Shown here: in pieces, positions 1-64,000 of the stretch
Numbering within the stretch: the first letter of the stretch is position 1
How the letters are laid out: each line of letters opens with the position of its first letter
From: Actinomycetota bacterium
GTDB lineage: Bacteria > Actinomycetota > Rubrobacteria > Rubrobacterales > Rubrobacteraceae
Assembly (NCBI GenBank): GCA_046732815.1
Contig: JBKPNW010000063.1
Location: 3,370 to 67,369 of the forward strand
DNA length: 64,000 nt
Reading direction: 5' to 3'
The notes under the pieces: generated by a model
What the model was told of the DNA's origin: nothing
The model's input: only the letters and a program-made list of their open reading frames with translations
Databases searched by the model: none
Program-made: the position numbers and the translations under genes

Positions 1-860
1 CTCGCGAAGGTCCTGCGCCCCTTGCGCAGGGTCTCCGAGACGGGCCATAGCCAGGCGAGGTCGAGATGCGCGTGGCCCGTCAGGGCGAGGCGCCCGACCG
101 GCGGATACTCCGTCTTGAGGAGATCGAGCCCGGAGGCCACGATCTTCCGCGCTGCGCGCACCGCGCTCCGCGTCTCTTCGGAGAGAGGCTCGACGGGCCT
201 CGGGGCTGGCGGCAGGCTCCACGGTCCCCCTTCGGTCGACTCGGCGTAGGCCTCGAGATAACGCGTGAGGGCGACCTCGCTACCCGAGGGCCAGGAGGAG
301 AACATGGTCGCGAACGCGGCATCGATGATGTCGAGGAGGTGCGGTATGACTTCGTGATCCCCCAGCTGCTCGCAGACCTCGACGATGAGGCCGAGGTCCC
401 GCTCCAACGCCCGCACTTCCTTCTCGGGGATCACGAGCGAAGACCGGCTCAGCTGTGGCCTGGCGACGTTAGAGCCGAACATCCCCCGCGGCACGACCTC
501 GGCCTCGATTCCGACCGTCTCCCCGCCCGCAGCCTCCTGCGTCACGGGGAAGCTGCGATGGAAGGGATTGAGGCCCCCGCTGAACCCCGTCGAGAGGCTG
601 ACGAACCCCTCGCCGCCGAGCCAGAGCTCCAGCTCGACGGGAGAACCGGACCAGTCCCCGGGTATCCTCGCCTCCGCCGAGAAGCTCACCGGCAGCGCGT
701 CCTCGGGCCAGGCATCTCCGAGTCCTATCTTCTGACCCTCCCCGCCGTCGGCCGAGAAACGCCACTCCTCGATGCGGCTCTCTCTGGAGTTGCGCCACAA
801 CTTCAGCTCCTCGACGCGGACCCTGTGACGGTCCAGACGGTGTCTCTCGCGGGTGTTCAT
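1..860 (-). CDS. GH38 alpha-mannosidase, N-terminal part (runs off the window)
   Basis: Hand translation from ATG at 860 (MNTRERHRLDRH...) stays open to the window edge and contains GHAHLDLAWLWP, the GH38 metal-binding motif. Missing from the supplied ORF track because it has no stop in the window. Confidence 0.85.
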   Translation of the reverse strand, partial: MNTRERHRLDRHRVRVEELKLWRNSRESRIEEWRFSADGGEGQKIGLGDAWPEDALPVSFSAEARIPGDWSGSPVELELWLGGEGFVSLSTGFSGGLNPFHRSFPVTQEAAGGETVGIEAEVVPRGMFGSNVARPQLSRSSLVIPEKEVRALERDLGLIVEVCEQLGDHEVIPHLLDIIDAAFATMFSSWPSGSEVALTRYLEAYAESTEGGPWSLPPAPRPVEPLSEETRSAVRAARKIVASGLDLLKTEYPPVGRLALTGHAHLDLAWLWPVSETLRKGRRTFA

Positions 861-932
861 TCGTCTCCCTCTATTCGGACGCGACGACAGGCGTAGATAT
901 TAGACGCTTTGCCCTGCGCGGGCTTGCCTCAA

Positions 933-1009
933 ACAGCCAGTCAGCTAGTCAGAATTTCAGCTGGTCAGCTGCTTTGCTGAAGTGCTGACCGGCTGAATTG
1001 CTGACTAGC
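933..1009. repeat. TCAGC/GCTGA-array element E1
   Basis: (T/A)CAG(C/A) at 933, 941, 949, 957, 965, then GCTGA at 976, 984, 992, 1000: exact 8-nt period. Arms 944-969 and 984-1009 form a 23/26 inverted repeat. Confidence 0.9.
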
Positions 1010-1047
1010 GCGCCGTGCATGAGGCTCACAAGCCTCATGCACGGCGC
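1010..1047. repeat. Perfect 17-4-17 palindrome abutting E1
   Basis: gcgccgtgcatgaggct-caca-agcctcatgcacggcgc. Confidence 0.95.
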
Positions 1048-1092
1048 TTTGGACCTATATACTCTGTCGGGGAGAGACGAAAGGAGAATTCC

Positions 1093-2664
1093 GTGAGCGA
1101 GAAGGTCTACCGCAGCGAGCTTACACCGGTCAGCTTCCTCAGGCGCAGCGCCTACATGTTCCCCGAGAAGACCGCCGTCGTCTACGGCGGGCGGCGTTAC
1201 TCCTACAGAGAGTTGGAAGAACGTGTCAACCGCCTGTCCTCGCGGCTGCGCGACGCCGGGCTAGAGAAGGGCGACCGCGTCGCCTTCCTGTGCCCCAACA
1301 CGCCGCCCATGCTGGAGGGCCACTTCGCCGTACCCGCCGCCGGACTCGTGCTCGTCGCCATCAACACCCGCCTCGGCAAGGACGAGGTCTCCTACATAGT
1401 CGAACACTCCGGCGCCAAGATGGCCTTCGTGGACGCCGAGCTGGAGGAGTTGCTCGCCGACGTCGAGGGCGTCGAGATCGTTCGCATAGACGATACAGGG
1501 GAGCGGGGAGACCCGTACGAGGATTATCTGGCCGAAGGCTCGCCGGAGCCGGTACCCGACGTACTCGAGGACGAAGAAGAGACCATCTCTATCAACTACA
1601 CCTCGGGTACCACAGGTCGGCCGAAGGGTGTGATGTATACGTACCGGGGGGCTTACCTGAGCGCGCTCGGAAACGCCATCGAGATCGGGATGGGCTACGA
1701 GACCAGATACTTGTGGACCCTCCCCATGTTCCACTGCAACGGGTGGACGTTCCCGTGGGCCGTTACGGCCGTCGCGGGGACGCACGTGTGCCTGAGGCGG
1801 GTCGAGCCGCCGCGCATCTGGGAGCTCTTCGAGGAAGAGGGGATCACCCACTACTGCGCGGCACCGACCGTCCAGATCGGCATAGTCAACGAGGAAGCGG
1901 CACACCCATTGGAGACGCGCGTAACCGCGGCCATCGCCGGTGCCCCGCCCTCCCCCACCCTGCTCGGCGGTCTCCTCGAACTGAACATCCGGCCGATGCA
2001 CATCTACGGCCTCACCGAGACCTACGGCCCGATGACGACGAGCGGGGTCCATCCCGAGTGGGAGGAATTGGAGATGGACGAGCGCGCCGGCCTCATGGCC
2101 AGGCAGGGCCAGGGCTACACGACCGCAGACCTCGTGCGCGTCGTCGACGAGAACATGAACGACGTCGAGCGCGACGGGGAGACGATGGGTGAGATCGTGA
2201 TGCACGGCAACATGGTCGCCAAGGGTTACTTCGAGAACGAGGAGGCCACCGAGGAAGCGTTCGAGGGCGGCTGGTACCACTCCGGCGACGTGGCGGTGTG
2301 GCACCCCGACGGGTACGTGGAGATCAGGGACCGCAACAAGGACATCATCGTCTCGGGCGGCGAGAACATCTCGACCATCGAGGTGGAGCAGGCCGTCTCA
2401 CGCCACCCGGCCGTGATGGAGGCAGCCGTCGTCGCCGTTCCCCACGAGAAGTGGGGCGAGCGTCCCAAGGCTTTTGTCGTGCTCAAGAAGGGGCTGAAGG
2501 CTACTGAAGAGGAGATAATAGACTTCTGCAAGGAGCACATCGCCCGCTTCAAAGCCCCCGAGGCCGTCGAGTTCACCGAGCTACCCAAGACCTCGACGGG
2601 CAAGGTCCAGAAGTTCGTGTTGCGCGAGAAGGAATGGGCCGGCCGTGAAAAGCAGGTGAATTAG
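1093..2664 (+). CDS. Acyl-CoA synthetase (AMP-forming fatty-acid CoA ligase)
   Basis: AMP-binding motifs YTSGTTGRPKG, YGLTET, GD, RxKD and PKTSTGK; RBS aaggag before GTG 1093. Confidence 0.92.
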   Translation: MSEKVYRSELTPVSFLRRSAYMFPEKTAVVYGGRRYSYRELEERVNRLSSRLRDAGLEKGDRVAFLCPNTPPMLEGHFAVPAAGLVLVAINTRLGKDEVSYIVEHSGAKMAFVDAELEELLADVEGVEIVRIDDTGERGDPYEDYLAEGSPEPVPDVLEDEEETISINYTSGTTGRPKGVMYTYRGAYLSALGNAIEIGMGYETRYLWTLPMFHCNGWTFPWAVTAVAGTHVCLRRVEPPRIWELFEEEGITHYCAAPTVQIGIVNEEAAHPLETRVTAAIAGAPPSPTLLGGLLELNIRPMHIYGLTETYGPMTTSGVHPEWEELEMDERAGLMARQGQGYTTADLVRVVDENMNDVERDGETMGEIVMHGNMVAKGYFENEEATEEAFEGGWYHSGDVAVWHPDGYVEIRDRNKDIIVSGGENISTIEVEQAVSRHPAVMEAAVVAVPHEKWGERPKAFVVLKKGLKATEEEIIDFCKEHIARFKAPEAVEFTELPKTSTGKVQKFVLREKEWAGREKQVN

Positions 2665-2674
2665 AGGAGTTGCC

Positions 2675-3466
2675 ATGATCGAAGCCCAGAAGACCTACGA
2701 GCACATTGTTTTCGAGCAAGATGGCGTTGTCGCGTACGTTAGTATGAACCGTCCGAACAAACGCAACGCGCTCTCGCTCGCCCACATGAAGGAGTTGATC
2801 TCTTGCTTCAAGGGGATCGGGGAGAGCGGGGACGTTTCAGTGGTCATCCTGCGGGGGGAGGGGCCCGCGTTCTGCGCCGGGCACGACCTCTCGGAGATGA
2901 TCGGGCAAGTTCCCGGATTCTACCGGCACCTCTTCGACGTCTGTTGCGAGTTGATGGAGACCATCCAGGCCATCCCACAACCCGTGATCGCGCAGGTCCA
3001 CGCCACGGCTACCGCCGCGGGATGCCAGCTCGCGGCTACGTGTGACCTCGTGGTGGCCTCCGAGGAGGCGCGGTTCGCCACGCCCGGTGTGCGCATCGGG
3101 CTGTTCTGTTCGACCCCCATGGTCGCCCTCTCTCGCGCCATCGGCCAGAAGAAGGCGATGGAGATGCTCCTTACGGGCGAGTTCGTCCCGGCGGACGAAG
3201 CCCTTGCGGAAGGCCTCGTCAACAGGGTGGTTTCGGCCGAGGAACTCGAGGCCGAGACACGCTCCTTGGCCGAGAAGATAGCGGAGGCCAGCCCGCTTAT
3301 CGTGGGGCTCGGCAAACAAGCGTTCTACCGTCAGCTCGAGATGCCCACCGAACAGGCCTACGCCTACACCAAAGAGGTCATGTCCTTCAACGCCTCCTTC
3401 GCGGACGCCCAGGAGGGCATGTGCGCGTTTCTGGAGAAGCGTAAGCCGGAGTGGAAGGGTCGCTGA
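2675..3466 (+). CDS. Enoyl-CoA hydratase/isomerase family protein
   Basis: Crotonase motifs FCAGHDLSE, AAGCQL and FLEKRKP C-terminus. Confidence 0.92.
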   Translation: MIEAQKTYEHIVFEQDGVVAYVSMNRPNKRNALSLAHMKELISCFKGIGESGDVSVVILRGEGPAFCAGHDLSEMIGQVPGFYRHLFDVCCELMETIQAIPQPVIAQVHATATAAGCQLAATCDLVVASEEARFATPGVRIGLFCSTPMVALSRAIGQKKAMEMLLTGEFVPADEALAEGLVNRVVSAEELEAETRSLAEKIAEASPLIVGLGKQAFYRQLEMPTEQAYAYTKEVMSFNASFADAQEGMCAFLEKRKPEWKGR

Positions 3467-3480
3467 GACCGTACTCGACC

Positions 3481-3804
3481 ATGACGGATACTATCGCCCG
3501 GCCGGCGGAGAAGGAAGAGCAGAAGACGGAGGGGTTGCCCCCTTACAACGTGGTGTTGCACGACGACAACGATCATAGTTACGAGTACGTGATCCTGATG
3601 TTGAAGAGTATTTTCGGGCATCCATTCGCGAAGGGCTACGAGATGGCACGGGAGGTCGACGATATGGGCCGAGTCGTCGTGGCGACAACCAACCTAGAGC
3701 AAGCCGAGTTGAAGCGGGATCAGATCCAGGCCTTCGGCCCCGACCCGCTTATCCCGCATTGCAAAGGCTCGATGTCGGCTACCGTGGAGGCCGCATCCGC
3801 CTGA
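3481..3804 (+). CDS. clpS: ATP-dependent Clp protease adaptor ClpS
   Basis: PPYNVVLHDDNDHSYEYV motif, about 107 aa. Confidence 0.85.
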   Translation: MTDTIARPAEKEEQKTEGLPPYNVVLHDDNDHSYEYVILMLKSIFGHPFAKGYEMAREVDDMGRVVVATTNLEQAELKRDQIQAFGPDPLIPHCKGSMSATVEAASA

Positions 3805-3974
3805 CGTTCGGCCTTACGGCCTCAGCAAGTCAGCACGCTACGGCCTGCGGCCTCCGCTTGTCAGCACGCCGTCTCGCTTCGCTCGGCGGCTCGTCAGCAT
3901 TTCAGCTTGTCAGCTTTTTGTTCTGGCTGAAATGCTGAAGTGCTGACAAGCCGCGAAGCGGCGTGCTGAAATGC
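3805..3974. repeat. TCAGC/GCTGA-array element E2 with four hairpin modules
   Basis: Starts at the clpS stop. TCAGC arm, T-rich centre, GCTGA arm. The 29-mer at 3941-3969 is the exact reverse complement of 8084-8112 and 14899-14927. Confidence 0.92.
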
Positions 3975-3998
3975 GCGGTTTGCAATCCTGCAAACCGC
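3975..3998. repeat. Perfect 10-4-10 palindrome abutting E2 (possible terminator between convergent genes)
   Basis: gcggtttgca-atcc-tgcaaaccgc. Confidence 0.85.
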
Positions 3999-3999
3999 T

Positions 4000-5307
4000 C
4001 TAGGACTGATCCCAATACGTAACGGCACCATCCTTGCACTTGACGAAGCGTACGTTGCTGTCCTGCGAAATGACGACGGCTATGGCGTCGGGGAGCGCTT
4101 TGCAGAGCCGGTAGGCGGAGCGGTGGCGGGTGCCCACGCCTTCGGCCGGCTCATCGACCGCGGTGTCCGCTTCGACGTCGAGGGCTCTGGCGACGGTCTG
4201 CACGGCCGGTAGTTTGCCGGAGATCTCACCACCGAAGCCGAGCATCTCGAAGCGCTGGGTCATTACCACGGCGCCGTCTACGGCGGTGAGGCCGGCGATC
4301 AGGTGGGCCACCTCGAAGATGGCCTCGTCGAGCCCGGTCAACTCTCTGTCGCTGCTCGCCTCGTAGTCGTCCCAGCCTACGGGGTCCCTGGCCGGCGTAC
4401 CGGCGTAAGAGCGGGCCAGGGCGTTCATCACGTCGACTATTAGCGTGCGGAAGCGTCGGCGCGGCTCCGCGTCGATGAACTTGTATTTGAGGGACACGTA
4501 GCGGCCCTCTAGGATATCGTCGGCCAGGTATGGTGGGACGATAACGACCGTTCCCCCGTGATGGGAGTCCCTGACCGCGGCGATGATACGTTTTATCGTG
4601 TGTTGCCCGATCACGCGGATGAGATCGTTGTCGAGGCGGGCCCAGACCTCCCCCTTCTTCCGTGCCTGATCGCGGAGTCCGGCATGGATCTCCGCGAGCT
4701 CGCCCCTTACCGGCGCGAAGGCGTTGGGGAGCCAGCGGGAGTCGAATACGTCCATCGACGCATCCGAGAGCCTGCCTTCCTCGAGCTTGCAGAGGGACTC
4801 CGAACCGACGTCGATGGCTATGCGTCCCGGGCCGTGCACGCGGAGGACCAGGGCCTGCGGCAGGGGCGGTGGGACGTCCCTGCCACCCTGTCCTCCCCTC
4901 AACCACCGCTGTCCCGAGTGGACGAGTCCCCAGATCCCGAGGCCCTCTTCCTCGTCGAAGCCGATCCCTATGAGCGAGCGGTAATAGTCGACGGCGGGGG
5001 AGAGCCTCCTTATCTCTTGCATGTCGAACGGTCTCGTCCTCGGGAACTCCAGCCTGTGCGTCCCGCCCGGCGGTCCTTCGCGCGGCGGCAGCACGTCAGG
5101 TTCGCAGAGGATCACCCTGAACGTGACGGCGCGCTCCTCTTCTTGCAACAGACTGGCCTGGTAGCAGGCGGAGATCAGGGTCTCGAGTTCGCCCTGGTCG
5201 GGCAATGCGCCGACCCTGTCCTCGTCCCACCGCTCGCGAACCAGGCGGGCGAGGTCCGCAGGGTAAGCGTCCTGGGTGGTTCTACGCGTGTCTTCCACAG
5301 AACTCAT
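4000..5307 (-). CDS. Diadenylate cyclase (DisA_N/DAC) domain protein with an N-terminal putative sensor domain
   Basis: Both DAC catalytic motifs present (AVDGAVVM and GTRHRSA) in the C-terminal region; start ATG 5307. Confidence 0.75.
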   Translation of the reverse strand: MSSVEDTRRTTQDAYPADLARLVRERWDEDRVGALPDQGELETLISACYQASLLQEEERAVTFRVILCEPDVLPPREGPPGGTHRLEFPRTRPFDMQEIRRLSPAVDYYRSLIGIGFDEEEGLGIWGLVHSGQRWLRGGQGGRDVPPPLPQALVLRVHGPGRIAIDVGSESLCKLEEGRLSDASMDVFDSRWLPNAFAPVRGELAEIHAGLRDQARKKGEVWARLDNDLIRVIGQHTIKRIIAAVRDSHHGGTVVIVPPYLADDILEGRYVSLKYKFIDAEPRRRFRTLIVDVMNALARSYAGTPARDPVGWDDYEASSDRELTGLDEAIFEVAHLIAGLTAVDGAVVMTQRFEMLGFGGEISGKLPAVQTVARALDVEADTAVDEPAEGVGTRHRSAYRLCKALPDAIAVVISQDSNVRFVKCKDGAVTYWDQS

Positions 5308-5308
5308 T

Positions 5309-6490
5309 CTATTCTCCCGCCGGCGCCAGGCGCAGGATACGGTCGTCCTGCTCGCTGATCGGGGTACCGTAGGAGTCATAATTGGAGGTCGAGACCCACA
5401 GGGATCCGTCGGGAGCCTGGGCAACGTCCCGCACGCGGCCGATCTCCCCGTCGAGGAGCTTCTCCCTGCTTACGACCTCGCCCCTTCTGTCCAGCGCCAG
5501 GTGCCAGAGGCACTCTCCCCGCAGGGCGGTCACGAAGAGGTCGCCTTCCCACTGCGGGATAGCGCCATCGAGCAGGATCTCCGCCCCGCTGGGGGATGCT
5601 TCCGAGGTCGGCCAGACTGTGATGGGATCTACGTACCCCTGATCCTCGCCGCCCCTGCCCTCGACAGCGGGCCAGCCGTAGTTCTCTCCGGCTTCGATCC
5701 TGTTGACCTCATCCCACGTGTTCTGGCCGAATTCGCTCGCGTAGAGCCTTCCCCTTGCGTCCCAGGCGAGCCCCTCCACGTTGCGGTGGCCGTAGGAGTA
5801 GACGGGGCTGCCGGGGAAGGGGTTGTCAGGCGGAACGGAACCGTCGGGCTCTATCCGCAGGATCTTACCCCCTAGAGAGTCTCTGTCCTGGGAGTTCCCG
5901 GATTCTCCGGCGTCGCCCGTACTCGCGTAGAGCATGCCGTCGGGGCCGAACTTGATCCTACCCCCGTCGTGATACGTGTTGACGGGGATGCCCGTCAGTA
6001 GGGGCTCCGGCTTCTCGCCCAGGCGGAACCTTACGACGCGATTGTCTATCTCCGTCGTGTAGTAGGCATAGATATAGCGGTCATCCTCGTAGTCGGGGGA
6101 GACGGCGACGCCGAGGAGCCCGCCCTCGCCCGAGCCACCCTCAGGGAGGGTCTGGATCTCGCGAACGTCACCGGAGGGGCTCACCCGCAGGAGCTTCCCC
6201 GAGTCCCGCTCGGTGACGAGGGCGTCCCCACCGGGTAAGAACGCGAACGACCAGGGCACCCTCAGATTCGTGGCGAGGGTGCTTACCTCGACCCGCCTCA
6301 CGGAGGTCCTACCAGTATCCGCGGTGCTCTCCTCTCTCTTCCCTTGCCCAGTAGTTATCGGCTCGATGGCGTCCCCGCTCTTTCCACCCTCTTGTGCGGA
6401 CCGGTCGCACGCCGCGCAAAAAAGTGCGAGCAGAGCCGCCAGCAACACGGTCCTGCCAAACGAGGCGCTCTTCCGTTCTGAGCCTGGCAT
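5309..6490 (-). CDS. PQQ-dependent sugar (glucose/sorbosone) dehydrogenase, probable lipoprotein
   Basis: PWSFAFLP, GEGGLLG, HDGGRIKFGPDG and YGHRNVEG motifs; hydrophobic N-terminus with Cys. Confidence 0.88.
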   Translation of the reverse strand: MPGSERKSASFGRTVLLAALLALFCAACDRSAQEGGKSGDAIEPITTGQGKREESTADTGRTSVRRVEVSTLATNLRVPWSFAFLPGGDALVTERDSGKLLRVSPSGDVREIQTLPEGGSGEGGLLGVAVSPDYEDDRYIYAYYTTEIDNRVVRFRLGEKPEPLLTGIPVNTYHDGGRIKFGPDGMLYASTGDAGESGNSQDRDSLGGKILRIEPDGSVPPDNPFPGSPVYSYGHRNVEGLAWDARGRLYASEFGQNTWDEVNRIEAGENYGWPAVEGRGGEDQGYVDPITVWPTSEASPSGAEILLDGAIPQWEGDLFVTALRGECLWHLALDRRGEVVSREKLLDGEIGRVRDVAQAPDGSLWVSTSNYDSYGTPISEQDDRILRLAPAGE

Positions 6491-6724
6491 GCCCTCTCTA
6501 CTGCGATACCGACGAAGATTATATTGCGCGTGGGCCTGATATCGCCCTCCGGACGGAGCGTGCATACTCGATCCTTCCTTCGACGGGCGGTCCAGAGGTT
6601 ACGGAAACACGCTCTACTGCCGTCTCGCCCATGCTCTAGAATCGTGAACCAATGCTGTATTTTGGCGACGCGAAAGCAGGCCAGTGGTAAGAGAAGACAC
6701 CGAAAGTAATCTGGGGCGGGAAGC

Positions 6725-8068
6725 TTGAGGGCGCATCTGGATAGGTTGCGGCCCGTGCTTGGTGTCGCCTTCCTGGTCGGGTACGTGTGGCAGACGTTCG
6801 TGCCGGACTCTCTTGGGACGGACCTCTTTCTGGTAGTCGGGGCGGTGATGTTCGCGATCTCCGTGCCGTGGTCGAGCGTTTTCCACAGGGCGTTCGTGCT
6901 GGTGGCCTTCGTGGCGCTGGGCGCGGCGATTCTTACCGCGCGGTTCGATCTCGCGGATTTTCTCGCGGGGATGCCCACCTACTTCGGGATCGTGGCGGTG
7001 TTGATCGTCCTCAGCATGGCGGGGTATCCGATCCAGGCGGCCCGCTACGAGGTCCAGATCCGGGCCCTGATGGCGGCGCTGACCCGCAGGGGCGTGAGCT
7101 TGAAGGCGACGGCCGGAGTCCTCGGGCACGTGCTCGGTGCGGTTCTTGACGTTGGAGCGTTCGTCCTTATAGATGTGATCTCCGGCCGCTCTGCACCCAA
7201 AGAGCGCCTGGAGGCACTGAAATGGGCGGGACGAGCCTTCTCTTTCGCACCCCTCTGGACCAACCTGAACGTATTGACCGCGACGACCATCGTTCTGACG
7301 GGCGTCTCCTACCCGCAGCTCCTCGCGGTTACGCTCCCCTTCGTGCTCCTCGGCCTCGCAGGAACGCTGCTCTTCGCCCAGAGGGCGGGGGGTGAAGTCG
7401 AAGAGATCCCGCAGGCGCCGCTGGACCGGGGGGCTGCCGCCGTCCTTCTCTACCCAGTTCTACTCATCGGGGCCGTCGCGCTGGTCAACCTGGCGTTTCC
7501 CAGACTTCCGCTCACGGCGGCCATCGCGGTGACGGTCGTGTCTATCGTGCTCCTGATCGCGGCGCTTGCGGCTGTGCTCACCCGCAGGGTGACGCCCCTG
7601 GCACGGCTAGGACGGGAGGCGCGCGGCTCGCTCACTTCCTCGCACCCCGAGTTCACCCTTTTCGGGGCTGCCGGCATCCTAGTCCTCTCTTTGCAGGCCC
7701 TCGGCGCTCTCACCCCACTCGGCGCGTTGCTCTCGGCCCTGCCCGACGTGCTCGTCGCGCCCGCGCTCGCGGTGATCATGGCCGTCGGGTTCGTCGCCGG
7801 CATCCACGTGATCCCGATGGTGCTCCTGCTCAATGCCGCCTTCCCGCTGGACGGCGGGCCGGCTCCGGCGCTGTGGGCGGCGGCCCTCCTGCTCGGCGCC
7901 CAGTCCACCCTCTTGCTCACCCCCTTCTCCAGCGCCGTCACCATGCTCTCACGGCTGACCGGGCTGCACCCGCTGGAGATCGGACCCAGGCGCAACCTGG
8001 GGTTCGGCCTCATCGTATCGGCGGCCGCCATGCTGTACCTGGGGTTCATTACGCTGTTGCTCTTGTGA
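6725..8068 (+). CDS. Multi-pass membrane protein, unknown function (transporter-like)
   Basis: 447 aa ORF with about 10-12 hydrophobic segments; no motif recognised. Confidence 0.65.
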   Translation: MRAHLDRLRPVLGVAFLVGYVWQTFVPDSLGTDLFLVVGAVMFAISVPWSSVFHRAFVLVAFVALGAAILTARFDLADFLAGMPTYFGIVAVLIVLSMAGYPIQAARYEVQIRALMAALTRRGVSLKATAGVLGHVLGAVLDVGAFVLIDVISGRSAPKERLEALKWAGRAFSFAPLWTNLNVLTATTIVLTGVSYPQLLAVTLPFVLLGLAGTLLFAQRAGGEVEEIPQAPLDRGAAAVLLYPVLLIGAVALVNLAFPRLPLTAAIAVTVVSIVLLIAALAAVLTRRVTPLARLGREARGSLTSSHPEFTLFGAAGILVLSLQALGALTPLGALLSALPDVLVAPALAVIMAVGFVAGIHVIPMVLLLNAAFPLDGGPAPALWAAALLLGAQSTLLLTPFSSAVTMLSRLTGLHPLEIGPRRNLGFGLIVSAAAMLYLGFITLLLL

Positions 8069-8070
8069 AA

Positions 8071-8122
8071 GCTGGTCAGCTTGTCAGCACGCCGCTTCGC
8101 GGCTTGTCAGCATTTCAGCTTG
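8071..8122. repeat. TCAGC-array half element E3
   Basis: Four TCAGC units and the GCCGC-GAA-GCGGC module (minus strand), 2 nt after a stop codon. Confidence 0.9.
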
Positions 8123-8193
8123 CTTGGGACCCTGCGGGCGTAGTAGAGTCGAGATGTGGAGGGTTCCTGTTGGCTAGAGGAATGAGAGACTAG

Positions 8194-8958
8194 ATGGTAG
8201 TGTTCCTGATCCTGTTGTTGTTCGCTGTTATCTTCCTGGCTGCGGGCGGCGTGCTGCTGTACTTCCGTAACAGGACCAAGCAGAAGTCAGCGCTCATGAG
8301 CCAGACCGAGACCTCCACAGCATCGGAGGTCAGCGGGCTGCCGCCGGGGACGATGGTCGAGGTCAAGGGGATGCTGCGCTGCGAGGAGCCCCTTACCAGC
8401 GAGATGGCCGAGAAAACCTGTGCGTACTACTCTTCCACGGTAACACGAGAGTATCTCAGGCCCGACTACGACGATGATGACAACGACGTCGGGTCGGACC
8501 GGCGCTCCGAGATAATCGCCCAGAACGTGCAGTTCGCGCCCTTTGTCGTAGAGGACGACAGCGGCTCGGCAGCGGTGGACGCGGAAGGCGCCGAGGTCGA
8601 TGCCAGGCAGGTGATGAACCGTTTCGACAGGAACACGGGGAACGAAGGGACCTTCTCGCTCGGCGGGGTGAGCGTCAATCTCAGCGGTGGGGAGCGCACT
8701 ATCGGCTACCGCTACACCGAGAGCATCCTCCCCGTCGACGAGTCGGTCTACGTGCTCGGCACCGTACAGGAGGACGGCGGGATCGGGGCCTCACAGTCCG
8801 GCGAAGAGGGTCATAGTTTCGTCGTCAGCCACCGCTCCGAGGAGGCGCTGAGCCAGAGCCTCGGCAAGACCGTACTCTGGCTCGGCGTGGGAGGCGCCGC
8901 TTCCCTCGTTCTCGGCGTGGTCCTGCTCGTCGTCGGGATCATCTTACTGGTGTCTTGA
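8194..8958 (+). CDS. GIDE-domain-like membrane-anchored protein
   Basis: N- and C-terminal TM helices around a soluble domain with VEVKG..CEEPL.S...CAYY and RYTESILP..ESVYVLG patterns, which I associate with the GIDE family (from memory). Confidence 0.6.
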   Translation: MVVFLILLLFAVIFLAAGGVLLYFRNRTKQKSALMSQTETSTASEVSGLPPGTMVEVKGMLRCEEPLTSEMAEKTCAYYSSTVTREYLRPDYDDDDNDVGSDRRSEIIAQNVQFAPFVVEDDSGSAAVDAEGAEVDARQVMNRFDRNTGNEGTFSLGGVSVNLSGGERTIGYRYTESILPVDESVYVLGTVQEDGGIGASQSGEEGHSFVVSHRSEEALSQSLGKTVLWLGVGGAASLVLGVVLLVVGIILLVS

Positions 8959-9035
8959 CAGCATTTCAGCACGCTACGCCCTCCGGGCTCCGCTTGTCAG
9001 CACTTCAGCTGGTCAGCTTCTTGCTGAATTGCTGA
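8958..9035. repeat. TCAGC/GCTGA-array element E4
   Basis: Begins at a stop codon. TCAGC units, GCCC-GGA-GGGC module, ttctt centre, two GCTGA units. Confidence 0.9.
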
Positions 9036-9345
9036 TCCCAAGTCCGGGTGAACACGAACGGCACGACGCAGCGAGCCTTCGATTGCGGGACCTCTCCTCC
9101 TCCCAGCCCAGAAGCTCGCTCGGGGGGTCGGGCAGCCCGGGTTTGTCCGTATCGCCGAAGCCCCTAAGGTCGGGTGCGACCACGTCGAACTCTCCGGCGA
9201 GCACCGGTATATTCTTGCGCCAGGCGAACCAGAACTCGGGCCACCCGTGCAACAGCACCAGGGGGAGCCCTTCGCCGTGGCGGACGTAGTGAATGCCGAT
9301 CCCGTTCGCCTCCAGATGCTGATGGTTCCACTCGAATCCGTTCAG
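9013..9345 (-). pseudogene. Truncated epoxide-hydrolase-like alpha/beta hydrolase (N-terminal third only)
   Basis: HYVRHGEGLPLVLLHGWPEFWFAWRK and VVAPDLRGFGDTDKP present; homology stops before the nucleophile elbow; RBS ggagg followed by CTG. Confidence 0.75.
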
Positions 9346-9376
9346 GCTACTTCCTCCGACACGTAGTCTCCGCAAA

Positions 9377-9424
9377 GCCAGCAATTAGCCGGAGAAGCTG
9401 ACCGCTGACGGCTGATTGCTGGCC
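9377..9424. repeat. Degenerate GCTGA-array element E5 (7-nt period)
   Basis: gctga-cc-gctga-cg-gctga-tt-gctgg at 9397-9422, with a decayed left arm. Confidence 0.7.
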
Positions 9425-9425
9425 C

Positions 9426-10604
9426 CTAGTTCTGCAGGTTCTCGAAGATGCCCGCGGCGCCCATGCCGCCGCCGATGCACATGGTGACGAGGCCGTACTT
9501 CGAGCCGCGCCGCTTCATCTCGTGGATGAGCTGGATGGTGAGCTTGGTGCCGGTCGCGCCCATCGGGTGGCCGAGGGCGATGGCGCCGCCGTTGACATTG
9601 GTCTTCTCGAGGTCCATCCCTACCTCCCGGATCACGGCGAGCGCCTGGGCGGCGAAGGCCTCGTTGAACTCGATCAGGTCGATGTCGTCCATGGTAAGCC
9701 CGGTCTGATCCAACACTTTCGGGATCGCCACGGTCGGCCCTATTCCCATGACCTCGGGCCTGACGCCGCCCACAGCGAAACCGACAAATCGTACGAGCGG
9801 TGTGAGCCCACGTCTCTCAGCCTCCTCCCTGTCCATCACCACGACAGCGGCCGCACCGTCGCTCCTCTGCGAGGAGTTGCCCGCCGTAACAGTGCCATCC
9901 TGCTGAAAGGCGGGTTTCAAGTCGGCAAGTTTCTCCGCCGAAGTGTCGCGCGGTCCCTCGTCACGCCCGAAGCTCGTCTCCATGTGTTGTAGTTCGCCGC
10001 TCTCGTCGACCCAATCCAACTCGACGTTCAGGGACACGATCTCCTCGTCGAACACGCCACCTTCGACCGCTTTCCTTGCCAGGGTGTGGCTGCGGAGGGC
10101 GAACTCGTCCTGGTCTTCGCGGCTCACGTCGAACTCGCGGGCGACCTGCTCCGCGGTCAGGCCCATGCCCATGTAGGCCGCAGGGTTGATCTCCATGAGC
10201 CGCGGGTTGGGCGAAAAGTTAGGCATCTCGATGGTCGAAGACATGTGTTCGGTCCCCCCCGCCACGATGGTCTTGGCGTTGCCGACCATGATCCGCTCGG
10301 AGGCCATCGCGATGGTCTGGAGTCCCGAAGAGCAGAACCGGTTGACCGTCTGCGCCGGCACCGTATCGGGCATCCCGGCGAGCAAAGAGGACAGCCTGGC
10401 CACGTTGTACCCCTGCGTCCCTTCGGGCATCGCACACCCGAGGATAACGTCCTCCACATCTTCCCTCTCGAGCCCCTCCGCGCGCCCCACGGCCTCACCG
10501 ATAGCAGCGGCGGCCATGTCATCAGGGCGGCTCGCCCGCAACCTCCCCTTCGGCGCACGTCCCACCGCGGTCCGTGCCCCCGAAACGATTACAGCTTCGC
10601 GCAT
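9426..10604 (-). CDS. fadA: Acetyl-CoA C-acyltransferase (3-ketoacyl-CoA thiolase)
   Basis: [22 protein letters not shown] and CIGGGMG thiolase motifs. Confidence 0.95.
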
Positions 10605-10606
10605 TT

Positions 10607-10790
10607 TCGCTCCCTTCGGTCGCTCAGCATGTCAGCTAGTCAGCACGCTCAGGCTTCGCCTGCGTTTGTCAGCATTTCAGCTTTGTCGTGCGCTAGCCCT
10701 TGCTGACTGGCTGACAAGGCGGCAAAGCCGCCGTGCTGACAAGCGAAGCCCGTAGGGCTGAGCGTGCTGAAATGCTGAAGTGCTGACATG
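10607..10790. repeat. TCAGC/GCTGA-array element E6 filling the fadN-fadA gap
   Basis: 11-bp inverted repeat agcatgtcagc (10626-10636) / gctgacatgct (10782-10792), several hairpin modules. The 36-mer at 10735-10770 is identical to 15926-15961. Confidence 0.93.
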
Positions 10791-13163
10791 CTAATTCCTT
10801 CTCGGCTTTCCTGTTTTCAGTAGTGCTTCGATGCGTTCGTGGGTTTTCTCGTTTTTCAGGAGATCCAGGAATGACTTTTTCTCCAGTTTCAGGAGGTATT
10901 CTTCGGGGACCCATTGGGGGAGGGAGAGGTTGCCACCGGTGAGGATGTGGGCAACGTGGCCCGCGATGACGCCGTCGTAGTCACTCGCGTAGTGGCCCCA
11001 TTGCATGGTCTTTACGCCCATTTCGAGCGCGGCCCGGGCGGTTCGGCCCGAGGCGTAGACGTTGTTGCCGTGCTCGGGCGGGGTGTAGCCGTCGGACAGG
11101 TCCTGGACCTCGCGCTTGGCGGCGGAGATGAGGTGGTCCGCGTTCATTACTATGCGGTCGTCTGCGGTGAGGAATCCCATCTCTCTGGCTTCGAGGGCGC
11201 TGGTCGCCGTCTTGGCCAGGGCTATCTGCTCGAAGGCTTTCTGGAGGAAGGGCAGGGGTGGGGTGTTCGGGGCGGTGTGGAGCGGCGGGGAGACGAGGCG
11301 GCGGGCCATCTCTTTGGTGCCCCCACCGGCGGGGATCAGGCCTACCCCGACCTCGACGAGGCCCATATAGGTCTCGCCGGCGGCGACGATGCGGTCCGAG
11401 TGGAGGCAGACCTCGAGTCCCCCGCCGAGGGTCTGGCCGTGCGGGGCGGAGACGACGGGCTTGGGGGCGAACCGAAAGGCCATGAGCAGGTCCTGCAGGG
11501 CCTCAACGCTCTTTTCGATCCCTGCCAGGTCCCCGTTCTGGACGGCGTGGGCCATCTCGCCGAGGTTGGCGCCTACGGAGAAGTTGCGGCCCTCGTTGCC
11601 GATGACTAGCCCGATCACATCGTCGCGCTCCAGCGTCTCTAGCGCCCGGTAGCCCATCTCGACCGTTCCCGCCTCGATGGAGTTGCCCCTGGAGTGGAAT
11701 TCCAGGCACAGCACCCCGTCACCGAGGTCGAGCAGGCTCGCCGAGTCGTTGCTGGCGAGCTCCTGGCCCTGGTCCCGCAGACGGTCGAGGGAGACGTACA
11801 TCGGGTCCTCGCGAACGGGTTCGTACTCCTTGCTTACGGGGCTGAACTGGAGCTCGGTGCCGTTCTCGGTCTTGTAGAAGGCCTCGTTTCCGGCGTCGAG
11901 CATCTCTTTTACCCAGCCGCCGACCTCGATATCCATAGACTCCATGTTCTCGACCGTCTCGCGCACACCGAGCAGGTCCCAGGTTCTAAAGGGTCCGGTC
12001 TGGTAGGCGTATCCCCACTCCATCGCGTGGTCCACGTCCTCGAGGGTGTCGGAGATCTCGGGCACCCGTCGCGAGGCGTAAGCCAGGTACGGATACAGGG
12101 TGTCCCTGATGTAGCGGGCGTGTTTGTCCTCATCGGCTTTCTCTACCAGGAACTGCAGCCTTGCGGCGAGGTCTCCCTGTTGTTGTGCTTCTTTCGCTAC
12201 GGGGATCTCAGGGTTCTCGGCGGGGTGGTGTTCGAAGGTCTCGAGATCCAGGACATCGAAGACGGTCTTGCCATCGCGTCTGTCCCGCTTGTAGAAGCCG
12301 GCTCCGGCCTTGTTGCCGAGCAGGTCCTTCTCCTGCATCTCATGGAGCTTCTGTGGCGGCTCGAGCTCCTCGCGCGACTCGTCTTCGGGGACGGCCTCGT
12401 AGAGGTTCTCGGCCACGGCGATGGCTATGTCCAGCCCGACCTGGTCGTTGAGGCGGAAGGTCGCCGTCTTGGGGTGGCCGATAAGCGGTCCCGTTATGGC
12501 GTCGATCTCCTCGACGCCGTAGCCGTTCTCGAAGGCGTAGCGTGCGGATTGCATGCCGGTGAAGCTCCCGAGGCGGTTGCCGATGAAGTTCGGGGTGTCC
12601 TTGGCGATGACGCCGCCCTTGCCGAGCACGCGTTCTCCGAAGTTACGGATGGCTTCGACTATCTCGGGGTCCGTATCTTCCGTAGGTATGATCTCCATGA
12701 GCTTCAAGTAACGCGGCGGGTTGAAGAAGTGCGTGCCCACGAAACGCTTTTTGAACTCTGGGGACCTTCCCTCGGAGATGCTGTGCAGCGGGATGCCCGA
12801 GGTGTTGGTCGAGATGATGGCGCTCTCTTTCGCCGTATCTTCGACGCGTTGCATGAGCTCTCTTTTGGGTTCGAGCTTCTCGATTATGGCCTCGACGATC
12901 CAATCCGCCTCGCCGACGCGCCCGAAGTGCTCCTCGAAGTTGCCGACCCTGATCCTGTCGGCCACGGTCTCGCCCATCAGCGCGGCTGGCCTGGCGTTCT
13001 TCATCCTGTCGAAGCCGGCCTCCACTACGGCGTTCTTGTCGTCGTCATCCGAGGCTATGTCGAGCAGGTCCACCTCCAGGCCAGCGTTGGCGCAATGGGC
13101 GGCGATGGCGGCGCCCATCGTGCCCGCTCCCAGTACGGCCACCTTCCTGATCCCGTGCGACAT
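10791..13163 (-). CDS. fadN: 3-hydroxyacyl-CoA dehydrogenase / enoyl-CoA hydratase multifunctional enzyme (FadN type)
   Basis: GAGTMG Rossmann motif, STNTSGIP, HFFNPPRY; C-terminal crotonase domain; 790 aa. Confidence 0.9.
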   Translation of the reverse strand: MSHGIRKVAVLGAGTMGAAIAAHCANAGLEVDLLDIASDDDDKNAVVEAGFDRMKNARPAALMGETVADRIRVGNFEEHFGRVGEADWIVEAIIEKLEPKRELMQRVEDTAKESAIISTNTSGIPLHSISEGRSPEFKKRFVGTHFFNPPRYLKLMEIIPTEDTDPEIVEAIRNFGERVLGKGGVIAKDTPNFIGNRLGSFTGMQSARYAFENGYGVEEIDAITGPLIGHPKTATFRLNDQVGLDIAIAVAENLYEAVPEDESREELEPPQKLHEMQEKDLLGNKAGAGFYKRDRRDGKTVFDVLDLETFEHHPAENPEIPVAKEAQQQGDLAARLQFLVEKADEDKHARYIRDTLYPYLAYASRRVPEISDTLEDVDHAMEWGYAYQTGPFRTWDLLGVRETVENMESMDIEVGGWVKEMLDAGNEAFYKTENGTELQFSPVSKEYEPVREDPMYVSLDRLRDQGQELASNDSASLLDLGDGVLCLEFHSRGNSIEAGTVEMGYRALETLERDDVIGLVIGNEGRNFSVGANLGEMAHAVQNGDLAGIEKSVEALQDLLMAFRFAPKPVVSAPHGQTLGGGLEVCLHSDRIVAAGETYMGLVEVGVGLIPAGGGTKEMARRLVSPPLHTAPNTPPLPFLQKAFEQIALAKTATSALEAREMGFLTADDRIVMNADHLISAAKREVQDLSDGYTPPEHGNNVYASGRTARAALEMGVKTMQWGHYASDYDGVIAGHVAHILTGGNLSLPQWVPEEYLLKLEKKSFLDLLKNEKTHERIEALLKTGKPRRN

Positions 13164-13178
13164 GCAGGCCTCCCGATC

Positions 13179-13571
13179 CTATCCGTAGAGCTCTCTGTGC
13201 AAAGACTCGATAGCATCTCTTACCCGCAAGAGGTGGGCCTCGAATCTGCCCTTGATCTCGGCGTACTTCTCTTCCCCCCGCCCCGTTATCTTGTAGAAGC
13301 GCCGGCTCCTCGTATCAGGCCGCTCCCACTCCCCCTCCACATACCCCTTCTCCTCGAGCCGCCGCAAGAGCGGATATACCGTGTTCGGCGAGACGCTCAT
13401 CGTGCCGGCAGAGATCTCACGTATCCGCGCCATGATGCTGTTCCCGTAGGCAGGCTCCTCCCTCACGAGGTGCAAGATCAATAGCGGAAAAACATCCCGC
13501 GTCTTGACCTCGCTCAAGAAGACGTCCTTCGGCGTCGTCCTCTCCACCGAACTTCCCGTCGTTTTTCCCAT
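13179..13571 (-). CDS. PadR family transcriptional regulator
   Basis: YG..I...I.....G.....PNTVYPLLRRLEEKGY and RRFYKIT..GE winged-helix pattern. Confidence 0.9.
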   Translation of the reverse strand: MGKTTGSSVERTTPKDVFLSEVKTRDVFPLLILHLVREEPAYGNSIMARIREISAGTMSVSPNTVYPLLRRLEEKGYVEGEWERPDTRSRRFYKITGRGEEKYAEIKGRFEAHLLRVRDAIESLHRELYG

Positions 13572-13593
13572 CGCCCTCGCTCCCCTCGAAAAC

Positions 13594-13609
13594 TTGTCAA
13601 AATTGATAA
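13594..13609. promoter_or_regulatory. Candidate PadR operator in the divergent padR / acyl-CoA dehydrogenase promoter
   Basis: Imperfect palindrome ttgtcaa-aa-ttgataa in an AT-rich island. Confidence 0.4.
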
Positions 13610-13689
13610 TAACACGGATAATAAGTTTGCGTGGAGGTCCGGGTCCTTATAGAGTTGGGACGCGGAGAGTTCGAGCGAAGGAGGAGCTT

Positions 13690-14889
13690 ATGATCACCGA
13701 CGTCACCCGGTCGTTGGGGACCGACTATTATCTGCTCGACGAGCTATTCACGGAGGAGGAGCGGGAGATCCGGGACCGGGTCAGGGCTTTCGCCGACGCC
13801 GAGGTCATCCCGATAATCAACGATTACTGGGAGAAGGCGGAGTTTCCTTTCGAGCTCGTCCCCAAGGTCGCCGCCCTGAACATCGCGGGCGGCCCTATCG
13901 AGGAGTACGGGTGTCCTGGCATGAGTCAGGTCGCCGCGGGGCTGGTCGCCATAGAGATGGCCCGGGGAGACGGGAGCCTCAACACCTTCTTCGGGGTCCA
14001 TTCCGGGCTCGCGATGGGGACCGTGGCGATCTGCGGTTCCGAGGAGCAGAAGCGGCGGTGGCTCCCCGAGATGGCGCGGATGGAGAAAATCGGGGCCTGG
14101 GGTCTGACGGAGCCCGACCACGGTTCTGACTCCGTGATGCTGGAGAGCACGGCCCGACGCGACGGCGACGGTTGGGTCCTCAACGGTAAGAAGCGTTGGA
14201 TCGGCAACGCCACCTTCGCCGACCTCGTCATCATCTGGGCCCGCGACGTCGAAGACGGGCAGGTCAAAGCCTTCGTGCTCGAAAAAGACGAGAACGGCGA
14301 GCACCATCCCGGCTACTCCACACAGCTGATAAAGGGCAAGATGGGCAAACGCGCCGTCTGGCAGCCGGATATCTATCTAGAAGACGTCTACGTCCCCGAC
14401 GAGAATCGTCTCGAACGGGCCAACACCTTCAAGGACACCAACAAGGTCCTCACCGCCACCCGCAGCGGTGTCGCCTGGGAGGCCATAGGGCACGCCATAG
14501 CCGCCTATGAGGCCGCGCTGCAGTACGCCCAGGAGCGCGTACAGTTCGGCAAGCCCATAGCCTCCTTCCAGCTGATCCAGAACAAGCTCTCCGGCATGCT
14601 GGCGGAGATAACCAACATGCAGCTCATGTGCTACCGCCTCGCCCAGCTCCAGGAGCAGGGCAAGATGACAGGACCCATGGCCTCGTTGGCCAAGATGAAC
14701 AACGCCCGCAAAGCCAAACAAGTCTGCGCCGACGCGAGGGACATCATGGGCGGCAACGGCGTGCTCCTCGAATACCACGTAGCCAGGCACCTCTCTGACA
14801 TGGAGATCGTCTACACGTACGAGGGGACCGACACCATACAGTCGCTCATAGTGGGGCGTGACGTAACCGGCATTTCGGCCTTCGTATAG
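13690..14889 (+). CDS. Acyl-CoA dehydrogenase (glutaryl-CoA dehydrogenase-like)
   Basis: GAWGLTEPDHGSD, LNGKKRWIGN and YTYEGT motifs; RBS gaggag. Confidence 0.92.
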   Translation: MITDVTRSLGTDYYLLDELFTEEEREIRDRVRAFADAEVIPIINDYWEKAEFPFELVPKVAALNIAGGPIEEYGCPGMSQVAAGLVAIEMARGDGSLNTFFGVHSGLAMGTVAICGSEEQKRRWLPEMARMEKIGAWGLTEPDHGSDSVMLESTARRDGDGWVLNGKKRWIGNATFADLVIIWARDVEDGQVKAFVLEKDENGEHHPGYSTQLIKGKMGKRAVWQPDIYLEDVYVPDENRLERANTFKDTNKVLTATRSGVAWEAIGHAIAAYEAALQYAQERVQFGKPIASFQLIQNKLSGMLAEITNMQLMCYRLAQLQEQGKMTGPMASLAKMNNARKAKQVCADARDIMGGNGVLLEYHVARHLSDMEIVYTYEGTDTIQSLIVGRDVTGISAFV

Positions 14890-14892
14890 GGA

Positions 14893-15072
14893 AGCATGTC
14901 AGCACGCCGCTTCGCGGCTTGTCAGCACTTCAGCATGTCAGCTTGAGGCTTCCAAGGATGGCACGTCACCCCGACAAAGGACCTAGCGTAGCGAGGCAAG
15001 CCTTCGCGCGAATGCACGAGAGGCGCATCCGTACCAAGCCGACGCAGGCGGCGTGCTGAAGTGCTGAGCTGC
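14893..15072. repeat. TCAGC/GCTGA-array element E7 with long central spacer
   Basis: TCAGC arm 14893-14943, spacer homologous to that of E8, GCTGA arm ending at the DUF998 stop. Confidence 0.88.
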
Positions 15073-15714
15073 TCATCGCACGCGCGGGGCTGATGGGGTC
15101 CCGGCCTGGCTCCGCAGGTGGATCGCCATCACCTCTACCCACGCCAGCACGTTTGCGAGGAATAGGTAGAAACCCCACTGCCACGGCGAGGCGAGCAGGA
15201 GCACTACATACAGGATTGCGGTGAAAAGGGTGTACGGGGCGTAGCCACGCCACTGTGGGTCTAGCCTCAGCCGCCGCCACCAGAAGAAGAGCGAGAGCAG
15301 GAACGAGAGGACGAGGAGGACAAAGGCCAGGAAGTGGATCGCACCGTGCCAGGTCTGGAGGCCCTGCATGGGGTAGGGGTCGGTCTTGAAGGCCGCTAGT
15401 ATCAGGGCAACGCCGGAGACCACGAGGAGCGCGGGCCCGGCCCAAGAGAACCTTCCTCGAGACGCCACTCCGCGGTGGAGACCGAGCGCGAAGAAGATCA
15501 GGGTGAGGCCGAAGAAGGCGAAGTTCAACACCTGCAGCCAACCCAGAGGTCCGAGGGCCAGATCGCTCGGCCAAGGCACGTCGGAGGCCCCCAGAGGCTT
15601 CCATCCCAACCCGAGCATGAAGCCATACTGGGCGAAGGTCAAGACAACCACCCCAAGCGCGAACACGATCGGTCCTACCATACCGGCCAGAGCCGCGTTC
15701 CTGGACGACACCAT
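15073..15714 (-). CDS. DUF998 family membrane protein
   Basis: Six TM segments; S.L..GP.GWLQ..NF, F.TDP and HG..H patterns. Confidence 0.7.
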   Translation of the reverse strand: MVSSRNAALAGMVGPIVFALGVVVLTFAQYGFMLGLGWKPLGASDVPWPSDLALGPLGWLQVLNFAFFGLTLIFFALGLHRGVASRGRFSWAGPALLVVSGVALILAAFKTDPYPMQGLQTWHGAIHFLAFVLLVLSFLLSLFFWWRRLRLDPQWRGYAPYTLFTAILYVVLLLASPWQWGFYLFLANVLAWVEVMAIHLRSQAGTPSAPRVR

Positions 15715-15776
15715 CTCGTCTCCTATCCCTTTTCCCTACGGTCATAGTGCCACCAACCGAAAACCCGCGCATCTTT

Positions 15777-15994
15777 ACAGCACGCTTCGGGCCTTGCAGG
15801 CCCTCGCTTGTCAGCATGTCAGCTAGAGGCAGCCGAGGGCACGAGTTTCCCCGACAACCGATCGGGAATGGCGAGCGAATCCGTAAGGCGAATGCAAGGT
15901 CCGTCCATCCGTACTAAGCTGACTAGCTGACAAGCGAAGCCCGTAGGGCTGAGCGTGCTGACTTGCTGAAATGCCAAGCGACCGAAGGGAGCGA
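15777..15994. repeat. TCAGC/GCTGA-array element E8 with long central spacer and terminal RBS hairpin
   Basis: Same architecture as E7. Ends in agcgaccgaagggagcga (15977-15994), the exact reverse complement of 10607-10624. Confidence 0.9.
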
Positions 15995-15996
15995 CC

Positions 15997-17013
15997 TTGA
16001 AAGCGATTCGATTGCACGAACTCGAGGGGCCTGACGAGATCGTTTATGAGGACGTGCCTGAGCCGGAGCCGGGGCCGGGTGAGACCGTGGTGCGGCTGCG
16101 GGCGGCGGCGCTGAATCGACGGGATCTGTTCGCGACGCAGGGGCAGTATCCCGGTGTTACGCCGGATATTTTGCCGATGATTCCGGGCTCCGATGGGTCA
16201 GGGGAGGTCGTTGCGCGCGGAGAGGGTGCGGAGGGGCCTGATGAGGGGACCGAGGTCGTCATAGACCCGGCGCTGTACTGGGGGGATAACCCGCGGGTGC
16301 CCGGCAAGGAGTACCGGATCCTCGGTATTCCTGACGACGGCACCTTCGCCCAGTTCATCAAGGTGCCGGCGGATCATGTTTTCCCCAAGCCCTCGCATCT
16401 TTCACACGAGGAGGCCGCGGCGTTACCGCTTGCTGCCCTGACGGCCTATCGGGCGCTCGTGACGCGCGGCGGGGTCGCGGAGGGCGAGACCGTGCTCGTG
16501 CCCGGTGTTGGCGGCGGGGTGGCGACGTTTCTGGTCCAGATCGCCAGCGCTTTGGGCGCCCGCGTGTTCGTCACCTCGGGGAGCGACGAGAAGATCGAAG
16601 AGTCGAAAGAGTTCGGCGCGGAGGGGGGTGTCAACTACAACGCGGAGGATTGGAGCAAGGAGCTCAAGGGCATGTCGGGGGGTGTCGACCTCTCGACCGA
16701 CCACGTCGGTGGCGAGAACTTCAACGCCCTCGTCTCGCTCGCCAAACCTGGCGGCCGGATCGTCGTGATCGGCGCGACGGCCGGCCCGACGTCGAAGGCT
16801 ATGACGATCCGCATAGCGCTCAAGCAGCTCGACGTGCTGGGGACGGCGATGGGAACACCTGAAGAGTTCGGCGCGATGCTCGACCTCTACGCCGAGCACG
16901 GCCTGCGCCCCATGATAAACGAGACCTTCGCCCTCGAAGAGACATCCTCGGCCCTCCATCTTATGCAAGAAGGTAGCGGGATGGGCAAGATCGTCCTCGA
17001 TATACCCGCGTAG
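15997..17013 (+). CDS. MDR-family NADPH:quinone oxidoreductase / zinc-binding dehydrogenase-like protein
   Basis: AAALNRRD, PGSDGSGEV, GGGVATF and GKIVL; TTG start. Confidence 0.9.
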   Translation: MKAIRLHELEGPDEIVYEDVPEPEPGPGETVVRLRAAALNRRDLFATQGQYPGVTPDILPMIPGSDGSGEVVARGEGAEGPDEGTEVVIDPALYWGDNPRVPGKEYRILGIPDDGTFAQFIKVPADHVFPKPSHLSHEEAAALPLAALTAYRALVTRGGVAEGETVLVPGVGGGVATFLVQIASALGARVFVTSGSDEKIEESKEFGAEGGVNYNAEDWSKELKGMSGGVDLSTDHVGGENFNALVSLAKPGGRIVVIGATAGPTSKAMTIRIALKQLDVLGTAMGTPEEFGAMLDLYAEHGLRPMINETFALEETSSALHLMQEGSGMGKIVLDIPA

Positions 17014-17020
17014 TCAGATC

Positions 17021-17446
17021 ATGACAGAACCAAGGATCGTCTCGGAACCCAGGGGCGACGCGGAGGATGCCACTTTCGTGCGCGATAGCCTGTCACTCTT
17101 CAACGTAGCGGTTACAGGAGACTCCTACTACAGCCCGCTCGCCATCTACCTCAAGGACGAGCGGGGCGCGGTGCTCGGGGGAGTCCTCGGTCATGTCTGG
17201 GGAGGATGGCTCGACCTCAACGCGTTGTGGGTGGCGGAGCCGTTTCGCGGGCAGGGGTACGGAGCGAGGCTCCTCAGGGCCGCCGAAGACGAAGCCAGGA
17301 TGCAGGGATGCCACGGCGTCTTCCTGACTACCTTCAGCTTCCAGGCACCCGAGTTCTACGAAAAGTTCGACTACGAAATCATCGCGGATATACCGGATTA
17401 CCCGAAAGGCCACAGTTACCACGTCTTGAAGAAGACGCTGGGATAA
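17021..17446 (+). CDS. GNAT family N-acetyltransferase
   Basis: LWVAEPFRGQGYGARLL, TFSFQAPEFYEK. Confidence 0.9.
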   Translation: MTEPRIVSEPRGDAEDATFVRDSLSLFNVAVTGDSYYSPLAIYLKDERGAVLGGVLGHVWGGWLDLNALWVAEPFRGQGYGARLLRAAEDEARMQGCHGVFLTTFSFQAPEFYEKFDYEIIADIPDYPKGHSYHVLKKTLG

Positions 17447-17461
17447 GGTGGTTCGTGGTTT

Positions 17462-17485
17462 GGGCAGGTTTGAACGTGCCCCTAC
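17462..17485 (-). repeat. GTAG-type REP
   Basis: gggca-ggtttgaacg-tgccc-ctac. Confidence 0.7.
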
Positions 17486-17534
17486 AGGGTTTGGGGTAAT
17501 CGCGGCCACCGGGTGGTGGGGCCTGGCGTCGGTG

Positions 17535-18401
17535 TCAGACCCCGGTGCCCGCGCCGTGGACCTCGAACTCGTAGGTGTCGCCGTGGCTCAGGTAATGGAC
17601 TCGGTCTTCCAGGCCGGCCTCGCTCACGGCCCGTTCGAAGTCCTCCAGCGGCGACTTGAAGGCCTCGTAGTCGTTGTAGTGGATGGGGATGGCGGTACGG
17701 GGATCTACTATCCGCATGGCCTCGACACCCTGCTCGGCATCCATGGTTACCATGATGCCGAGGACCCTCGTGCCTCCGAGGTGCAACAGCGCGAGGTCCA
17801 CGTGGGGGAAGCGTCTGGGTATCTCCCTCAGGCGATCGTGGATCAGGGTGTCACCGCTGATGTACATGCGCAGGTGGGCATCTCCTTCCCCATCCGCAAA
17901 ATCCAGCATGCTGCCCATAACCGGCGGCAGAACCGCGCCGAGCGGTCCTGGCCCGTGGGTGCCGGGCATCGCTGTGAGGTTCAGGGTTGCTCTCCCTTTT
18001 CGCACCCCGATGGTCTCCCACGTCTTTAGCGAGTGGGTCGTGGTGAAGCCGACCTTGTCGAGGTAGGACGTGGCATGTCGGGTGGAGACGACCGGGGTCG
18101 CCTTGTTGAGCCTGCGCTCGGCGACGCGGTCGAAGTGGTCGCCGTGCAGGTGCGAGAGCAGGACGAAGTCGAGCGGGGGAAGGTCTTCTATCTCCACGGC
18201 AGGATCGGTCTTGCGTACGGAAGTCAGCCCGTATCCCAGGTGCACGTGGTCGCCTGAGTGGAGGAAGTTGGGGTCCGTAAGGATGGTGAATCCCCCGTAG
18301 CGGATCACGACCGTGGCGTTCCCTATTAAGAAGACGGAACCCCGTTCGAAGTCGGGGTCGTCGTTCCTCCTGGGCAGGAGCAAGGACTTCGCCTCAGTCA
18401 C
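17535..18401 (-). CDS. MBL-fold metallo-hydrolase
   Basis: [11 protein letters not shown] (HxHxDH), TDP, GDT, PIHY motifs. Confidence 0.9.
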
Positions 18402-18405
18402 AGGA

Positions 18406-18606
18406 TCATCCCGAGGTGGGCGAGGATTCCAGCTCGGCCACTACCTCGTCTGGACCGGAGAAGCTGGGACGGCCCAAGGTGCGTAGCATCTCCACCAACT
18501 CCTCTGGCGCCCCGTTGTCCTCGGCGGCCGAGGCCAGGTCCTCCTTGCTAGCCGGGTAATCGACACCTTCCAGGTACTGCTTCGCATCGTCGGGGTTGAA
18601 GTCCAT
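18406..18606 (-). CDS. DUF2795 family small protein
   Basis: YLEGVDYPASKEDL pattern; RBS ggaggagg. GTTA-N16-GGGCAT SigF/SigB-like promoter candidate at 18642-18667. Confidence 0.8.
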   Translation of the reverse strand: MDFNPDDAKQYLEGVDYPASKEDLASAAEDNGAPEELVEMLRTLGRPSFSGPDEVVAELESSPTSG

Positions 18607-18668
18607 GATGTCCTCCTCCGGGGTCGTTGGTACTCCTGTATATGCCCCCGACTCCGGGCTTCGTAACG

Positions 18669-18893
18669 CTACAGGCCCCACATCTTCCGGTATTTGTCCA
18701 GCACCAGGTTCTTACAACCCTCAGGAAGATCTTCGAACGAGACCTCACGCCCCAACTCCCCGTAAGGCCGACGGCCCATCGCATAGCCCCTGGTGCTGGA
18801 CGAATCCTCACCCATGCGGGCGTAGAGATACTCGCCAGGCTTCTTCAGCGAGAGAAGCCCCGTGAACACGGCCGTGTAGCGTTCGGCGGTCAC
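18669..18893 (-). CDS. Hypothetical protein (74 aa)
   Basis: Fills the gap in operon orientation; globular composition; weak RBS. Confidence 0.55.
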   Translation of the reverse strand: MTAERYTAVFTGLLSLKKPGEYLYARMGEDSSSTRGYAMGRRPYGELGREVSFEDLPEGCKNLVLDKYRKMWGL

Positions 18894-19055
18894 GCCGCCG
18901 TCTTAGAGTCAGACGTAGCGCGGAACGCCGTCAGGCAAGAGTCTATCAAGCCTATTCCTAAAGACCGTCTATCCTAACAGGGTATACACCCGTCGCAGCA
19001 GGCTCAGCCGCAAGACTACGCTCTCAAGCGGCGAAGGTAACCAGCGCTCCTGGGC

Positions 19056-20591
19056 TCAGAGCTTGACAGGCGCGCTGGTGGCGAGTACCCGACCCGAGCG
19101 TTCTTTGGCTCGCACGGCCAAGTACGGACCCGTGGTCTGCGCCAGCATCACCGTCTCGAAGCCGTCCCTGGGGACCTCGCCCAACAACTCTAGATGGCCA
19201 GGACGTAACCCGGCGATCACCTCCCAAGTAGCGACCTCTGTGGCGCCGTTCCAACTGACGTACAGCGCCACCCGCTGGTCGGGTCTTTCCTCCACCGCTA
19301 CGGTCGGCTTGTCGGTGGGGTATCCGCTCCAGGGGAAGCGGAAGGCCCGGTAGGACTCGCCGTCGGGCGGGAAGCGTCCGTTCAAGAGCAGCTCGCCGTC
19401 GTAGGAGAACTCGGAGACGAACGGTGCGCTTCCCCACCCGACGAACACGTTTCCCCCGGGCAAGAGCTGCACGTTACCTTGGGACGTGGAGAGCAGCTTC
19501 TGGGGGGGAGTGTACCCGCGCACCAGGGTAGCGCGCATCTCGTGCTCGTCTAGCTCTAACACGATGCCGCGGGACGCTTCGTGAACCTTGGGGTGGGCGC
19601 CGTTGTCGAAGATGGTCATGGTGCCGTCTTCGTGACGCCTGGCGTCGTGCTGGAAGGCGGTCCGGGTGCCAGGTCCCATCTCGAAGTCGCTCTTTCTCCC
19701 GCCGAGGCGCCACAATACCTCGCCGCTCTCGCGGTTTACCTTGTAGACGGTCCAAGTATTGCGAGCAGAGAGGAGCAGGTCACCGTCTGAGTCCACGTCT
19801 ATGGAGTTGATGTGGAAGTAGTCGTAGAGATGGTCGGGATCCGAGGGCGGGTAGACATAGGACTCCTCGAGGCCCACGTGCTCCAGGCTGTGCCACTCGA
19901 AGAGAACCTCCCCGGTCTCGATGTCTACCTCCTGGGCGATCCCGTCCCACACCGCGCCCTCCGCGGGACCACCGACCACAGATAAATCTATGGGCACGGC
20001 CTCGTAGGACGTGAGCAGCGCGGTGTCCTGCGGGGTGATGAGGAACTCGTGGAGGTCCCCGCGGTAGCCGTCGCCCGCCTTGACCCGGCGCACCTCGCGG
20101 TAGGAGTCGTCGAGGATGACGTACTCGCCGACGCCGTGGCCAGCTACGACCTTTCCCTCCCACCAGGTGAGCACGGGCCTGCCCCGGTAGCGCTGCACCT
20201 TGAAGTCCCTTGCGGAGGTGTACCTGCCGAACCACACGAGCTGCCCCTGGTCGTCGATTATCATCGGGCCGTGCTCGCCTGCGCCCTCCTTCAAAGCCAA
20301 GAAGACGTAGCTGGGGGCGGTGCCGTACGCCCGCTCTGTCACCTCGACGGCGGCGGGGCTTAGGTCGGGGCGGGAGCGAAAGGCCCACACGCCCTTCGGA
20401 GGCGCGGGCGAGATGCTTGGCAACGGCCAGACCTTCGGGGTGCGTGGGGGGCTGGCCTTGGGGGTTCGCGAGGGCTCGAGCTTAGCGGTGCGCCCGAGCA
20501 GCTCGCAACCCACCGAGCTCGTCAGCGCGAGCCAGGTGGCCCCGGCGCCCAGCGCCGTGAGAAAGCGGCGTCGCGTGAAGTTAGCGGCCAC
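19056..20591 (-). CDS. Arylsulfotransferase (ASST) family protein, Tat-exported, paralog 1
   Basis: FTRRRFL twin-arginine leader; HEFLIT, DYFHINSI, FQHDAR and SQGNVQ.LP.GN motifs. Confidence 0.85.
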   Translation of the reverse strand: MAANFTRRRFLTALGAGATWLALTSSVGCELLGRTAKLEPSRTPKASPPRTPKVWPLPSISPAPPKGVWAFRSRPDLSPAAVEVTERAYGTAPSYVFLALKEGAGEHGPMIIDDQGQLVWFGRYTSARDFKVQRYRGRPVLTWWEGKVVAGHGVGEYVILDDSYREVRRVKAGDGYRGDLHEFLITPQDTALLTSYEAVPIDLSVVGGPAEGAVWDGIAQEVDIETGEVLFEWHSLEHVGLEESYVYPPSDPDHLYDYFHINSIDVDSDGDLLLSARNTWTVYKVNRESGEVLWRLGGRKSDFEMGPGTRTAFQHDARRHEDGTMTIFDNGAHPKVHEASRGIVLELDEHEMRATLVRGYTPPQKLLSTSQGNVQLLPGGNVFVGWGSAPFVSEFSYDGELLLNGRFPPDGESYRAFRFPWSGYPTDKPTVAVEERPDQRVALYVSWNGATEVATWEVIAGLRPGHLELLGEVPRDGFETVMLAQTTGPYLAVRAKERSGRVLATSAPVKL

Positions 20592-20679
20592 CTTCGGCTC
20601 GCTCGGCGCCAGGAGCTTCCTCGGCTTGGTCTGCGCCTTCAGCAGGCTCCTGAGGGTGCCGTGGTCGTTCTTCGCTCAT
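20581..20679 (-). CDS. Small acidic peptide MSEERPRHPQEPAEGADQAEEAPGAERAEGGR (32 aa)
   Basis: Strong RBS gaggagg before ATG 20679; its stop overlaps the ASST start; below the ORF-track size cut-off. Confidence 0.5.
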   Translation of the reverse strand: MSEERPRHPQEPAEGADQAEEAPGAERAEGGR

Positions 20680-20931
20680 GCTGCCTCCTCCCGCTTGGGA
20701 GTGCACTCGGGCGAATAGGGGCAGGGGGACGGGAACTCACGCCCGAGCGTAGGCTTGAGCATAGTCGCGTATCAGCTCGTGCGTCTTATTGGTTTCCCCT
20801 TGTCTTGGGCCGCTCATCCCGATGCGGTGCGCGGGGCTTCGCACCTCCCCTCGCACGTTAACTTCGTGGAACGATCGTCGCAGAGGCCGGGGCCACAATG
20901 GGAATCCCGACCGGACAAAACGTCCCGTCTT

Positions 20932-21159
20932 CTACTCTTGCTCGCTCTGGAAGCGGGGGACGAGCATCTCCTTGGCCCTCTGCGCCGCCTCCAGGTTGTT
21001 CTGCAGGATGCCGTCGAAGAACTCCACAAGCTCCTGGTCGCCCTCCGACTGGGCGTCCTGGATGTAGCTCTTGAGCGACTCCACGTTGTCGGAGGACTGG
21101 TAGAGCACCGTGATGAGGTTGTAGTTCTTGTCCTTGGGCTGCCTTGAGGCCTCGGTCAT
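20932..21159 (-). CDS. Small ferritin-like / general-stress hypothetical protein
   Basis: NYNLITVLY...Y.QDA...GD.EL..FF helical pattern; RBS aaggaga. Confidence 0.7.
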   Translation of the reverse strand: MTEASRQPKDKNYNLITVLYQSSDNVESLKSYIQDAQSEGDQELVEFFDGILQNNLEAAQRAKEMLVPRFQSEQE

Positions 21160-21200
21160 CTTCTCTCCTTCCGTTGGGTCAGTTCTTACGGACCCATTTC

Positions 21201-21228
21201 ATACCCAAGTGCGATGACCCGGCAAACC
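21201..21228 (-). promoter_or_regulatory. SigF/SigB-like stress promoter candidate
   Basis: Minus strand GGTTT-N17-GGGTAT, about 40 nt upstream of ATG 21159. Confidence 0.5.
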
Positions 21229-21492
21229 ACCGGGTTCGGAATCCCGCAGGGGAAGCCCCGACCGTATGAGAGAAACCGGCAACGGTCGGAGTCGTGGCGG
21301 AACCCGTTCGTACGGGGCCGCCTTGACCAAGGCACCGCTCCGGTCCCCGCCCCACGCGGGAGGATCGCCGGCTGGGCTTCCCGGCGCAAAGGAGGCCGAG
21401 CGGTCCGAGGCACAAGAACACCCCCAACGAGGGCGGTGTCAGACACAGGTTCCTGGAGCAGATCGTAACTCGACCGAAGCTGAAAAGCTCCT

Positions 21493-22980
21493 TCAGCTTC
21501 CCGACTCGACGGGCTTGGAATAGCCGAGTACCCGTCCTGACGCGTCTTTGGCCCGCACGGCGACGTACGGATCAGAGGTTTGCACCAGCATGGTCGTCTC
21601 GAAGCCGTCCCTGGGTAACGCTCCCAACGGCTCCAAGTGGTCCGGACTACGGCCGGCGAGAACCTCCCAGCTTTCGACCTCAGTGGCCCCGTTCCAGCTG
21701 GCGTAGAGCGCGAGGTCGCCGTCGGGTCCTCTCTCGACGGCCACAGCCGGGTTGTCGGTGGGGTGGGCGCTCCACGGGAAACGGAAAGCCCGGTAGGAGT
21801 CGTCCCTGGGGGGCAGGTGGGCGTCGAAGAGTAGCTTGCCGTCGGGGGAGAACTCGGAGATGTATCCCGCGCTGCCCCACCCGATGAACACGTTGCCGTT
21901 CGGCAGCACCTGCATGTTGCCCTGGGATGTGGCGAGCAGCCTGTCGGGGGAGGTGAGTACGCGAACCAGGGTGGCGGTCATGTCGTCCTCATCGAGCTCT
22001 ACCGTGATCCCTCGGGACTCCTGGTGCACCCTGGGTGCAGCACCGTTGTCGAAGATGGTGATGGTGCCGTCCTCCTGCCGACGGGCGTCGTGCTGGAAAG
22101 CGGTGCGTGTTCCCGGTCCCATCTCGAAGTCGCTCTTCTTGCCGCCGAGGCGCCAGATGATCTCGCCGCTCTCCCGGTCTATTTTGTAGACGGCGGAGGT
22201 GTTGCGGGCGGAGATGAGGAGGTTGTCGTCGTGGTCTATGTCTATGGAGTTGATGTGGAAGTAATCGTAGAACTTTTTGCCCTTCGGGCTGTGGTAGGAC
22301 TCGTCGGGGCCGATGTCGTCGAGGCTGTGCCATTCGAAGAGTACCTCCCCGGTCTCGATGTCGACCTCCTGGACGATACCCTCCAGCGCCAGGGCCTCAG
22401 CGAGGCCGCCGAGCGAGGAGAGATCCCTGATCACCGGGTTGTAGATAGTGATCAGGGCGGTGTCTTTCGGGGTGATGAGGAAGTCGTGCTGGTTTCCCTT
22501 GTAGCCATGGCCCGCCTGGACCCTGGTTACCTCCCGGTAGGACCTGTCTAGGATCACATACTCGCCTACGCTGGGCTTGGGGTATTGTCTTCCCTCCCAC
22601 CAGGTCAGCACCGGCTTGCCCTGGTAGTGCTGCACTTTGCAGTCCAGAGCGTACTTGCCATTGCGGAACCAGACGGGTTGTCCGAGATCGTCGACGATCA
22701 TCGGGCCATCCTGCCCCGGGCCCAACTTCGGGGCTATGAAGATGTAGCCGGGGGCCCGGCCCTGTGCCCGCCTGGTCACCGCGATGGCGGGCGGACCAAG
22801 GTCGGGGCGCGACCGAAACGACCACACGCCCTGTGAGGGCGCGGATGAGGTTTTGGGGGCGGGACGTACCTTTGGGGTGCGCTCGAGCAGGTCGCAGCCC
22901 ACCGTGTTTGTCAAGGCGAGATATGTAACGCCGGCGCTCGCCACTGCAAGAAACCGTCGACGGGTGAACCTGGCGCCCAT
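21493..22980 (-). CDS. Arylsulfotransferase (ASST) family protein, Tat-exported, paralog 2
   Basis: FTRRRFL leader and the same motif set as paralog 1. Confidence 0.85.
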   Translation of the reverse strand: MGARFTRRRFLAVASAGVTYLALTNTVGCDLLERTPKVRPAPKTSSAPSQGVWSFRSRPDLGPPAIAVTRRAQGRAPGYIFIAPKLGPGQDGPMIVDDLGQPVWFRNGKYALDCKVQHYQGKPVLTWWEGRQYPKPSVGEYVILDRSYREVTRVQAGHGYKGNQHDFLITPKDTALITIYNPVIRDLSSLGGLAEALALEGIVQEVDIETGEVLFEWHSLDDIGPDESYHSPKGKKFYDYFHINSIDIDHDDNLLISARNTSAVYKIDRESGEIIWRLGGKKSDFEMGPGTRTAFQHDARRQEDGTITIFDNGAAPRVHQESRGITVELDEDDMTATLVRVLTSPDRLLATSQGNMQVLPNGNVFIGWGSAGYISEFSPDGKLLFDAHLPPRDDSYRAFRFPWSAHPTDNPAVAVERGPDGDLALYASWNGATEVESWEVLAGRSPDHLEPLGALPRDGFETTMLVQTSDPYVAVRAKDASGRVLGYSKPVESGS

Positions 22981-23117
22981 CGTGAACCTTTACACCGATC
23001 GAGATCCCGGGTCATTTCGACAGACTAGAACCTCCGCGCACTCCGGCGAATAAGCAGGGAAAACGGACAGGACCCTATCACAGGATCCCATCCGCTAGCC
23101 AGATTTCTCGAGGGACG

Positions 23118-23492
23118 CTAGCGGCGGCGCACGAACAACGCTATGGCTGTCCCGTTGATCAGCAGGGTCAGCAGGACGGCCACCGGCACCAGCAAGGAGA
23201 TGCCACCGGTGTCGGGCAGGATCTTCTTCTCGGGGATCGTCTCGTCTATGACGCCGTCCTTGGCCGAGGTCGTGCCGTCCGCGGTGGTCGTCGTGGCAGC
23301 GGTGGTCGTGCCCGTAGTAGCGCCGGTCGTACCAGTGGTTCCCGTAGTGGTGCCAGTGGTGCCTGTCGTCCCCGTTGTAGTGCCTGTAGTGGTACCCGTA
23401 GTCGTCCCTGTGGTGGTACCTGTCGTCGTGCCCGTAGTAGTTGTGATTGGGCCCGTGGTCGTGGTGGTCGTCGTAGTAACGTCGAGAACTCG
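23118..23492 (-). pseudogene. Start-less C-terminal fragment of an LPXTG surface protein (Thr/Gly repeat stalk)
   Basis: Hand translation gives (TTTG)n, then KKILPDTGG, a hydrophobic helix and RRR-stop; in-frame TGA at 23493-23495; no initiation codon ahead of the stalk. Confidence 0.75.
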
Positions 23493-23537
23493 TCAACGCG
23501 AAGGTCGTAGAATCAACCAGCGTGTTGAAAAACTCGC

Positions 23538-23828
23538 CTACCCTGCCTTGTATGCGACGACCTCGCCAGCCGTGACTTGGGGTGGGTTCGGGCTCAAGAG
23601 ACCCAGATCCTCCGCCACGAACTCTCCCGCCCTAAAGGTCGACTGCTCCTCGGCGTCTTTGTGCTCGAAGACGCTGGTCGAAACCATCACGCCGTCACCC
23701 GCGTCGACACAGTAGTAAGCCACGAAGCCCGGCATCTCGCTGATGATTGGCACGAAGTCCTCCTCGACCAACTGTGCCACCTTTTGGGAGTCGGTCACGC
23801 CCTCGTAGCGCCTCACCGCAACGTACAT
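23538..23828 (-). CDS. ABM-like (dimeric alpha/beta barrel) small protein
   Basis: PGFVAYY and S.SVFE pattern; RBS aaggagg. Confidence 0.7.
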   Translation of the reverse strand: MYVAVRRYEGVTDSQKVAQLVEEDFVPIISEMPGFVAYYCVDAGDGVMVSTSVFEHKDAEEQSTFRAGEFVAEDLGLLSPNPPQVTAGEVVAYKAG

Positions 23829-24165
23829 AGCTTTGGCCTTCCTCCTTCACATTGAGGGCAGGGTCATCAGCCCCGCCCTGAGTCGATGAACGGGGCCCAT
23901 TGTGAAGGTTTAGGATATCTGGAGCAACTTCCTAGAACGCCGCAGCGTGTTGATAGAGTCGGCATCGAGCTGATTGTGACCCCAAATCGGGGGCCCAGGA
24001 GCCGTAAACTCGGTACGCTTCGTGCTCGCTTTCGGCTGAAAGCGGGCACCGTTCGAGATCTCGGTCGGGCGCGGCAGGGGCCCGGTGTGGTTGCTTGACC
24101 CTGACTTCGGCGGCGTGCCAGAATGGTCGAAATCACGGCGAAGCACGACGGTAGGGGGTATCGGC

Positions 24166-24777
24166 ATGGGTAAAGGGTTCATCTCCCGCGGTTTTCGCGG
24201 CCGGCGCAGGCGGTCCGAGGGCGACGACCGCATCCCCCCTGGCCAGTACCTTGTGGAAGGCTTTCCCGTTCTCTCCGCTGGCCCCACACCCCACACGCCC
24301 CTTGCGGAGTGGAGTTTTGCGATCGAGGGGGAGGTGGATGAGCCAAGGACGTGGTCGTGGGAGGAGTTTCGGGCTCTGCCTTCGGAGGAATTCACCAGGG
24401 ACATCCACTGCGTCACCAAGTGGTCGAAGCTTGGGACGACCTGGGAAGGGGTCGCCGTGGACTACCTGCTCGAAGGGGTTGATACGGAGGCGGAGTATGT
24501 GGTCGCCTTCTCTGATGGGGGCTACACGACGAACCTTCCTCTCGAAGAGGTCACGGGGGGCAAGGCCTGGATCGCCCACACCTTCGAGGGGGAACCGCTC
24601 TCCCCGGAACACGGGGGCCCAGCCCGCCTGCTCGTCCCCCACCTCTACCTCTGGAAGAGCGCCAAGTGGGTGCGCGGCCTCAGGCTCGTAAGCCAGGATG
24701 AGCCCGGCTTCTGGGAGTCCCTCGGCTACCACAACCACGGCGACCCGTGGCGCGAGCAACGCTACTGGGGTGACTAG
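24166..24777 (+). CDS. Sulfite-oxidase-like molybdopterin oxidoreductase
   Basis: IHCVTKWS, YTTNLPL, EHGGPARL and WKSAKW motifs. Confidence 0.9.
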   Translation: MGKGFISRGFRGRRRRSEGDDRIPPGQYLVEGFPVLSAGPTPHTPLAEWSFAIEGEVDEPRTWSWEEFRALPSEEFTRDIHCVTKWSKLGTTWEGVAVDYLLEGVDTEAEYVVAFSDGGYTTNLPLEEVTGGKAWIAHTFEGEPLSPEHGGPARLLVPHLYLWKSAKWVRGLRLVSQDEPGFWESLGYHNHGDPWREQRYWGD

Positions 24778-25525
24778 GGTGGCCGAAGCCCCGCGTAAGC
24801 TCGCCTGGCGTATCGGGGAGTTGGTCGAGACCAGCCCCGACACGCCGCGAACCAAGAGCCTTTTCCTGGAGGTGCCCGGTTGGGAGGGGCATAGGGCCGG
24901 CCAGCACGTCGACGTCAGGCTCACGGCGGAGGACGGGTACCAGGCCCAGCGCAGCTACTCCATAGCTTCGGCGCCGGAAGACGGCAGGGTCGAATTGCTC
25001 GTCGAGCGTCTGGACGATGGCGAGGTCTCGCCCTATCTGACGGAGGAGCTCAGGGTCGGCGACGGGTTGGAGTTGCGGGGTCCGATCGGGGGCTGGTTCG
25101 CATGGGAGACCAGGGAGGGCGGTCCCCTGCTCCTCGTCGCCGGAGGATCGGGCATAGCGCCGCTCATGGCGATGATCCGGCACCGCCAGGCGGCCGGCAG
25201 CGACACCCCCACCCGCCTGCTCTTCTCCTCCCGCTCCTACGGGGAGATCATCTTCCGCCAGGAACTGGAGCGACTCGCCTCGGGGGACGAGACACTGCAG
25301 ATAATCCACACGCTCACCCGGTCCCGACCAGAAGGCTGGACGGGCTACGACCGTAGGATCGACGAGGAGATGCTGGATGAGGTCGCTTTCTCTCCGGATG
25401 AGGACCCCCTGGCCTTCGTGTGCGGTCCCACCCCACTGGTCGAGACGGCCGCGACGGCGCTCGTCGGGCTCGGACACGAACCCACGCGCGTCAAGACCGA
25501 ACGCTTCGGACCGACAGGAGGATAG
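24770..25525 (+). CDS. Ferredoxin-NAD(P) reductase-like FAD-binding oxidoreductase
   Basis: RSYSIAS, GEVS, GGSGIAP, CGP and ERF motifs. Confidence 0.9.
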   Translation: MTRVAEAPRKLAWRIGELVETSPDTPRTKSLFLEVPGWEGHRAGQHVDVRLTAEDGYQAQRSYSIASAPEDGRVELLVERLDDGEVSPYLTEELRVGDGLELRGPIGGWFAWETREGGPLLLVAGGSGIAPLMAMIRHRQAAGSDTPTRLLFSSRSYGEIIFRQELERLASGDETLQIIHTLTRSRPEGWTGYDRRIDEEMLDEVAFSPDEDPLAFVCGPTPLVETAATALVGLGHEPTRVKTERFGPTGG

Positions 25526-25527
25526 CC

Positions 25528-25803
25528 ATGGACGAACAGAGGCTCGACGGCAATGCCGCGGCAGGGCTACTGGCCGAGATCTTCACGTTCGAGGTCACCA
25601 CGGCCCGGTCCGCCTGCACCCGTTGCGGCGCCACGGGAGAGGTCGGCGCCCAGATGGCCTACGTAACCGAGATTGGTACGGTGGTGCGCTGTGCCGCGTG
25701 CGACAACGCCCTGATACGGGTCGTCCGCCAGGACGAAGGACCAGGGCGTTACTGGGTAGATCTCAAGGGCGTAGAGTATCTGCAGTTCCAGCAACGGCTC
25801 TAG
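25528..25803 (+). CDS. DUF6510-like small protein with two CxxC motifs
   Basis: LDGNAAAG, CTRC, RCAAC; RBS aggagg. Confidence 0.7.
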   Translation: MDEQRLDGNAAAGLLAEIFTFEVTTARSACTRCGATGEVGAQMAYVTEIGTVVRCAACDNALIRVVRQDEGPGRYWVDLKGVEYLQFQQRL

Positions 25804-25882
25804 TACGCTCTTCAGCATTTCATACCGAGTCCGTCTGAATGGCATCGCCACCGCGCACGAGCCTACCTCTCCGGCTGCTCGT

Positions 25883-25907
25883 GGATTCCCGCTTTTGCGG
25901 GAATGAC
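25883..25907. repeat. dRS3-like repeat ATTCCC-N8-GGGAAT
   Basis: ggattcccgcttttgcgggaatgac. Confidence 0.8.
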
Positions 25908-26058
25908 GGAAGGGGAAGACTCGGCGTCCCGCAGCCGGTAAGCACGACCCTCCAGGCGGACTTGGTATCAGCTCGTAGTTTTTGCTCGTGATCTCAGTCA
26001 CGGATAGTACAGATGCGGCTTGACCTCTCTATCCCGTTTCCCTATTGTATGAGCGTGA

Positions 26059-26079
26059 TGCGAATGATTGTCATTTGCA
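26059..26079. promoter_or_regulatory. Fur-box-like operator upstream of efeUOB
   Basis: tgcgaatga-ttg-tcatttgca, 8/9 inverted repeat with an AATGA-N3-TCATT core. Confidence 0.6.
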
Positions 26080-26115
26080 CGAAGTAGTTTTCGTCATTGA
26101 AAGGGGGCGGCGCGA

Positions 26116-26958
26116 ATGTTGGCGGCCTTTGTTGTCCTTTTGAGGGAGGGGTTTGAGGCAAGTCTTCTGGTCGCGATTGTGCTTGCTTACCTCACCCAGA
26201 TCGGCCGCCGCGACGAGCGCCGGCAGGTATGGTATGGGGTGGGGGCTGCGATCGCGCTCTCGCTGGTCCTCTCTGGGGTCGTGTTTGCGACGGCGGGCGA
26301 GCTCGAGGGGCCGGCGGAGATGATCTTCGATGCGTGCGCGCTATTTCTTGCGGTCGGGTTTCTGACCTACATGGTGCTCTGGATGCGCCGGGAGTCTCGG
26401 CATCTCGCGGGTAATATCAGGCGGGATGTCGAGAGCGCGGTCGGACGCGGCGGCGGCCTCGCACTCGCCCTCCTCGTCTTCGTCATGGTGTTGCGCGAGG
26501 GGATCGAGACGGGGCTCTTCGTCTTCGGCATAACGCGCGCCTCCACCCCGCTCCAGACGGCCATCGGCGCGACGGCGGGCATCTTTGCGGCTGTCGGGCT
26601 CGGTTACGCCGTCTACGTTCTCGGTACGAGGATAAACCTCGGGGCCTTCTTCAAGTACACCGGGGCGTTCCTCATAATCGTGGCGGCGGGGCTTTTGGCT
26701 CAGGGTATCGCGGGCATACAGGAGGCCGGTGTCATCCCTGCGTTCTTCTACCCTCTGTGGGACGTGACCGAGATGCCCGTCCTCGGCGCGACGAGCGCCT
26801 TCGGGCAGTTCCTCGGAATCCTCGTGGGCTGGGACCCAAGGCCTGATTTGCTCGAGTTCTCGGTGTGGCTGATCTACCTCCTCGCCGTCGGCTACGCGTT
26901 CTTCCGGCCGCAGGAACCCGCCGCCGAGCGGGGCACGCGTCCCGCGCAGTCGGGCTAG
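26116..26958 (+). CDS. efeU: FTR1-family ferrous iron permease
   Basis: Two REGxE motifs (REGFE, REGIE). Confidence 0.93.
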   Translation: MLAAFVVLLREGFEASLLVAIVLAYLTQIGRRDERRQVWYGVGAAIALSLVLSGVVFATAGELEGPAEMIFDACALFLAVGFLTYMVLWMRRESRHLAGNIRRDVESAVGRGGGLALALLVFVMVLREGIETGLFVFGITRASTPLQTAIGATAGIFAAVGLGYAVYVLGTRINLGAFFKYTGAFLIIVAAGLLAQGIAGIQEAGVIPAFFYPLWDVTEMPVLGATSAFGQFLGILVGWDPRPDLLEFSVWLIYLLAVGYAFFRPQEPAAERGTRPAQSG

Positions 26959-26988
26959 GAAGTACCAGTTGAAGAGGGCGAACGTCCG

Positions 26989-27867
26989 ATGAGGGTCGCG
27001 GTCGGCGTGGCCCTGCTCGTACTCCTCTCGGCGGGCTGCAGCGTGGAGCGGGAGTGGATCACCACCAGGGATCCGTCCGAGGCAGAGGCTCAGAAAGAGA
27101 TGCAGGAGCAGTCCGCCTTCTTCGACATCGAGGGTAGTCCCGAACTCGACGCGGCGGCCCGCGAGTACCAGGACTACGTGGACGGGCAGAGCGAGTTGCT
27201 CGTGGAGGGTACGGAGGGGTTCGTAGCCGCCGTAAAGGCCGGAGATGTGGAAAAAGCGAAAGAGCTCTACGCCTCGTCGCGCGTACCGTGGGAGAGGATC
27301 GAGCCGATCGCCGAGAAGTTCGGAACCCTGGATCCTGAGGTGGACGCCAGGGAAGGCGACGTGCCCGACCGGCAATGGACGGGCTTCCACAGGATAGAAC
27401 GGGCCCTCTGGGTAGAGGGCACGACCGAGGGCCAGGACGAGTACGCCGCGGAGCTGATGTCTGACGTCGAACGCCTTGAGCGGAGGGTCGACGACGTGCG
27501 GCTGCGGGCCTCGGATCCGGTCTTCGGGGCGGTCGAGTTGCTGAACGAGGTCTCCGCGACCAAGATCACGGGCGAAGAGGAGCGTTATTCGCACACCGAC
27601 CTCTACGACATAGCGGCCAATGTCGAGGGGGCCGAGGTCGCCTTCGAGTTCGTCAAGCCAGTCGTGAAGCGACACAACCCTGGCCTCGTGGCCGAGATAG
27701 AGGCCCGCTTTACGGACCTGGAGCGAGAGATGGAACCTTACCGTCGGGGCGACGACTGGGTCAGCTATGAGAAGGTCGACGATGGCGAGCGGCGCGTGCT
27801 CAGCCAGAAGGTCGACGCCCTCGCCGAACCCCTCTCCCGTGTCGGCCGGGTGCTCAGCGGGTCCTAG
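26989..27867 (+). CDS. efeO: EfeO/EfeM iron-binding lipoprotein (imelysin-like domain only, no cupredoxin domain)
   Basis: LSAGC lipobox, WERIEPIAE, GFHRIE, EEERYSHTDL. Confidence 0.88.
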   Translation: MRVAVGVALLVLLSAGCSVEREWITTRDPSEAEAQKEMQEQSAFFDIEGSPELDAAAREYQDYVDGQSELLVEGTEGFVAAVKAGDVEKAKELYASSRVPWERIEPIAEKFGTLDPEVDAREGDVPDRQWTGFHRIERALWVEGTTEGQDEYAAELMSDVERLERRVDDVRLRASDPVFGAVELLNEVSATKITGEEERYSHTDLYDIAANVEGAEVAFEFVKPVVKRHNPGLVAEIEARFTDLEREMEPYRRGDDWVSYEKVDDGERRVLSQKVDALAEPLSRVGRVLSGS

Positions 27868-27876
27868 AGAATTGCT

Positions 27877-29127
27877 ATGAACGAAGAAAAAGAGACATCC
27901 CTCCTCGGCCGTAAGGTCAGCCGCCGGACGGCGCTGACGCTCGCGGGCACCTTCGGGGCGGGGATGGCCCTGGGGGGAGGCGGCGCCCTTTCGGCCAGGG
28001 AGCTTGCCGACGGGGATCAGACCGTCGAGTTCTACGGGGAGCATCAGGCGGGCATCTCGACCCCGCAGCAGGACAGGCTGCACTTCGCCTCCTTCGACCT
28101 GACCGTCTCGAAGGCGGCGGAGATAAGGGACTTGATGCGGGCGTGGTCGGATGCTGCCGCCAGGATGTGCGCGGGGGAATCGGTAGGAGCCGGGAACGAT
28201 GCCTTCGTACCGCCAGAAGACACCGGGGAGGCCCAGGACCTTACGGCCGGACGTCTGACCGTCACCTTCGGGTTCGGGCCCACGCTCTTCGAGAAGGATG
28301 GGAAGGACCGTTTCGGGCTCGCCTCCCGCAGGCCGGAGGTGCTCCAGGAGATACCGGACCTTCCCGGCGACAACCTCGACCCTGACCTCTCGGGCGGCGA
28401 TGTGTGTGTCCAGGCCTGCGCCGACGACCCCCAGGTCGCCTTTCACGCCGTGCGAAACCTCGCCAGAATCGGCCGCGGCGCCGCGGTGATCCGGTGGTCC
28501 CAACTCGGCTTCGGCCGCACCTCGAGTACGACCAGCGCCCAGAAGACCCCGCGCAATCTGATGGGCTTCAAAGACGGGACGAACAACATCCGCGCCGAAG
28601 ACGAAGACCTAATGGACCGGCACGTCTGGGTTCGGGAGGGGCCGGATTGGATGAGCGGCGGGACCTACCTCGTGGCGCGCAGGATCAGGATGCTCATAGA
28701 GATCTGGGACCGCTCGCCGCTCCTGGAGCAGGAACAGACGATAGGCCGCCACCGGGCGAGTGGCGCTCCCCTGGGCAAAGAGGATGAATACGACAAGGTA
28801 GACCTCAAAGCCAAGGGCCCCGACGGCCTCCCCCTGATCCCGGCGGACTCCCACATCCGCCTCGCCCGTAAGGACCCGCAAGAGCGAATCCTGCGCCGCG
28901 GCTACTCCTTTACCGACGGCATGGACTCCAAGACCGGCCAGCTCGACGCCGGACTCTTCTTCATCGCCTTCCAGCGCGATCCTCGCAAACAGTTCGTCCC
29001 TCTCCAGCGTCGCCTGGGCCAGAACGACCGCCTGTCTGAGTACATACAGCACACCGGAAGCGCCGTTTTTGCCTGTCCTCCTGGCGTCAGGCGCGGTGGA
29101 TATGCCGGCGAGCACCTGCTGGGTTAG
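27877..29127 (+). CDS. efeB: Tat-exported DyP-type peroxidase / deferrochelatase
   Basis: SRRTAL Tat motif, GFKDGTNN, SHIRLA, ILRRGYSF. Confidence 0.93.
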   Translation: MNEEKETSLLGRKVSRRTALTLAGTFGAGMALGGGGALSARELADGDQTVEFYGEHQAGISTPQQDRLHFASFDLTVSKAAEIRDLMRAWSDAAARMCAGESVGAGNDAFVPPEDTGEAQDLTAGRLTVTFGFGPTLFEKDGKDRFGLASRRPEVLQEIPDLPGDNLDPDLSGGDVCVQACADDPQVAFHAVRNLARIGRGAAVIRWSQLGFGRTSSTTSAQKTPRNLMGFKDGTNNIRAEDEDLMDRHVWVREGPDWMSGGTYLVARRIRMLIEIWDRSPLLEQEQTIGRHRASGAPLGKEDEYDKVDLKAKGPDGLPLIPADSHIRLARKDPQERILRRGYSFTDGMDSKTGQLDAGLFFIAFQRDPRKQFVPLQRRLGQNDRLSEYIQHTGSAVFACPPGVRRGGYAGEHLLG

Positions 29128-29144
29128 GGTGCGGGTTTGTAACC

Positions 29145-29169
29145 GGGCGGGTTTGAATCCCGCCCCTAC
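29145..29169 (-). repeat. GTAG-type REP (partial tandem copy at 29125-29144)
   Basis: gggcgggtttgaatcccgcccctac. Confidence 0.8.
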
Positions 29170-29263
29170 GGGGGTTGGGGGCATTGGCGAGACTTGAAGG
29201 GCAATGCGGGAGCGGTTTAGAGGGGACCGCGTTATTGATGGGGCACACGCGATCAGCCTCTAC

Positions 29264-29288
29264 GTCATTCCCGCGGAAGCGGGAATCC
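29264..29288. repeat. dRS3-like repeat ATTCCC-N8-GGGAAT
   Basis: gtcattcccgcggaagcgggaatcc. Confidence 0.8.
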
Positions 29289-29328
29289 ACGAACTGAACG
29301 AGAGCTGCTCGTGTATGATGGCGTCTCT

Positions 29329-29517
29329 CTACTCGGAGCCTGTGTCTTTGAGGAAGTGCGCCGGGTCGGCCGTTGCCATCGACAGCCAATCCGGATCAAT
29401 GGTGGTCCGCTTTTGGACGGGCTCCGCTATCTCATCGGGGACGAGCCCGGAGGGCTTCTCCGTCTGAAGCGGCTGCGCACCCTCGTCGGTCGGTCGGTTC
29501 TGCGGGTCTGTCGGCAT
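29329..29517 (-). CDS. Small hypothetical protein (62 aa)
   Basis: RBS aggagg before ATG 29517. Confidence 0.55.
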   Translation of the reverse strand: MPTDPQNRPTDEGAQPLQTEKPSGLVPDEIAEPVQKRTTIDPDWLSMATADPAHFLKDTGSE

Positions 29518-29534
29518 GTCTCCTCCTATGCGAA

Positions 29535-29559
29535 AGGAGGCCAGGTTTCCCGGCCTCCT
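29535..29559 (-). terminator. Intrinsic terminator candidate after aceA
   Basis: 8-bp stem aggaggcc/ggcctcct followed by a short T run on the minus strand. Confidence 0.55.
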
Positions 29560-29571
29560 GATACCTGAAGC

Positions 29572-30906
<1,335 letters not shown>

Positions 30907-31117
30907 TCTCTCCTCTGCTCTCCGATTCCGTCTCTGTACTCTGCATTATGCACCTATATGCTCACATATGTGCAACCGGGGCGCCTGGCGCGCCCTCTCC
31001 CTCGCTAAGGGACGTGGGTACGTGGCCCACGCTTCGTGGCAGGAGGACCGGGGCAGGAGGTTTGGTCTCTGCGCCGGACCTCGAGGTTAATTTGATGGTC
31101 GGGATAGTGGTTCCTCT

Positions 31118-32722
31118 CTAGTCCAGGTACTCGTAGCCTGGAAGGGTCAGGAACTCGACGAATTCGTCGTCGGTCGAGATACGGGCGAAGAGTTCGGCGG
31201 CGTTACCGAACTCGTCGGCTTCCCAGCGTACGGGGCCAACGATGTCGGTCTTGATCTTCTCGAGTTCCTCGTCGAGGGTCTCGTTGAAGAGGTCTTCCGT
31301 CACCTCGGTGCCGTCCTCGAGGATACCTCTCTGGTGGTGGATCCACTGCCACACCTGGGCGCGGCTGATCTCCGCCGTCGCCGAGTCCTCCATCAAGTTG
31401 AAGATGGGGACGGCGCCGCGTCCCGCGAGCCAGGCCGCAAGGTACTGCACGCCGACGGAGATGTTGTTCCTGAAGCCGTCCATGGTGATGTTGCCCTCGG
31501 GCTTCTCCAGCAGGTCCTCCGCCGAGGGGTCCACGTCGGGGATCTTGTCGAGCTGGTTGGGCTGGGGCATGTACTCGTCGAAGGCCTCTTTGGCGAGAGA
31601 GACCATCCCGGGATGGGCGACCCAGGTCCCGTCGTGGCCGTCCTGCGCCTCGCGCTCCTTGTCCTCGCGCACCTTGTTATTGGCGAACTCCGTCCACTCG
31701 GGGTCGTCGCTGCGTGGGATCTGGGCCGCCATCCCCCCCATCGCGTGCGCGCCGCGCTCGTGGCAGGTCTTGATGGTGAGCAGCGAGTAAGCACGCATGA
31801 AGGGGACCGTCATCGTCACGGAGTTGCGGTCAGGTAGGAGCATGTCGGCCTCGCGGAACTTCTTGATGTAGGAGAAGATGTAGTCCCACCTGCCGCAGTT
31901 GAGCCCGGCGGAGTGCTCGCGAAGCTCGTAGAGGATCTCGTGCATCTCGAACGTGGCGAGTATGGTCTCGATCAGGACCGTAGCCTTGATGGTCCCGCGC
32001 GGTATGCCTAGCTCGTCCTGGGCCAGCTCGAAGACGTCGTTCCAGAGCCTCGCCTCGAGGTGGCTCTCCATCTTCGGCAGGTAGAAATAGGGACCGGAAC
32101 CATTGTCTAGCAGCGTCTGCGCGTTGTGGAAGAAGTAAAGGCCGAAGTCGAAGAGGCCGCCGGGGACCTGTTCCCCGTCGACGAGCATGTGCTTCTCGAA
32201 GAGGTGCCACCCGCGCGGCCTCGCCAGGATGACGGCCGTGTCCTCGTTGAGCTCGTAGTGCTTGCCCGAGTCAGGGTCGTCGAAAGAGATCGTGCCTTCG
32301 ATCGCCTCTTTCATGTTGAGCTGGCTCTCCAGCATGTTGTGCCAGGTCGGGCAGTTGGCGTCCTCGAAGTCCGCCATCCAGCAGCTCGCCCCCGAGTTCA
32401 GCGCGTTGATCGTCATCTTCCGGTCGGGGGGACCCGTAAGCTCCACGCGCCGGTCCTGGAGGTCGTCGGGGATGGGCGAGATCTTCCAGTCGCCCTCCCT
32501 GATCTCCCTCGTCTCAGAAAGGAAATCCGGCATCTCGCCGGCGCTGATCCTCTCCTGCCGCTCGGCCCGCTTCGCAAGCAGGTCATCCACCGTTCCCCTG
32601 TACTCCCGCGAGAGCTTCGCCACGAAAGCGACCGCCTCAGGCGTGAGTATCTGTGCGAACTCGTCGGGGATCCCGGTCGTAAACTCGATTCCCTCCGCGT
32701 AGGTGCGCGTCCTATCCGTCAC
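31118..32722 (-). CDS. aceB: Malate synthase A
   Basis: RRVELTGP, ADFEDA, RPRGWHL, YFYLPK, GLNCGRWDYIFS. Confidence 0.97.
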   Translation of the reverse strand: MTDRTRTYAEGIEFTTGIPDEFAQILTPEAVAFVAKLSREYRGTVDDLLAKRAERQERISAGEMPDFLSETREIREGDWKISPIPDDLQDRRVELTGPPDRKMTINALNSGASCWMADFEDANCPTWHNMLESQLNMKEAIEGTISFDDPDSGKHYELNEDTAVILARPRGWHLFEKHMLVDGEQVPGGLFDFGLYFFHNAQTLLDNGSGPYFYLPKMESHLEARLWNDVFELAQDELGIPRGTIKATVLIETILATFEMHEILYELREHSAGLNCGRWDYIFSYIKKFREADMLLPDRNSVTMTVPFMRAYSLLTIKTCHERGAHAMGGMAAQIPRSDDPEWTEFANNKVREDKEREAQDGHDGTWVAHPGMVSLAKEAFDEYMPQPNQLDKIPDVDPSAEDLLEKPEGNITMDGFRNNISVGVQYLAAWLAGRGAVPIFNLMEDSATAEISRAQVWQWIHHQRGILEDGTEVTEDLFNETLDEELEKIKTDIVGPVRWEADEFGNAAELFARISTDDEFVEFLTLPGYEYLD

Positions 32723-32805
32723 GATCTCCGGCTCCTCTCTACAGCTTTCGGGGCGAGGCTACTCTAGCAAGCCACGCCCCAGAACGCTCGGAGGAGGGAT
32801 CGACC

Positions 32806-33015
32806 TCAGGCCGCAGGCCGGGCCTCTCGACGCTCCTCCCTGGCGACCCTGTGCACGTACACGATGCACGAGGTCGGCACGCAACGCCACCTGTAGAGAA
32901 CCCGGTATTCGTCGAAACCTATCCTCACCCGCGTCCCTATAGCCGGCGCCCCTTCCTCGTACCTGCGCTCGATGATCTCCTCCGTCTGCGGGTCCCTGTA
33001 CTGTACCGGGATCAT
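32806..33015 (-). CDS. Small hypothetical protein heading the aceBA operon
   Basis: RBS aaagggga before ATG 33015; 69 aa with a CxxxxC motif. Confidence 0.6.
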   Translation of the reverse strand: MIPVQYRDPQTEEIIERRYEEGAPAIGTRVRIGFDEYRVLYRWRCVPTSCIVYVHRVAREERREARPAA

Positions 33016-33091
33016 AGCTTCCCCTTTCATCTCGCTGTGCCGAAAACCAAGATAACAATCCTCTTGATATTATTCCAATCGTTTGCATGTA

Positions 33092-33122
33092 TCGCAGGTA
33101 TAAGTAATACTTATACCTGCGA
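33092..33122. repeat. Perfect 15-1-15 palindrome abutting E9
   Basis: tcgcaggtataagta-a-tacttatacctgcga. Confidence 0.95.
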
Positions 33123-33232
33123 GCTAGTCAGCGGGTCAGCACGGCGATTCGCGCCTTGTCAGCCGGTCAGCAAAAACAAAAAGCTGAAATGCTGAAGTGC
33201 TGAAGTGCTGACTAGCCGGCGACTGAAAGGAG
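33123..33232. repeat. TCAGC/GCTGA-array element E9 with terminal RBS hairpin
   Basis: Perfect 10-bp terminal inverted repeat gctagtcagc (33123) / gctgactagc (33207-33216), A-rich centre, then gcgactgaaaggag. Confidence 0.92.
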
Positions 33233-33237
33233 GCGGC

Positions 33238-34197
33238 GTGCTGTTCAGGCAGATCGAATGCTTTCTTGCGGTGGCGCGGCTGGGGAATTTGAGCCGGGCG
33301 GCGGAGGAGATGTATCTTACGCAGCCGACGTTGACGGCACGACTCAAGGCTCTCGAGGAGGAGCTAGGGGACTCGCTGTTTGTGAGGACGAGTCGTGGGA
33401 TGCGGCTCACGGAGGCTGGCAAGGAGTTCTTACCATATGCGGAGAGGATCGTCGGCGGTTTCGAGGAAGGAAAGCGCCGGTTGGAGGAGTTCCGTGGGGC
33501 TTCTGGGGGACGGCTCCAGATCGGGGCTTCGCCTGGAGTGGGGACTTACGCGTTGCCAGGATTATTGGAGAGGTTCGCGGCGGCGCATCCGAGGGTTTCG
33601 ATCTCCGTAAGGACGGGACATTCCGAGGCGATCCTGGAGATGACCCTCAACGAAGACGTACAGCTCGGTCTCACGCGGGCGATGCGCCACCCCGAGATCG
33701 AGAGCCTGCCACTCTATGAGGACGAGCTGGTTCTCGTCGTCGAGCCGGGACACAGGTTCACCAGGAGGGGGACGGCGGGACTGACCGAGATCGGTGAGGA
33801 GCAGCTCATCTTCTTCGACCACGATTCCAGTTACTTCGAGCAGACTCACGCCCTTTTCAGGAACGCGGGCATCGGGGAGCTAAGGACGATGGAGGTGGAC
33901 AACATCGAGGCCGCCAAGAGGATGGTCGAGCACAGGCTGGGGGTCGCGTTTCTGCCCCGGACGGCTGTGGTCCGTTCGGTCTCGGCCGGTAACCTCGTGC
34001 TCATTTCCGTAGAAGAGAACCCGGAGATGAGCCGCTCGATCGTGGCGCTCAAGCGGCGTGACGTCCCCGCGACGGGCCCCGTCGCCGCCTTCCTGGAAGT
34101 CGCCGACACGATGGGCGAAAAGCGGGACGGTGCCCAGCTCTCCCCCACCCTCGCGACCGAGTTCGAGAATTTGCAACTGATAGACTTGTTTACCTAG
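33238..34197 (+). CDS. LysR family transcriptional regulator, divergent from aceBA
   Basis: F.AVA..GNLSRAAEEMYLTQPTLT helix-turn-helix, LF.RTSRG..LTEAG. Confidence 0.95.
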   Translation: MLFRQIECFLAVARLGNLSRAAEEMYLTQPTLTARLKALEEELGDSLFVRTSRGMRLTEAGKEFLPYAERIVGGFEEGKRRLEEFRGASGGRLQIGASPGVGTYALPGLLERFAAAHPRVSISVRTGHSEAILEMTLNEDVQLGLTRAMRHPEIESLPLYEDELVLVVEPGHRFTRRGTAGLTEIGEEQLIFFDHDSSYFEQTHALFRNAGIGELRTMEVDNIEAAKRMVEHRLGVAFLPRTAVVRSVSAGNLVLISVEENPEMSRSIVALKRRDVPATGPVAAFLEVADTMGEKRDGAQLSPTLATEFENLQLIDLFT

Positions 34198-34233
34198 GAT
34201 TGCAAAGAGGACAAGCTTCTTTGCAAGCACACG

Positions 34234-34725
34234 TCAGTGGGCCGAGGATCCGGCCAGCAGGTGCAGGAGGTGCCAGATGAGCAACGCTGACGCTGCCAGT
34301 ACGACCACGACCTGTATGTGGCTCTCGGTCACCAGGTCCTTCATAGCCAGTGCTCCGAGCCCGAAGACGACGCCAATCTCTGCGAGCGTGCAGATGAGAT
34401 CCAGGGCCCCTACCTCTTCCACTTCCCCGGCGTGCGGCCCCAGGAGCGGTATCCCCGACGTACGCGTGGCCAGCCAGAGGATCACGATTGCCAGGTTGCC
34501 GGCGACGCCAAATAGGAGAAGCGGTCGGCCGGGCCGGTGCAGTATGCACAAGGCGTACAACCCCTGGGCGAGGGCGACGACCACGAAGAACGTCCCATAA
34601 CCCCACCACTCCTCGAAATGTTCCAGCACTACCCAGAGGTGAATGACCGCTGCCAGCAAGGAGAGGACGGCGGCCACGTGCAGGGTCGTGTCCGACCACC
34701 GGATCGTGCGGCCGCCTGCGTTCAC
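34234..34725 (-). CDS. His-containing membrane protein, unknown function
   Basis: Four to five TM segments; IHL...EH..EWW.YG.FF motif. Confidence 0.7.
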   Translation of the reverse strand: MNAGGRTIRWSDTTLHVAAVLSLLAAVIHLWVVLEHFEEWWGYGTFFVVVALAQGLYALCILHRPGRPLLLFGVAGNLAIVILWLATRTSGIPLLGPHAGEVEEVGALDLICTLAEIGVVFGLGALAMKDLVTESHIQVVVVLAASALLIWHLLHLLAGSSAH

Positions 34726-34759
34726 CTTGCGCGCCCCCTACCGCCGTGGTCCCGCGGGT

Positions 34760-35223
34760 TTACCGAACGCGCGGTGACGTTCCGCCGAGGGGACTTACGC
34801 CGGCCTCACCGGGCCTGAGCATCGTCAGGAGCGAGTAGGCCAGGATCACAGCTGACGCCATCAGCGTTACGTGAAAGCCATACTCGTTGTAGAGGAGTCC
34901 CTGCATGTCGTTGCCATTGTAGATATGCATGTTGTCGTGGGCCACCAGGAGACCAGGAACCAGCCGATCGCGAGGTAGGCGACCCACGTCCTCCACGAGG
35001 GGCCGCCCAGGGCCCGCTTCAACGGCGTGAATCCGAACAGCAAGAAGGAGACACCGAGACCGAACGTCAGCGCCTCGAAGGCGGCGAGGAAGAGAAAGAA
35101 GGGGAACTGTCCTGCGGTGGGCTCGGGGCCGCATGGCGCGGGGGGCCAGATCACCTGGCCTAGAGCCATGGCCGGGACGGCGAAAAGGGCAGTGATGAGC
35201 GCTACTTTAACCCAGGGCTTCAA
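34760..35223 (-). pseudogene. Membrane protein gene broken by a single-base frameshift (or assembly error)
   Basis: Frame 1 ends ...SWWP and the adjacent frame continues HDNMHIYNGNDMQGLLY.EYGFH; one C is missing at about 34939-34941. Confidence 0.7.
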
Positions 35224-35310
35224 GACGGGCTCATTCCTTTCGGAACGTACTCTCTCAAGTTAGCAGAAAGCAGGCGCTCTACCTATCCCCCAATGAGCTA
35301 TCTTTGTAAC

Positions 35311-35327
35311 TCTCATGAATCTCTCAG
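35311..35327 (+). promoter_or_regulatory. OmpR/MprA-type tandem direct-repeat site candidate
   Basis: TCTCAT-N5-TCTCAG (11-bp period) in a divergent promoter. Confidence 0.4.
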
Positions 35328-35399
35328 GCTTCGCTGTTTAGATGAAAGCTGGTGCGAGGATGGCGCGTGCGATACGGACGGAAGGCGGTGGAGGGCATT

Positions 35400-36149
35400 A
35401 TGGGATCAGGGAAGGTGTTACCCGCGTTCATCGGCACGATGATGGCGCTGGTGCTTCTGGCCGGGTGTGGTGGCTCATCTGGCAGTACGGGCGGCGACGC
35501 CCAGGGGAAGGCCAAAGAGGTTTACGCGCCAAGAATCGATCCCGCCGACTTTACGACGAAGATCGACAACAAGTACTTCCCCCTAAAACCGGGAACTACG
35601 TTCGTTTATCGGGGCAAGACAGAAGATGCTACCGAGGGCGACACGGTCGCGGTTACCTCCGGCACCAGAACCATCATGGGAGTCGAGTGCGTGATCGTAG
35701 AAGACCGGGTGACCGAGGACGGCAAGCTTACCGAGAAGACCTACGACTGGTATGCCCAGGACAAGAAGGGCAACGTCTGGTACTTCGGGGAGGACTCCAA
35801 AGAGTACGAGAACGGGAAGGTCAAGAGCACGGGGGGCTCCTGGGAGGCCGGCAAGGATGGGGCTAAGCCTGGCATCATCATGCCGGCAGACCCGAAGATC
35901 GGCAAGACCTACCGCCAGGAGTATTACAAGGGCGAGGCCGAAGACATGGCAAAAGCTCTGAAGGTGGATGGATCGGCCAGAGTGCCTTACGGTTCCTTCG
36001 ACCACGTGCTGGTGACCGCAGAGTGGACCCCCCTGGAGCCGAACGTGGCCGAACACAAGTACTACGCGCCCGGCGTGGGGAACCTCCTCGAAGTCGCGAC
36101 GAAGGGGCCGCAGGAGCGGCTGGAGCTCGTCGACGTGAAGCACGGTTGA
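35400..36149 (+). CDS. Lipoprotein of unknown function, tandem paralog 1
   Basis: LLAGC lipobox; IDNKYFPLKPG and DWYAQDKKGNVWYFGED. Confidence 0.85.
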   Translation: MGSGKVLPAFIGTMMALVLLAGCGGSSGSTGGDAQGKAKEVYAPRIDPADFTTKIDNKYFPLKPGTTFVYRGKTEDATEGDTVAVTSGTRTIMGVECVIVEDRVTEDGKLTEKTYDWYAQDKKGNVWYFGEDSKEYENGKVKSTGGSWEAGKDGAKPGIIMPADPKIGKTYRQEYYKGEAEDMAKALKVDGSARVPYGSFDHVLVTAEWTPLEPNVAEHKYYAPGVGNLLEVATKGPQERLELVDVKHG

Positions 36150-36151
36150 GA

Positions 36152-36913
36152 ATGGGTCGAAGGACGACGCAACCCGCTCTCATTGGCGTGGCGATCTTGC
36201 TCCTGCTCGTGGCCGGGTGTGACGTTTCATCCAGCCACGCAGGGAACACCGCCGGTGAGAAGGCGCACAGAACCACACAGCAAGATTACGCGCCCCACAT
36301 CGACCCTGCCGACTTTACTACCAGGATCGACAACGAGTACTTTCCCCTGAAGCCCGGCACCACCTTCGTCTACAGAGGGAAGTTTCGGGGTGTTGCCGAG
36401 CGTGACGAGATGGCTGTGACCCACGACACCAGGCGGGTCATGGGCGTGAAGTGCCTGGTCGCGAGCGACAGGGTGACCGAAGACGGCGACCTGGTCGAAC
36501 AGACCTACGACTGGTATGCCCAGGACAAGAAAGGCAACGTCTGGTACTTCGGCGAGGACGTTACCGAGTACAAGAACGGGAAGGTCAGCGGCCATGAGGG
36601 CTCGTGGGAGTCAGGGGTAGACGGTGCATACCCTGGCCTCGCCATGCCGGCCCACCCGAGTTCAGGTCAGACCTACCGCCAGGAGTACTCCAAAGGGGTG
36701 GCTGAAGACAAGGCAAGGGTCGTAAGGCTCGATGGATCGGCCAGGGTGCCCTACGGGTCCTTCGACCACGTGCTCGTGACTGAGGAGTTCACCCCGCTCG
36801 AGCCCCACGTGGTGGAACGCCAGTACTACGTCGCCGGGGTCGGCGACATCGTCGAGGCAACGGTCAAAGGCCAACCGGAGCGGATAGAACTGGTGGATGT
36901 GAAGCACGGTTGA
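36152..36913 (+). CDS. Lipoprotein of unknown function, tandem paralog 2
   Basis: LVAGC lipobox; same motifs; both genes end in identical GTGAAGCACGGTTGA. Confidence 0.85.
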   Translation: MGRRTTQPALIGVAILLLLVAGCDVSSSHAGNTAGEKAHRTTQQDYAPHIDPADFTTRIDNEYFPLKPGTTFVYRGKFRGVAERDEMAVTHDTRRVMGVKCLVASDRVTEDGDLVEQTYDWYAQDKKGNVWYFGEDVTEYKNGKVSGHEGSWESGVDGAYPGLAMPAHPSSGQTYRQEYSKGVAEDKARVVRLDGSARVPYGSFDHVLVTEEFTPLEPHVVERQYYVAGVGDIVEATVKGQPERIELVDVKHG

Positions 36914-37176
36914 AGTATGATCGCTGGGCGGTCGAACGGTGAACGAGTCCGTCCGAAGCCGTCTTCAATTGCCGCCTCCGTCTCCTCCACCACCTCCGTC
37001 ACCACCGCCGCCATCTCCGCCGTGATCGTGATGGCCGCCGTCTCCGAAACCCCCGCAGTAGCCCGCGGCCCCACCTGCCCCGCCTCCGTCGCCTCTTCCA
37101 CCGCGACCGCGGGGGAGCCGAAGTTGATGCCTGCTATCACTACAACAGCGACCACGACGGCCAGGAACGCACCCAC
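36826..37176 (-). CDS. Possible small membrane-anchored protein
   Basis: RBS ggagg and an N-terminal hydrophobic helix, but low complexity and an 88-nt overlap with the convergent gene. Confidence 0.3.
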   Translation of the reverse strand: MGAFLAVVVAVVVIAGINFGSPAVAVEEATEAGQVGPRATAGVSETAAITITAEMAAVVTEVVEETEAAIEDGFGRTRSPFDRPAIILQPCFTSTSSIRSGWPLTVASTMSPTPAT

Positions 37177-37296
37177 AAGGATCCTCCCTCAACAGGAAAC
37201 GCGCCCATACGGGGTGTGTCGGAGCACGGATGCTTGGGCGTGAGGATCGTATACTTCAGGGGATACCTGTCGAGACTATTTGCAGAGGTGCGACGA

Positions 37297-38373
37297 GTGG
37301 ATCCGAAGACGATCGTTGTGATGGAGGGTGACCAGACGGGCCAGGAGCTGCTCGAGGAGGCCTTACGGGTGCTCGACCCTGCGGTAACCGGCCTGGATCT
37401 GGAATTCGTGCGCTACGACCTCTCGCTCGGCAACCGGCGGGCCACGGGCAACGCGGTCGTGCATGGGGCGGCGGCGGCGATGAAAGAGACCGGTTTCGGT
37501 ATAAAGGCCGCGACCATCACACCCGAGGAACCTGGCGATGTGGGTTCGCCGAATGCGATCTTGAGGAAAGGGATCGACGGGACCGTCATCGTACGTACGG
37601 GGAGGCGCATCCCCGGCGTCAACCCGACGAGCGGCGTGCACGCCCCCATCTCCGTGGTGCGCATGGCCGTCGATGACGCCTACGGGGCCAAGGAGTGGCG
37701 CGAGGGCGAAGGACTAGATGAGGTCGCATACAGGACCGAGAAGATCTCACGCCGGGTATGCCGTGGCGTCTCGGAGTTCGCCTTTATCCAGGCGCGCAAG
37801 ATGCGGGCCAAGGTCTTCGGCGGTCCCAAGTACACCGTCTCGCCCGTCTACGAAGGGATGCTCAAAGAGGAGATGGACCGGGCCGCACAGAACAGCCGAG
37901 ACGTCCGCTACGACCCCCAGCTTATAGACGCAACGTACGCGCTCCTTTTGACCACCTACGGTGAGCCCCTGGTCATCCCCACGCTAAACCGCGACGGTGA
38001 CTGCATCTCGGACCTCGTGATGCAGATGTTCGGCTCCATAGCGGGGGCCGAGTCGCTCTTGATCTCCCTCGACGAGGAAGAGAACCCCGAGACCGTCATG
38101 GCCGAGGCGCCGCACGGGACGGCCCCTTCGCTTGAGGGCAAAAACGTAGCCAACCCGATGGCCATGATCCTGGCCGGGGCCGCGCTGCTCACCTTCTTCC
38201 ACGACGAGGACGCGAGCCGGGTCTCACGCGCCATCTACGAGGCGACCTTCGAGACCATCCTCGACGGAGTGAAGACCGCCGACCTCGGCGGCTCGGCGGA
38301 CACGACCGAGTTCACCGATGAGATCATACGCCACATCAGGACCAAGCTGGAGGTGTGGAGTGCTCTGGCGTAA
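37297..38373 (+). CDS. Isocitrate/isopropylmalate dehydrogenase family protein
   Basis: GDQTGQE, IKAATITP, SPNAILR, LNRDGD.ISD and EAPHGTAP motifs. Confidence 0.88.
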   Translation: MDPKTIVVMEGDQTGQELLEEALRVLDPAVTGLDLEFVRYDLSLGNRRATGNAVVHGAAAAMKETGFGIKAATITPEEPGDVGSPNAILRKGIDGTVIVRTGRRIPGVNPTSGVHAPISVVRMAVDDAYGAKEWREGEGLDEVAYRTEKISRRVCRGVSEFAFIQARKMRAKVFGGPKYTVSPVYEGMLKEEMDRAAQNSRDVRYDPQLIDATYALLLTTYGEPLVIPTLNRDGDCISDLVMQMFGSIAGAESLLISLDEEENPETVMAEAPHGTAPSLEGKNVANPMAMILAGAALLTFFHDEDASRVSRAIYEATFETILDGVKTADLGGSADTTEFTDEIIRHIRTKLEVWSALA

Positions 38374-38827
38374 GGCCTTCGCCCTCGGCACGATCTCGGG
38401 CCTGCGCTCGCTCTCGGGTCCGGCCTTCGTGAGCCGCGCTGCGAGCCGTGGAAAGTTGGACCTCGAAGGAACCTCTCTGGCTCTTTTGGGCTCACCGCGA
38501 CTTGCGAAGTTGCTCGCGCTGATGGAGCTCGGGGAGCTCGTCGGGGACAAGCTACCGATAACGCCGAGCCGCACGGCACCCCCACCTCTCCTCGGTCGTG
38601 CGGCCTCCGGAGGCCTGGTTGGGGCCGCCGTGTTCGTCGCAGGGGGCCGTCGCGCCGCGACCGGAGCGGTACTCGGTTCTGCCGCGGCTGTCGTCGCCGC
38701 CTTCGCAGGAGAACGGCTGCGCGCGCAACTAGTCGAGGTATCCGGTCTCCCCGACCCCGTCGTCGCGCTCGCGGGGGACGCCATAGTTTTGCTCGTCGGG
38801 TTTGCCTCGTTGCGGGAGCCCCGTTAG
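38360..38827 (+). CDS. DUF4126-like membrane protein
   Basis: GLRS..GP, GELVGDKLP.TP.R pattern; RBS ggagg before GTG 38360. Confidence 0.65.
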   Translation: MLWRKAFALGTISGLRSLSGPAFVSRAASRGKLDLEGTSLALLGSPRLAKLLALMELGELVGDKLPITPSRTAPPPLLGRAASGGLVGAAVFVAGGRRAATGAVLGSAAAVVAAFAGERLRAQLVEVSGLPDPVVALAGDAIVLLVGFASLREPR

Positions 38828-38836
38828 CCCGGGATC

Positions 38837-39637
38837 GTGTCCGGTGACCGGGACAGGCTCAGAACGACCTTCGATAGCGCGGCGTCGCTCTACGATGAGG
38901 TACGTCCTGGTTATCCCGACGAGCTCTTCGACGACATCGTCTCGCTCTCCGGAATACCGCCGGCGGGGCGAATACTCGAGAAAGGTTGCGGTACGGGCCA
39001 GGCCACGGTGCCCTTTGCCCGCCGCGGCCATCACATCCTCTGCATCGAGCTCGGCGAGAACCTGGCCGCGGTCGCACGCCGTAATCTGGAAGGATATCCG
39101 CTGGCAGAAGTGCGCGCCGGAGCCTTCGAAGAGTGGCCTCTGCAACAAGGAGCCTTCGACCTCGCGATCTCGGCCACCGCCTTCCACTGGCTCGACCCTG
39201 CCGTGGCCTATTCCAAGACCGCACGTGCACTCAAAGAAGGAGGCTCTCTCGCCCTGTTCTGGAACGTGCACGTACATAGCGATGCGAGCGAACGTTTCTT
39301 CGAGGAGGTACAGCGAATCTACGAGCGCGAAGCGCCGGAGATCGTCGGACCGGACGACCACAGACTTCCCCGACCCAGCGAAGTCCCGGACAGGACCGCG
39401 GAGATCGAGGCCTCCGGAATGTTCGGCGCGATCACGGCCCGCCATTACAGGTGGGACGAAACTTACGACACCGGAGGGTATCTCCGCGTCCTCAGCACCT
39501 ACTCCGGGCACAGGAGCCTGCGTGACGATACCCGCAGGCGCCTGTTCCGCGGCATCGCCGATCTTGCCGACACGAAGTTCGGCGGCCGTATCGTGAAGGG
39601 CTACCTGACCACTCTCTACGTCGCCCAAAGAAGATAG
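38837..39637 (+). CDS. Class I SAM-dependent methyltransferase
   Basis: YDEVRPGYP, E.GCGTG, FDLAISATAFHW. Confidence 0.9.
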   Translation: MSGDRDRLRTTFDSAASLYDEVRPGYPDELFDDIVSLSGIPPAGRILEKGCGTGQATVPFARRGHHILCIELGENLAAVARRNLEGYPLAEVRAGAFEEWPLQQGAFDLAISATAFHWLDPAVAYSKTARALKEGGSLALFWNVHVHSDASERFFEEVQRIYEREAPEIVGPDDHRLPRPSEVPDRTAEIEASGMFGAITARHYRWDETYDTGGYLRVLSTYSGHRSLRDDTRRRLFRGIADLADTKFGGRIVKGYLTTLYVAQRR

Positions 39638-39653
39638 AGATCTCCTGCTTCCA

Positions 39654-39677
39654 GGCGGTTTCAAACCCGCCCCTTAC
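39654..39677 (-). repeat. GTAG-type REP (GTAA variant), overlapping a stop codon
   Basis: ggcggtttcaaacccgccccttac; TAA 39674-39676 is the kinase stop. Confidence 0.7.
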
Positions 39678-40534
39678 ATCCCGAATCTCCCCAGCGTCCT
39701 CCGCACCGCATCCAGATATCCCCCGCCGAAGTAGTACGTGTGGACCAGCAGCGGGTAGAGGCTGTACAGGTCGCGGCGGGTCTCGAAGAAGGCTTTGGCT
39801 ATGCCCCGTATCTCCGCGTAGCGCTCCAGAAAAGCGTGGCCGAAGGAGTCGAAGAGGTTGATGAAGGCCAGTTCGATCTCCGGGTCGGCGTGGTAGATGG
39901 CGGGATCCAGGAATGCGGTAATGCGTTCCCCTCGCGCCAGCACGTTGGCGCTCCAGACGTCGCCGTGGATCAGGCCTGGAGGGTTCGGTTCCCCGATCAA
40001 AGCGTCCAGCTGATCAGCTAGACGCTCCACCCCATGCACATCCTCCGCTGGCAACCTTCCCGCATCGTGGGCGATCCGGGCCACATACAACAACCTCTGA
40101 TCTCGAAAGAACTCCACCCAGCTCTCGGTCGCCGGATTAGGCTGGTCGAGACTGCCGATGAGGGTGTTTCGCTCGTGACCATAGGTGTCGGAGGTAATGT
40201 CGTGCAGCGCGGCGAGTACTTCGGCGGCGTGGCGTTCGGCACCCTCGGAGAAGCGGCTGCTGCCTTCTACAAACTCCATCAGTAGCAGCGTCTCGGAGCC
40301 GTGGTAGACGTCGGGTACAGGGAGATCGCTCTTCTCGCGCAGGTAGCGGAGCATGTAGGCCTCACGCTCCAGGTGGGACGCGCCTTCCCTATCTATCTTG
40401 GCTACGAGCGGGGTGCCGTCTTCCAGCTCGACCCTGTAGACCTCGCCGATGCAGCCGCCCCCGAGAGGACGCACGGAGAGCATCCGCTCCCCGAGGTGAG
40501 CTTCGACGCCTTCGGCGACTATCCTCTCAGTCAC
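39674..40534 (-). CDS. Fructosamine kinase family protein
   Basis: GGGCIG, LIHGDVWSAN, FLDPA.Y..DPEIELA motifs. Confidence 0.9.
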   Translation of the reverse strand: MTERIVAEGVEAHLGERMLSVRPLGGGCIGEVYRVELEDGTPLVAKIDREGASHLEREAYMLRYLREKSDLPVPDVYHGSETLLLMEFVEGSSRFSEGAERHAAEVLAALHDITSDTYGHERNTLIGSLDQPNPATESWVEFFRDQRLLYVARIAHDAGRLPAEDVHGVERLADQLDALIGEPNPPGLIHGDVWSANVLARGERITAFLDPAIYHADPEIELAFINLFDSFGHAFLERYAEIRGIAKAFFETRRDLYSLYPLLVHTYYFGGGYLDAVRRTLGRFGM

Positions 40535-41009
40535 GGTCCGTAAGGTGACGGTCACGGACGTCATCGAGGAGACCCTCGGATGCCGCTTCGATCAGACCAA
40601 GCACGTGCTCGAAACCATCGGGGCCAAGATAATACGGGTCGGGGACCTCACGCACGGGCGAATCGGTCGCAAAATCCAGGAAGGGTCTCACGACAGCGGT
40701 ACCCTGGCAGAGGGCCGAGACCGCCCTGTAGTTCTCCTCGTCCATCGTCAGGATGTAGTCGAACCTCTGGCAGTCCTCGGGGTCGAGAAGGCGGGCCCGC
40801 TGGCGCGAGATATCTATCCCGCGGGAGAACACGCTCTCCTGCGCCCTCGGGTCGGGCGGCTCCCCGGCGTGGTAGAAGCCGTGGGTGCCTGCCGAGTCGA
40901 CCCTTATCTCATCAGCCAGTCCCTCCCGCCGGGCCACGTTCTCGAAGACGCCTTCTGCCACCGGACTACGACAAATGTTCCCCGTGCAGACGAAGAGGAT
41001 GCTGACCAT
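40527..41009 (-). CDS. Low-molecular-weight protein-tyrosine phosphatase
   Basis: FVCTGNICRSP P-loop, DSAGT, VPDPYY. Confidence 0.95.
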   Translation of the reverse strand: MVSILFVCTGNICRSPVAEGVFENVARREGLADEIRVDSAGTHGFYHAGEPPDPRAQESVFSRGIDISRQRARLLDPEDCQRFDYILTMDEENYRAVSALCQGTAVVRPFLDFATDSPVREVPDPYYLGPDGFEHVLGLIEAASEGLLDDVRDRHLTDRD

Positions 41010-41119
41010 AGGCGCTAACTATACCCAGTGGGGACGCCTTCTCAAAAGCGGATTGAACCCGGGTGAGATACTGCGGGCTCGCGTATACTTGTTTGCGACG
41101 CGAACGCATCGGAGATTCT

Positions 41120-41689
41120 GTGGAGACGCAGACGAAGGTCGAGGGAAGGATCAGACGCCGCTTCACGGTGGACGAGTATCACCGCATGGCCGAAGCCGGC
41201 ATCCTCCGGGAGGATGATCGGGTGGAGCTGATCGGGGGAGAGATCGTAGAGATGAGTCCTATCGGCGGCCGGCACGCGGCATGCGTCAGGGAGATCAACC
41301 ACCTTCTGAGCCGTCAGCTTGGCGATGAGCTGCGCGTCGATGTGCAGAGTCCTGTGAAGCTGAACGAGCAAGAGGAGCCGCAGCCGGATCTCGCCGTGAT
41401 CCGTACGAGAGACTACGCCGGCTCACTACCCACCCCCGAAGACGTGCTGCTGCTCGCCGAGGTAGCCGACACGTCTCTCGCCTACGACCGTAGCGTGAAG
41501 TTGCCGCTCTACGCCCGATTCGGGATACCGGAGGTCTGGCTTGTGGACCTCAACGGAGGGATCATCGAGCGCCACACCGAACCATCCGAAGACGGTTACC
41601 ATCTCGTCCGGCGGGCCGGACGGAGAGAGTCGCTCGAATCCGCCGTGTTGCCCGCTCTTGCCATCCCGGTGGACGCGGCGTTCGGCTGA
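41120..41689 (+). CDS. Uma2 (DUF820) family endonuclease-fold protein
   Basis: RVELIGGEI, PQPDLAV, EVAD.S...DR..K..LYA..GIPEVWLVD. Confidence 0.9.
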   Translation: METQTKVEGRIRRRFTVDEYHRMAEAGILREDDRVELIGGEIVEMSPIGGRHAACVREINHLLSRQLGDELRVDVQSPVKLNEQEEPQPDLAVIRTRDYAGSLPTPEDVLLLAEVADTSLAYDRSVKLPLYARFGIPEVWLVDLNGGIIERHTEPSEDGYHLVRRAGRRESLESAVLPALAIPVDAAFG

Positions 41690-41759
41690 TCCCCCATCAT
41701 TTCCACACGGCGGGTTTGCTAGACTGACCATTCTCGCACGTTCCGCGAAGGAGGGAGAT

Positions 41760-42809
41760 ATGGCTGAGGTACGCAAGGTAGGAATGTTGACCGGTGGCGG
41801 CGACGCACCGGGGTTGAACGGTGTGATCCGAGCCGTCACGACCAAGTGCGTCGAAGACTACGGCTACGAGGTCGTCGGCCTCAAGCGCGGCTGGAAGTCT
41901 CTGCTAGATCCCGAAGCGGATACGGTCATGCCCCTCGGCGTGGACGATGTGCGCTACATCCTGCAAGAAGGCGGCACCATCTTAGGCTCCTCGCGCACGA
42001 ACCCCTACAAGAACGAGGGCGACCCAGAGAGGGTCGTAAGGCAGATGGAAGACTTCGGCGTGGACGCCCTGGTCGCCATAGGCGGCGACGACACCCTGGG
42101 CGTCGCCAAGCGCCTCTACGACGACTTCGGGGTGCAGGTCGTGGGATGCCCCAAGACCATCGACAACGATCTCTCGGCGACGGATACGACCTTCGGGTAC
42201 GACACGGCCGTCTCCATCGCCACAGACGCCATAGACAAGCTTCGGACCACTGCCAAGAGCCACGAGCGGGTGATCGTGGTCGAGGTGATGGGGCGGCATG
42301 CGGGTTGGATCACCTGGGGCGCTGGCCTCGCTAGCGCGGCAGACGTCACCCTGATACCCGAGGTCGAGCCCGACCTGGACCAGATCGCGGACATCTTCGA
42401 GAATCGCGCAGAAAAAGGTGAGAAGTGGGGCCTCGTCGCCGTGAGCGAGGGCGTAACACTCTCCGAAGAATTCATGACGCAGAACGCGGAGACTGACGAG
42501 TTCGGCCACGTGAGGCTAGGTGGCATCGCGGAGACTTTGGCCGGGGAGATCGAAGAGCGTACCGGAATCGAGACGCGCCACGTGGTCCTCGGCCACCTGC
42601 AACGCGGCGGCACCCCCACAGCCTTCGATCGCATCCTGAGCACCCGCTACGGCCTCAGGGCCGCCGAGGCCGTGAAGGGCGGAGAATGGGGCCAGATGGT
42701 CGCGCTCAGGGGCAACGAGATCGTGACCGTCGACCTCGCAGAGGCCACCGAGGAGACCAAGACCGTTCCCGAGGACTACTACAAAGTAGTCGAGACGTTC
42801 TTCGGCTGA
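41760..42809 (+). CDS. pfkA: 6-phosphofructokinase (PPi-type signature)
   Basis: TGGGDAPGLN, GGDDT, PKTIDND, EVMGR, LGHLQRGG. Confidence 0.92.
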   Translation: MAEVRKVGMLTGGGDAPGLNGVIRAVTTKCVEDYGYEVVGLKRGWKSLLDPEADTVMPLGVDDVRYILQEGGTILGSSRTNPYKNEGDPERVVRQMEDFGVDALVAIGGDDTLGVAKRLYDDFGVQVVGCPKTIDNDLSATDTTFGYDTAVSIATDAIDKLRTTAKSHERVIVVEVMGRHAGWITWGAGLASAADVTLIPEVEPDLDQIADIFENRAEKGEKWGLVAVSEGVTLSEEFMTQNAETDEFGHVRLGGIAETLAGEIEERTGIETRHVVLGHLQRGGTPTAFDRILSTRYGLRAAEAVKGGEWGQMVALRGNEIVTVDLAEATEETKTVPEDYYKVVETFFG

Positions 42810-42818
42810 ACGCAGGGA

Positions 42819-43712
42819 GTGGGGAGTAGGGATTTGTTCGAGGGCTTCGAGGGAGAGAAGGTAGAGACTCCCGAAGCCCAGATCGAGCTGGTCCACGGGG
42901 GCGAGGGACCGCCCGTCTTGCTGCTGCACGGCTACCCGCAGGCCCGCGCGATGTGGCATCTGGTCGCCCCCAAGCTGGCGGAGGATTTCACGGTCGTGGC
43001 GGCGGACCTGCGGGGATACGGCGACAGTTCCAAACCCTTCGGAGACGGGGATCACAGCACCTATTCGAAGCGGGCGATGGCTGCCGACCAGGTCGCGGTC
43101 ATGGATTCTTTGGGCTTCGATTCTTTCGCCGTAGTCGGGCACGACAGGGGAGGACGGGTCGGGCACAGGTTGGCACTTGATCACCCGGAGCGCGTTACGA
43201 GGCTCGCTGTGCTCGACATCGTGCCCACCCGCCACGTCTTCCGAACGGTGGGCAAGGACCTGGCGACGGCCTACTATCACTGGTTCTTCTTTATCCAGCC
43301 CTACGACCTGCCGGAGACCCTGATCGGGGCTGAACCCTCTTACTACCTGCGGAAGAAACTCGGCGGCTTGGGTACTGCTCTGGAGACCTTCGCGCCCGAG
43401 GCCCTCTCCGAGTACGAACGCTGCTTCGATGCCGCGACCATACATGCGAGTTGCGAGGATTACAGGGCCTCGGCTTCCATCGACCTAGTCCATGATGAGG
43501 GGGACCACAATGAAGGCCGCGTGGTGGAATGTCCGCTCCTGGCCCTCTGGGGCGGGCGTGGCGTGATGGAGAGGATCTACGACGTAACAACGGTCTGGCG
43601 CGAATACGCAAATGACGTGAGAGGCAAGCCTCTCGACGCCGGCCACTTCCTGCCCGAGGAACGGCCCGAAGAGACCACGCAGGAGTTGAGGAGCTTCCTC
43701 CAAGAGGAGTGA
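42819..43712 (+). CDS. Haloacetate/fluoroacetate dehalogenase-like alpha/beta hydrolase
   Basis: LLHGYPQ, GHDRGGR (D-R-x-x-R), YHW, CEDYRA, GHFLPEE. Confidence 0.8.
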   Translation: MGSRDLFEGFEGEKVETPEAQIELVHGGEGPPVLLLHGYPQARAMWHLVAPKLAEDFTVVAADLRGYGDSSKPFGDGDHSTYSKRAMAADQVAVMDSLGFDSFAVVGHDRGGRVGHRLALDHPERVTRLAVLDIVPTRHVFRTVGKDLATAYYHWFFFIQPYDLPETLIGAEPSYYLRKKLGGLGTALETFAPEALSEYERCFDAATIHASCEDYRASASIDLVHDEGDHNEGRVVECPLLALWGGRGVMERIYDVTTVWREYANDVRGKPLDAGHFLPEERPEETTQELRSFLQEE

Positions 43713-43754
43713 TCGAGTAGATCACTCCTGAAAGCGCACGGTTTCTACGCTCAT

Positions 43755-43779
43755 GGATTCCCGCTTTCGCGGGAATGAC
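43755..43779. repeat. dRS3-like repeat ATTCCC-N8-GGGAAT
   Basis: ggattcccgctttcgcgggaatgac. Confidence 0.8.
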
Positions 43780-43870
43780 GTGTGGAGGGGTATCCTATGG
43801 CCGCCCTAACGTGCTCTCTCGAGGACGGACTCGTACAAGACCTGAAACCCATCTATAGTAAACGTTGCGA

Positions 43871-43894
43871 GGGCGGTTCGCGGGCCGCCCCTAC
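43871..43894 (-). repeat. GTAG-type REP
   Basis: gggcggttcgcgggccgcccctac. Confidence 0.75.
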
Positions 43895-43957
43895 AGGGGG
43901 ATCGGTGCGATTCGCCGGACCGCTGCTACCGCGAACCATCCCTGCGTGGGAATTGCG

Positions 43958-44920
43958 TTAACCGGCCTGGCCGTTTTCGGAGGCGTGGGCTCCGATGCGG
44001 CGGTAGCGTTCGTAGCGGACTTTGCGGAGGGTCTTCGGGTCTGTGTCCGAGAGGCCGTCGAGCACCCGGTGCAGGGAATTGTCCACGGCCTCGATGGTGG
44101 CGGTGGCATCGTTGTGGGCGCCGCCGAGGGGCTCGGGGATGATCTCGTCGACGATGCCGCGCCCCTTCATGTCCGCCGCCGTGAGCTTGAGCGCTTCGGC
44201 GGCCTCGGCGGCCCGGCCGGGATCGCGGAAGATTATGGAGGCGCACGCCTCGGGCGCTATGACGGAGAGGTAGGAGTTCTCGAGCATACCAACGTAGTCG
44301 GTTGCGCACATGGCGAGCGCCCCGCCGGAACAACCCTCCCCGATAATGACCGAGATCACGGGCACCGGTATCTTGGCCAGCGCCATGAGGTCGGCGGAGA
44401 TGGCCCACGCCTGTCCCCGCTCCTCCGCGCCCCTACCGGCAAAGGCGCCAGGAGTGTCGACGAGCACGACCACGGGCAGACCGAACCTGGCAGCAAGCTC
44501 GTAGAAACGCTTTACCTTGCGGTAGCCCTCCGGGTGGGCCATCCCGAAATTGCCCTTGACCCTGCTGTTCACGTCCGTTCCTTTGTCGTGGCCGAGGAGG
44601 ACGACGTTGTGCTCACCGATCCTGGCTAACCCGCCCCGCACGGCGGGGTCGTCGCCGAAGAACCTATCGCCGGAGAGCTCGTAGAAGTCATTGGCCAGGG
44701 CGTCGCGGTAGGCCCTGAAGTTCGGACGCTCGGGGTGGCGGGCGACCTGCACGCGCTGGTAGGGGGAGAGGTTGGAGTAGATGCGCCTGCGGGCCGCGTC
44801 GAGGGCATCTTCGAGGCGGGAGATCTCCCCCCGCAGCTCCTCGCTCGGGCCGGCGAGCCGCCGGAGCTCAGCGATACGCTCCTCGAAGTCCTTGATCGGG
44901 CGCTCGAAGTCGAGGATCAT
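43958..44920 (-). CDS. accA: Acetyl-CoA carboxylase carboxyltransferase alpha subunit
   Basis: MILDFERPI, ARHPERP, NFGMAHPEGYRK, DTPGA, GGALA. Confidence 0.95.
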   Translation of the reverse strand: MILDFERPIKDFEERIAELRRLAGPSEELRGEISRLEDALDAARRRIYSNLSPYQRVQVARHPERPNFRAYRDALANDFYELSGDRFFGDDPAVRGGLARIGEHNVVLLGHDKGTDVNSRVKGNFGMAHPEGYRKVKRFYELAARFGLPVVVLVDTPGAFAGRGAEERGQAWAISADLMALAKIPVPVISVIIGEGCSGGALAMCATDYVGMLENSYLSVIAPEACASIIFRDPGRAAEAAEALKLTAADMKGRGIVDEIIPEPLGGAHNDATATIEAVDNSLHRVLDGLSDTDPKTLRKVRYERYRRIGAHASENGQAG

Positions 44921-45687
44921 GGCAAGAACCCCAACAGCCTTTCGAGGTCTCCCTTCAGACTGAGACGGTGCACGATGCGGTCGACCATCCCGTGATCCCT
45001 CTGGAACTCGGCCGTCTGAAAACCCTCGGGCATCCTCTCGCGGGTCGTCTGCTCTATGACCCTGGCACCCGTGAACCCTATCCTGGCCCCGGGTTCGGCC
45101 AGGACCACGTCGGCCGCCGTGGCGAACGAGGCCGTCACCCCCCCGAAGGTGGGATCCGTCAGCACGGAGACGTAGGGCCAGGATCCCTCGACGTAGCGCG
45201 AGAGGGCGACGCTGGTCTTGGCCATCTGCATCAGCGAGTAGACGCCCTCGAACATCCTCGCTCCTCCCGAGGCCGAGACGACGACGAGCGGCAGCTCCTC
45301 CTCTCCTGCAACTTCGATGGTCCTCGCTACCCTCTCCCCGACCGCGCTCCCCATCGAACCCCCGATAAACCGGAAATCGAGCACGGCGAGCGCGACCTGC
45401 TTTCCCCCTATTGCTCCTGTTCCGCTCAAGATGGCGTCATCGAGCCCCGTCTTCGCGCGCGCCTTCTCGAGCCTCTGGCGGTAATCCTCGAACCCGAGGG
45501 GATCGTCGGCGACGATGCTCCCGTCCCGCTCCTCGAAACTGCCCGCGTCGGTGAGGAGCCTAATCCGCTCGGGCGCAGAGAGCGGGTAGTGGAACTCGCA
45601 GTGGGGACAGACGTTGAAGCGCGCCCTGAGGTCCTTCTCGTAGATCGGCTGCCCGCACTTCTCGCACTTGGTGAAGACGGAATCCAT
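44917..45687 (-). CDS. accD: Acetyl-CoA carboxylase carboxyltransferase beta subunit
   Basis: Zinc finger CEKC...CPHC, GGSMG, SGGARM.EG, PT.GGV.ASFA; the true start may lie further upstream. Confidence 0.93.
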   Translation of the reverse strand: MDSVFTKCEKCGQPIYEKDLRARFNVCPHCEFHYPLSAPERIRLLTDAGSFEERDGSIVADDPLGFEDYRQRLEKARAKTGLDDAILSGTGAIGGKQVALAVLDFRFIGGSMGSAVGERVARTIEVAGEEELPLVVVSASGGARMFEGVYSLMQMAKTSVALSRYVEGSWPYVSVLTDPTFGGVTASFATAADVVLAEPGARIGFTGARVIEQTTRERMPEGFQTAEFQRDHGMVDRIVHRLSLKGDLERLLGFLP

Positions 45688-45761
45688 GGGGCCGACGCCG
45701 CTCTCGGTCTCGGGCGCGGTCCTCGAGTACTCCCTGCGTTTGCTCAGCCAGTTCCTGATCT

Positions 45762-46543
45762 CTAGCCCCCCGCCTCGACCCCGGAGAGCGCCTCACGCAC
45801 CTCGCGCAGCCACCCCCCGGCCCGCTCCGCCCCGCCTTCCTCGACGAGCCGCATGAGCTTGCTCCCGATAATAATCCCGTCGGCCTCCTCTGCAGCCTCG
45901 GCGGCGGCCCGGGCCGAACCGATCCCGAAGCCGAGGGCCACGGGCGCATCTGTCCTCGCGCGCACGCGCCTCAGAAGCTCGACCGCGCCCTGCGGCAGGG
46001 AATCACGCACCCCGGTTACCCCGGCCACGGAGACGCAGTAAACGAACCCCGTCGCCATCTCGCCGACGCGGGAGACGCGCCCGTCGGGCGAGGTCGGAGC
46101 GACGAGCGGGCAGAAGGCGACGCCGGCCGCGACCGCAAGTTCGGCGAAGTGGGCCGCCTCGTCCACGGGGAGGTCAGGGATCACCAGGCCCGAGACGCCG
46201 GCCTCTACCGCCTCCTGCAAGAATCGCTCTGCCCCGCGCGCGAAGATCACGTTGTAGTAGAGCAACAAGACTACGGGTACTCTTCCCGAGAAAGCCGAGG
46301 CGAGTTCCAGGCAGTAGTCGAGATCGGCCCCGTTCTCGAGGGCGCGCGTGGTCGTGTCCTGTATGGTCGGCCCGTCGGCGAGCGGGTCGGAGAAGGGCAC
46401 TCCAATCTCCAGCACATCGGCGCCGGCTTCCAGGTAAGCCTCCCCTACCTTCGTCGCCCCTTCGAGCGTCGGATAGCCGCCGGTCAGGTAGGGCACGAGC
46501 GCGGTCCGCCCCTCCCTGAAAGCGCTCCTCACACGGTCGCCGT

Positions 46544-46547
<4 letters not shown>
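45762..46547 (-). CDS. trpA: Tryptophan synthase alpha chain
   Basis: [31 protein letters not shown]; TTG start overlapping the trpB stop. Confidence 0.95.
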
Positions 46548-47777
<1,230 letters not shown>

Positions 47778-47794
<17 letters not shown>

Positions 47795-48392
47795 GGACGA
47801 ACCTCCGCACCCGCTCACCGTTCTTTATACCCGGCCCATCCTCCAGGGAACTCGACGCGTCTACCCCGTAGGGCTCGAAGAACTCGACCGCCTCGTGTAC
47901 GTTCTCCGGGCCGAGCCCGCCGGAGACGACGATGTTATCACGTCCTCTCACGGACTTCGCCACCTCCCAATCGAACCGCTCGCCCGTGCCTCCCCGCACC
48001 CTCTCGCTGAATGTATCGAGCAGGAAAAGGTCGGCCTCGTAAGCGTCCAACGCCTCGAGCGAGGTGGCGTCTCTTATCCGCAGCGCCTTCATGACTTTGA
48101 CCCCGCCTTCCCGCACGGCGGTTACGGTCTCGGGCGTCTCCTCACCGTGGAGTTGAGCCAGGTCGAGCCCGACCTCCCGCGAGATCCTCGAGACCTCGGC
48201 CGGCTCCTCGTCCACGAACACGCCGACTCTGATGATGTTCTCCGGCAGCGCTTTGGAGATCCTGCGCGCCTCCTCGACACCCACGCGACGCGGGCTCTCG
48301 GCGAAGATGAACCCTACCGCGTCGGCCCCCGCGTCGGAGGCCGCGCGGGCGTCCCCGGCGTTGGTAATGCCACATATCTTGACCAGCGTCAT
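47778..48392 (-). CDS. trpF: Phosphoribosylanthranilate isomerase
   Basis: VKICGIT, QLHG.E, GGTG..FDW, SGGL.PENV, GVDASS. Confidence 0.95.
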
Positions 48393-48414
48393 AATGCGAA
48401 GTGTACTCCTTAAA

Positions 48415-48453
48415 GCGGGTTGGGGGAGGGGCGGCGCCCCTCCCCCAACCCGC
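48415..48453. repeat. Perfect 18-3-18 palindrome abutting E10, 23 nt upstream of trpF
   Basis: gcgggttgggggaggggc-ggc-gcccctcccccaacccgc. Confidence 0.95.
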
Positions 48454-48525
48454 GCCGATCAGCCGGTCAGCAATTCAGCTTGTCAGGTTTTTGATCTGGC
48501 TGACATGCTGAGCGGCTGACTGACC
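48454..48525. repeat. TCAGC/GCTGA-array element E10
   Basis: tcagc-cgg-tcagc-aat-tcagc-ttg-tcagg, T-rich centre, gctga-cat-gctga-gcg-gctga. Confidence 0.9.
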
Positions 48526-48559
48526 ATATGCACAGCGCCGTATAGATTACTATGGGCGG

Positions 48560-49951
48560 GTGGAGCGCCGCGGACCAGAGCCGGAAGGAGCCTCTTTGGG
48601 ACCCGAAGATATCATCGCGCGGGCTGCGGAGGTGTTGCGGGAGAACGACATGGGCGGGTGGACCCGCGCTTCTCCCACGCTCTACCCGCACCAGTGGAGT
48701 TGGGACTCCGCCTTTATAGCCATCGGGCTGGCGCATCTGGACACGGGGCGGGCAGCCGGCGAGCTCAGGACCCTGCTCGCGTACCAGTGGAAGAACGGTA
48801 AGATCCCGCACATCGTCTTCAACCCGGAGGCGCCTCCTGAAAGCTACTTCCCCGGCCCCGAGCACTGGGCTAGCGCCACCGACTCCCCTGACGCCCCACC
48901 CGGTCCGTCTCTTACCAGTGGCCTGTGCCAGCCGCCCGTGCACGCGATCGCGGCCCGCCATATTCTCAGGGTCGCCGAAACGCGAGGCGATGGTGTCACC
49001 GAGACCAGGGCGTTCCTCGGCGAGGCCTATCCGAAGTTGTTCGCGTGGCACCGCTATCTTGCGACCCTGCGCGACCCGGAGGGCTCGGGACTCGTAACCA
49101 TTTACCATCCCTGGGAGAGTGGGACTGACAACTCCCCGCGCTGGGTTCCTGCGCTGGATCGGGTAGAGGTCGGGGAGATACCCGAATACGAGCGCCTCGA
49201 CCTGGACCACGTCCCTGACCCTGCGGAGCGTCCGACGGGCTACGAGTACGACCGCTTTATATGGCTGGTAGAAGTAATGAAACATGCTCGCTGCAACGAC
49301 GAAGTGCTTTACAGGACGAGCCCGTTCCTGGCCAAGGACGTGCTGGCGAGCGCGATCCTGGTGCGGGCCAACGAGGCTCTGCTGGACGTGGCCGAAGTCG
49401 TCGGAGCGCCGGAGGAAGACCGAACGACGACACGGGCCTGGATCGAACGCGGGCGACGGGGGCTGGATGAACGCTGGGACCCCAGGTTCGGCCTGTGCCT
49501 CGACTACGACCTGCGCGCCGGCGAATCCCTGGCAGCATGCACCATCGCTGGCTTCGCACCGCTCATCGCCGGTACGGGAAGCGCAGAGCGTCGGGGGAGG
49601 CTCCTCGACGTCCTCGACTCGCACGCTTTCACGGGCAACCCCGACCTCCGCAGGCCGCTCCCCCCGAGCACCAGCCCGGACGACGTGGGCTTCCGTCCGC
49701 GCAGCTACTGGCGCGGTCCCGTCTGGCCCGTGATGAACTGGCTGTTGTGGTGGTCTCTGGAGAGTTCGGGAGAAAGAAAACGAGCAGCCACACTCAGAAA
49801 CTGCGCCCTCGCGCAACTCTCCGACGGTCTCTTCGGCGAGTACTACGAGCCTTTTACGGGCGAGGCCCTGGGCTCCGATGATCAATCGTGGACGGCGGCC
49901 GTGGCCCTCGACTGGCTGGCGAATGAGGCGCCTGGGGAAAGACCGGCCTAA
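48560..49951 (+). CDS. GH63-like glycoside hydrolase (mannosylglycerate/glucosylglycerate hydrolase type)
   Basis: YPHQWSWDSAF, HPWESGTDNSPRW, YWRGPVW, QSWTAA. Confidence 0.82.
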   Translation: MERRGPEPEGASLGPEDIIARAAEVLRENDMGGWTRASPTLYPHQWSWDSAFIAIGLAHLDTGRAAGELRTLLAYQWKNGKIPHIVFNPEAPPESYFPGPEHWASATDSPDAPPGPSLTSGLCQPPVHAIAARHILRVAETRGDGVTETRAFLGEAYPKLFAWHRYLATLRDPEGSGLVTIYHPWESGTDNSPRWVPALDRVEVGEIPEYERLDLDHVPDPAERPTGYEYDRFIWLVEVMKHARCNDEVLYRTSPFLAKDVLASAILVRANEALLDVAEVVGAPEEDRTTTRAWIERGRRGLDERWDPRFGLCLDYDLRAGESLAACTIAGFAPLIAGTGSAERRGRLLDVLDSHAFTGNPDLRRPLPPSTSPDDVGFRPRSYWRGPVWPVMNWLLWWSLESSGERKRAATLRNCALAQLSDGLFGEYYEPFTGEALGSDDQSWTAAVALDWLANEAPGERPA

Positions 49952-50029
49952 CGACAAGGTTGCGCATCGGGCGTCTTGTGGCGGGAACCAATCGTGCCCG
50001 CGCTATAATCTCGCGAAGGTGGTGGATAG

Positions 50030-50719
50030 GTGGAGGCGTCCGTGGCGAAGATCCTCGTGGTCGATGACGAGCCGAATATCCGTGAAGTCGTGGGCCTTTA
50101 TCTGGGACGCGATGGCCACGACGTCGTCTCGGCCACGGACGGCGAGGAGGCGCTGGAAGTTTTCTCCGAGAGCGAGCCCGACCTCGTCGTCCTCGACCTG
50201 ATGCTACCCAAGATCAGCGGTCTCGAGGTGTGCCGCCGGATGAGGGAAGACCGGAGGGTGCCCCTGATCATGCTGACAGCCCGCGGCGACGAAGAGGAGC
50301 GTATCGTGGGCCTATCTCTGGGCGCGGACGACTACGTCGTGAAGCCTTTCTCCCCACGCGAGCTCGCCGCGCGGGTCGCCGCAGTCCTGCGGCGCGTGGA
50401 GGAATCTTCCGGGGATCAGCGGGTGCTCTCGTTCGACGAACTGCGGATAGACCCGAACACGCGCGAAGTCCTCGTGCGGGGAGGGCCGGTCGTGCTTACG
50501 GCCAGGGAGTTCGACCTCCTGTACATGCTAGCCTCGAGCCCTGGCAGGGTCTACACACGTGACCAGCTGATGGAGCTGGTCTGGGGGTATACCTTCTCCG
50601 CGGACACGAGCACCGTCACCGTGCACGTGCGGCGGCTGCGCGAGAAGGTCGAGCCAGACCCGGCGAGGCCCCGCTATTTGCAGACCGTTTGGGGCATCGG
50701 CTACAAGTTCGGGGGATGA
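50030..50719 (+). CDS. OmpR-family response regulator
   Basis: Receiver domain (VVDDE, LDLMLP, KPF) and winged helix (VTVHVRRLREK, TVWGIGY). Confidence 0.95.
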   Translation: MEASVAKILVVDDEPNIREVVGLYLGRDGHDVVSATDGEEALEVFSESEPDLVVLDLMLPKISGLEVCRRMREDRRVPLIMLTARGDEEERIVGLSLGADDYVVKPFSPRELAARVAAVLRRVEESSGDQRVLSFDELRIDPNTREVLVRGGPVVLTAREFDLLYMLASSPGRVYTRDQLMELVWGYTFSADTSTVTVHVRRLREKVEPDPARPRYLQTVWGIGYKFGG

Positions 50720-51957
50720 AAAGAGCACTCCGCACCGCCGTCGCAGCGCTGTTGTTCCTCGCCGCTTCGCTGGCGCTGGCCGTTTTCGCCGCATCGCTGT
50801 TCGGCGTGCCTTCGTCCGACCTTACGGCCGTGGCCGTGTTGCTCGGCGTGGCCGGTGGCGGCAGCGGGCTTGTGGCGCTGCTCCTGATCCGTCCGGCCGT
50901 GCTCGGACGCCTCGGCGGCGTGCGGGCGCAGCTCGTTGGCGCTGGTCTGATCGGGAGCCTCTTGCTCCTCGGCATGATGCTAGCGGGCGCGCGGGCCATG
51001 TTCATCTCGGGGCACGACCTTGCGCTGCTCTTGACGATGCTGACCTTCGCCGCGGCCCTCTCGGTCGGGTTTGGATTGCTCTACGCGATGCCGCTGTCGA
51101 GCCGCATCGGGCGCGTCAGGGCCGGTACGCAGCGGATCGCAGGTGGCCAACTCGGTTCCGAGATCAGGGTCGAGGGCCACGACGAGGTAGCCGGGCTGGC
51201 CGACGACTTCAACCGCATGGCGCGGGCCCTAGAGAGAGCGGCGGAGCGCGAGCGAGAGATGGAGCTGGCGCGGCGAGACCTCGTCGCCGCCGTCTCCCAC
51301 GATCTGCGGACGCCCCTCGCCTCGACGAGGGCCCTTATAGAAGCCCTCGCAGACGGCGTCGCCACCGACCCGCAGACCGAAAGACGCTATCTCTCCTCGG
51401 CCAGCCGTGAGCTGGAACATTTGAGCCGTCTGGTCGATGACCTCTTCGAGTTGGCCAGGATAGACGCGGGGCTCTTGCAGCTCACGCTGGAAGAAGCCTC
51501 GCTGCACGATCTGATCTCCGACACCATCTCGAGCTTCCAGCCGCAAGCCGAACGGAAGGGCGTGCGCCTCGCGGGCGAGATCTCGGACGATGTCGATCCC
51601 GTGCTCGCGAACCCACCCAGGCTTCAGCGCGTGCTCCACAACCTCGTCTCCAACGCCCTGCGCCACACTCCATCAGATGGCGCCGTAATCCTGCGCGCGA
51701 CACGCGAAGGGGAAGAGGCACGCGTCGAGGTCTCCGACACGGGCGAAGGCATAGCGCCCGACGAGCTGTCTCACGTCTTCGAACGCTCCTTCCGCGGCGA
51801 ACAGTCGCGGACCCGTCGCGAGAAGGAGGATGCGCCGAGCACTGGACTGGGGCTCGCGATCGCGCGCGGCCTCGTCGAAGCGCACGGCGGCACTATGGAC
51901 GTCGAGAGCGACCTCGGACGAGGCTCGCACTTCTATTTCACCCTAAAGCGCGCCTGA
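50716..51957 (+). CDS. HAMP-containing sensor histidine kinase
   Basis: SHDLRTPL H box, NLVSNA N box, DTGEGI and GLGL G boxes; ATGA overlap with the regulator. Confidence 0.95.
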   Translation: MKRALRTAVAALLFLAASLALAVFAASLFGVPSSDLTAVAVLLGVAGGGSGLVALLLIRPAVLGRLGGVRAQLVGAGLIGSLLLLGMMLAGARAMFISGHDLALLLTMLTFAAALSVGFGLLYAMPLSSRIGRVRAGTQRIAGGQLGSEIRVEGHDEVAGLADDFNRMARALERAAEREREMELARRDLVAAVSHDLRTPLASTRALIEALADGVATDPQTERRYLSSASRELEHLSRLVDDLFELARIDAGLLQLTLEEASLHDLISDTISSFQPQAERKGVRLAGEISDDVDPVLANPPRLQRVLHNLVSNALRHTPSDGAVILRATREGEEARVEVSDTGEGIAPDELSHVFERSFRGEQSRTRREKEDAPSTGLGLAIARGLVEAHGGTMDVESDLGRGSHFYFTLKRA

Positions 51958-51962
51958 TACCG

Positions 51963-51985
51963 GGACGGCTCACGAACCGTCCTAC
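51963..51985 (-). repeat. GTAG-type REP supplying the trpC stop codon
   Basis: ggacgg-ctcacgaa-ccgtcc-tac; the TAG of GTAG is the trpC stop (51982-51984). Confidence 0.7.
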
Positions 51986-52749
51986 GGCAGGGACGACAGG
52001 CGGGCGACGAGGCCGGGATCTCGCATCGCTGCTTCGCCTACGAGAACCGCGTCGGCGCCGGCGTTGCGCAGACGCCTTGCGTCTTCGGGGTTCTTGATGC
52101 CGCTCTCGGCGACGAGGGTGGCGCCGGCGAGTCTGGGGGCCAGGCGCTCGAAGGTGCCGAGGTCAACGGTGAAGTCCCTGAGGTCCCGATTGTTGACGCC
52201 GATGACGCGGGCGCCTGATTCGAGGGCCAGGTTCGCCTCTTCCTCGTCGTGGATCTCCACGAGCGGCGTCAGGCCGACTTCTACGGCCAGCGAGACGTAG
52301 CGGGCGAGCGAGGCCGCGTCGAAGAGCGCCGCTAAAAGCAACACGGCGTCGGCCCTGGTCCCGGTCTCGAGGATCTGGGCCTCGTCGACGGTGAAGTCTT
52401 TGCGCAGCACCGGCAGGATAGTTGTGTTCCGCGCGGCGTCGAGGTCTTCGAGGCTCCCCGCGAAGCGATCCGGCTCGGTGAGGACAGAGAGGCAACTCGC
52501 GCCTTCGACCTGGTATCGCTGGCCCCACTCGGCCGGATCTGCTTCGCGGATAAAGCCTGCCGAGGGTGAGGCTCGTTTTATCTCGGAGATCACGGAGAGC
52601 CCCGGTGCCGAGAGGGCGCCAGCGAAGTCCCTCTTCTCGTAGAGCAGCGCTTCCTGGTAGAGGTTGCCGAGGTCTGTGCTGGCACGCAGATCCCGTGCCC
52701 GCGCTATGGCCGCTGTGGCCAGCTCGTCGAGAACGGTGGCGCGCTTCAA
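51982..52749 (-). CDS. trpC: Indole-3-glycerol phosphate synthase
   Basis: ISEIKRASPS, LSVLTE, LRKDF, GVNNRDL, ESGI. Confidence 0.95.
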   Translation of the reverse strand: MKRATVLDELATAAIARARDLRASTDLGNLYQEALLYEKRDFAGALSAPGLSVISEIKRASPSAGFIREADPAEWGQRYQVEGASCLSVLTEPDRFAGSLEDLDAARNTTILPVLRKDFTVDEAQILETGTRADAVLLLAALFDAASLARYVSLAVEVGLTPLVEIHDEEEANLALESGARVIGVNNRDLRDFTVDLGTFERLAPRLAGATLVAESGIKNPEDARRLRNAGADAVLVGEAAMRDPGLVARLSSLP

Positions 52750-53783
52750 GCGGTCCCCGAGAGGCGGCGGGTGGTCTTTATGAAGTCTTCCAGGGCCCTG
52801 ACGGCGGCCCCTCCGTTTATGGAATCGTGTGCCAGACGGACGCCGTCTTCTACAGTCTTGGCTTTGCCCGAGACGTGTATCGCGGCGCCCGCGTTGAGGA
52901 GGACGATGTCGCGGGAGGCCCCTCTCTCTTCGCCGGTGAGGATGTCGCGGAGGATGCGGGCGTTGAGGTGCGCGTCGCCGCCGAGCAGGCCGTCGGGGGC
53001 GTGGAGGGGGAGGCCGAAGTCTTCCGGTGAGATCTCGTACTCCTCCAACTCTCCGTCGGAGACGTCCGCGACCAGGGTTTTATCGGTCACCGTGATCTCA
53101 TCCATCCCGTCGGTCCCGTGGACGACGAGCGCCTTCTCGGCCCCGAGGTCCCTTAGCGCCTCGGCGACGAGACGCACGTAGGCACGACCGAAGACCCCGA
53201 CGAGCTGACGTCTGGCCCCCGCGGGGTTGGTCAGCGGCCCGAGCAGGTTGAAGACGGTCCTGAAGGGTAGCTCCGCCCGCACGGGGGCCACGAACCGCAT
53301 CGCGGGGTGGTGCGTGCGGGCGAACATGAACCCGATGCCGGCCTCGGCGATGCAGCGGGAGACCTCTGCGGGGCCGAGATCTATCTCCGCTCCGAGCGCC
53401 TCGAGCACGTCGGCGCTGCCGGCCAGGCTCGTCGCCGCCCTGTTGCCATGTTTGGCGACCACGACGCCAGCCCCACGCGCCACAAACGCGGCCGCCGTCG
53501 AGACGTTGATGGTTCCCTTGGCGTCCCCGCCCGTGCCGCAGGTATCGACGACGCCCTCGGGGGCCTCGACCCTCGCGGCGAAGCGGCGCATCGCGCGGGC
53601 GAAGCCGACGATCTCGGGCACGGCCTCCCCCTTGACGCGCAGCGCGGTGAGGAGCGCGGCCACGGCCGCGGGGGGAGCATTGCCCTCCATGACGGTCTCG
53701 AGCGCCCGTTCCGCTTCGCCCTCGCTCAGGACCTCCCCATCGGCGGCCTTGCGGAGCGTCTCGCGCAACAAGAGTCTGCTCAG
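52746..53783 (-). CDS. trpD: Anthranilate phosphoribosyltransferase
   Basis: [34 protein letters not shown]. Start uncertain (CTG overlapping the trpG stop, or TTG at 53771). Confidence 0.95.
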
Positions 53784-54343
53784 AGCCCCAGGAAGTTCTT
53801 CAGGAGGTCGTGACCGCTGCGGGTCAGGATGCTCTCCGGATGGAACTGCACGCCCTCGACAGGGAACTCGCGGTGCCTGACGCCCATGATCGTACCGTCT
53901 TCGGTACGGCTGGTGACGACGAGGCATTCCGGCAGTGAATCGGGTTCGATCACGAGCGAGTGGTAGCGCGTCGCCTCGAAGCCCTGATCGAGGCCCCTGT
54001 AGACTCCCTTGCCGTCGTGGATTATCCTCGCCGTCTTGCCGTGGACGGGCTCGCCGCGCACGACTTCGGCGCCGAAGGCCTGGCCGATGGACTGATGGCC
54101 CAGGCAGACGCCTAAAGTAGGGATGCTCTCACCGACGCGCTCGATAAGCTCGACAGAGACCCCAGCCTCGTGCGGCGTGCAGGGACCGGGGGAGACTACT
54201 ATCCTATCCGGGTGGAGCGCGGAGACCTCCTCCGGCGTGATCTCGTCGTTACGCCGCACGAGGACCTCGGCCCCGAGCTCCCCGAGATACTGAACCAGGT
54301 TGTACGTAAAGGAGTCGTAGTTGTCTATGACGAGGACCCGCAT
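53780..54343 (-). CDS. trpG: Anthranilate/aminodeoxychorismate synthase glutamine amidotransferase component II
   Basis: [33 protein letters not shown]. Confidence 0.93.
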
Positions 54344-54394
54344 AAGTGGAGCGATTTTAGCGGATAAGCCGTCCATGAACAGGGAGGAGAAGCC

Positions 54395-55345
54395 TTGACT
54401 TTGCTCCTTACCGAGAACGAGGTCGAAGCCCTTCTCGACATGCCAGAGGCGTTGGATGCTGTCGAGTCGGTGTTGCGCCAGCATGCTGAAGGACGCGCCA
54501 CCAACCGCGCCAGACGCCGCGTGGCCCTCCCCACGGGCGGGCTCAACTACATGGCCGCGGGGGCCCCCGAGATCGGGGCCCTCGGTCTCAAGGCCTACAC
54601 CGTTGCGCGCACCGGCGCCCGCTTCTACACGATGCTCTTCGACCCCGAGGGTGGGGAGTTGCTCTCCATCATGCAGTCGGACAGGCTGGGACAGGTGCGC
54701 ACGGGCGCGGCGAGCGGGGTCGCGACCAAGCACCTCGCCCGTAAAGACGCGGACACCCTAGGAATCTACGGTGCCGGCTGGCAGGCAGAGAGCCAGCTCG
54801 AGGCCATAGCGGCCGTCAGGGACCTCGAGAGGGTCATCGTCTACAGCCGCAGCGAGGAGTCGCGCAAGGAGTTCGCGGAGAAGATGGGTGCCCGACTCGG
54901 GATGGAGATAGAGACCACCCACGCGGCGGAGGAGCCCGCGGCCCAAGATATCGTCGTTACTGTGACCTCATCGAGGGAACCCGTGCTCCTCGGGGAGTGG
55001 CTCAGGCCAGGGGCGCACGTCAACGCCGCCGGATCCAACTTCCTGTTCAAGAGCGAGATCGACCGCGAGGTCGTAAGGCGGGCCGGTTTCGTATGCGCCG
55101 ACTCGCGCGAGGAGCTCGGTCTCGAGGCGGGAGACCTGATGCAATCCCTCGAGACCGGCGCTATCCTCCCCGAGGCCGTCTACGAACTGGGCCAGGTCAT
55201 CGCGGGACAGGTGCCTGGCCGCAGCGGCCCCGAGGACATAACCCTCTTCGCGAGCCAGGGCCTCGCGCTAGAGGACATGGCCGCGGCCCGCGTCGTCTAC
55301 GACCGCGCAATAGAGCGCGACGTCGGCAGGGACATTGACCTGTAG
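54395..55345 (+). CDS. Ornithine cyclodeaminase / mu-crystallin family protein
   Basis: [38 protein letters not shown]. Confidence 0.9.
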
Positions 55346-55382
55346 AGAGAAGGTGCCCAAAAGGGCGGTTCGCAAACCAAAA

Positions 55383-55407
55383 GGGCGGATTTCAAAACCG
55401 CCCCTAC
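55383..55407 (-). repeat. GTAG-type REP (partial tandem copy at 55363-55378)
   Basis: gggcggatttcaaaaccgcccctac. Confidence 0.75.
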
Positions 55408-55420
55408 AGGGTCCGCGGCC

Positions 55421-56581
55421 GTGAGCGGTGTGCCTGCAGAAAACCGGTCGGCGCTGCGCGTGCCCAGGCTCGCGGTGCTCGGGGTGTTTTTCGCCAACGG
55501 GGTCGTGATCGGGACCTGGGTGGTGAGGATACCCGCCGTGCAAGGTCGGCTCGGCCTCAGCGAGGGCCTGCTCGGCGTCGCCCTGCTCGGGGCCGCGGTC
55601 GGGGCCCTGGCAGCCATGCCGCTGGTCGGGGCGCTGGTCTCGCGCTTGGGGAGCCGTCGCATCGTTGGTAGTACGGCGGCGCTGCTCGTGCTCGCGCTCG
55701 TCACGCCGGCGCTGGCGCCGAAGCTGCTCTTGCTCGTTCCCGCCCTCATGCTGCTCGGCGCGGCGAACGGCGGGCTCGACGTCGCGATGAACGCGCAAGC
55801 CGTCGAGGTCGAGCGAGGGTACGGGCGTCCGATCATGTCCTCCTTCCACGCGGCCTGGAGCTTCGGGGGCCTCGCCGGGGCCGCGCTCGGCGGGCTCCTG
55901 GCGTCCCGGGGAGTGGGGCCCCTGCCCCACTTCTCCGCTGTGGCCATCCTGGCCGCGATAGCCTTCGCCGTCGCCTACAAGGCACTCTTGCCCTCGGACG
56001 CCGACGCCTCCGAGGAAGGTGCTCCCGCGTTCGCCCGTCCGACCCGTGCCCTCCTGGGGCTCGGGGTCATCTCGTTCTGCGTTCTTCTCGGGGAGGGCGC
56101 GATGGGAGACTGGAGCGCCGTCTACCTGGAGAACACTTTGAGAACGGGCCCTGGCTTCGCGGCCGCGGGCTACGCGGCGTTCTCCGTCTCCATGGCCTTC
56201 GGACGCCTCTTCGGGGACTGGTTCATGGAGCGTCTTGGTCCTGCCACCCTCGTCCGCTCCTGCGGCGCCCTCGCCGCCACTGGACTGGGGATCGCCCTGG
56301 CCGTGGGACAGCCCTTCGTCGCGCTCCTCGGCTTCGCCTGCGCCGGCGCCGGCTTCTCCATAGTCTTCCCCGCGGCCCTCAGCGCCGCGGGACGCACCGA
56401 GGGCATCGCCACGGGACCGGCCCTCGCCGCCGTCTCCACCGCGGCGTACACGGGCTTCCTCGTCGGCCCGCCTTCCATAGGTTTCCTGGCTGAAGCGACG
56501 AACCTGGGCTACGCACTCTACCTGGTCGTAGCCCTCAGCATCGCCGTCGCCATCTTCGCCGGAGCCGTAAAGTCAAAGTAG
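55421..56581 (+). CDS. MFS transporter
   Basis: About 12 TM segments; W..RIP, DVAMN, IMSSFHA.WS.G, GR..GD patterns. Confidence 0.9.
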   Translation: MSGVPAENRSALRVPRLAVLGVFFANGVVIGTWVVRIPAVQGRLGLSEGLLGVALLGAAVGALAAMPLVGALVSRLGSRRIVGSTAALLVLALVTPALAPKLLLLVPALMLLGAANGGLDVAMNAQAVEVERGYGRPIMSSFHAAWSFGGLAGAALGGLLASRGVGPLPHFSAVAILAAIAFAVAYKALLPSDADASEEGAPAFARPTRALLGLGVISFCVLLGEGAMGDWSAVYLENTLRTGPGFAAAGYAAFSVSMAFGRLFGDWFMERLGPATLVRSCGALAATGLGIALAVGQPFVALLGFACAGAGFSIVFPAALSAAGRTEGIATGPALAAVSTAAYTGFLVGPPSIGFLAEATNLGYALYLVVALSIAVAIFAGAVKSK

Positions 56582-56608
56582 TCTAGAATGCCAACCTCAA
56601 CCAAGAAA

Positions 56609-56678
56609 GCTGAAATGCTGACAAGCGAGGGCCTGTAAGGCCCGCAGCGTGCTGAAATGCTATGACGACCGCAGGGAG
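56609..56678. repeat. GCTGA-array half element E11 with terminal RBS hairpin
   Basis: gctga units with the GGGCCT-GTA-AGGCCC module (near-identical to the reverse complement of 15777-15815), then cgaccgcagggag. Confidence 0.88.
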
Positions 56679-56683
56679 GAATA

Positions 56684-59116
56684 TTGTCCGAGACCTTCGA
56701 GAAGCAGCCCGAGACAGGGGGCCACTTCGAGCCACTCGGCCCCGCGGAGTTGCTCGACCATACGGACAACGGCTTGCGGGTGAGGGCCGGGGCCACGACC
56801 GTCGAGGTGGCAGCCCTGGCCCCCGACCTCTTCAGGGTCGGGATGTTCCCCGCCGGCGGCCCGCCGAGGTACGACTCTGAGGCTATAGCCAAAGAGGATT
56901 GGGAGCCTGTGGAGGTCTCCATGCAGGAGTCCGACGATGAGCTCACGCTCTCGACCACCGCGGCGACGGCGCGTGTCTCCTTGCATCCCCTGCGGATAGG
57001 GTTCGCCGACCTTTCCGGCAGGGAGTTCGCGGTCGACGACGAGGAGCTCGGGATGGGCGCCGTCGAGACGCCTGGCGCCGACGTCTTCTCCGAACCTTTG
57101 GGAAGCCCGGTTCGGCTCTACAAAAAGCGGGCTCCAGGAGAAAGGTACTTTGGGTGCGGCGAGCGGACGAGCGGGCTGGAGAAGACGGGTTCTCATCAGA
57201 TCTTCTACAACGTCGACCCGCCGCTCGGGCACACCGCCTCGTTCAATAACCTCTACAGTTCCATCCCTTTCACTTTCTCGATGACGAACGGTAAGGCCCA
57301 CGGGCTCTTCTTCGATAACACCCACAGGGTCGAGTTCGACCTCGCGCTGGAGGACGAGAACCGCGCGTACTACGGAGCCGAGGCCGGTAACATCGTGTAC
57401 TACGTCTTCTGTGGGCCGACCCCGAGGGAGGTAGTCGGCCGCTACACCGAGCTCACGGGCCGCACCCCCATGCCGCCGCTCTGGAGTCTGGGGAACCAGC
57501 AGTGCCGCTACTCCTACATGAACGAGGAGGAGGTAAGGGAGGTCGCGCGTGGTTTCAGGGAGCGGGACATCCCGTGCGATGTGATCTACCTCGACATCCA
57601 TTACATGGATGGCTACAGGGTCTTCACCTGGAACGAGGACCGCTTCCCCGACCCGCGGCGCTTGATCTCCGACCTCGGGGAGCAGGGCTTCCGCATCGTC
57701 ACCATCGTCGACCCTGGCGTGAAGGTGGACGAGAACTACCCCGTCTACACCGACGGACGAGAGAAGGACCTGTACTGCAAGACCAGGGATGGGGAAGAGT
57801 ACCAGAACGCCGTGTGGCCCGGCGTGTGCGCCTTCCCGGACTTCACCAACCCCGAGACGCGCCGGTGGTGGGGCGACAACCAGAAGGTCCTTACCGATGC
57901 CGGGGTGGCGGGGATCTGGTGCGACATGAACGAGCCGGCGCTCTTCATACCCGCCGGGGCAACGATGCCTGACGACGTGGTTCATCCCGGCGGAAAGTCC
58001 GGCGAGGCCAGGTGGCACGCCCAGATCCACAACACCTACGGCTCTTTGATGGCCCGCGCTGCCAGGGAGGGCCTTCTGGCTCTCAAGCCCGACGAGAGAC
58101 CGTTCGTGATCACGCGCGCCGGCTACGCCGGTTTGCAGCGCCACGCCATGCAGTGGACCGGAGACAACTCGAGCTGGTGGGAGCACCTGTGGATGAGCAT
58201 GCCCCAGCTCCAGAACCTCGCCCTCTCCGGCGTCGCCTGGGCCGGTGTCGACATCGGGGGGTTCGGGGGCGACACCAACGGGGAGCTCCTGGCCCGCTGG
58301 TACGAGTTCGGGATCTTCCAACCCTACTGCCGCAACCACACCACGATAGGGACCCGTCGCCAGGAGCCCTGGGCGTTCGGCGAGCCCTACGTGTCGGTGT
58401 GCCGCAAGATGGTCAAGCTCCGCCAGCGGCTCCTCCCCTACCTCTACGCGCTCTTCGAGGAGTGCCACCGGACGGGCGCGCCGATCCTGCGCCCCCTCCT
58501 GTTCGAGTACCCAGAAGACGAGATTACCTACACGGCCGACGACGAGTTCTTGCTCGGCGACGCCCTCCTCGTCGCCCCCACAACCCGCCCTGGCATCGAG
58601 CACCGCCACGTGTATCTGCCTGAGGGCACCTGGTTCCACTACTACGGCGGCGAACGCTTTCACGGGCCCACCCACATCCTTGCGCACGCCCCTTTGGGAG
58701 AGCCCGCCCTCTACGTCAAGGCGAACACCGCGATCCCAATGGGCCCGGACGCGTCCCACACCGGCGAGGGACCGACCGACCCGCTGACGCTGCTAATTTA
58801 CCCGGCCCAGGGCAAAGGAGAATCCACCCTCTACGAGGATGTGGGCAACGGCTTCGGCTATATGGAAGGGGAGTACGCCAGGCGCAGGGTCTCCTGCGAG
58901 TCATCGGACGACCGCATTACCGTCCGCATCGGTGAACGCGAGGGCTCGTTCGCCCCAGAGCGCGAGGAGGTTCGCCTGGAGTTGCGCGGCGTTGCGGCGG
59001 CGCAGAGCGTCCTCGTGGACGGCGAGGAGCGTGGGCCGGTACGTGAGGAGGACGGCGCGCTCACCGTCCCGCTCGGTGAGGAGGCCGGCTCGACGACGGT
59101 AGTGGTGACCCTCTAG
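56684..59116 (+). CDS. GH31 alpha-glucosidase
   Basis: PMPPLWSLG.QQCRYSY, LDIHYMDG, WCDMNEP nucleophile, WTGDN, D.GGF. Confidence 0.93.
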   Translation: MSETFEKQPETGGHFEPLGPAELLDHTDNGLRVRAGATTVEVAALAPDLFRVGMFPAGGPPRYDSEAIAKEDWEPVEVSMQESDDELTLSTTAATARVSLHPLRIGFADLSGREFAVDDEELGMGAVETPGADVFSEPLGSPVRLYKKRAPGERYFGCGERTSGLEKTGSHQIFYNVDPPLGHTASFNNLYSSIPFTFSMTNGKAHGLFFDNTHRVEFDLALEDENRAYYGAEAGNIVYYVFCGPTPREVVGRYTELTGRTPMPPLWSLGNQQCRYSYMNEEEVREVARGFRERDIPCDVIYLDIHYMDGYRVFTWNEDRFPDPRRLISDLGEQGFRIVTIVDPGVKVDENYPVYTDGREKDLYCKTRDGEEYQNAVWPGVCAFPDFTNPETRRWWGDNQKVLTDAGVAGIWCDMNEPALFIPAGATMPDDVVHPGGKSGEARWHAQIHNTYGSLMARAAREGLLALKPDERPFVITRAGYAGLQRHAMQWTGDNSSWWEHLWMSMPQLQNLALSGVAWAGVDIGGFGGDTNGELLARWYEFGIFQPYCRNHTTIGTRRQEPWAFGEPYVSVCRKMVKLRQRLLPYLYALFEECHRTGAPILRPLLFEYPEDEITYTADDEFLLGDALLVAPTTRPGIEHRHVYLPEGTWFHYYGGERFHGPTHILAHAPLGEPALYVKANTAIPMGPDASHTGEGPTDPLTLLIYPAQGKGESTLYEDVGNGFGYMEGEYARRRVSCESSDDRITVRIGEREGSFAPEREEVRLELRGVAAAQSVLVDGEERGPVREEDGALTVPLGEEAGSTTVVVTL

Positions 59117-59141
59117 CATCCAGACGCCGGGAGGAAGAACG

Positions 59142-60008
59142 ATGTTCCGACGCATGCTCATCGTCCTGGCCGTCCTGGCTGTAGTGTACCTCGGCATCGG
59201 GCTGCTCGTCGTCCTCTGGATGACCGGCCCGAGGCGTAGATCCCCGTGGGCGACACCGGCTTCCGTCGGACTCGAATACAGTGAAGTCGAAATCCGCAGC
59301 ACCGACGGTATCCGGCTGAGATGTTGGTGGGTACCAGCCAAAGACTCGGACAGGGTCGCGGTGCTGGTCCCCGGCTGGGGTGGGTACAAGTTCGAGGAGC
59401 ACCTGTTGCAGACCCTTCCCGTGTACCACGACGCCGGCTACAGAGTCCTTATGCTAGACCTGCGGGCGCAGGGCGAGTCGGGCGGGTTGCGCCGAACCCT
59501 CGGCTACAGGGAAGTGCGCGACGTCCACGGCGCGCTCGCCTGGCTACACGAGCAGGGCTACGAGGCGAGGAACGTCGTGCTTCACGGCTGGTCCATGGGA
59601 GGCGCGACCGCCCTGCGTGCCGCTCCAGGGACGGGCGTGGCCGCGATCGTCGAAGAGGCCGGATATGGCGACCTTCCGCTGCTCCTTCGGGGCAAGCTAC
59701 CGGAGTTCGTACGCTTCGGGGGATTACTGGAGCCGGCGATCCTGCTCGCGGGGAGGCTCTTCCCCGACTTCGACTATAAGGAGGTGGTACCGAAAAGGGA
59801 GGCCGCCATGCTCTCCCGCGAGCGCGTACCGCTCTTCATTATCCACTCGACGAACGACGACGTGGTGCCCTACGAGCAGGCCAAGATCCTCGCTGCGGCC
59901 TACCCCGGGACGGGCGTGTGGACGTTGGAAGGTTACGGCCACGTCGAGGCTTACAAGCATCACGAGTACGCACAGAGGTTGCGGGCGTTTCTGGACGCAT
60001 CGCGGTGA
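59142..60008 (+). CDS. Membrane-anchored alpha/beta hydrolase
   Basis: N-terminal TM helix, DLRAQGES, GWSMGG nucleophile elbow, C-terminal Asp and His. Confidence 0.85.
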   Translation: MFRRMLIVLAVLAVVYLGIGLLVVLWMTGPRRRSPWATPASVGLEYSEVEIRSTDGIRLRCWWVPAKDSDRVAVLVPGWGGYKFEEHLLQTLPVYHDAGYRVLMLDLRAQGESGGLRRTLGYREVRDVHGALAWLHEQGYEARNVVLHGWSMGGATALRAAPGTGVAAIVEEAGYGDLPLLLRGKLPEFVRFGGLLEPAILLAGRLFPDFDYKEVVPKREAAMLSRERVPLFIIHSTNDDVVPYEQAKILAAAYPGTGVWTLEGYGHVEAYKHHEYAQRLRAFLDASR

Positions 60009-60012
60009 AAGC

Positions 60013-60036
60013 GAGCGGTTCGCGAACCGCCCCTAC
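60013..60036 (-). repeat. GTAG-type REP
   Basis: gagcggttcgcgaaccgcccctac. Confidence 0.78.
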
Positions 60037-60362
60037 ATTGACCGCTCGCAAATAGAACGTTCGTCGTTTGCCTTTGGCGCGTTGGCGGAACGCCCCAACG
60101 TCACAGGGGTCAACTGGCTGCTGGTTCGAAAGGCCGACCACGAGGTTCCCACGCACATCTTTTCCCGTAGCTCGCGGTGGGCCTGGGGTTCCACAATGCA
60201 GGGACCGGGGCTGACACGTAAACCAGCGCCCGGCGCACCACCCGAAAACCCACCGAACAGTGACCTGGCATGATCACCCGACGATTCGTCGGCGACCGCG
60301 TTCGAGCCGCTCGGCGTTGGGGTTGTATGGGGTAGTAGTCTTGCCGATGGCAACGGGCTCGA

Positions 60363-62144
60363 CTACTGCCGGGCGTGGTTACCCTCTGTACCGGATAGCT
60401 GGAGCGCGCAGTTGACCAGAGCCAGGTGCGTAAAAGCCTGCGGGAAGTTGCCGACCAGCCTCTCGGCTTGCGTGTCGTACTCCTCGCTGATCAATCCGAG
60501 GTCGTTGCGCAGCGCGAGCAACCGCTCGAAGAGTTCCTCAGCCTCGCGCTTCCGGCCTATGCCCCACAGCGCGTCGACCAACCAGAAGCTGCAGATCAGG
60601 AACGATCCCTCGTGCCCGGAGAGGCCGTCGTCGGACTCGTCGGTCCGGTAGCGCAGGACGAGGCCGTCTTCGGTCAACTCGTTCTGAATCGTCTCCACGG
60701 TACTGATTATCCGCTCGTCGTCGTAGGGCAAGAACCCGACGCGTGGTATCAGCAGCGCGCAGGCGTCCAACGCCCTGGAGCCGTAGGCCTGGGTGAAGGT
60801 CCCCCGCCCTGTGTCGTAGCCATTCTCGAGGACGTCGGAGTGGATCTCATCTCGCACGGCACGCCAGCGGTCCACGGGGCCTTCGAGCCCGAAGCGCTCG
60901 ACGCCCTTGACGAGCGAGTCGAACGCCACCCAGCACATCACCTTGGAGTAGACGAAGTGCTGCCTCTCGCCGCGTGACTCCCAGATGCCGTTGTCGGGCC
61001 TCCTCCACCCCTTCTCCAGGCGTCCTGCGAGCCAGCGCTGCAACTCCCAACCCCTCTCCATAGGGATGATCCCCGCTGCGCGACCGCCGTGTGCGGCGGC
61101 GAGCACCTCGCCGGGTACATCACCCTGGACCTGGCCCGCGGCATCGTTGCCGACGCGCACGGGGGAGGCGCCTTCGTATCCGGGGAGCCAGGGTATCTCG
61201 TACTCGGGCAGGCGGCGGGTGCCGTCTATGCCGTACATGATCTGGGCGTCTTCGGGTGCGCCGGCGACGGCCCGCAAGACCCACTGCTGCCAGGCGCGGG
61301 CTTCGTCGTGCAGACCCGCCCCTACCAGGGCGCTCAGGGTGAACGCGCTGTCTCGCAGCCAGCAGTAACGGTAATCCCAGTTTCTGGAGCCGCCGAGGGT
61401 CTCGGGAAGCGAGGTCGTGGCTGCGGCCACGATACCGCCGCTCGGTTCGTAGGTGAGGCCCTTGAGGGTTACGAGGGAGCGATAAACGGCATCCTGGAAG
61501 CGGCCCTCGTAACTTATCTGTCCCGCCCAATCGAGCCAGAAGCGTTCGGTATCATCCACCGCCTGCAGCCCATCGATGGCCACGGGACGCTCGCTGTAGG
61601 AAGGCGCCCAGGTGAGCACGAATGGGACGCGCTCTCCCTCGGAGATCGTGAATCGGGAGAGGATCTCACCTTCCCTCTCCTCGTGGGACACCGAGGCGCG
61701 CAACCATAGCGCATCCGGTCCGGCCACGGCGTGTACCTCGCGTCCCGCTATGGTGACCCATGGAGAGATGTGCCCGTAGTCGAAGCGTATCTTGAGCTCG
61801 CTCGTGATCTCTACCCTGCCACTTATACCCTCGACGACCCTTACCAGGTCGGGCGCAACACCGCGGGGTGGCATGCAGTCGATCACCCTCACGGTACCCT
61901 CCTCGGTCTCCCACTCGGTCTCGAGGATGAGCGTGTGCCCCCTGTAGCGACGCCCCGTAGAGCGGCCGCCCGAGGAAGGGGCAATACTCCAGCGTCCGTT
62001 GGAGTCGTCGCCGAGCAGGCCGGCGAAGCAGGCCGGCGAGTCGAAGCGGGGGAAGCACAACCAGTCCACGCACCCGTCGGCGCCCACTATTGCCGCGGTC
62101 TGGAGGTCAGCCACCATCGCGTAGTCTTCGATCCTGCTAGGCAT
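60363..62144 (-). CDS. GH15 glycoside hydrolase (glucoamylase/trehalase-like)
   Basis: IEDYA, AAATTSLPE..GG.RNWDYRYCWLRD, EG.FL.CSFW, SEE, GNFPQAF. Confidence 0.93.
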   Translation of the reverse strand: MPSRIEDYAMVADLQTAAIVGADGCVDWLCFPRFDSPACFAGLLGDDSNGRWSIAPSSGGRSTGRRYRGHTLILETEWETEEGTVRVIDCMPPRGVAPDLVRVVEGISGRVEITSELKIRFDYGHISPWVTIAGREVHAVAGPDALWLRASVSHEEREGEILSRFTISEGERVPFVLTWAPSYSERPVAIDGLQAVDDTERFWLDWAGQISYEGRFQDAVYRSLVTLKGLTYEPSGGIVAAATTSLPETLGGSRNWDYRYCWLRDSAFTLSALVGAGLHDEARAWQQWVLRAVAGAPEDAQIMYGIDGTRRLPEYEIPWLPGYEGASPVRVGNDAAGQVQGDVPGEVLAAAHGGRAAGIIPMERGWELQRWLAGRLEKGWRRPDNGIWESRGERQHFVYSKVMCWVAFDSLVKGVERFGLEGPVDRWRAVRDEIHSDVLENGYDTGRGTFTQAYGSRALDACALLIPRVGFLPYDDERIISTVETIQNELTEDGLVLRYRTDESDDGLSGHEGSFLICSFWLVDALWGIGRKREAEELFERLLALRNDLGLISEEYDTQAERLVGNFPQAFTHLALVNCALQLSGTEGNHARQ

Positions 62145-62191
62145 CTGTGCAGTCTCCTTGTATCGGTCGTGTGCCCGCTCGGCCCCCGTCT

Positions 62192-62845
62192 TTACACCAG
62201 CTTGTCGATCATAGCCCAGAGCCGCTCGTCGGTGAAGTCCTCTGCCGTCATGAAAGCCCCTGCCTCGAGAAGCCTCTCAGGGTCCTGGCTCGAGGCGATG
62301 CCTACGGTCGGGATGCCCGCAGCAACGGAGGAGGAAATGCCGGAGACCGAGTCTTCGAAGGCCAGGGCCTCCTCGGCAGGGACACCCATCTTCTGCAAGG
62401 CGGCTCTGTAAGGTGCAGGATCGGGCTTTACGGCCTCGACCTCGTCGGCGAGCACGATCACGTCGAAGAATTCTTGCAGCTTCAGGGCGAGCAGGATCGC
62501 CTCGACGTTCTCCTCAGGCGCGTTGGTGACGAGGGCGATCTGCATACGCCGTTCCATGCCTCGTTCTATGAAGCTAACGAGCCCGTCCAGGGGTTCCAGT
62601 TCGGAGGCGCGCTCGCGGAAGCTCGCCTCTTTGGCATCACCGATCGACTTTCCTTGCTCGTCCGTGAGGCCGGGAAGCAGTTCGCGCAAGATCTCACCCG
62701 TACTGCGGCCACTGATGCTGTCGCGATACAACTCCTCGTCCACCTCGACGCCGTATGGTTCGAGCGTGTCCACCCACGTGGGCAGGTGCAAAGAATCGGT
62801 CTCCGCGAGGGTGCCATCGAGGTCGAAGAGCAGGGCCCGGTACAA
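62192..62845 (-). CDS. HAD-IA family phosphatase (beta-phosphoglucomutase/CbbY-like)
   Basis: FDLDGTL motif I, VTN, KPDP, FEDS..G. Confidence 0.9.
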   Translation of the reverse strand: MYRALLFDLDGTLAETDSLHLPTWVDTLEPYGVEVDEELYRDSISGRSTGEILRELLPGLTDEQGKSIGDAKEASFRERASELEPLDGLVSFIERGMERRMQIALVTNAPEENVEAILLALKLQEFFDVIVLADEVEAVKPDPAPYRAALQKMGVPAEEALAFEDSVSGISSSVAAGIPTVGIASSQDPERLLEAGAFMTAEDFTDERLWAMIDKLV

Positions 62846-62849
62846 ACCG

Positions 62850-63197
62850 CTAACCGGCGTAGAGGACCATGTTCAGGGCGCGGGTAACGATCAGCAGCGC
62901 GCCAATATACAGGAGGATGAAGAGATGCCCGCGTTCCCTGCCCTTGCGCAGGGGGCTGGTCTTGTACTCGGCCATCCCGAGGAGCACCCCCACGGCGCAG
63001 AGTCCCCATACCCAGTAGAATGCGAAGTAGCGCGCGAAGTTGCCGGGGTCGAGGTTGAGCGAGGCCCACGCGAAGGTAAGCGTCACGAAAGCGGCCAACG
63101 AGAGCGACATGACGAACAGCACCCTGTTCGCCAGCCCCCTGCGCTTCCACGCAAGCCAGTCGGTAAAGATGGTCTGGATACCGCTCACACCGGTCAT
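62850..63197 (-). CDS. Small membrane protein, unknown function
   Basis: Three hydrophobic segments; operon orientation. Confidence 0.55.
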   Translation of the reverse strand: MTGVSGIQTIFTDWLAWKRRGLANRVLFVMSLSLAAFVTLTFAWASLNLDPGNFARYFAFYWVWGLCAVGVLLGMAEYKTSPLRKGRERGHLFILLYIGALLIVTRALNMVLYAG

Positions 63198-63271
63198 ATT
63201 AGCAGCCCGTAGGCGAACCGCCGTGAAAGATTCCGGCTCACGCCTGAGCCCCAGGCATTAGAATAGGCGCC

Positions 63272-64000
63272 GTGCGTCGACTCCTTGCCCTCAGCTGCGC
63301 GATAGTGCTGGTAGACACGATCTTCTACGCCGCGCTCTACCCGCTCGTCCCCTACTTCCAGGAGGAGTTCGGCCTCTCCAAGTCCGTGGTCGGCATCTTG
63401 AGCGGGGCCTATGGTGCTGGCGTCCTAGCAGGCAGCGTGCCCGGTGGGTTCCTCGCTTCGCGCTCGGGGGTGAGGATCACGGCCCTCGTGGGATTGACGC
63501 TTATGTCCACAACCAGCGTGATGTTCGCACTCGTGGACACGGCCTGGTTGCTCGTAGCGGCGCGTTTCATCGGCGGATTCGGCAGCGCGCTCTCTTGGGT
63601 CGCTGCGTTCACCTGGCTAGTGGACCGTGCGCCTGAGGAGCGGCGGGCGGAGTTGATCGGGGTGATGATAAGTGCCGCCGTGGTCGGGGCTCTCCTCGGT
63701 CCCGTTCTCGGGAGCGTCGCCGCTACCGTCGGCCTCTTGCCGGCCTTCGCCTCCGTAGCCCTCGCCGGTGGGGTCATCGCCGTCTGGGCCGTCCTGGAGC
63801 AGGCACCGGTCTCCTCAGGAGACGTGTCCTTGCTGCCGGCGCTCCGGACGCTGCGGCAGCCCCTGCTCCTTACGAGCCTGTGGTTTATAGGGCTCTCCCC
63901 CCTACTCTTCAGCGCGCTGGCCGTGCTCGTACCGCTGGATCTCAACAGGCTAGGATGGGGCGCTGCGGCGGTGGGGACGGTGTTTTTCGTAAGCGCCATC
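63272..64000 (+). CDS. MFS transporter, N-terminal part (runs off the window)
   Basis: Hand translation from GTG 63272: MRRLLALSCAIVLVDTIFYAALYPLVP..., open to the window edge with MFS-type helices. Confidence 0.85.
   Translation, partial: MRRLLALSCAIVLVDTIFYAALYPLVPYFQEEFGLSKSVVGILSGAYGAGVLAGSVPGGFLASRSGVRITALVGLTLMSTTSVMFALVDTAWLLVAARFIGGFGSALSWVAAFTWLVDRAPEERRAELIGVMISAAVVGALLGPVLGSVAATVGLLPAFASVALAGGVIAVWAVLEQAPVSSGDVSLLPALRTLRQPLLLTSLWFIGLSPLLFSALAVLVPLDLNRLGWGAAAVGTVFFVSAI

Follow-up and report, generated by a model that had tools for sequence, protein, structure and literature searches.

The eleven intergenic elements of the window, as we call the 64,000-nucleotide stretch of a Rubrobacteraceae genome analyzed here, are probably (we estimate about 60%) gene-less descendants of a small cassette that holds a four-helix-bundle gene between two repeat arms. 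The complete cassette would consist of a gene for a four-helix-bundle protein of about 120 amino acids (PF05635/TIGR02436, the 'S23p' of 23S rRNA intervening sequences, IVS), flanked upstream by an array of TCAGC units and downstream by one of GCTGA units, with the stop codon of the gene inside the first or second GCTGA unit. The unit is 7 nt long in most bacteria; in Rubrobacteraceae it is 8 nt long and GC-rich mini-hairpin modules are added. We read the elements as an 8-nt dialect, extended by mini-hairpin modules, of a family of IVS-like cassettes for which the searchable literature gave us no description as such.

All 11 loci listed in a preliminary description of the window were found again at their positions, together with the exact recurrences reported there, a 29-mer at 3941 (+), 8084 (-) and 14899 (-) and a 36-mer at 10735 and 15926. 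The 8-nt periodicity ascribed to all copies holds in general but fails at one locus, element 5, which has a 7-nt period (GCTGAccGCTGAcgGCTGA, 9397-9411). On either strand the window contains 36 occurrences of GCTGANNNGCTGA, against 0.13 +/- 0.37 in shuffled sequence, and the crowding of eight copies into the first 16 kb departs from the genome-wide density (Poisson P = 5e-4). A further cluster of cores at 27761-27933 was rejected as a chance occurrence in coding sequence. The elements are the following.

Element 1, 936..1047, unstranded: two-armed core 941-1004 between divergent genes, with a left arm of three TCAGC units (one degenerate), the centre tgcttt, a right arm of four GCTGA units and, fused at the right end, a unique palindrome with a 16-bp stem (1010-1047); fold -41.6 kcal/mol, z -6.6.
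Element 2, 3805..3999, unstranded: two-armed core 3822-3969 between convergent ClpS and DACNV-DAC genes, comprising mini-hairpin ggccttacggcc, two modules in the left arm, the centre tttttgttctg, module caagccgcgaagcggcgt in the right arm and a terminal palindrome (3975-3998); fold z -6.3.
Element 3, 8069..8123, unstranded: single TCAGC arm 8076-8119 of four cores and one module, directly 3' of the stop codon 8066-8068; no strong fold alone (z -1.0).
Element 4, 8959..9036, unstranded: two-armed core 8966-9035 with one left-arm module and the centre ttctt, starting at the stop codon of a GIDE-domain gene and overlapping the end of a truncated hydrolase ORF.
Element 5, 9397..9422, unstranded: short single GCTGA arm downstream of the thiolase gene.
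Element 6, 10605..10790, unstranded: two-armed core 10624-10786 with three modules, occupying the entire gap between a FadB-like gene (10791-13163, -) and the thiolase gene (9426-10604, -), its ribosome-binding-site mini-hairpin gcgaccgaagggagcg adjoining the thiolase start; fold z -5.5.
Element 7, 14893..15093, unstranded: two-armed core 14899-15067, made of a left arm with a module, a 112-nt centre and a right arm.
Element 8, 15777..15996, unstranded: two-armed core 15811-15969; a module precedes the left arm, the centre measures 94 nt, the right arm holds the 36-mer module, and a ribosome-binding-site mini-hairpin follows ahead of the ADH start (15997).
Element 9, 33093..33216, unstranded: two-armed core 33128-33211, fused on its left to a unique palindrome (33093-33121) and made of a left arm holding one module, the centre aaaaacaaaaa and a right arm of four units; fold z -6.2.
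Element 10, 48420..48524, unstranded: terminal palindrome 48420-48452, then two three-core arms (two-armed core 48459-48519); fold z -7.0.
Element 11, 56600..56661, + strand: single GCTGA arm 56609-56655 with one module and an A-rich lead-in (ccaagaaa), upstream of a GH31 gene.

In the whole 3.4-Mb genome we counted 1258 double units, grouped in 380 loci. The 3-nt spacer of these units is strongly preferred over spacers of 4 nt (38) or 2 nt (80). Both arms are present at 224 of the 380 loci, every one of which has the layout (TCAGCNNN)n-centre-(GCTGANNN)n, the reverse order never occurring. This agrees with the preliminary view of a real, dispersed, modular and non-coding family that is enzyme-less within the window. 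The elements are confined to one genus, Rubrobacter, whose species carry between 0 and 645 triple units; four of them have no GCTGA triple unit at all. Runs are short, mostly 2-4 units, and 91% of the in-phase middle units are perfect. The 5-nt cores are under constraint: across 28 paralogous copies their pairwise identity is 96.8%, while that of the linked 92-nt centre is 66.8%, and thiolase dS between the window and the relatives that share element sites is 0.56-0.87. Spacers in mirrored positions of the two arms show complementarity at a rate below chance (6.8% vs 12.3%); one arm is therefore no plain mirror image of the other, and what is conserved is not a long perfect stem. The elements lie in the gap from a stop codon to the next ribosome-binding site, operon interiors included, and about a quarter of the stop-facing sides start 0-9 nt from the stop codon. 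Convergent gene pairs are enriched around them (31% vs 18%), a further 17% of copies lie between divergent genes, and the functions of the neighbouring genes are unrelated. The proposal that copies are assembled from interchangeable parts proved only partly right, as many descend from composite masters with a fixed layout, such as a 32-copy family with a 92-nt centre. The families with centres of about 90 nt (32, 16, 5 ... copies) bear no similarity to the four-helix-bundle gene, which indicates that not every copy is a simple deletion product. Element 7 has a centre homologous to those of element 8 and of the single element at the ACAD/ADH site of relatives L131, L133 and L134.

Comparison of orthologous sites, proposed in the preliminary description, revealed sites that are filled, empty or differently filled among close relatives, and the array-flanked four-helix-bundle gene suggested there as one possible partner was indeed found in relatives. 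At the site of element 6 five of them (L133, L134, L215, L216 and L217) carry this gene between the same arms, flanked by (TCAGCNNN)3-4 and (GCTGANNN)2-4. Element 11 equals, in position and layout, the right arm of a four-helix-bundle cassette upstream of the orthologous GH31 gene in L221. The genes found in relatives at these two window sites (10607 and 56609) encode 122 amino acids and belong to PF05635/TIGR02436, and the comparison shows that the gene was deleted in the window's lineage at no fewer than two orthologous sites. All Rubrobacteraceae cassettes, found at three different sites, are built on the 8-nt unit, and a module is present in one of them. At the FadB-like/thiolase site the gene has passed down vertically and therefore looks like a resident rather than a jumping gene. 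With a dN/dS of 0.08-0.13 over a dS of about 1, the four-helix-bundle gene is a working gene. We know of no enzyme activity in this protein family.

It is also shown that many copies retain no more than the two arms and the final few codons of the ORF, the latter forming the T/A-rich centre. In the window's genome, 29 gene-less copies agree with the 19 nt that end the ORF (..NKNLTS*), allowing up to 2 substitutions. Among them are element 2, whose centre and inner right arm match the end of the Rubrobacter ORF, and element 10, whose centre and inner arm, read on the minus strand, are the last 19 nt of the L133 ORF (caaaaacctgacaaGCTGA). Arrays at orthologous sites of relatives differ in unit number, spacers and modules, and one relative uses a different dialect (CATCAGG/CCTGATG) at the same sites. 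The site of element 2 is filled in L131 and empty in L130, that of element 5 holds 8-nt arrays in L133 and L134 and is empty in L131, and element 10 is absent in L225 and present in L224 with compensatory changes in the palindrome. Neither tblastn nor a profile search of all six-frame ORFs found the four-helix-bundle gene in the window's genome, which, with its 380 or so copies, counts against the cassette reading. Loss of the gene during assembly is unlikely, since contig ends are not enriched in arrays (11 vs 14 expected), although the assembly is only 92.7% complete. The earlier suggestion of mobilisation in trans is unsupported, this gene too being absent from the genome.

The cassette extends to other bacteria. 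We analyzed 80 metagenome loci encoding homologues at 59-72% identity; GCTGA arrays, mostly with a 7-nt period, lie 3' of the homologue in 68 of them (0 in the opposite orientation) and TCAGC arrays lie upstream in 29 (1 in the opposite orientation). The flanks (25 kb) contain 327 tandem pairs, whereas 140 kb of sequence elsewhere contains 35. Some four-helix-bundle loci use ACTGA-, GCTAA- or GTCAGGA-type heptamers, and cyanobacterial plasmids have the same cassette design with other heptamers. The solved structure nearest to the protein is the pentameric XCC0516 (2gsc, E 5e-21).

Genome-wide the hairpin modules amount to 451 copies (331 distinct), 324 of which have the canonical frame CAA-stem...stem-GT. 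A perfect stem of at least 4 bp is present in 81% of these 324, compared with 28% after shuffling. The triloop is GNA in 169 of 210 cases, nearly always closed by a C-G pair, and the non-Watson-Crick pairs in the stems are mostly A·G/G·A (290, vs 30 G·T and 10 A·C). GNA triloops with tandem G·A pairs are a DNA rather than an RNA motif, typified by Hirao's d(GCGAAGC) hairpin. The modules, with their C-GNA-G loops and tandem G·A pairs, are built for folding on the GCTGA strand of each arm, and the signature of single-stranded DNA mini-hairpins noticed earlier is borne out. Their polarity ignores the direction of transcription (74 sense, 90 antisense).

These properties bear on the possibility that the elements are RNA elements serving the host. 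Pairing between the arms of the transcript would make them intercistronic stabilisers, RNase III processing sites or terminators, in the manner of REP elements and rRNA IVS, and their spread would be secondary. Two-armed copies fold well beyond shuffles (z -5.5 to -7.0), the exact placement from stop codon to ribosome-binding site and the convergent-gene enrichment would suit such a role, and RNase III cuts IVS stems (PMC4990558). Yet the cores are conserved by sequence and not by covariation, and spacers that pair below chance leave 5-bp helices broken by 3x3 loops. The DNA-type loops, the indifference of the modules to transcription and the copies between divergent genes also speak against it, none of the 15 terminator-like sites within 600-17000 falls in an element and no Rfam family matches. 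We consider this explanation unlikely, though it is the best of the alternatives.

Somewhat less likely still is a genome-wide set of operator-like arrays bound by a host factor that acts in trans and is not the four-helix-bundle protein, in a regulatory network like that proposed for TAACTGA repeats. Cores that stay 97% identical in a genome devoid of the gene and arrays near start and stop codons are consistent with this, and a translational role has been suggested for the TAACTGA heptamers (PMC4679880). On the other hand we found no candidate factor, and the neighbour genes are unrelated in function; four same-genus species lacking GCTGA triple units and elements missing at orthologous sites of close relatives are hard to square with a conserved regulon.

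It is improbable that an HUH/Y1 enzyme encoded elsewhere, a RAYT or IS200/IS605 TnpA, cuts the hairpins and mobilises them in the form of single-stranded DNA, as the preliminary description had favoured. One-strand folding of the mini-hairpins, filled and empty orthologous sites and a BIME-like mosaic of few motifs are in its favour; like REP/BIME/REPIN the elements are high-copy extragenic palindromic units found after stop codons and inside operons, likely in a single-strand hairpin form. However, PF01797 is absent from the entire genome, whereas six control genomes were positive in the same search, so that neither a RAYT nor any other Y1 gene is available. The hairpin foot bears the CAA/GT frame instead of the GTAG/CGTC tag, the repeat is a fixed-phase array of 5-nt cores rather than one 20-40-bp palindrome, and a search for a recurring gene family between or beside the arrays found none. 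Moreover, four-helix-bundle cassettes of different phyla have these same arms, and it is this protein whose gene is associated in relatives.

Least probable is that arrays were made in place, by slippage or templated 3'-end extension at breaks and joining: this could account for the arm order, without exception at 224 loci, and the varying arrays and dialect of relatives also speak for it, but identical adjacent spacers (11.3% vs 14.1% expected) give no sign of recent slippage, runs are short, the fixed order of units, modules and centre in composite copies points to copying of whole elements, and descent from an inverted-arm cassette is enough to give the orientation rule.

Several known systems come close to these elements. 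ORF-bearing 23S rRNA IVS (Coxiella burnetii, Leptospira, Brucella, Xanthomonas-type S23p) carry the same protein family in the loop, terminal inverted repeats able to form a stem and variable-number short tandem repeats directly before the ORF, and ORF-less short forms exist; in Coxiella two to three tandem GACAGAT heptamers directly precede the S23p ORF (PMC4990558). The present elements differ in lying outside rRNA, in the gaps that separate protein-coding genes, with some 380 sites in a genome, in their 8-nt unit with core GCTGA and arrays on both sides, in their added modules and terminal palindromes, and in that the window's genome has no ORF-bearing copy. The TAACTGA heptamers of Beggiatoaceae, Cyanobacteria and Bacteroidetes (MacGregor 2015, PMC4679880) and cyanobacterial STRR are likewise short phased tandem repeats with a CTGA-type core, intergenic, often beside start codons and phylogenetically patchy. 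As published they are direct repeats with almost no inverted pairs, in contrast to the 8-nt period, inverted array pairs and hairpin modules seen here, and the TAACTGA description mentions neither four-helix proteins nor IVS and links the repeats to no protein family (PMC4679880). MITEs resemble the elements as many-copy, short non-coding derivatives of a longer gene-bearing element that keep its inverted ends and give filled and empty sites among relatives. In contrast, the parent element here has no known transposase, its ends consist of phased tandem arrays in which the spacers of one do not mirror those of the other, and the single clean empty/filled pair shows neither the target-site duplication looked for nor a defined insertion boundary.

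Under the cassette reading, the short forms and other forms with centres of about 90 nt would have multiplied to about 380 intergenic copies, filling the space from stop codon to next ribosome-binding site. The functional parts would be the 5-nt cores in fixed phase, read by a sequence-specific partner on the strand running 5'->3' outward from the centre; GCTGA, tandem G·A pairs and C-GNA-G loops all lie on this strand. The pentameric four-helix-bundle protein would be the obvious candidate partner wherever its gene occurs. Because the gene is missing from the window's genome the copies there are orphans, which may be kept by another factor or by ongoing copy-correction, or may be evolutionarily recent. 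The cassette connects the 7-8-base tandem repeats of bacteria, so far unexplained, with a protein family that is itself an orphan.

The preliminary description had listed 11 intergenic loci of TCAGC-NNN and GCTGA-NNN units in the window, and these were all recovered, with 36 window matches to the motif GCTGANNNGCTGA, counted on either strand, where shuffling gives an expectation of 0.13. Eight of the loci are two-armed, with TCAGC units on the left and GCTGA units on the right, and the exact recurrences reported earlier (a 29-mer at 3941, 8084 and 14899; a 36-mer at 10735 and 15926) stand as described. The single-arm loci and one short locus are:

8076-8119, single-arm locus
56609-56655, single-arm locus
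9397-9411, short locus with a period of 7 nt, not 8

Across the whole genome surveyed (3.42 Mb in 306 contigs, 63.8% G+C, 92.7% complete) the period is 8 nt in 1258 double units, grouped in 380 clusters, and 7 nt in only 80; 3-nt spacers outnumber 2-nt spacers about 16-fold and 4-nt spacers about 33-fold. The arm order is TCAGC then GCTGA in 224 out of 224 two-armed clusters of the genome, and the reverse order was never found. With gene calls made by our own heuristic, 367 of the 380 clusters lie outside genes and represent every gene context, convergent-gene gaps being modestly over-represented (31% vs 18%). All element copies lie between protein-coding genes and none was placed in 23S rRNA, in an assembly that has no 23S rRNA gene. 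The earlier statement that many copies start at a stop codon held for about one quarter of the stop-facing sides, which begin within 9 nt of the stop codon.

To place these elements in their genomic history we used orthologous regions retrieved via the thiolase gene. One of the partners envisaged in the preliminary description, a four-helix-bundle gene flanked by the arrays, is present in relatives at two sites orthologous to window elements. One is the gap between the FadB-like and thiolase genes, which holds the element 10605-10790 in the window and a 122-aa gene instead in L133 and L134, two regions fetched from relatives:

L133:9591-9956, four-helix-bundle gene with a 122-aa product

In L133 and L134 this gene is bracketed by (TCAGCNNN)3-4 and (GCTGANNN)2-3, and its stop codon lies within a GCTGA unit. 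Searches match its product to TIGR02436 'four helix bundle protein' (E 1e-36), to PF05635 and to the pentameric structure 2gsc. The gene occupies the same site in three more relatives and, with a dN/dS of 0.08-0.13, evolves under purifying selection. The other site lies upstream of the GH31 gene, where a relative has the cassette and the window has a lone right arm (56600-56661) with the same layout. This is one of two further sites at which other Rubrobacteraceae hold such cassettes, all of them built on the 8-nt unit and one containing a module, that is, one of the GC-rich mini-hairpins that interrupt the unit runs. Within the genome under study, 29 copies, among them window elements 2 (3805-3999) and 10 (48420-48524), match the last 19 nt of the ORF and the inner arm, CAAAAACCTGACAAGCTGA (..NKNLTS*), with at most two substitutions; judged on this sequence match, the short elements have the ORF tail as their T/A-rich centre. 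The gene-less copies and the gene-bearing form also have in common their ribosome-binding-site region and the junction at the terminus, GCTGA-NNN-GC(T). Neither tblastn nor a profile search of all six-frame ORFs found a four-helix-bundle gene in the window or the genome, and a search of the phage collection gave no match to it. Because the gene is absent from this genome but present at two orthologous sites in relatives, the window copies are gene-less derivatives of the cassette and not complete members. Loss of the gene through assembly breaks is unlikely in this 92.7% complete assembly, as contig ends are not enriched in arrays.

The cores of these gene-less copies are constrained. In a composite subfamily with a 92-nt centre, pairwise identity across 28 copies is 96.8% for the cores, against 66.8% for the centre and 57% for the spacers, and 91% of in-phase middle units are perfect. 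The synonymous divergence of thiolase between the window and the relatives that have these sites in common is 0.56-0.87, so that selection, copy-correction or renewal is required for cores to stay intact at shared sites. The unit runs are short, mainly of 2-4 units, with a narrow spacer vocabulary (AAT, AGT, CAT, CTA, CCA, CTT and CAA). Two simple origins of the arms were rejected: mirrored spacers are complementary in 6.8% of cases vs 12.3% on random pairing, so the arms are not mirror copies, and slippage is not indicated by any enrichment of identical neighbouring spacers. What is conserved is the 5-nt core rather than a perfect stem. The family with the 92-nt centre comprises 32 copies, for instance at C64:18339-18428 and C120:15545-15634 in the same genome outside the window. 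This centre always sits between att/aat inner units with modules flanking, and contains strongly conserved blocks (AGTCGTC, GAGCGT and GTGCGC) with variable blocks between them. It holds no ORF, and a structured RNA was rejected since there is no consensus fold beyond the arms and no Rfam match. Further centre families have 16, 5, 5 and 2 copies.

The modules are built for one DNA strand. Their frame, GCTGA-C[A/G]A-stem-loop-stem-GT-GCTGA, is canonical in 324 of 451 modules (331 distinct), and a perfect stem of at least 4 bp is present in 81% of the 324 vs 28% when shuffled. The GNA triloops described earlier account for 169 of 210 triloops, and the closing pair is C-G in nearly all modules. 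Stem positions that are not Watson-Crick pairs are A·G/G·A in 290 cases, G·T in 30 and A·C in 10. The hairpins are designed for the GCTGA-bearing strand, which is the top one in right arms and the bottom one in left arms, because the complementary strand would give TNC loops and mismatched pyrimidines. As DNA, d(C-GNA-G) loops such as d(GCGAAGC) combine exceptional stability with resistance to nucleases, to a much greater degree than as RNA. The elements are also independent of transcription, modules being oriented sense to the surrounding genes in 74 cases and antisense in 90, so that the sense strand is not favoured. Folding of the two-armed copies is much stronger than that of their shuffles (z -5.5 to -7.0), and single arms show no such improvement over shuffles. 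A partial unit, GCTGA-NNN-GC(T/G), forms the element termini, and a long unique palindrome often adjoins it; near-perfect palindromes of this kind are fused to element ends at window 1010-1047, 3975-3998, 33093-33121 and 48420-48452, and a TTTGCA...TGCAAA or gcgcgg foot is common to many of those in the genome. A mini-hairpin of module type, gcgaccgaagggagcg, with tandem G·A pairs and a GAA loop, was found at window 10605-10623, 15972-15996 and also 56662-56685, and the thiolase, ADH and GH31 genes have their Shine-Dalgarno sequence inside it. The ribosome-binding-site region may predate the element, because module-free relatives have a similar purine-rich stretch there.

Filled and empty alleles, for which the preliminary description had advised a search, do occur at orthologous sites. 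At the ClpS/DACNV site the window and the relative's region L131 have the element, and a third region, L130, is empty with a 9-nt spacer; the terminal palindrome is missing from this empty allele and present in L131, and is part of the inserted DNA. At this one clean empty/filled pair, whose 9-nt empty spacer has itself diverged, no target duplication is visible. The site 3' of the thiolase gene is empty in L131, and of two further fetched regions, L224 has an element at the PRAI/GH63 site as the window does, and L225 is unrelated there; compared with its orthologue in L224, the palindrome at 48420 shows compensatory changes in both arms. In L130 (ERZ25039576 contig_87794) the DACNV, ECH and AMP-binding genes are split into 2-3 calls and are intact in the window and L131, which suggests frameshift errors of a long-read assembly; small differences at this locus therefore need careful reading. 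The DACNV sensor domain protein itself is encoded at window 4000-5424 on the minus strand (PF21751, E 8e-29), with a weak match to the diadenylate-cyclase domain that falls under the family cut-off (PF02457, E 1e-4).

Gene content between neighbouring elements also varies. Between elements 3 (8069-8123) and 4 (8959-9036) lies a GIDE-domain gene (PF12483, 8194-8958), in the place of which L131 has a gene of the metallo-beta-lactamase fold together with the 3' portion of an alpha/beta-hydrolase gene; of the hydrolase, the window keeps just an N-terminal fragment of 123 aa at 9013-9384. It looks as though a segment has been replaced, both breakpoints falling within elements. Between elements 7 (14893-15093) and 8 (15777-15996), which have homologous centres, a membrane-protein-like gene lies at about 15073-15735 on the minus strand, and at the site of 14893-15996 the relatives' regions L131, L133 and L134 lack the gene and have a single element. 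Two window genes look like cassettes carried between elements; genome-wide this was rejected as a rule, with 42 genes flanked on both sides vs about 34 by chance and no paralogues among the 42.

The association of the gene with phased arrays extends to other bacteria. A metagenome contig scan gave 80 loci with homologues of the four-helix-bundle protein (59-72% identity), of which 68 have tandem GCTGA units 3' of the gene and none has them in the opposite orientation, while TCAGC units lie within 150 nt upstream in 29. The order of a TCAGC-type arm upstream and a GCTGA-type arm downstream holds around the gene in the relatives and in the metagenome loci as well. In the metagenome arrays 324 spacers measure 2 nt and 3 measure 3 nt, and most of the remaining loci have other cores (GCTAA, ACTGA, CTAGC and CCTCCAGC). 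Cyanobacterial plasmids have an equivalent design, for example the GTCAGGA arrays of Nostoc punctiforme pNPUN02. On Pseudanabaena galeata plasmid pPg_01 a CRISPR locus has, between cas6 and cas4 (46268-46627), a four-helix-bundle gene accompanied by long arrays of the heptamers AGCTAAA / AAGCCAA. The S23p/IVS protein family, named after the intervening sequences (IVS) of 23S rRNA, is very large (at least 8000 scored candidates, all significant) and about 70% identical across phyla. Its pentameric structure has been solved and, to our knowledge, no function is established for it; similarly, we know of no mechanism for the phased heptamer repeats reported since 1990 in cyanobacteria, Beggiatoaceae and Bacteroidetes. 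Unlike the 23S rRNA IVS, which lie in helix 25 or 45 and are excised by RNase III, the present elements are intergenic between protein-coding genes; with the TAACTGA and STRR heptamer repeats they have the CTGA core in common, and their own period is mostly 8 nt, and 7 nt at window 9397. The Coxiella IVS has tandem heptamers in variable number ahead of its S23p ORF, and a 28-bp terminal stem that RNase III cuts (PMC4990558). TAACTGA heptamers have been described as abundant and intergenic with no mechanism given and no mention of the four-helix-bundle protein (PMC4679880). Searches of the literature, largely outside subscription journals, gave no paper that connects this protein family with arrays of heptamers.

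Within the genus, the triple unit was found in 21 of 25 species, at 0 to 645 per species, and none of 16 genomes from the phylum's other families has it. The best protein matches are to Rubrobacter or Rubrobacteraceae. A scan of genome contigs with the pattern GCTGANNNGCTGANNNGCTGA proved too unspecific, returning chance matches and 24-nt coding repeats in many phyla; it nonetheless pointed to a Rubrobacter origin. In L132, from a congener with a 92% identical thiolase, GCTGA arrays are absent from the 21 kb, and CATCAGG / CCTGATG arms with a 7-nt period (5690-5840 and 11178-11200) lie at two intergenic sites that hold elements in the window. This is a dialect switch inside the genus.

Several known element classes were weighed against descent from the cassette. 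The preliminary description had favoured mobilisation in trans by an enzyme encoded outside the window, with HUH/Y1 enzymes, which act on single-stranded DNA hairpins, among the candidates; a search for PF01797, the Y1 HUH transposase family that includes RAYT and was recovered in 6 of 14 control genomes, gave no match at E <= 0.01 in the whole genome. REP/REPIN elements have a conserved GTAG or CGTC tetranucleotide as the foot of the palindrome (PMC3733652). The present elements differ in having no such foot and in the GCTGA-C[A/G]A-stem-loop-stem-GT-GCTGA frame of 324 modules. They differ from MITEs in that no related autonomous transposase element was found in the genome, and three arm pairs 1.6-2.6 kb apart, candidates for transposase-bearing copies, enclose ordinary genes for a SufB/D-like protein, a histidine kinase and an amidohydrolase. 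For a described RNA element, Rfam 15 gave no match at gathering score in the window, in elements 7-8 or in the relatives' copies of two centre families. Intrinsic terminators were dismissed, since the T/A-rich stretch sits in the loop and not 3' of the stem, and 0 of 15 terminator-like sites in 600-17000 coincide with an element.

In the descendants of the cassette a sequence-specific partner probably reads the phased cores on the outward 5'->3' strand, and wherever the gene is present this partner would be the four-helix-bundle pentamer. On the boldest version of this idea, to which we give roughly one chance in seven, the GCTGA cores are a single-strand code read by pentameric four-helix-bundle proteins, and by something else in orphan genomes, and the arms are telomere-like ends. 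In each arm the strand ending 3' outward would carry the GCTGA units and the nuclease-resistant d(C-GNA-G) mini-hairpins. This strand would be the one left single by resection or by a RecBCD/AdnAB-type enzyme coming from outside, and likewise if the cassette exists as a linear piece; the arrays could then protect the cassette or direct recombination at it. Such telomere-like arms would account for the exceptionless orientation rule, the core conservation and the indifference to transcription.

For the organism itself, the elements fill operon junctions and supply sequence beside ribosome-binding sites, and for this reason they affect annotation and probably expression in a lineage that tolerates radiation and desiccation. 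More broadly, the Rubrobacter family joins two loose ends, the S23p/IVS protein family and the phased heptamer repeats. Its form is unusually informative, with an 8-nt dialect, hundreds of gene-less copies where the gene was lost, cores that stay 97% identical while linked DNA drifts, and a module chemistry that points to single-stranded DNA and not RNA. These features make it testable whether the protein binds (GCTGANN[N])n, and in which nucleic-acid form. If the single-strand reading is true, most bacterial 7-8-nt tandem repeats, TAACTGA and STRR among them, would be traces of a single protein-DNA system of wide occurrence.

Follow-up and report, generated by a model that had tools for sequence, protein, structure and literature searches.

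A mini-hairpin with Shine-Dalgarno character at the gene-facing end of intergenic repeat arrays in a Rubrobacteraceae lineage

Repeats that precede genes and four loci with a terminal mini-hairpin

Neisseria REP2 (CREN) and the inverted repeats (IR) of Borrelia plasmids are multi-copy intergenic repeats that lie directly upstream of unrelated genes, carry the ribosome-binding site (RBS) and contain internal stem-loops; they are single units of ~120–150 bp that also include a promoter and the ATG (PMC3184786). These RBS-carrying repeats are the closest precedents for the element described here, a mini-hairpin (module M, Table 1) that ends intergenic repeat arrays. By layout, M is like REP2/CREN in being a multi-copy repeat that carries the putative RBS of unrelated ORFs (28 genes in the source genome, G000, from a soil Rubrobacteraceae). 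Unlike REP2 and the Borrelia IR, M places this site in a 16–19-nt mini-hairpin that terminates arrays of variable make-up and 8-nt period, and most of its copies are intercistronic: 22 of 27 M loci lie in a tandem setting, with the left arm of the array beginning 0–10 nt past the upstream stop codon. Unlike REP2/CREN, the start codon (ATG, GTG or TTG) lies outside the repeat, and similarity stops at the start.

The TAACTGA/STRR heptamers of Beggiatoaceae and cyanobacteria are tandem direct repeats, oriented to the start codon and ending a few nucleotides upstream of it, which precede unrelated genes, vary in copy number between strains and have little Shine-Dalgarno (SD) character, the genes behind them mostly lacking a canonical RBS (PMC4679880). 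The M arrays are likewise short tandem repeats before the starts of unrelated genes, but they are bipartite, inverted and hairpin-bearing, with a dedicated end module that holds a strong SD. Their resemblance to the REP and BIME elements of enterobacteria and pseudomonads lies in being GC-rich palindromic inverted intergenic repeats, enriched past gene 3′ ends and between cistrons, whereas their arms consist of tandem 8-nt units; REPs are not known to carry a downstream RBS. The Y1 (RAYT) transposase family PF01797 is absent from the source genome and present in 5 of the 33 genomes of the genus, with control genomes giving matches, and a REP model driven by RAYT or IS200 was rejected on these grounds. 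When the arrays were considered as MITEs, no target-site duplication was seen at stop-codon or M junctions; the arms are inverted but built of tandem units in variable number, and the transposase search covered Y1. The literature searched, including that on Rubrobacter repeats, contained no account of M or its arrays, and Rfam 15 gave no family at the gathering threshold anywhere in the window, by which we mean the whole 64,000-nt stretch of DNA analysed.

Table 1. Module M and the adjoining arrays in the window.
Feature	Position	Strand	Description
Module M			GCGACYGAARGGAGCGAC; 16–19-base mini-hairpin that closes intergenic 8-base repeat arrays on the gene side
M ahead of fadA (thiolase)	10607..10624	-	agcgaccgaagggagcga, then aa, then ATG 10604-10602
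Array, fadB-fadA	10625..10790	-	Bipartite; fills the fadB-fadA spacer
M ahead of MDR (zinc-type) oxidoreductase	15977..15994	+	18-mer identical to that of fadA, then cc, TTG 15997
Array 5′ of MDR gene	15790..15976	+	Short TCAGC arm, ~94-nt centre, GCTGA arm with one GTA-loop hairpin
M ahead of LysR	33216..33237	+	U-A variant; core gcgacTgaaAggag 33219-33232, then gcggc, GTG 33238
Array 5′ of LysR	33123..33215	+	Bipartite; centre AAAAACAAAAA
M ahead of GH31	56666..56678	+	GCA loop; cgaccGCAgggag, then gaata, TTG 56684
Array 5′ of GH31	56605..56665	+	Single GCTGA arm; one GTA-loop hairpin

The initial annotation had described a hairpin RBS ahead of four genes in the window. All four sequences are present at the positions in Table 1, and the GGAG end lies 5 nt from the start codon at each of them (in fadA, GGGAG occupies 10614–10610 on the minus strand). 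The claim that fadA and the MDR gene have no other visible SD holds for all four sites, where nothing else SD-like lies between array and start. In LysR the outer stem of M is longer (ccggc...gcggc). M is kept in 15 of the 19 fadA orthologues of the genus and in 36 of 51 MDR orthologues. The fadB-fadA array runs from a TCAGC arm, which begins at the fadB stop codon TAG, through the centre to a GCTGA arm with GNA-loop hairpins; the predicted RNA fold joins the arms (−95.9 kcal/mol, z −4.6) and leaves M as a mini-hairpin of its own, at the 3′ foot of the paired arms.

Fold, copy number and placement of the module

The core of M is GCGA-CY-GAA-RG-GAGCG, and AC(C) and the start codon usually come next. 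The minimum free energy structure of the 16-mer as RNA, ((..((...))..)), agrees with the fold put forward in the initial annotation, a 2-bp stem under a GNA loop followed by tandem G.A pairs, with energies of −4.7 kcal/mol for a C-G closing pair, −3.0 for U-A and −2.3 for a C.A mismatch. We detected 258 copies of the strict 16-mer GCGACNGAANGGAGCG in the genus, spread over 30 of its 33 genomes, whereas the reversed control gave 3. Each of 150 other genomes of the phylum contained at most one copy. The spacer CGAC(C) is also identical ahead of unrelated genes. SD spacing across the source genome peaks at 5–8 nt and GGAG-type SDs at this distance are the norm there, as would be expected if the four sites were ordinary SDs that look alike by chance or convergence; however, the shared spacer speaks against this reading and the copy numbers refute it, and we give it practically no credence.

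In the source genome, 28 of the 42 array-attached copies lie 3–9 nt ahead of a called gene start, compared with 9 of 44 array-free copies and 3.7% of all GGGAG sites (p = 3e-30), all these counts being approximate because the genes were called with a home-made codon-usage caller and not with a standard gene finder. The positional enrichment that the initial annotation had raised as a genome-wide check is thus strong. The genes served by M are about 28 and unrelated, including those for enolase, PGK, seryl-tRNA synthetase (SerRS), HPF, RNase J, MoaC and HypD. Their called starts are backed by Pfam domains that begin at residues 1–14 of the predicted proteins, and orthologues keep a start at the same codon (ATG, TTG or GTG, in a few cases ATC or ATA). 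The loop and 3′ strand of M, GAAGGGAG or, in the U-A variant, GAAAGGAG, are complementary to the 3′ end of 16S rRNA, CCUCCUUUC. This end was located on C210 as GGATCACCTCCTTTC, and it forms 8 pairs with either version, one of them a G.U pair in the C-G variant. Taken together, the sequence, position, enrichment, conservation, covariation and complementarity of M suggest that ribosomes use it as a binding site.

The covariation concerns the pair that closes the loop. Among the 110 terminal-type copies of the genus, this pair is C-G in 86, U-A in 20, U.G in 3 and C.A in 1, whereas U-A occurs in only 1 of 81 internal copies and is therefore almost restricted to RBS-serving ones; these are not counts of independent events, given that the copies share ancestry and may have exchanged sequence by gene conversion. 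On the fadA tree, at least three switches between C-G and U-A were found. The compensatory change from C-G to T-A first noted at the LysR site is thus a recurrent paired change, in keeping with selection on the stem as well as the SD and with a possible role of the hairpin itself in the RNA.

The predicted probability that the SD is unpaired in its context was 0.37 for M, 0.43 for ordinary genes and 0.42 for a mutant of the 5′ half, neither difference being significant. These predictions give no sign that the hairpin affects translation or that it occludes or insulates the SD, and the earlier suggestion that the element tunes downstream genes finds no backing in them. RNA thermometers such as ROSE and fourU have the SD on the 3′ side of a weak hairpin that includes non-canonical pairs, as does M, but, unlike these sequestering hairpins, M is predicted to be as accessible as ordinary sites.

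Alternatively, the mini-hairpin might act in the DNA, where it would mark a boundary or lend structure as the arrays change by slippage, template switching or recombination, with its SD content incidental and simply exploited. DNA mini-hairpins with C-GNA-G triloops, a motif familiar from d(GCGAAGC), are unusually stable, and GNA loops are found in 231 of the 456 hairpin modules inside the arrays. The number and type of units vary between close species while M stays, which is boundary-like, and the lack of a predicted accessibility effect in RNA would also fit. We nevertheless consider a DNA-level role very unlikely in view of the strong placement 5 nt ahead of starts and the distribution of the U-A variant, which perfects the match to the anti-SD and is concentrated in RBS-serving copies. 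As DNA, the 16-mer reaches only −1.5 kcal/mol in a nearest-neighbour model, although that model does not capture GNA stability.

The module within the arrays and among orthologues

The internal hairpin modules are mostly flanked by CAAGCGA...GAGCGT, and M is a version of them with a 2-bp stem, sharing the flanks of the commonest type (GCGA-stem-GNA-stem-GAGCG). Copies of M with array units on both sides are also found, 10 in the source genome, 12 of 21 in G047 and 81 in the genus; as SD-like copies away from starts, they recall STAB-SD. M accounts for 2.4% of internal modules versus ~28% of gene-adjacent arm ends (p = 1e-14). In genus g124, M terminates arrays of CCAATAAC, CCCCACTC, GCTGA and GCTAA units. 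Overall, the same putative RBS hairpin stands beside unit sequences so diverged as to be unrecognisable as related (GCTGA, CCTGA, CCTCA, CCAATAAC and CCCCACTC). A search of the source genome for other unit types found GCTGA arrays alone. No enrichment of M was detected in the array-bearing genera g120, g121 and g22, indicating that arrays and M are separable.

Bipartite arrays occupy 109 tandem, 70 convergent and 27 divergent spacers, compared with 1086, 312 and 432 among all spacers (chi-square p = 4e-9), a bias towards positions past gene 3′ ends. A fixed polarity of the element set by its centre was rejected, since the orientation of the A-rich/T-rich centre is not tied to gene direction; among M-bearing arms, the bias in centre orientation is weak (~10 to 4).

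In orthologues that lack the array, the 5′ half of the hairpin is absent and an ordinary SD is kept. Array-less LysR orthologues have their own ordinary SD at the same spacing, and in the basal GH31 clade the start lies three codons further on. What disappears with the array, a question raised in the initial annotation, is therefore the 5′ half of the hairpin, whereas the SD persists as an ordinary site. Given the ordinary SDs of array-less orthologues, M provides these genes with nothing that they could not otherwise obtain; it is an undescribed module that stands in for ordinary sites and adds no new function. On the MDR gene tree, the combination of array and M is the ancestral state, passed on vertically, and lack of the array is derived. 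The array-M junctions differ between close species, which indicates that the module moves or is swapped over time. The proposal of a portable, re-wiring module is thus upheld in that M is array-borne, enriched at starts and exchanged at junctions, but not as regards re-wiring, considering the SDs of array-less orthologues and the vertical inheritance at the MDR gene.

The initial annotation had also considered that M is an ancestral RBS hairpin of the host. Arrays would then arise or accumulate beside it as a target, anchor or boundary, and the internal copies would be RBS hairpins duplicated into growing arrays. Locally, some loci agree with this: an array-less GH31 sister orthologue (L109) already has the M-like RBS GACCGGGGGGAAG together with a longer N-terminus, and GGGAGGCA plus the start is common to LysR orthologues with and without the array, which places the boundary inside M. 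M also stays the same where a single locus has switched unit type and beside unrelated units in G190, and, besides L109, M is accompanied by a minimal array or none in a few orthologues (L086, L119 and L120). Against this, the flanks of M are exactly those of the commonest internal module, the genus contains the internal copies counted above, and the source genome rarely has a strict M ahead of a start unless an array is present (3 of 9 loose hits). The three genera with arrays and no M enrichment show that arrays do not need M, and the presence of one and the same 19-mer, which takes in the spacer, ahead of unrelated genes requires copying rather than independent descent. We regard an ancestral host hairpin as unlikely for the system as a whole.

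A candidate gene junction and its implications

In our preferred reading, this Rubrobacteraceae lineage has a superfamily of 8-nt-period intergenic arrays in which M is probably the end module nearest the gene and would serve as the SD of the downstream gene. The usual layout would comprise the upstream stop codon, a TCAGC-type arm, the centre, a GCTGA-type arm, M and the start codon. Folding of the mRNA is predicted to join both arms in a single long hairpin, with M folding alone as a weak mini-hairpin at its 3′ foot, where GAAGGGAG or GAAAGGAG would pair with the 16S 3′ end at a spacing of ~5 nt from the start. M may have arisen inside the array grammar or been absorbed into it, given that all such hairpin modules already have an SD-like 3′ flank, (G)GAGCG. 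Selection would keep M at every place where array and gene start meet, and M would be inherited mostly vertically while array interiors turn over quickly and junction modules are occasionally swapped.

It is conceivable, although we rather doubt it, that M is the unchanging functional end of hypervariable 8-nt-period arrays throughout the family and that the two together form a natural standard gene junction. A long hairpin would then extend from the upstream stop codon to an insulated SD mini-hairpin 5 nt ahead of the next start and bring stop and start together; downstream translation might thereby be coupled, uncoupled or temperature-gated, and the junction would be copied through the exchange of array modules.

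Diverged units beside a persistent RBS hairpin amount to a natural experiment on the co-evolution of repeats and expression signals, and simple reporters could directly test a role of the hairpin through the paired C-G/U-A change that is enriched in RBS-serving copies. If ribosomes use M, ~1% of the genes of these bacteria, essential ones included, would draw their start signal from a repeat module, which would replace locus-specific sequence as the signal for translation start.

Octamer arrays and placement of the mini-hairpin

The window comes from a draft genome of 3.42 Mb (63.8% G+C), whose nearest database records are soil metagenome-assembled genomes labelled Rubrobacter or Rubrobacteraceae. 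This genome contains 386 arrays of an 8-nt unit, GCTGANNN, of which 218 are bipartite, the TCAGC arm always preceding the GCTGA arm, so that GCTGA is read outwards at either array end. Interspersed among the units are 456 hairpin modules, with GNA triloops in 231 and CAAGCGA...GAGCGT flanks in most. Bipartite arrays are over-represented in convergent and tandem spacers and under-represented in divergent ones (p = 4e-9), a bias shared with REP elements. A Y1/RAYT transposase was absent from this genome and present in only 5 of the genus's 33, and no Rfam family matched within the window. One class of array centres, ~90-96 nt long with common conserved blocks (e.g. ...GGCGAACGATYCG...CGGCGA...AAAAA), is a candidate structured RNA or protein site. 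A single arm can contain both GCTGA and CCTGA units, and several unit types per genome are possible (MDR oxidoreductase orthologues L045, L047 and L082; genome G008); the unit type at one locus differs among close species, with the two arms remaining complementary.

The gene-facing array end can carry a mini-hairpin (M) of 16-19 nt that includes a Shine-Dalgarno (SD) sequence. The initial annotation had assigned it as the ribosome-binding site (RBS) of four genes, and all four copies were found, with the same distance from GGAG to the start codon. The fold described for it (a 2-bp stem, a GNA loop, tandem G.A pairs, then C-G and G-C) proved to be the minimum-free-energy structure of the RNA 16-mer, at -4.7 kcal/mol with C-G, -3.0 with U-A and -2.3 with a C.A mismatch. 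At LysR, the spacer and start GGCGGC GTG CTG (33233-33243) equal the usual internal-module 3' flank ggcggcGTGCTGA. The LysR start codon overlaps the array's GTGCTGA unit; array-less orthologues nevertheless start GTGCTC.

Gene starts preceded by M in the window, and locations of the ~90-96-nt array-centre class (C-numbers are contigs of the same genome, G000)
Feature	Position	Strand	Detail
fadA (thiolase) start	ATG at 10604	minus	GGAG ends 5 nt upstream
MDR oxidoreductase start	TTG at 15997		GGAG ends 5 nt upstream
LysR start	GTG at 33238		GGAG ends 5 nt upstream
GH31 start	TTG at 56684		GGAG ends 5 nt upstream
Array-centre class	window 15827-15917		conserved blocks
Array-centre class	C35:6696-6791		conserved blocks
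Array-centre class	C146:2596-2691		conserved blocks
Array-centre class	C64		conserved blocks

Genome-wide, GACYGNARGGAG occurs 52 times. With a slightly looser pattern, 28 of 42 array-attached copies lie 3-9 nt before a called start (10 are intra-array and 4 neither), against 9 of 44 array-free copies before a start, chiefly loose matches; all GGGAG taken together give a baseline of 3.7% (p = 3e-30). M accounts for 2.4% of the hairpin modules inside arrays and for ~28% of the ~100 arm ends located ≤45 nt from a gene start. The conserved block is often longer, GCGACCGAAGGGAGCGAC(C) plus the start codon, where the likeness ends. The downstream genes are unrelated, and some are housekeeping (HPF, RNase J, enolase, PGK, seryl-tRNA synthetase, MoaC, HypD, O-acetylhomoserine sulfhydrylase and others); their called starts are supported, since Pfam domains begin at residues 1-14 of the products. 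SDs of this genome are typically of the GGAG type and placed at 5-8 nt. Pairing over 8 nt with the 16S 3' end (GGATCACCTCCTTTC, located on C210) is possible for GAAGGGAG and GAAAGGAG, which consist of the loop and the 3' strand. Two identical copies of the PGK 5' region, with array and M, were encountered at the ends of contigs (C222:275; C47 minus 12768), probably reflecting an assembly overlap and not a duplication.

Array grammar and covariation of the loop-closing pair

M (GCGA-CC-GAA-GG-GAGCG) corresponds to the most frequent internal module, shortened to a 2-bp stem, and the generic module 3' flank, (G)GAGCG, is SD-like in itself. Internal copies of M continue ...GAGCGTGCTGA; this genome has 10 of them and the genus 81, and in the close relative G047 they account for 12 of 21 copies. 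Terminal-type copies, defined as GAGCGA followed by 0-3 nt and ATG, GTG or TTG, number 110 in the genus. The strict 16-mer was counted 258 times, with hits in 30 of the 33 genomes, versus 3 for the reversed control, and M copies per genome range from 0 to 35.

Compensatory change, noted in the initial annotation, is real in the sequence statistics. The loop-closing pair in terminal copies is C-G in 86, U-A in 20, U.G in 3 and C.A in 1, and in internal copies C-G in 79, U-A in 1 and C.A in 1 (Fisher p = 1e-4 for U-A), although these counts are not independent events, as many copies are orthologous and copying between two module subtypes would produce the same pattern. The G-to-A change perfects the SD match and is nearly always paired with C-to-U, a co-occurrence not expected under an SD-only model. 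The fadA gene tree contains at least three C-G/U-A switches.

Orthologous loci with and without arrays

All 19 fadA orthologues have an intercistronic array, of varying unit type (GCTGA, CCTGA, CCTCA and others), and the SD GAARGGAG; the 5' half GCGACC accompanies the GCTGA and CCTGA types and is missing in four more distant orthologues. For the MDR oxidoreductase, M was detected in 36 of 51 orthologues, while array-less ones have a plain SD without the hairpin 5' half and are found directly after another gene (L053, L064) or after an operator-like palindrome (L062, L066, L068). Array and M occupy the deepest branches of the MDR protein tree, with array-less states nested inside, which makes M an old, vertically inherited feature of this locus. 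At the conserved MDR start position, ATC (L055, L058, L073) and ATA (L062) may be non-canonical starts.

At LysR, array-less L128 and L130 read ...tatatcGGGAGGcactgGTG and array-bearing orthologues ...GCGACYGAARGGAGGcngcGTG, so the split between the array-linked and the retained part falls inside M, between loop and SD. At GH31, array and M are present in a clade of 20; the array-less basal clade has a different SD and a start three codons downstream, and the array-less sister L109 has a longer N-terminus and already contains an M-like GACCGGGGGGAAG. Thus, the hairpin RBS is lost without the array only in part: the 5' half goes with it, but some SD is present in both cases. Array and SD or M did not arrive in the same order at all loci, and at some the SD, or M itself, may be older than the array.

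Close species also show turnover. For eight M junctions of G047 an orthologue exists in this genome (protein identity 77-93%): four of these orthologues have M, two combine an array with a plain SD, one has a tiny array remnant and a plain SD, and one has no array, other synteny and another N-terminus. A thiolase paralogue of G047 (L154) has a CCTGA-type array and M; its counterpart on C305 has no array, is preceded by another gene and is extended by five residues at the N-terminus, and the array junction therefore coincides with a synteny break.

Distribution in the family and putative role

In 150 other genomes of the phylum, ten of them from other genera of the family, the 15-mer was never present more than once per genome. 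Of 17 genera sampled from the family, 11 have octamer arrays. The M core shows strong enrichment in a second genus, g124 (80 versus 5 control hits in G190; 71 versus 4 in G209), and none in g120, g121 and g22, three genera with arrays. In G190, GAGCGACCGAAGGGAGCGAC terminates arrays of unlike 8-nt units (CCAATAAC, CCCCACTC, GCTGANNN and GCTAANNN), and a start codon and open frame come next in 13 of 20 sampled copies. M is therefore the constant part, and the units diverge freely. Loci L169, L171, L175, L180 and L184-L186 of G190 have the bipartite 8-nt architecture, with units CCAATAAC/GGTTATTG and CCCCACTC and the same RBS module at the end.

RBS-carrying repeats before unrelated genes are known from Neisseria (REP2) and Borrelia (IR) (PMC3184786), and short tandem TAACTGA repeats abut start codons (PMC4679880). 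The M system differs from both in its dedicated SD mini-hairpin, its mostly intercistronic 8-nt-period inverted-arm arrays and the absence of a cognate Y1/RAYT transposase from this genome. Our literature search found no paper on these arrays.

Among 27 M loci, 22 are tandem, with the left arm starting 0-10 nt past the upstream stop codon. This stop is often TAG, readable as a partial unit (window 10788-10791; the 22 tandem loci; L001-L019), as TAG-C... with GCTGA-type and TAG-G... with CCTGA- or CCTCA-type arrays. In the predicted fold of the fadB-fadA spacer, the two arms pair (-95.9 kcal/mol, z -4.6) and M folds separately, as a mini-hairpin positioned right at the 3' foot and preceding AAA-AUG; the LysR leader folds similarly. 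M would then provide the downstream cistron with its RBS, immediately beyond a large REP-like hairpin. The predicted probability of an unpaired SD was 0.37 at M loci, 0.42 with the 5' half destroyed in silico and 0.43 at ordinary SD genes, without significant differences. Of the proposal that M is a portable initiation module, re-wiring finds no support in an SD present with or without the array, nor does tuning in a predicted accessibility that is not significantly different; what stands is that M is array-borne and, judging from its sequence and position, appears to serve as an RBS.

What the first reader, a model, noticed from the sequence alone, without database searches (positions are those of the whole stretch)
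14938..15923. Two element spacers share conserved blocks separated by fixed-length, fully variable blocks
Seen: the centres of E7 (about 14969-15043) and E8 (about 15849-15923) align without indels over about 75 nt as CCCCGACAA-[13]-GCGAG-[12]-GCGAATGCA-[9]-CATCCGTAC-N-AAGC-N-GAC. The blocks are identical, while the bracketed parts are mostly different (aggacctagcgta/ccgatcgggaatg; gcaagccttcgc/cgaatccgtaag; cgagaggcg/aggtccgtc), and the first two contain their own mini-palindromes. Uniform neutral decay would not give this pattern. Inference: a scaffold under selection for sequence and spacing, such as a structured ncRNA, a multi-site protein-binding array, or (speculatively) a guide-like RNA with programmable segments. 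On the minus strand the blocks are codon-aligned after a shared ATG (MRLSCIRAKACLATLGPLSG vs MDGPCIRLTDSLAIPDRLSG), but the near absence of synonymous change argues for nucleotide-level constraint.
Basis: partly seen in the sequence, partly recalled or inferred. Interest (0 to 1): 0.62.

Follow-up and report, generated by a model that had tools for sequence, protein, structure and literature searches.

The report
Diverged copies of an intergenic promoter-like module
The two look-alike stretches are old, diverged copies of a low-copy intergenic module of soil Rubrobacteraceae, probably a decayed terminator hairpin plus a promoter-like tail for the next gene, and not a guide-like RNA with programmable segments.

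Summary
E7 (14969-15043) and E8 (15849-15923) align without gaps at 51/75 identity, as identical 9/5/9/9-nt blocks separated by 13/12/9-nt stretches that are only 35% identical.

The interpretation does not hold. The core is a family with 3 copies in this genome and 1-3 copies in 24 of 33 genomes of the genus. Across 31 other copies the "variable" blocks (0.72-0.77 column identity) are about as conserved as blocks 1 and 2 (0.71-0.80). Only the 3' end, CATCCGTAC-TAAGCTGA, stands out (0.94-0.98).

E7 and E8 belong to two separate, well-supported lineages, and each is about 75% identical to the genus consensus. I found:
- no convincing RNA structure or covariation;
- no coding signal on either strand;
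- no Rfam match;
- no match of the variable blocks to the flanks.

Across Rubrobacteraceae the acyl-CoA dehydrogenase / MDR oxidoreductase spacer carries a GC-rich terminator-like hairpin. This is followed by a conserved tail with a TANNNT hexamer (TAAGCT), 28-103 nt before the oxidoreductase start.

Best reading: E8 is the working promoter/leader region. E7 is a relic that lost TAAGCT through a 16-nt deletion. The promoter role is inferred and has not been shown.

The parts
14939..15042 (+). E7 core: a copy of the ~104-nt apex module. It lies between the convergent acyl-CoA dehydrogenase and DUF998 genes.
   Evidence: CM R1 match at 95.4 bits and nhmmer E=2.5e-21. It groups with the E7-locus orthologue L123 and with L079 at 99/94 support.
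15820..15922 (+). E8 core: a copy of the same module, orthologous to the single element upstream of the MDR oxidoreductase in relatives.
   Evidence: CM R1 match at 82.8 bits. It falls in a clade with the OXI-locus copies L021/L022/L023/L060/L133 at 91/99 support. Synteny is shown.
15888..15922 (+). The constrained 3' tail of E8: GCGAATGCA-N9-CATCCGTAC-TAAGCTGA. TAAGCT (15915-15920) is the putative -10 hexamer (TANNNT), 76 nt before the oxidoreductase start.
   Evidence: Column identity is 0.84 (B3), 0.94 (B4) and 0.98 (tail) in 31 other copies. T[AT][AT]GCT is kept in 37 of 51 orthologous spacers at 28-103 nt from the start. This stretch has no indels.
15008..15040 (+). The corresponding tail of E7. 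B3 and B4 are intact, but CAAGCC stands where the other copies have TAAGCT.
   Evidence: The E7-locus orthologue L123 keeps CATCCGTACTAAGCTGACTGGCTGA before the same CAAGCCGCCGCAGGCGGCG hairpin, so E7 has a 16-nt (two-octamer) deletion.
15850..15866 (+). Short hairpin CCCGA-CAACCGA-TCGGG in E8. It is a remnant of the long GC-rich terminator-like hairpin of more distant orthologues, whose loop reads GGCAAC. The hairpin is disrupted in E7 (14970-14986).
   Evidence: Folds of the orthologous spacers are. Pair counts for helix 1 are 77% paired with a few double changes, which is weak support.
14890..14946 (.). E7 left arm: TCAGC units repeated with an 8-nt period plus a side hairpin. It starts right after the dehydrogenase stop codon.
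15041..15072 (.). E7 right arm (shortened): a GCAGGCGGCG side hairpin and GCTGA octamers. It abuts the DUF998 stop codon.
15777..15824 (.). E8 left arm (octamers plus side hairpin).
   Evidence: (I1).
15915..15975 (.). E8 right arm (GCTGA octamers plus side hairpin). It is followed by the conserved GCGACCGAAGGGAGCGAC ribosome-binding region (15977-15994).
15073..15714 (-). DUF998 membrane-protein gene flanked by E7 and E8. It is present between the two conserved genes in only a few relatives.
   Evidence: Pfam PF06197, E=6e-17. Presence and absence across relatives is shown.
13504..14889 (+). Acyl-CoA dehydrogenase gene upstream of E7.
   Evidence: Pfam Acyl-CoA_dh_N/M/1.
15997..17013 (+). MDR zinc-type dehydrogenase / quinone-oxidoreductase-like gene downstream of E8.
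   Evidence: Pfam ADH_N and ADH_zinc_N. 56 related loci were found.

Best explanation
E7 and E8 are two anciently diverged paralogues of a low-copy, ~104-nt intergenic module. The module sits at the apex of the octamer-armed palindromic repeats of an uncultured Rubrobacteraceae genus.

It descends from the spacer between the acyl-CoA dehydrogenase and MDR oxidoreductase genes. In more distant relatives that spacer is a GC-rich terminator-like hairpin followed by a conserved 30-45-nt tail.

Only the tail is under strong sequence and spacing constraint: GCGAA(A/T)GC-N9/10-CATCCGTAC-TAAGCTGA. I infer that it is the promoter and/or regulator-binding site of the downstream gene, with TAAGCT as a TANNNT -10 hexamer. 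The 9-nt 'variable block 3' would then be promoter spacer.

E8 is the working copy in front of the oxidoreductase. E7 lies between convergent genes, has lost TAAGCT through a two-octamer deletion, and probably matters only through its arms, as a hairpin between two gene ends.

The alternating identical and different blocks arise because two old lineages each deviated from a common consensus in different short patches. They are not programmable windows.

Shown: homology, copy number, orthology, the two lineages, the conservation profile, and the absence of coding and structure signals. Inferred: the promoter/operator role, the terminator role of the hairpin, and the history of DUF998 loss by recombination between E7 and E8.
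For: Family and copy number:
- 3 copies in this genome: E7, E8 and C295:8772-8871, the last upstream of deoD.
- 1-3 copies in 24 of 33 genomes of the genus and in 4 genomes of other genera.

Orthology:
- In about 45 relatives the dehydrogenase and oxidoreductase are adjacent, with one element between them.
- T[AT][AT]GCT is kept in 37 of 51 spacers, even where the arms use other octamers such as TCAGG or TGAGG.
- Distant orthologues have 12-20-bp GC hairpins (about -25 to -56 kcal/mol folds of the spacer) upstream of the tail.

Natural splits of the module:
- Genes inserted in L063 and L065, and a 7.4-kb insert in G003, separate the hairpin half from the tail half. The hairpin half stays with the dehydrogenase and the tail half stays with the oxidoreductase.

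Context and orientation:
- At about 11 distinct loci the core is co-oriented with the upstream gene.
- At about 8 of these, a same-strand gene starts roughly 50-110 nt downstream. These genes are OXI, two SDRs, MoaC, DeoD, a sulfatase, an OtsA-like gene and a TPR gene.

Conservation profile:
- B4 0.94 and tail 0.98, against 0.71-0.80 for B1, V1, B2, V2 and V3.
- No indels in the last ~35 nt.

Two lineages:
- E7 groups with L123 and L079 (99/94). E8 groups with L021/22/23/60/133 (91/99).
- E7 and E8 are 64% identical to each other but about 75% identical to the consensus.

Loss in E7: TAAGCT is gone through a 16-nt deletion.
Against:
- The consensus sigma-70 scan finds no promoter in 14800-16100. 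TAAGCT matches TATAAT at only 3 of 6 positions, and no recognisable -35 hexamer lies at 16-19 nt.
- 17 consecutive nearly invariant bases are more than a -10 element needs.
- Three genus members keep the intact tail downstream of an NDH-2-like gene with no same-strand gene after it.
- Co-orientation with the upstream gene could also reflect replication-strand bias of a mobile element.
- In some relatives the two genes are only 19 nt apart, so an internal promoter is not obligatory.
Confidence: 0.6

Rival explanations
1. The core is a structured non-coding or cis-regulatory RNA (3'-UTR or 5'-leader element). Its conserved blocks would be single-stranded recognition sequences and its variable blocks would be stems.
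For: The core is co-oriented with transcription of the upstream gene at all loci examined. Three short hairpins can be drawn with a few compensatory changes, for example CCCGG/CCGGG changing to CCCGA/TCGGG in E8. Length is conserved within the genus.
Against: The RNAalifold consensus is only -2.2 kcal/mol. Paired cells are 82.7% against 81.2% in shuffles (48/500 shuffles as high), and 19/500 shuffles reach the covariation score. The centroid folds of E7 and E8 leave the core mostly unpaired. There is no Rfam hit even at E<=5. The most conserved part is a 17-nt linear sequence, and the distance to the start codon varies from 28 to 103 nt.
Confidence: 0.12
2. The invariant 17-mer CATCCGTACTAAGCTGA at the junction of apex and right arm is the recognition or cleavage site of a recombinase or transposase that copies the module between octamer-armed elements. 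The orientation bias would then reflect the replication strand.
For: The ~100-nt core is found at about 11 unrelated loci within one genus. The junction is the most conserved part. Insertions recur at the same place inside the module. In G003 the two halves both end in CGAG.
Against: Copy number is only 1-3 per genome. The oxidoreductase-locus copy is vertically inherited across the family, and its divergence tracks that of the protein. The other apex types of the same arms have different junction sequences. No transposase gene is adjacent. In species whose arms are CCTGA-type the motif is retained without matching arms.
Confidence: 0.12
3. A guide-like RNA (bridge-RNA or omega-RNA style) whose fixed-length variable segments are programmable.
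For: Only the pairwise pattern of identical blocks and divergent fixed-length stretches.
Against: The variable blocks have no complementary or identical matches in the flanks, and none in the genome beyond chance. They are 0.72-0.77 conserved among 31 other copies. No recombinase or nuclease gene is nearby. There is no structural support.
Confidence: 0.02
4. A ~20-aa peptide is encoded in the core. The candidates are minus strand MRLSCIRAKACLATLGPLSG / MDGPCIRLTDSLAIPDRLSG, or plus strand MASESLARMHGARIRTKL.
For: Open frames with an ATG exist in most copies on both strands.
Against: Column variability has no 3-nt periodicity; the phase means are 0.55/0.62/0.61 and 0.65/0.47/0.62. Start codons are lost (E7 GTA, L012 ACG, L017 ATA). 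In-frame stops occur in L017 and L058. The position of the minus-strand stop varies, and distant orthologues lack the ATG.
Confidence: 0.03

Closest known systems
REP/BIME-type mosaic palindromic intergenic repeats of enterobacteria (comparison from my own knowledge, not tested here)
   Same: Intergenic and palindromic. Modular, with arms plus interchangeable internal motifs. Placed right after stop codons. Plausible roles as transcript-end hairpins.
   Different: The arms here are arrays of an 8-nt-period unit (NNTCAGCN) with side hairpins, and the unit differs between species. The E7/E8 apex is low-copy (1-3 per genome) and is orthologously conserved at one locus across a family. No REP-associated transposase (RAYT) was looked for.
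MITEs with regulatory cargo, e.g. Neisseria Correia elements that carry outward promoters and form hairpins in mRNA (from my own knowledge)
   Same: Inverted-repeat arms that fold in read-through RNA. A promoter-like sequence faces the downstream gene. Copies occur in front of unrelated genes.
   Different: No target-site duplication was shown. The core has very low copy number and has resided at one locus for a long time. Promoter activity is untested.
An ordinary bacterial intergenic region consisting of an intrinsic terminator followed by the next gene's promoter
   Same: In distant orthologues a GC-rich hairpin with a T-containing tail follows the dehydrogenase, and a conserved TANNNT-bearing tail precedes the oxidoreductase. 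Inserted genes separate the two halves cleanly.
   Different: In this genus the whole unit has been copied to other loci, is wrapped in repeat arms, and the hairpin has decayed to 5 bp.
IS110 bridge RNA / IS1111 seekRNA / TnpB-IscB guide RNAs
   Same: Only the superficial alternation of constant and different segments.
   Different: No adjacent recombinase or nuclease, no complementarity of the variable parts to flanks, and no supported structure.

Membership tests
Guide/bridge-type RNA of a mobile element | Encoded next to (usually upstream of) its recombinase or nuclease gene | tested here: not met
   The neighbours are an acyl-CoA dehydrogenase, a DUF998 membrane protein and an MDR dehydrogenase. 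Other copies sit beside SDR, MoaC, DeoD, sulfatase and NDH-2 genes.
Guide/bridge-type RNA of a mobile element | Variable segments complementary or identical to target or donor flanks | tested here: not met
   V1, V2 and V3 of both copies have no match within the local region, and none in the genome beyond expectation.
Structured ncRNA / Rfam family | Match to a curated covariance model | tested here: not met
   0 hits at the gathering threshold on the whole window. At E<=5 over 14860-16020 there was only an unrelated 13-bit hit.
Structured ncRNA / Rfam family | Conserved secondary structure supported by covariation | tested here: inconclusive
   The alifold energy is -2.2 kcal/mol. For the three named helices, 19/500 shuffles reach the covariation score, and paired cells are 82.7% against 81.2% in shuffles. 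The alignment has only 15 sequences.
Small protein gene | Conserved start and stop codons, and third-codon-position excess of variation | tested here: not met
   no periodicity, lost starts, and internal stops on both strands.
Sigma-70-type (actinobacterial sigma-A) promoter | A -10 hexamer TANNNT conserved at a fixed place in orthologues | tested here: met
   TAAGCT or TATGCT is found in 37 of 51 orthologous spacers and in nearly all paralogous copies. That TANNNT is the consensus is established knowledge, not tested here.
Sigma-70-type (actinobacterial sigma-A) promoter | A -35 hexamer 16-19 nt upstream | tested here: not met
   The consensus scan finds no promoter. The hexamer at that distance reads A(A/T)GC(A/G)C.
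Sigma-70-type (actinobacterial sigma-A) promoter | A transcription start 5-10 nt downstream of the -10 element | not testable with these tools
Intrinsic terminator | A GC-rich stem-loop followed by a T/U tract after a gene end | tested here: inconclusive
   Distant orthologues have strong hairpins followed by TTTCG or CTCGTTTG. In E7 and E8 only a 5-bp remnant is left, and the scan finds no terminator. The long arm-arm stem could substitute for it.
MITE / palindromic repeat element | Inverted-repeat arms and many copies in the genome | tested here: met
   There are 378 clusters of period-8 TCAGC units, 224-225 of them with inverted arrays. The E7/E8 core itself has only 3 copies.
MITE / palindromic repeat element | Target-site duplication and filled/empty sites | not tested
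   Not examined.

The most novel reading that the evidence does not exclude
The module is a portable, orientation-locked terminator-plus-promoter cassette. It would be moved between octamer-armed foldback repeats by recombination within the near-identical arms. Its invariant 17-mer CATCCGTACTAAGCTGA would be the site of a dedicated regulator (or an alternative sigma factor). This would wire a small set of oxidoreductase and other genes (MDR, two SDRs, MoaC, DeoD, sulfatase, OtsA-like) into one regulon in this genus.
Probability: 0.15. Interest if true: 0.55.

Novelty: new member of a known kind. Interest (0 to 1): 0.27.

Why it matters
As posed (a scaffold with programmable segments) the finding would have been exciting, but the evidence is against it.

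What remains is modest. It is a clear case in which a two-sequence comparison exaggerates a block pattern that a 30-sequence alignment dissolves.

It also yields a conserved 17-35-nt motif that is a ready candidate promoter/operator for Rubrobacteraceae, a group with no mapped promoters that I know of.

The pair also records locus history. Both core lineages survive as single elements in different species. This suggests repeated loss of the DUF998 gene by recombination between the flanking repeats.

Tried and rejected
- Exact block patterns in the genome found only the two copies. blastn-short found nothing else. A profile was needed to find the third copy.
- Rfam at the gathering threshold and at E<=5: nothing.
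- RNAalifold on 15 cores, and a hand-named three-hairpin structure: weak.
- Both peptide readings: rejected.
- Guide/flank complementarity: rejected.
- An ECF-sigma-type reading (GCGAAT-N16-CGTA): considered. No similar sites lie upstream of other genes in the genome, and the -35-like bases vary among copies (GAG, GAC, GGA), so it is left only as a lead.
- The sigma-70 and terminator consensus scan of the region: no sites.
- Literature search for Rubrobacter intergenic palindromic repeats: nothing relevant.
- Look-up of earlier notes by sequence: nothing.
- The 91-nt apex family was aligned as a comparison. It showed no strong consensus fold either.

Full report
**Observation.** Between 14887 and 15996 the window holds two palindromic intergenic elements. 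E7 lies after the stop codon of an acyl-CoA dehydrogenase gene. E8 lies before an MDR zinc-type dehydrogenase gene. Together they flank a minus-strand DUF998 membrane-protein gene.

Over 75 nt there are 51 identities. Inside the three separating stretches only 12 of 34 positions match.

The similarity is not chance. The two-block pattern occurs twice against 0.03 expected, and a 44-nt pattern with up to 3 mismatches finds nine more copies in seven other genomes of the genus.

The clustering of matches is statistically modest. Permutation gives p=0.11 and p=0.22 for general clustering measures, and 0.003 only for 'three runs of 9 or more'.

**Setting.** The genome is a 3.4-Mb, 64% GC draft of an uncultured Rubrobacteraceae bacterium. 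It carries about 378 clusters of TCAGC units repeated with an 8-nt period, and 224 of these form inverted arrays. Between the arrays lies an 'apex' of preferred lengths: 11, 20, ~50 or ~91 nt. E7 and E8 are two such elements with a special ~104-nt apex. When folded as RNA the arms pair into a long stem, and the apex stays largely unpaired in the centroid structure.

**The apex is a family.** A profile of the core finds three copies in this genome: E7, E8 and one upstream of deoD on another contig. A covariance model finds 1-3 copies in 24 of 33 genomes of the genus and single copies in four other genera. A metagenome scan for the 17-mer adds about 21 Rubrobacteraceae-like loci.

The copies lie at about 11 distinct loci:
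- the dehydrogenase-oxidoreductase spacer (most genomes);
- downstream of an NDH-2-like gene;
- upstream of two different SDR genes;
- upstream of moaC, deoD, a sulfatase gene, an OtsA-like gene and a TPR gene;
- one copy with a decayed tail;
- E7.

In all of them the core points the same way as the upstream gene. In about eight, a gene on the same strand starts roughly 50-110 nt downstream.

**What the larger alignment shows.** Within the genus the copies are 100-105 nt long with 0-4 indel positions. Conservation is not block-like. Over 31 other copies the mean column identity is:
- B1 0.80, V1 0.77, B2 0.71, V2 0.75, B3 0.84, V3 0.72;
- B4 0.94 and the following TAAGCTGA 0.98.

E7 and E8 are 64% identical to each other but about 75% identical to the genus consensus. 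Inside the 'variable' blocks each keeps about two thirds of the consensus. E7 deviates in V1 and the start of V2. E8 deviates in the end of V2 and in V3.

A maximum-likelihood tree puts E7 with the E7-locus orthologue from a metagenome contig and with the single element of another species (99/94 support). It puts E8 in a different clade with five single oxidoreductase-locus elements (91/99).

So the two copies are old paralogues. The striking pairwise pattern is the overlay of two independent sets of patchy changes on a common sequence. Only the 3' third of that sequence is strongly constrained.

- Structured RNA: the RNAalifold consensus is -2.2 kcal/mol. Three short hairpins that can be drawn by eye have 82.7% paired cells against 81.2% in column shuffles, and marginal covariation. 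Rfam gives nothing.
- Guide-like segments: the variable blocks match nothing in the flanks or elsewhere beyond chance. No recombinase is nearby.
- Peptide: neither the minus-strand frame nor a plus-strand frame shows codon periodicity. Starts and stops are not conserved.

**What it most likely is.** In about 45 relatives the dehydrogenase and oxidoreductase genes are adjacent, separated by 19-260 nt. In the more distant genera the spacer is a 12-20-bp GC-rich hairpin followed by a T-containing stretch. After that comes a conserved tail ending in ...CCGTACTAAGCTG or ...GAAAACCATTAAGCTG.

The hexamer T[AT][AT]GCT fits the actinobacterial -10 consensus TANNNT (established knowledge). It is present in 37 of 51 spacers, 28-103 nt before the start codon. 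It persists where the flanking arms are built from other octamers (TCAGG, TGAGG, CCAGC) and so cannot be explained as part of the arms.

When other genes have been inserted between the two conserved genes, the hairpin half stays next to the dehydrogenase and the tail half stays next to the oxidoreductase. This holds for a plus-strand membrane gene in L063 and L065 and for a 7.4-kb segment in G003.

This is what a terminator for the first gene plus a promoter or leader for the second would predict. In the window's genus the hairpin has shrunk to CCCGG-N7-CCGGG, which reads CCCGA...TCGGG in E8. Its loop, GGCAAC, is still recognisable.

I therefore read B3-V3-B4-TAAGCT as promoter or operator DNA, with V3 as length-constrained spacer. 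I read B1-V1 as the terminator remnant. The promoter role is an inference:
- the consensus scan finds no sigma-70 promoter, and there is no good -35;
- 17 invariant bases suggest an additional protein site;
- read data could not be consulted.

**E7 versus E8.** E8 keeps the complete tail 76 nt before the oxidoreductase start. E7 reads CAAGCC where TAAGCT should be. Compared with its orthologue L123 and with L014, E7 lacks exactly 16 nt (two octamers, TAAGCTGA+NNGCTGA) in front of the same CAAGCCGCCGCAGGCGGCG side hairpin. E7 lies between convergent genes, so a promoter there would have nothing to drive. Its arms may still serve as a hairpin at two gene ends.

Relatives that carry DUF998 have lost E7 partly or wholly. 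L058 has a deletion running from the left arm into the 3' end of DUF998. L062 keeps only arm remnants. L084 has a 46-nt spacer.

Both the E7-type and the E8-type cores occur as the single element in species without DUF998. The simplest history is an ancestral dehydrogenase-E7-DUF998-E8-oxidoreductase arrangement, from which DUF998 was lost repeatedly by recombination between the directly repeated elements. This is inference.

**Comparison with known systems and novelty.** The arms resemble REP/BIME or MITE-type palindromic repeats in behaviour. The apex behaves like an ordinary terminator/promoter spacer that has been copied a few times. It is not a member of any Rfam family and not a guide RNA. 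I rate it a new member of a known kind (an intergenic repeat with regulatory cargo), of modest interest. The octamer-armed repeat family itself is the more unusual feature, and it is the subject of another note.

Noticed in passing
Whole genome (G000); in the window at about 947-1006, 3820-3948, 8074-8119, 8956-9030, 10622-10796, 33126-33213, 48459-48513, 56609: There are about 378 clusters of NNTCAGCN octamers with an 8-nt period, 224 of them as inverted arrays. Apex lengths peak at 11 nt (A5CA5-like), 20 nt (AAGGGCTNGCGCAAGCGAAA), ~50 nt and ~91 nt. Small GC hairpins are inserted between octamers.
   Followed up: partly
Other contigs of G000 (e.g. C64:18338-18429, C272:6822-6913); not in the window: A second apex family of 91-92 nt has at least 21 copies (AGTCGTC..GAGCGTAGAAC..GGTTCCTCGTGCGCGGCAGGGCGAG..GGGAGAA). 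It also has fixed length, with more and less conserved stretches. No strong consensus fold was found with alifold.
   Followed up: partly
Orthologous spacers L038, L041, L048, L035, L026, L054: At the same locus, other Rubrobacteraceae species have arms built from different octamers (TCAGG, TGAGG/CCTCA, CCAGC, TCAGC). Left and right arms change together, while the apex tail stays the same. The arms therefore evolve in concert within each genome.
   Followed up: no
G003:C319 1947-2021 and 9376-9468 (L104, L082): A ~7.4-kb segment, which includes a glycosyltransferase-like gene, splits the core between its hairpin half and its tail half. Both halves end or begin with CGAG, which may be a 4-nt duplication.
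   Followed up: no
L063 and L065: A plus-strand membrane-protein gene of about 200 aa is inserted between the terminator hairpin and the TAAGCT tail of the same spacer in two more distant species.
   Followed up: no
window 15977-15994 and all orthologous loci: The sequence GCGACCGAAGGGAGCGAC, just before the oxidoreductase start, is conserved across the family. It recurs before other genes, for example deoD on C295 as GACGACGAAGGGAGTCGC.
   Followed up: no
window 15878-15914: E8 contains TCCGT three times (GAATCCGTAAG, AGGTCCGTCCA, CCATCCGTACT). Its deviating patches resemble the neighbouring conserved block, which hints at templated multi-base changes rather than point mutations.
   Followed up: no
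L100 (G020:C1 about 146350): One moaC-locus copy starts directly after what looks like the 3' end of a tRNA gene (GGTTCGATTCCC...).
   Followed up: no
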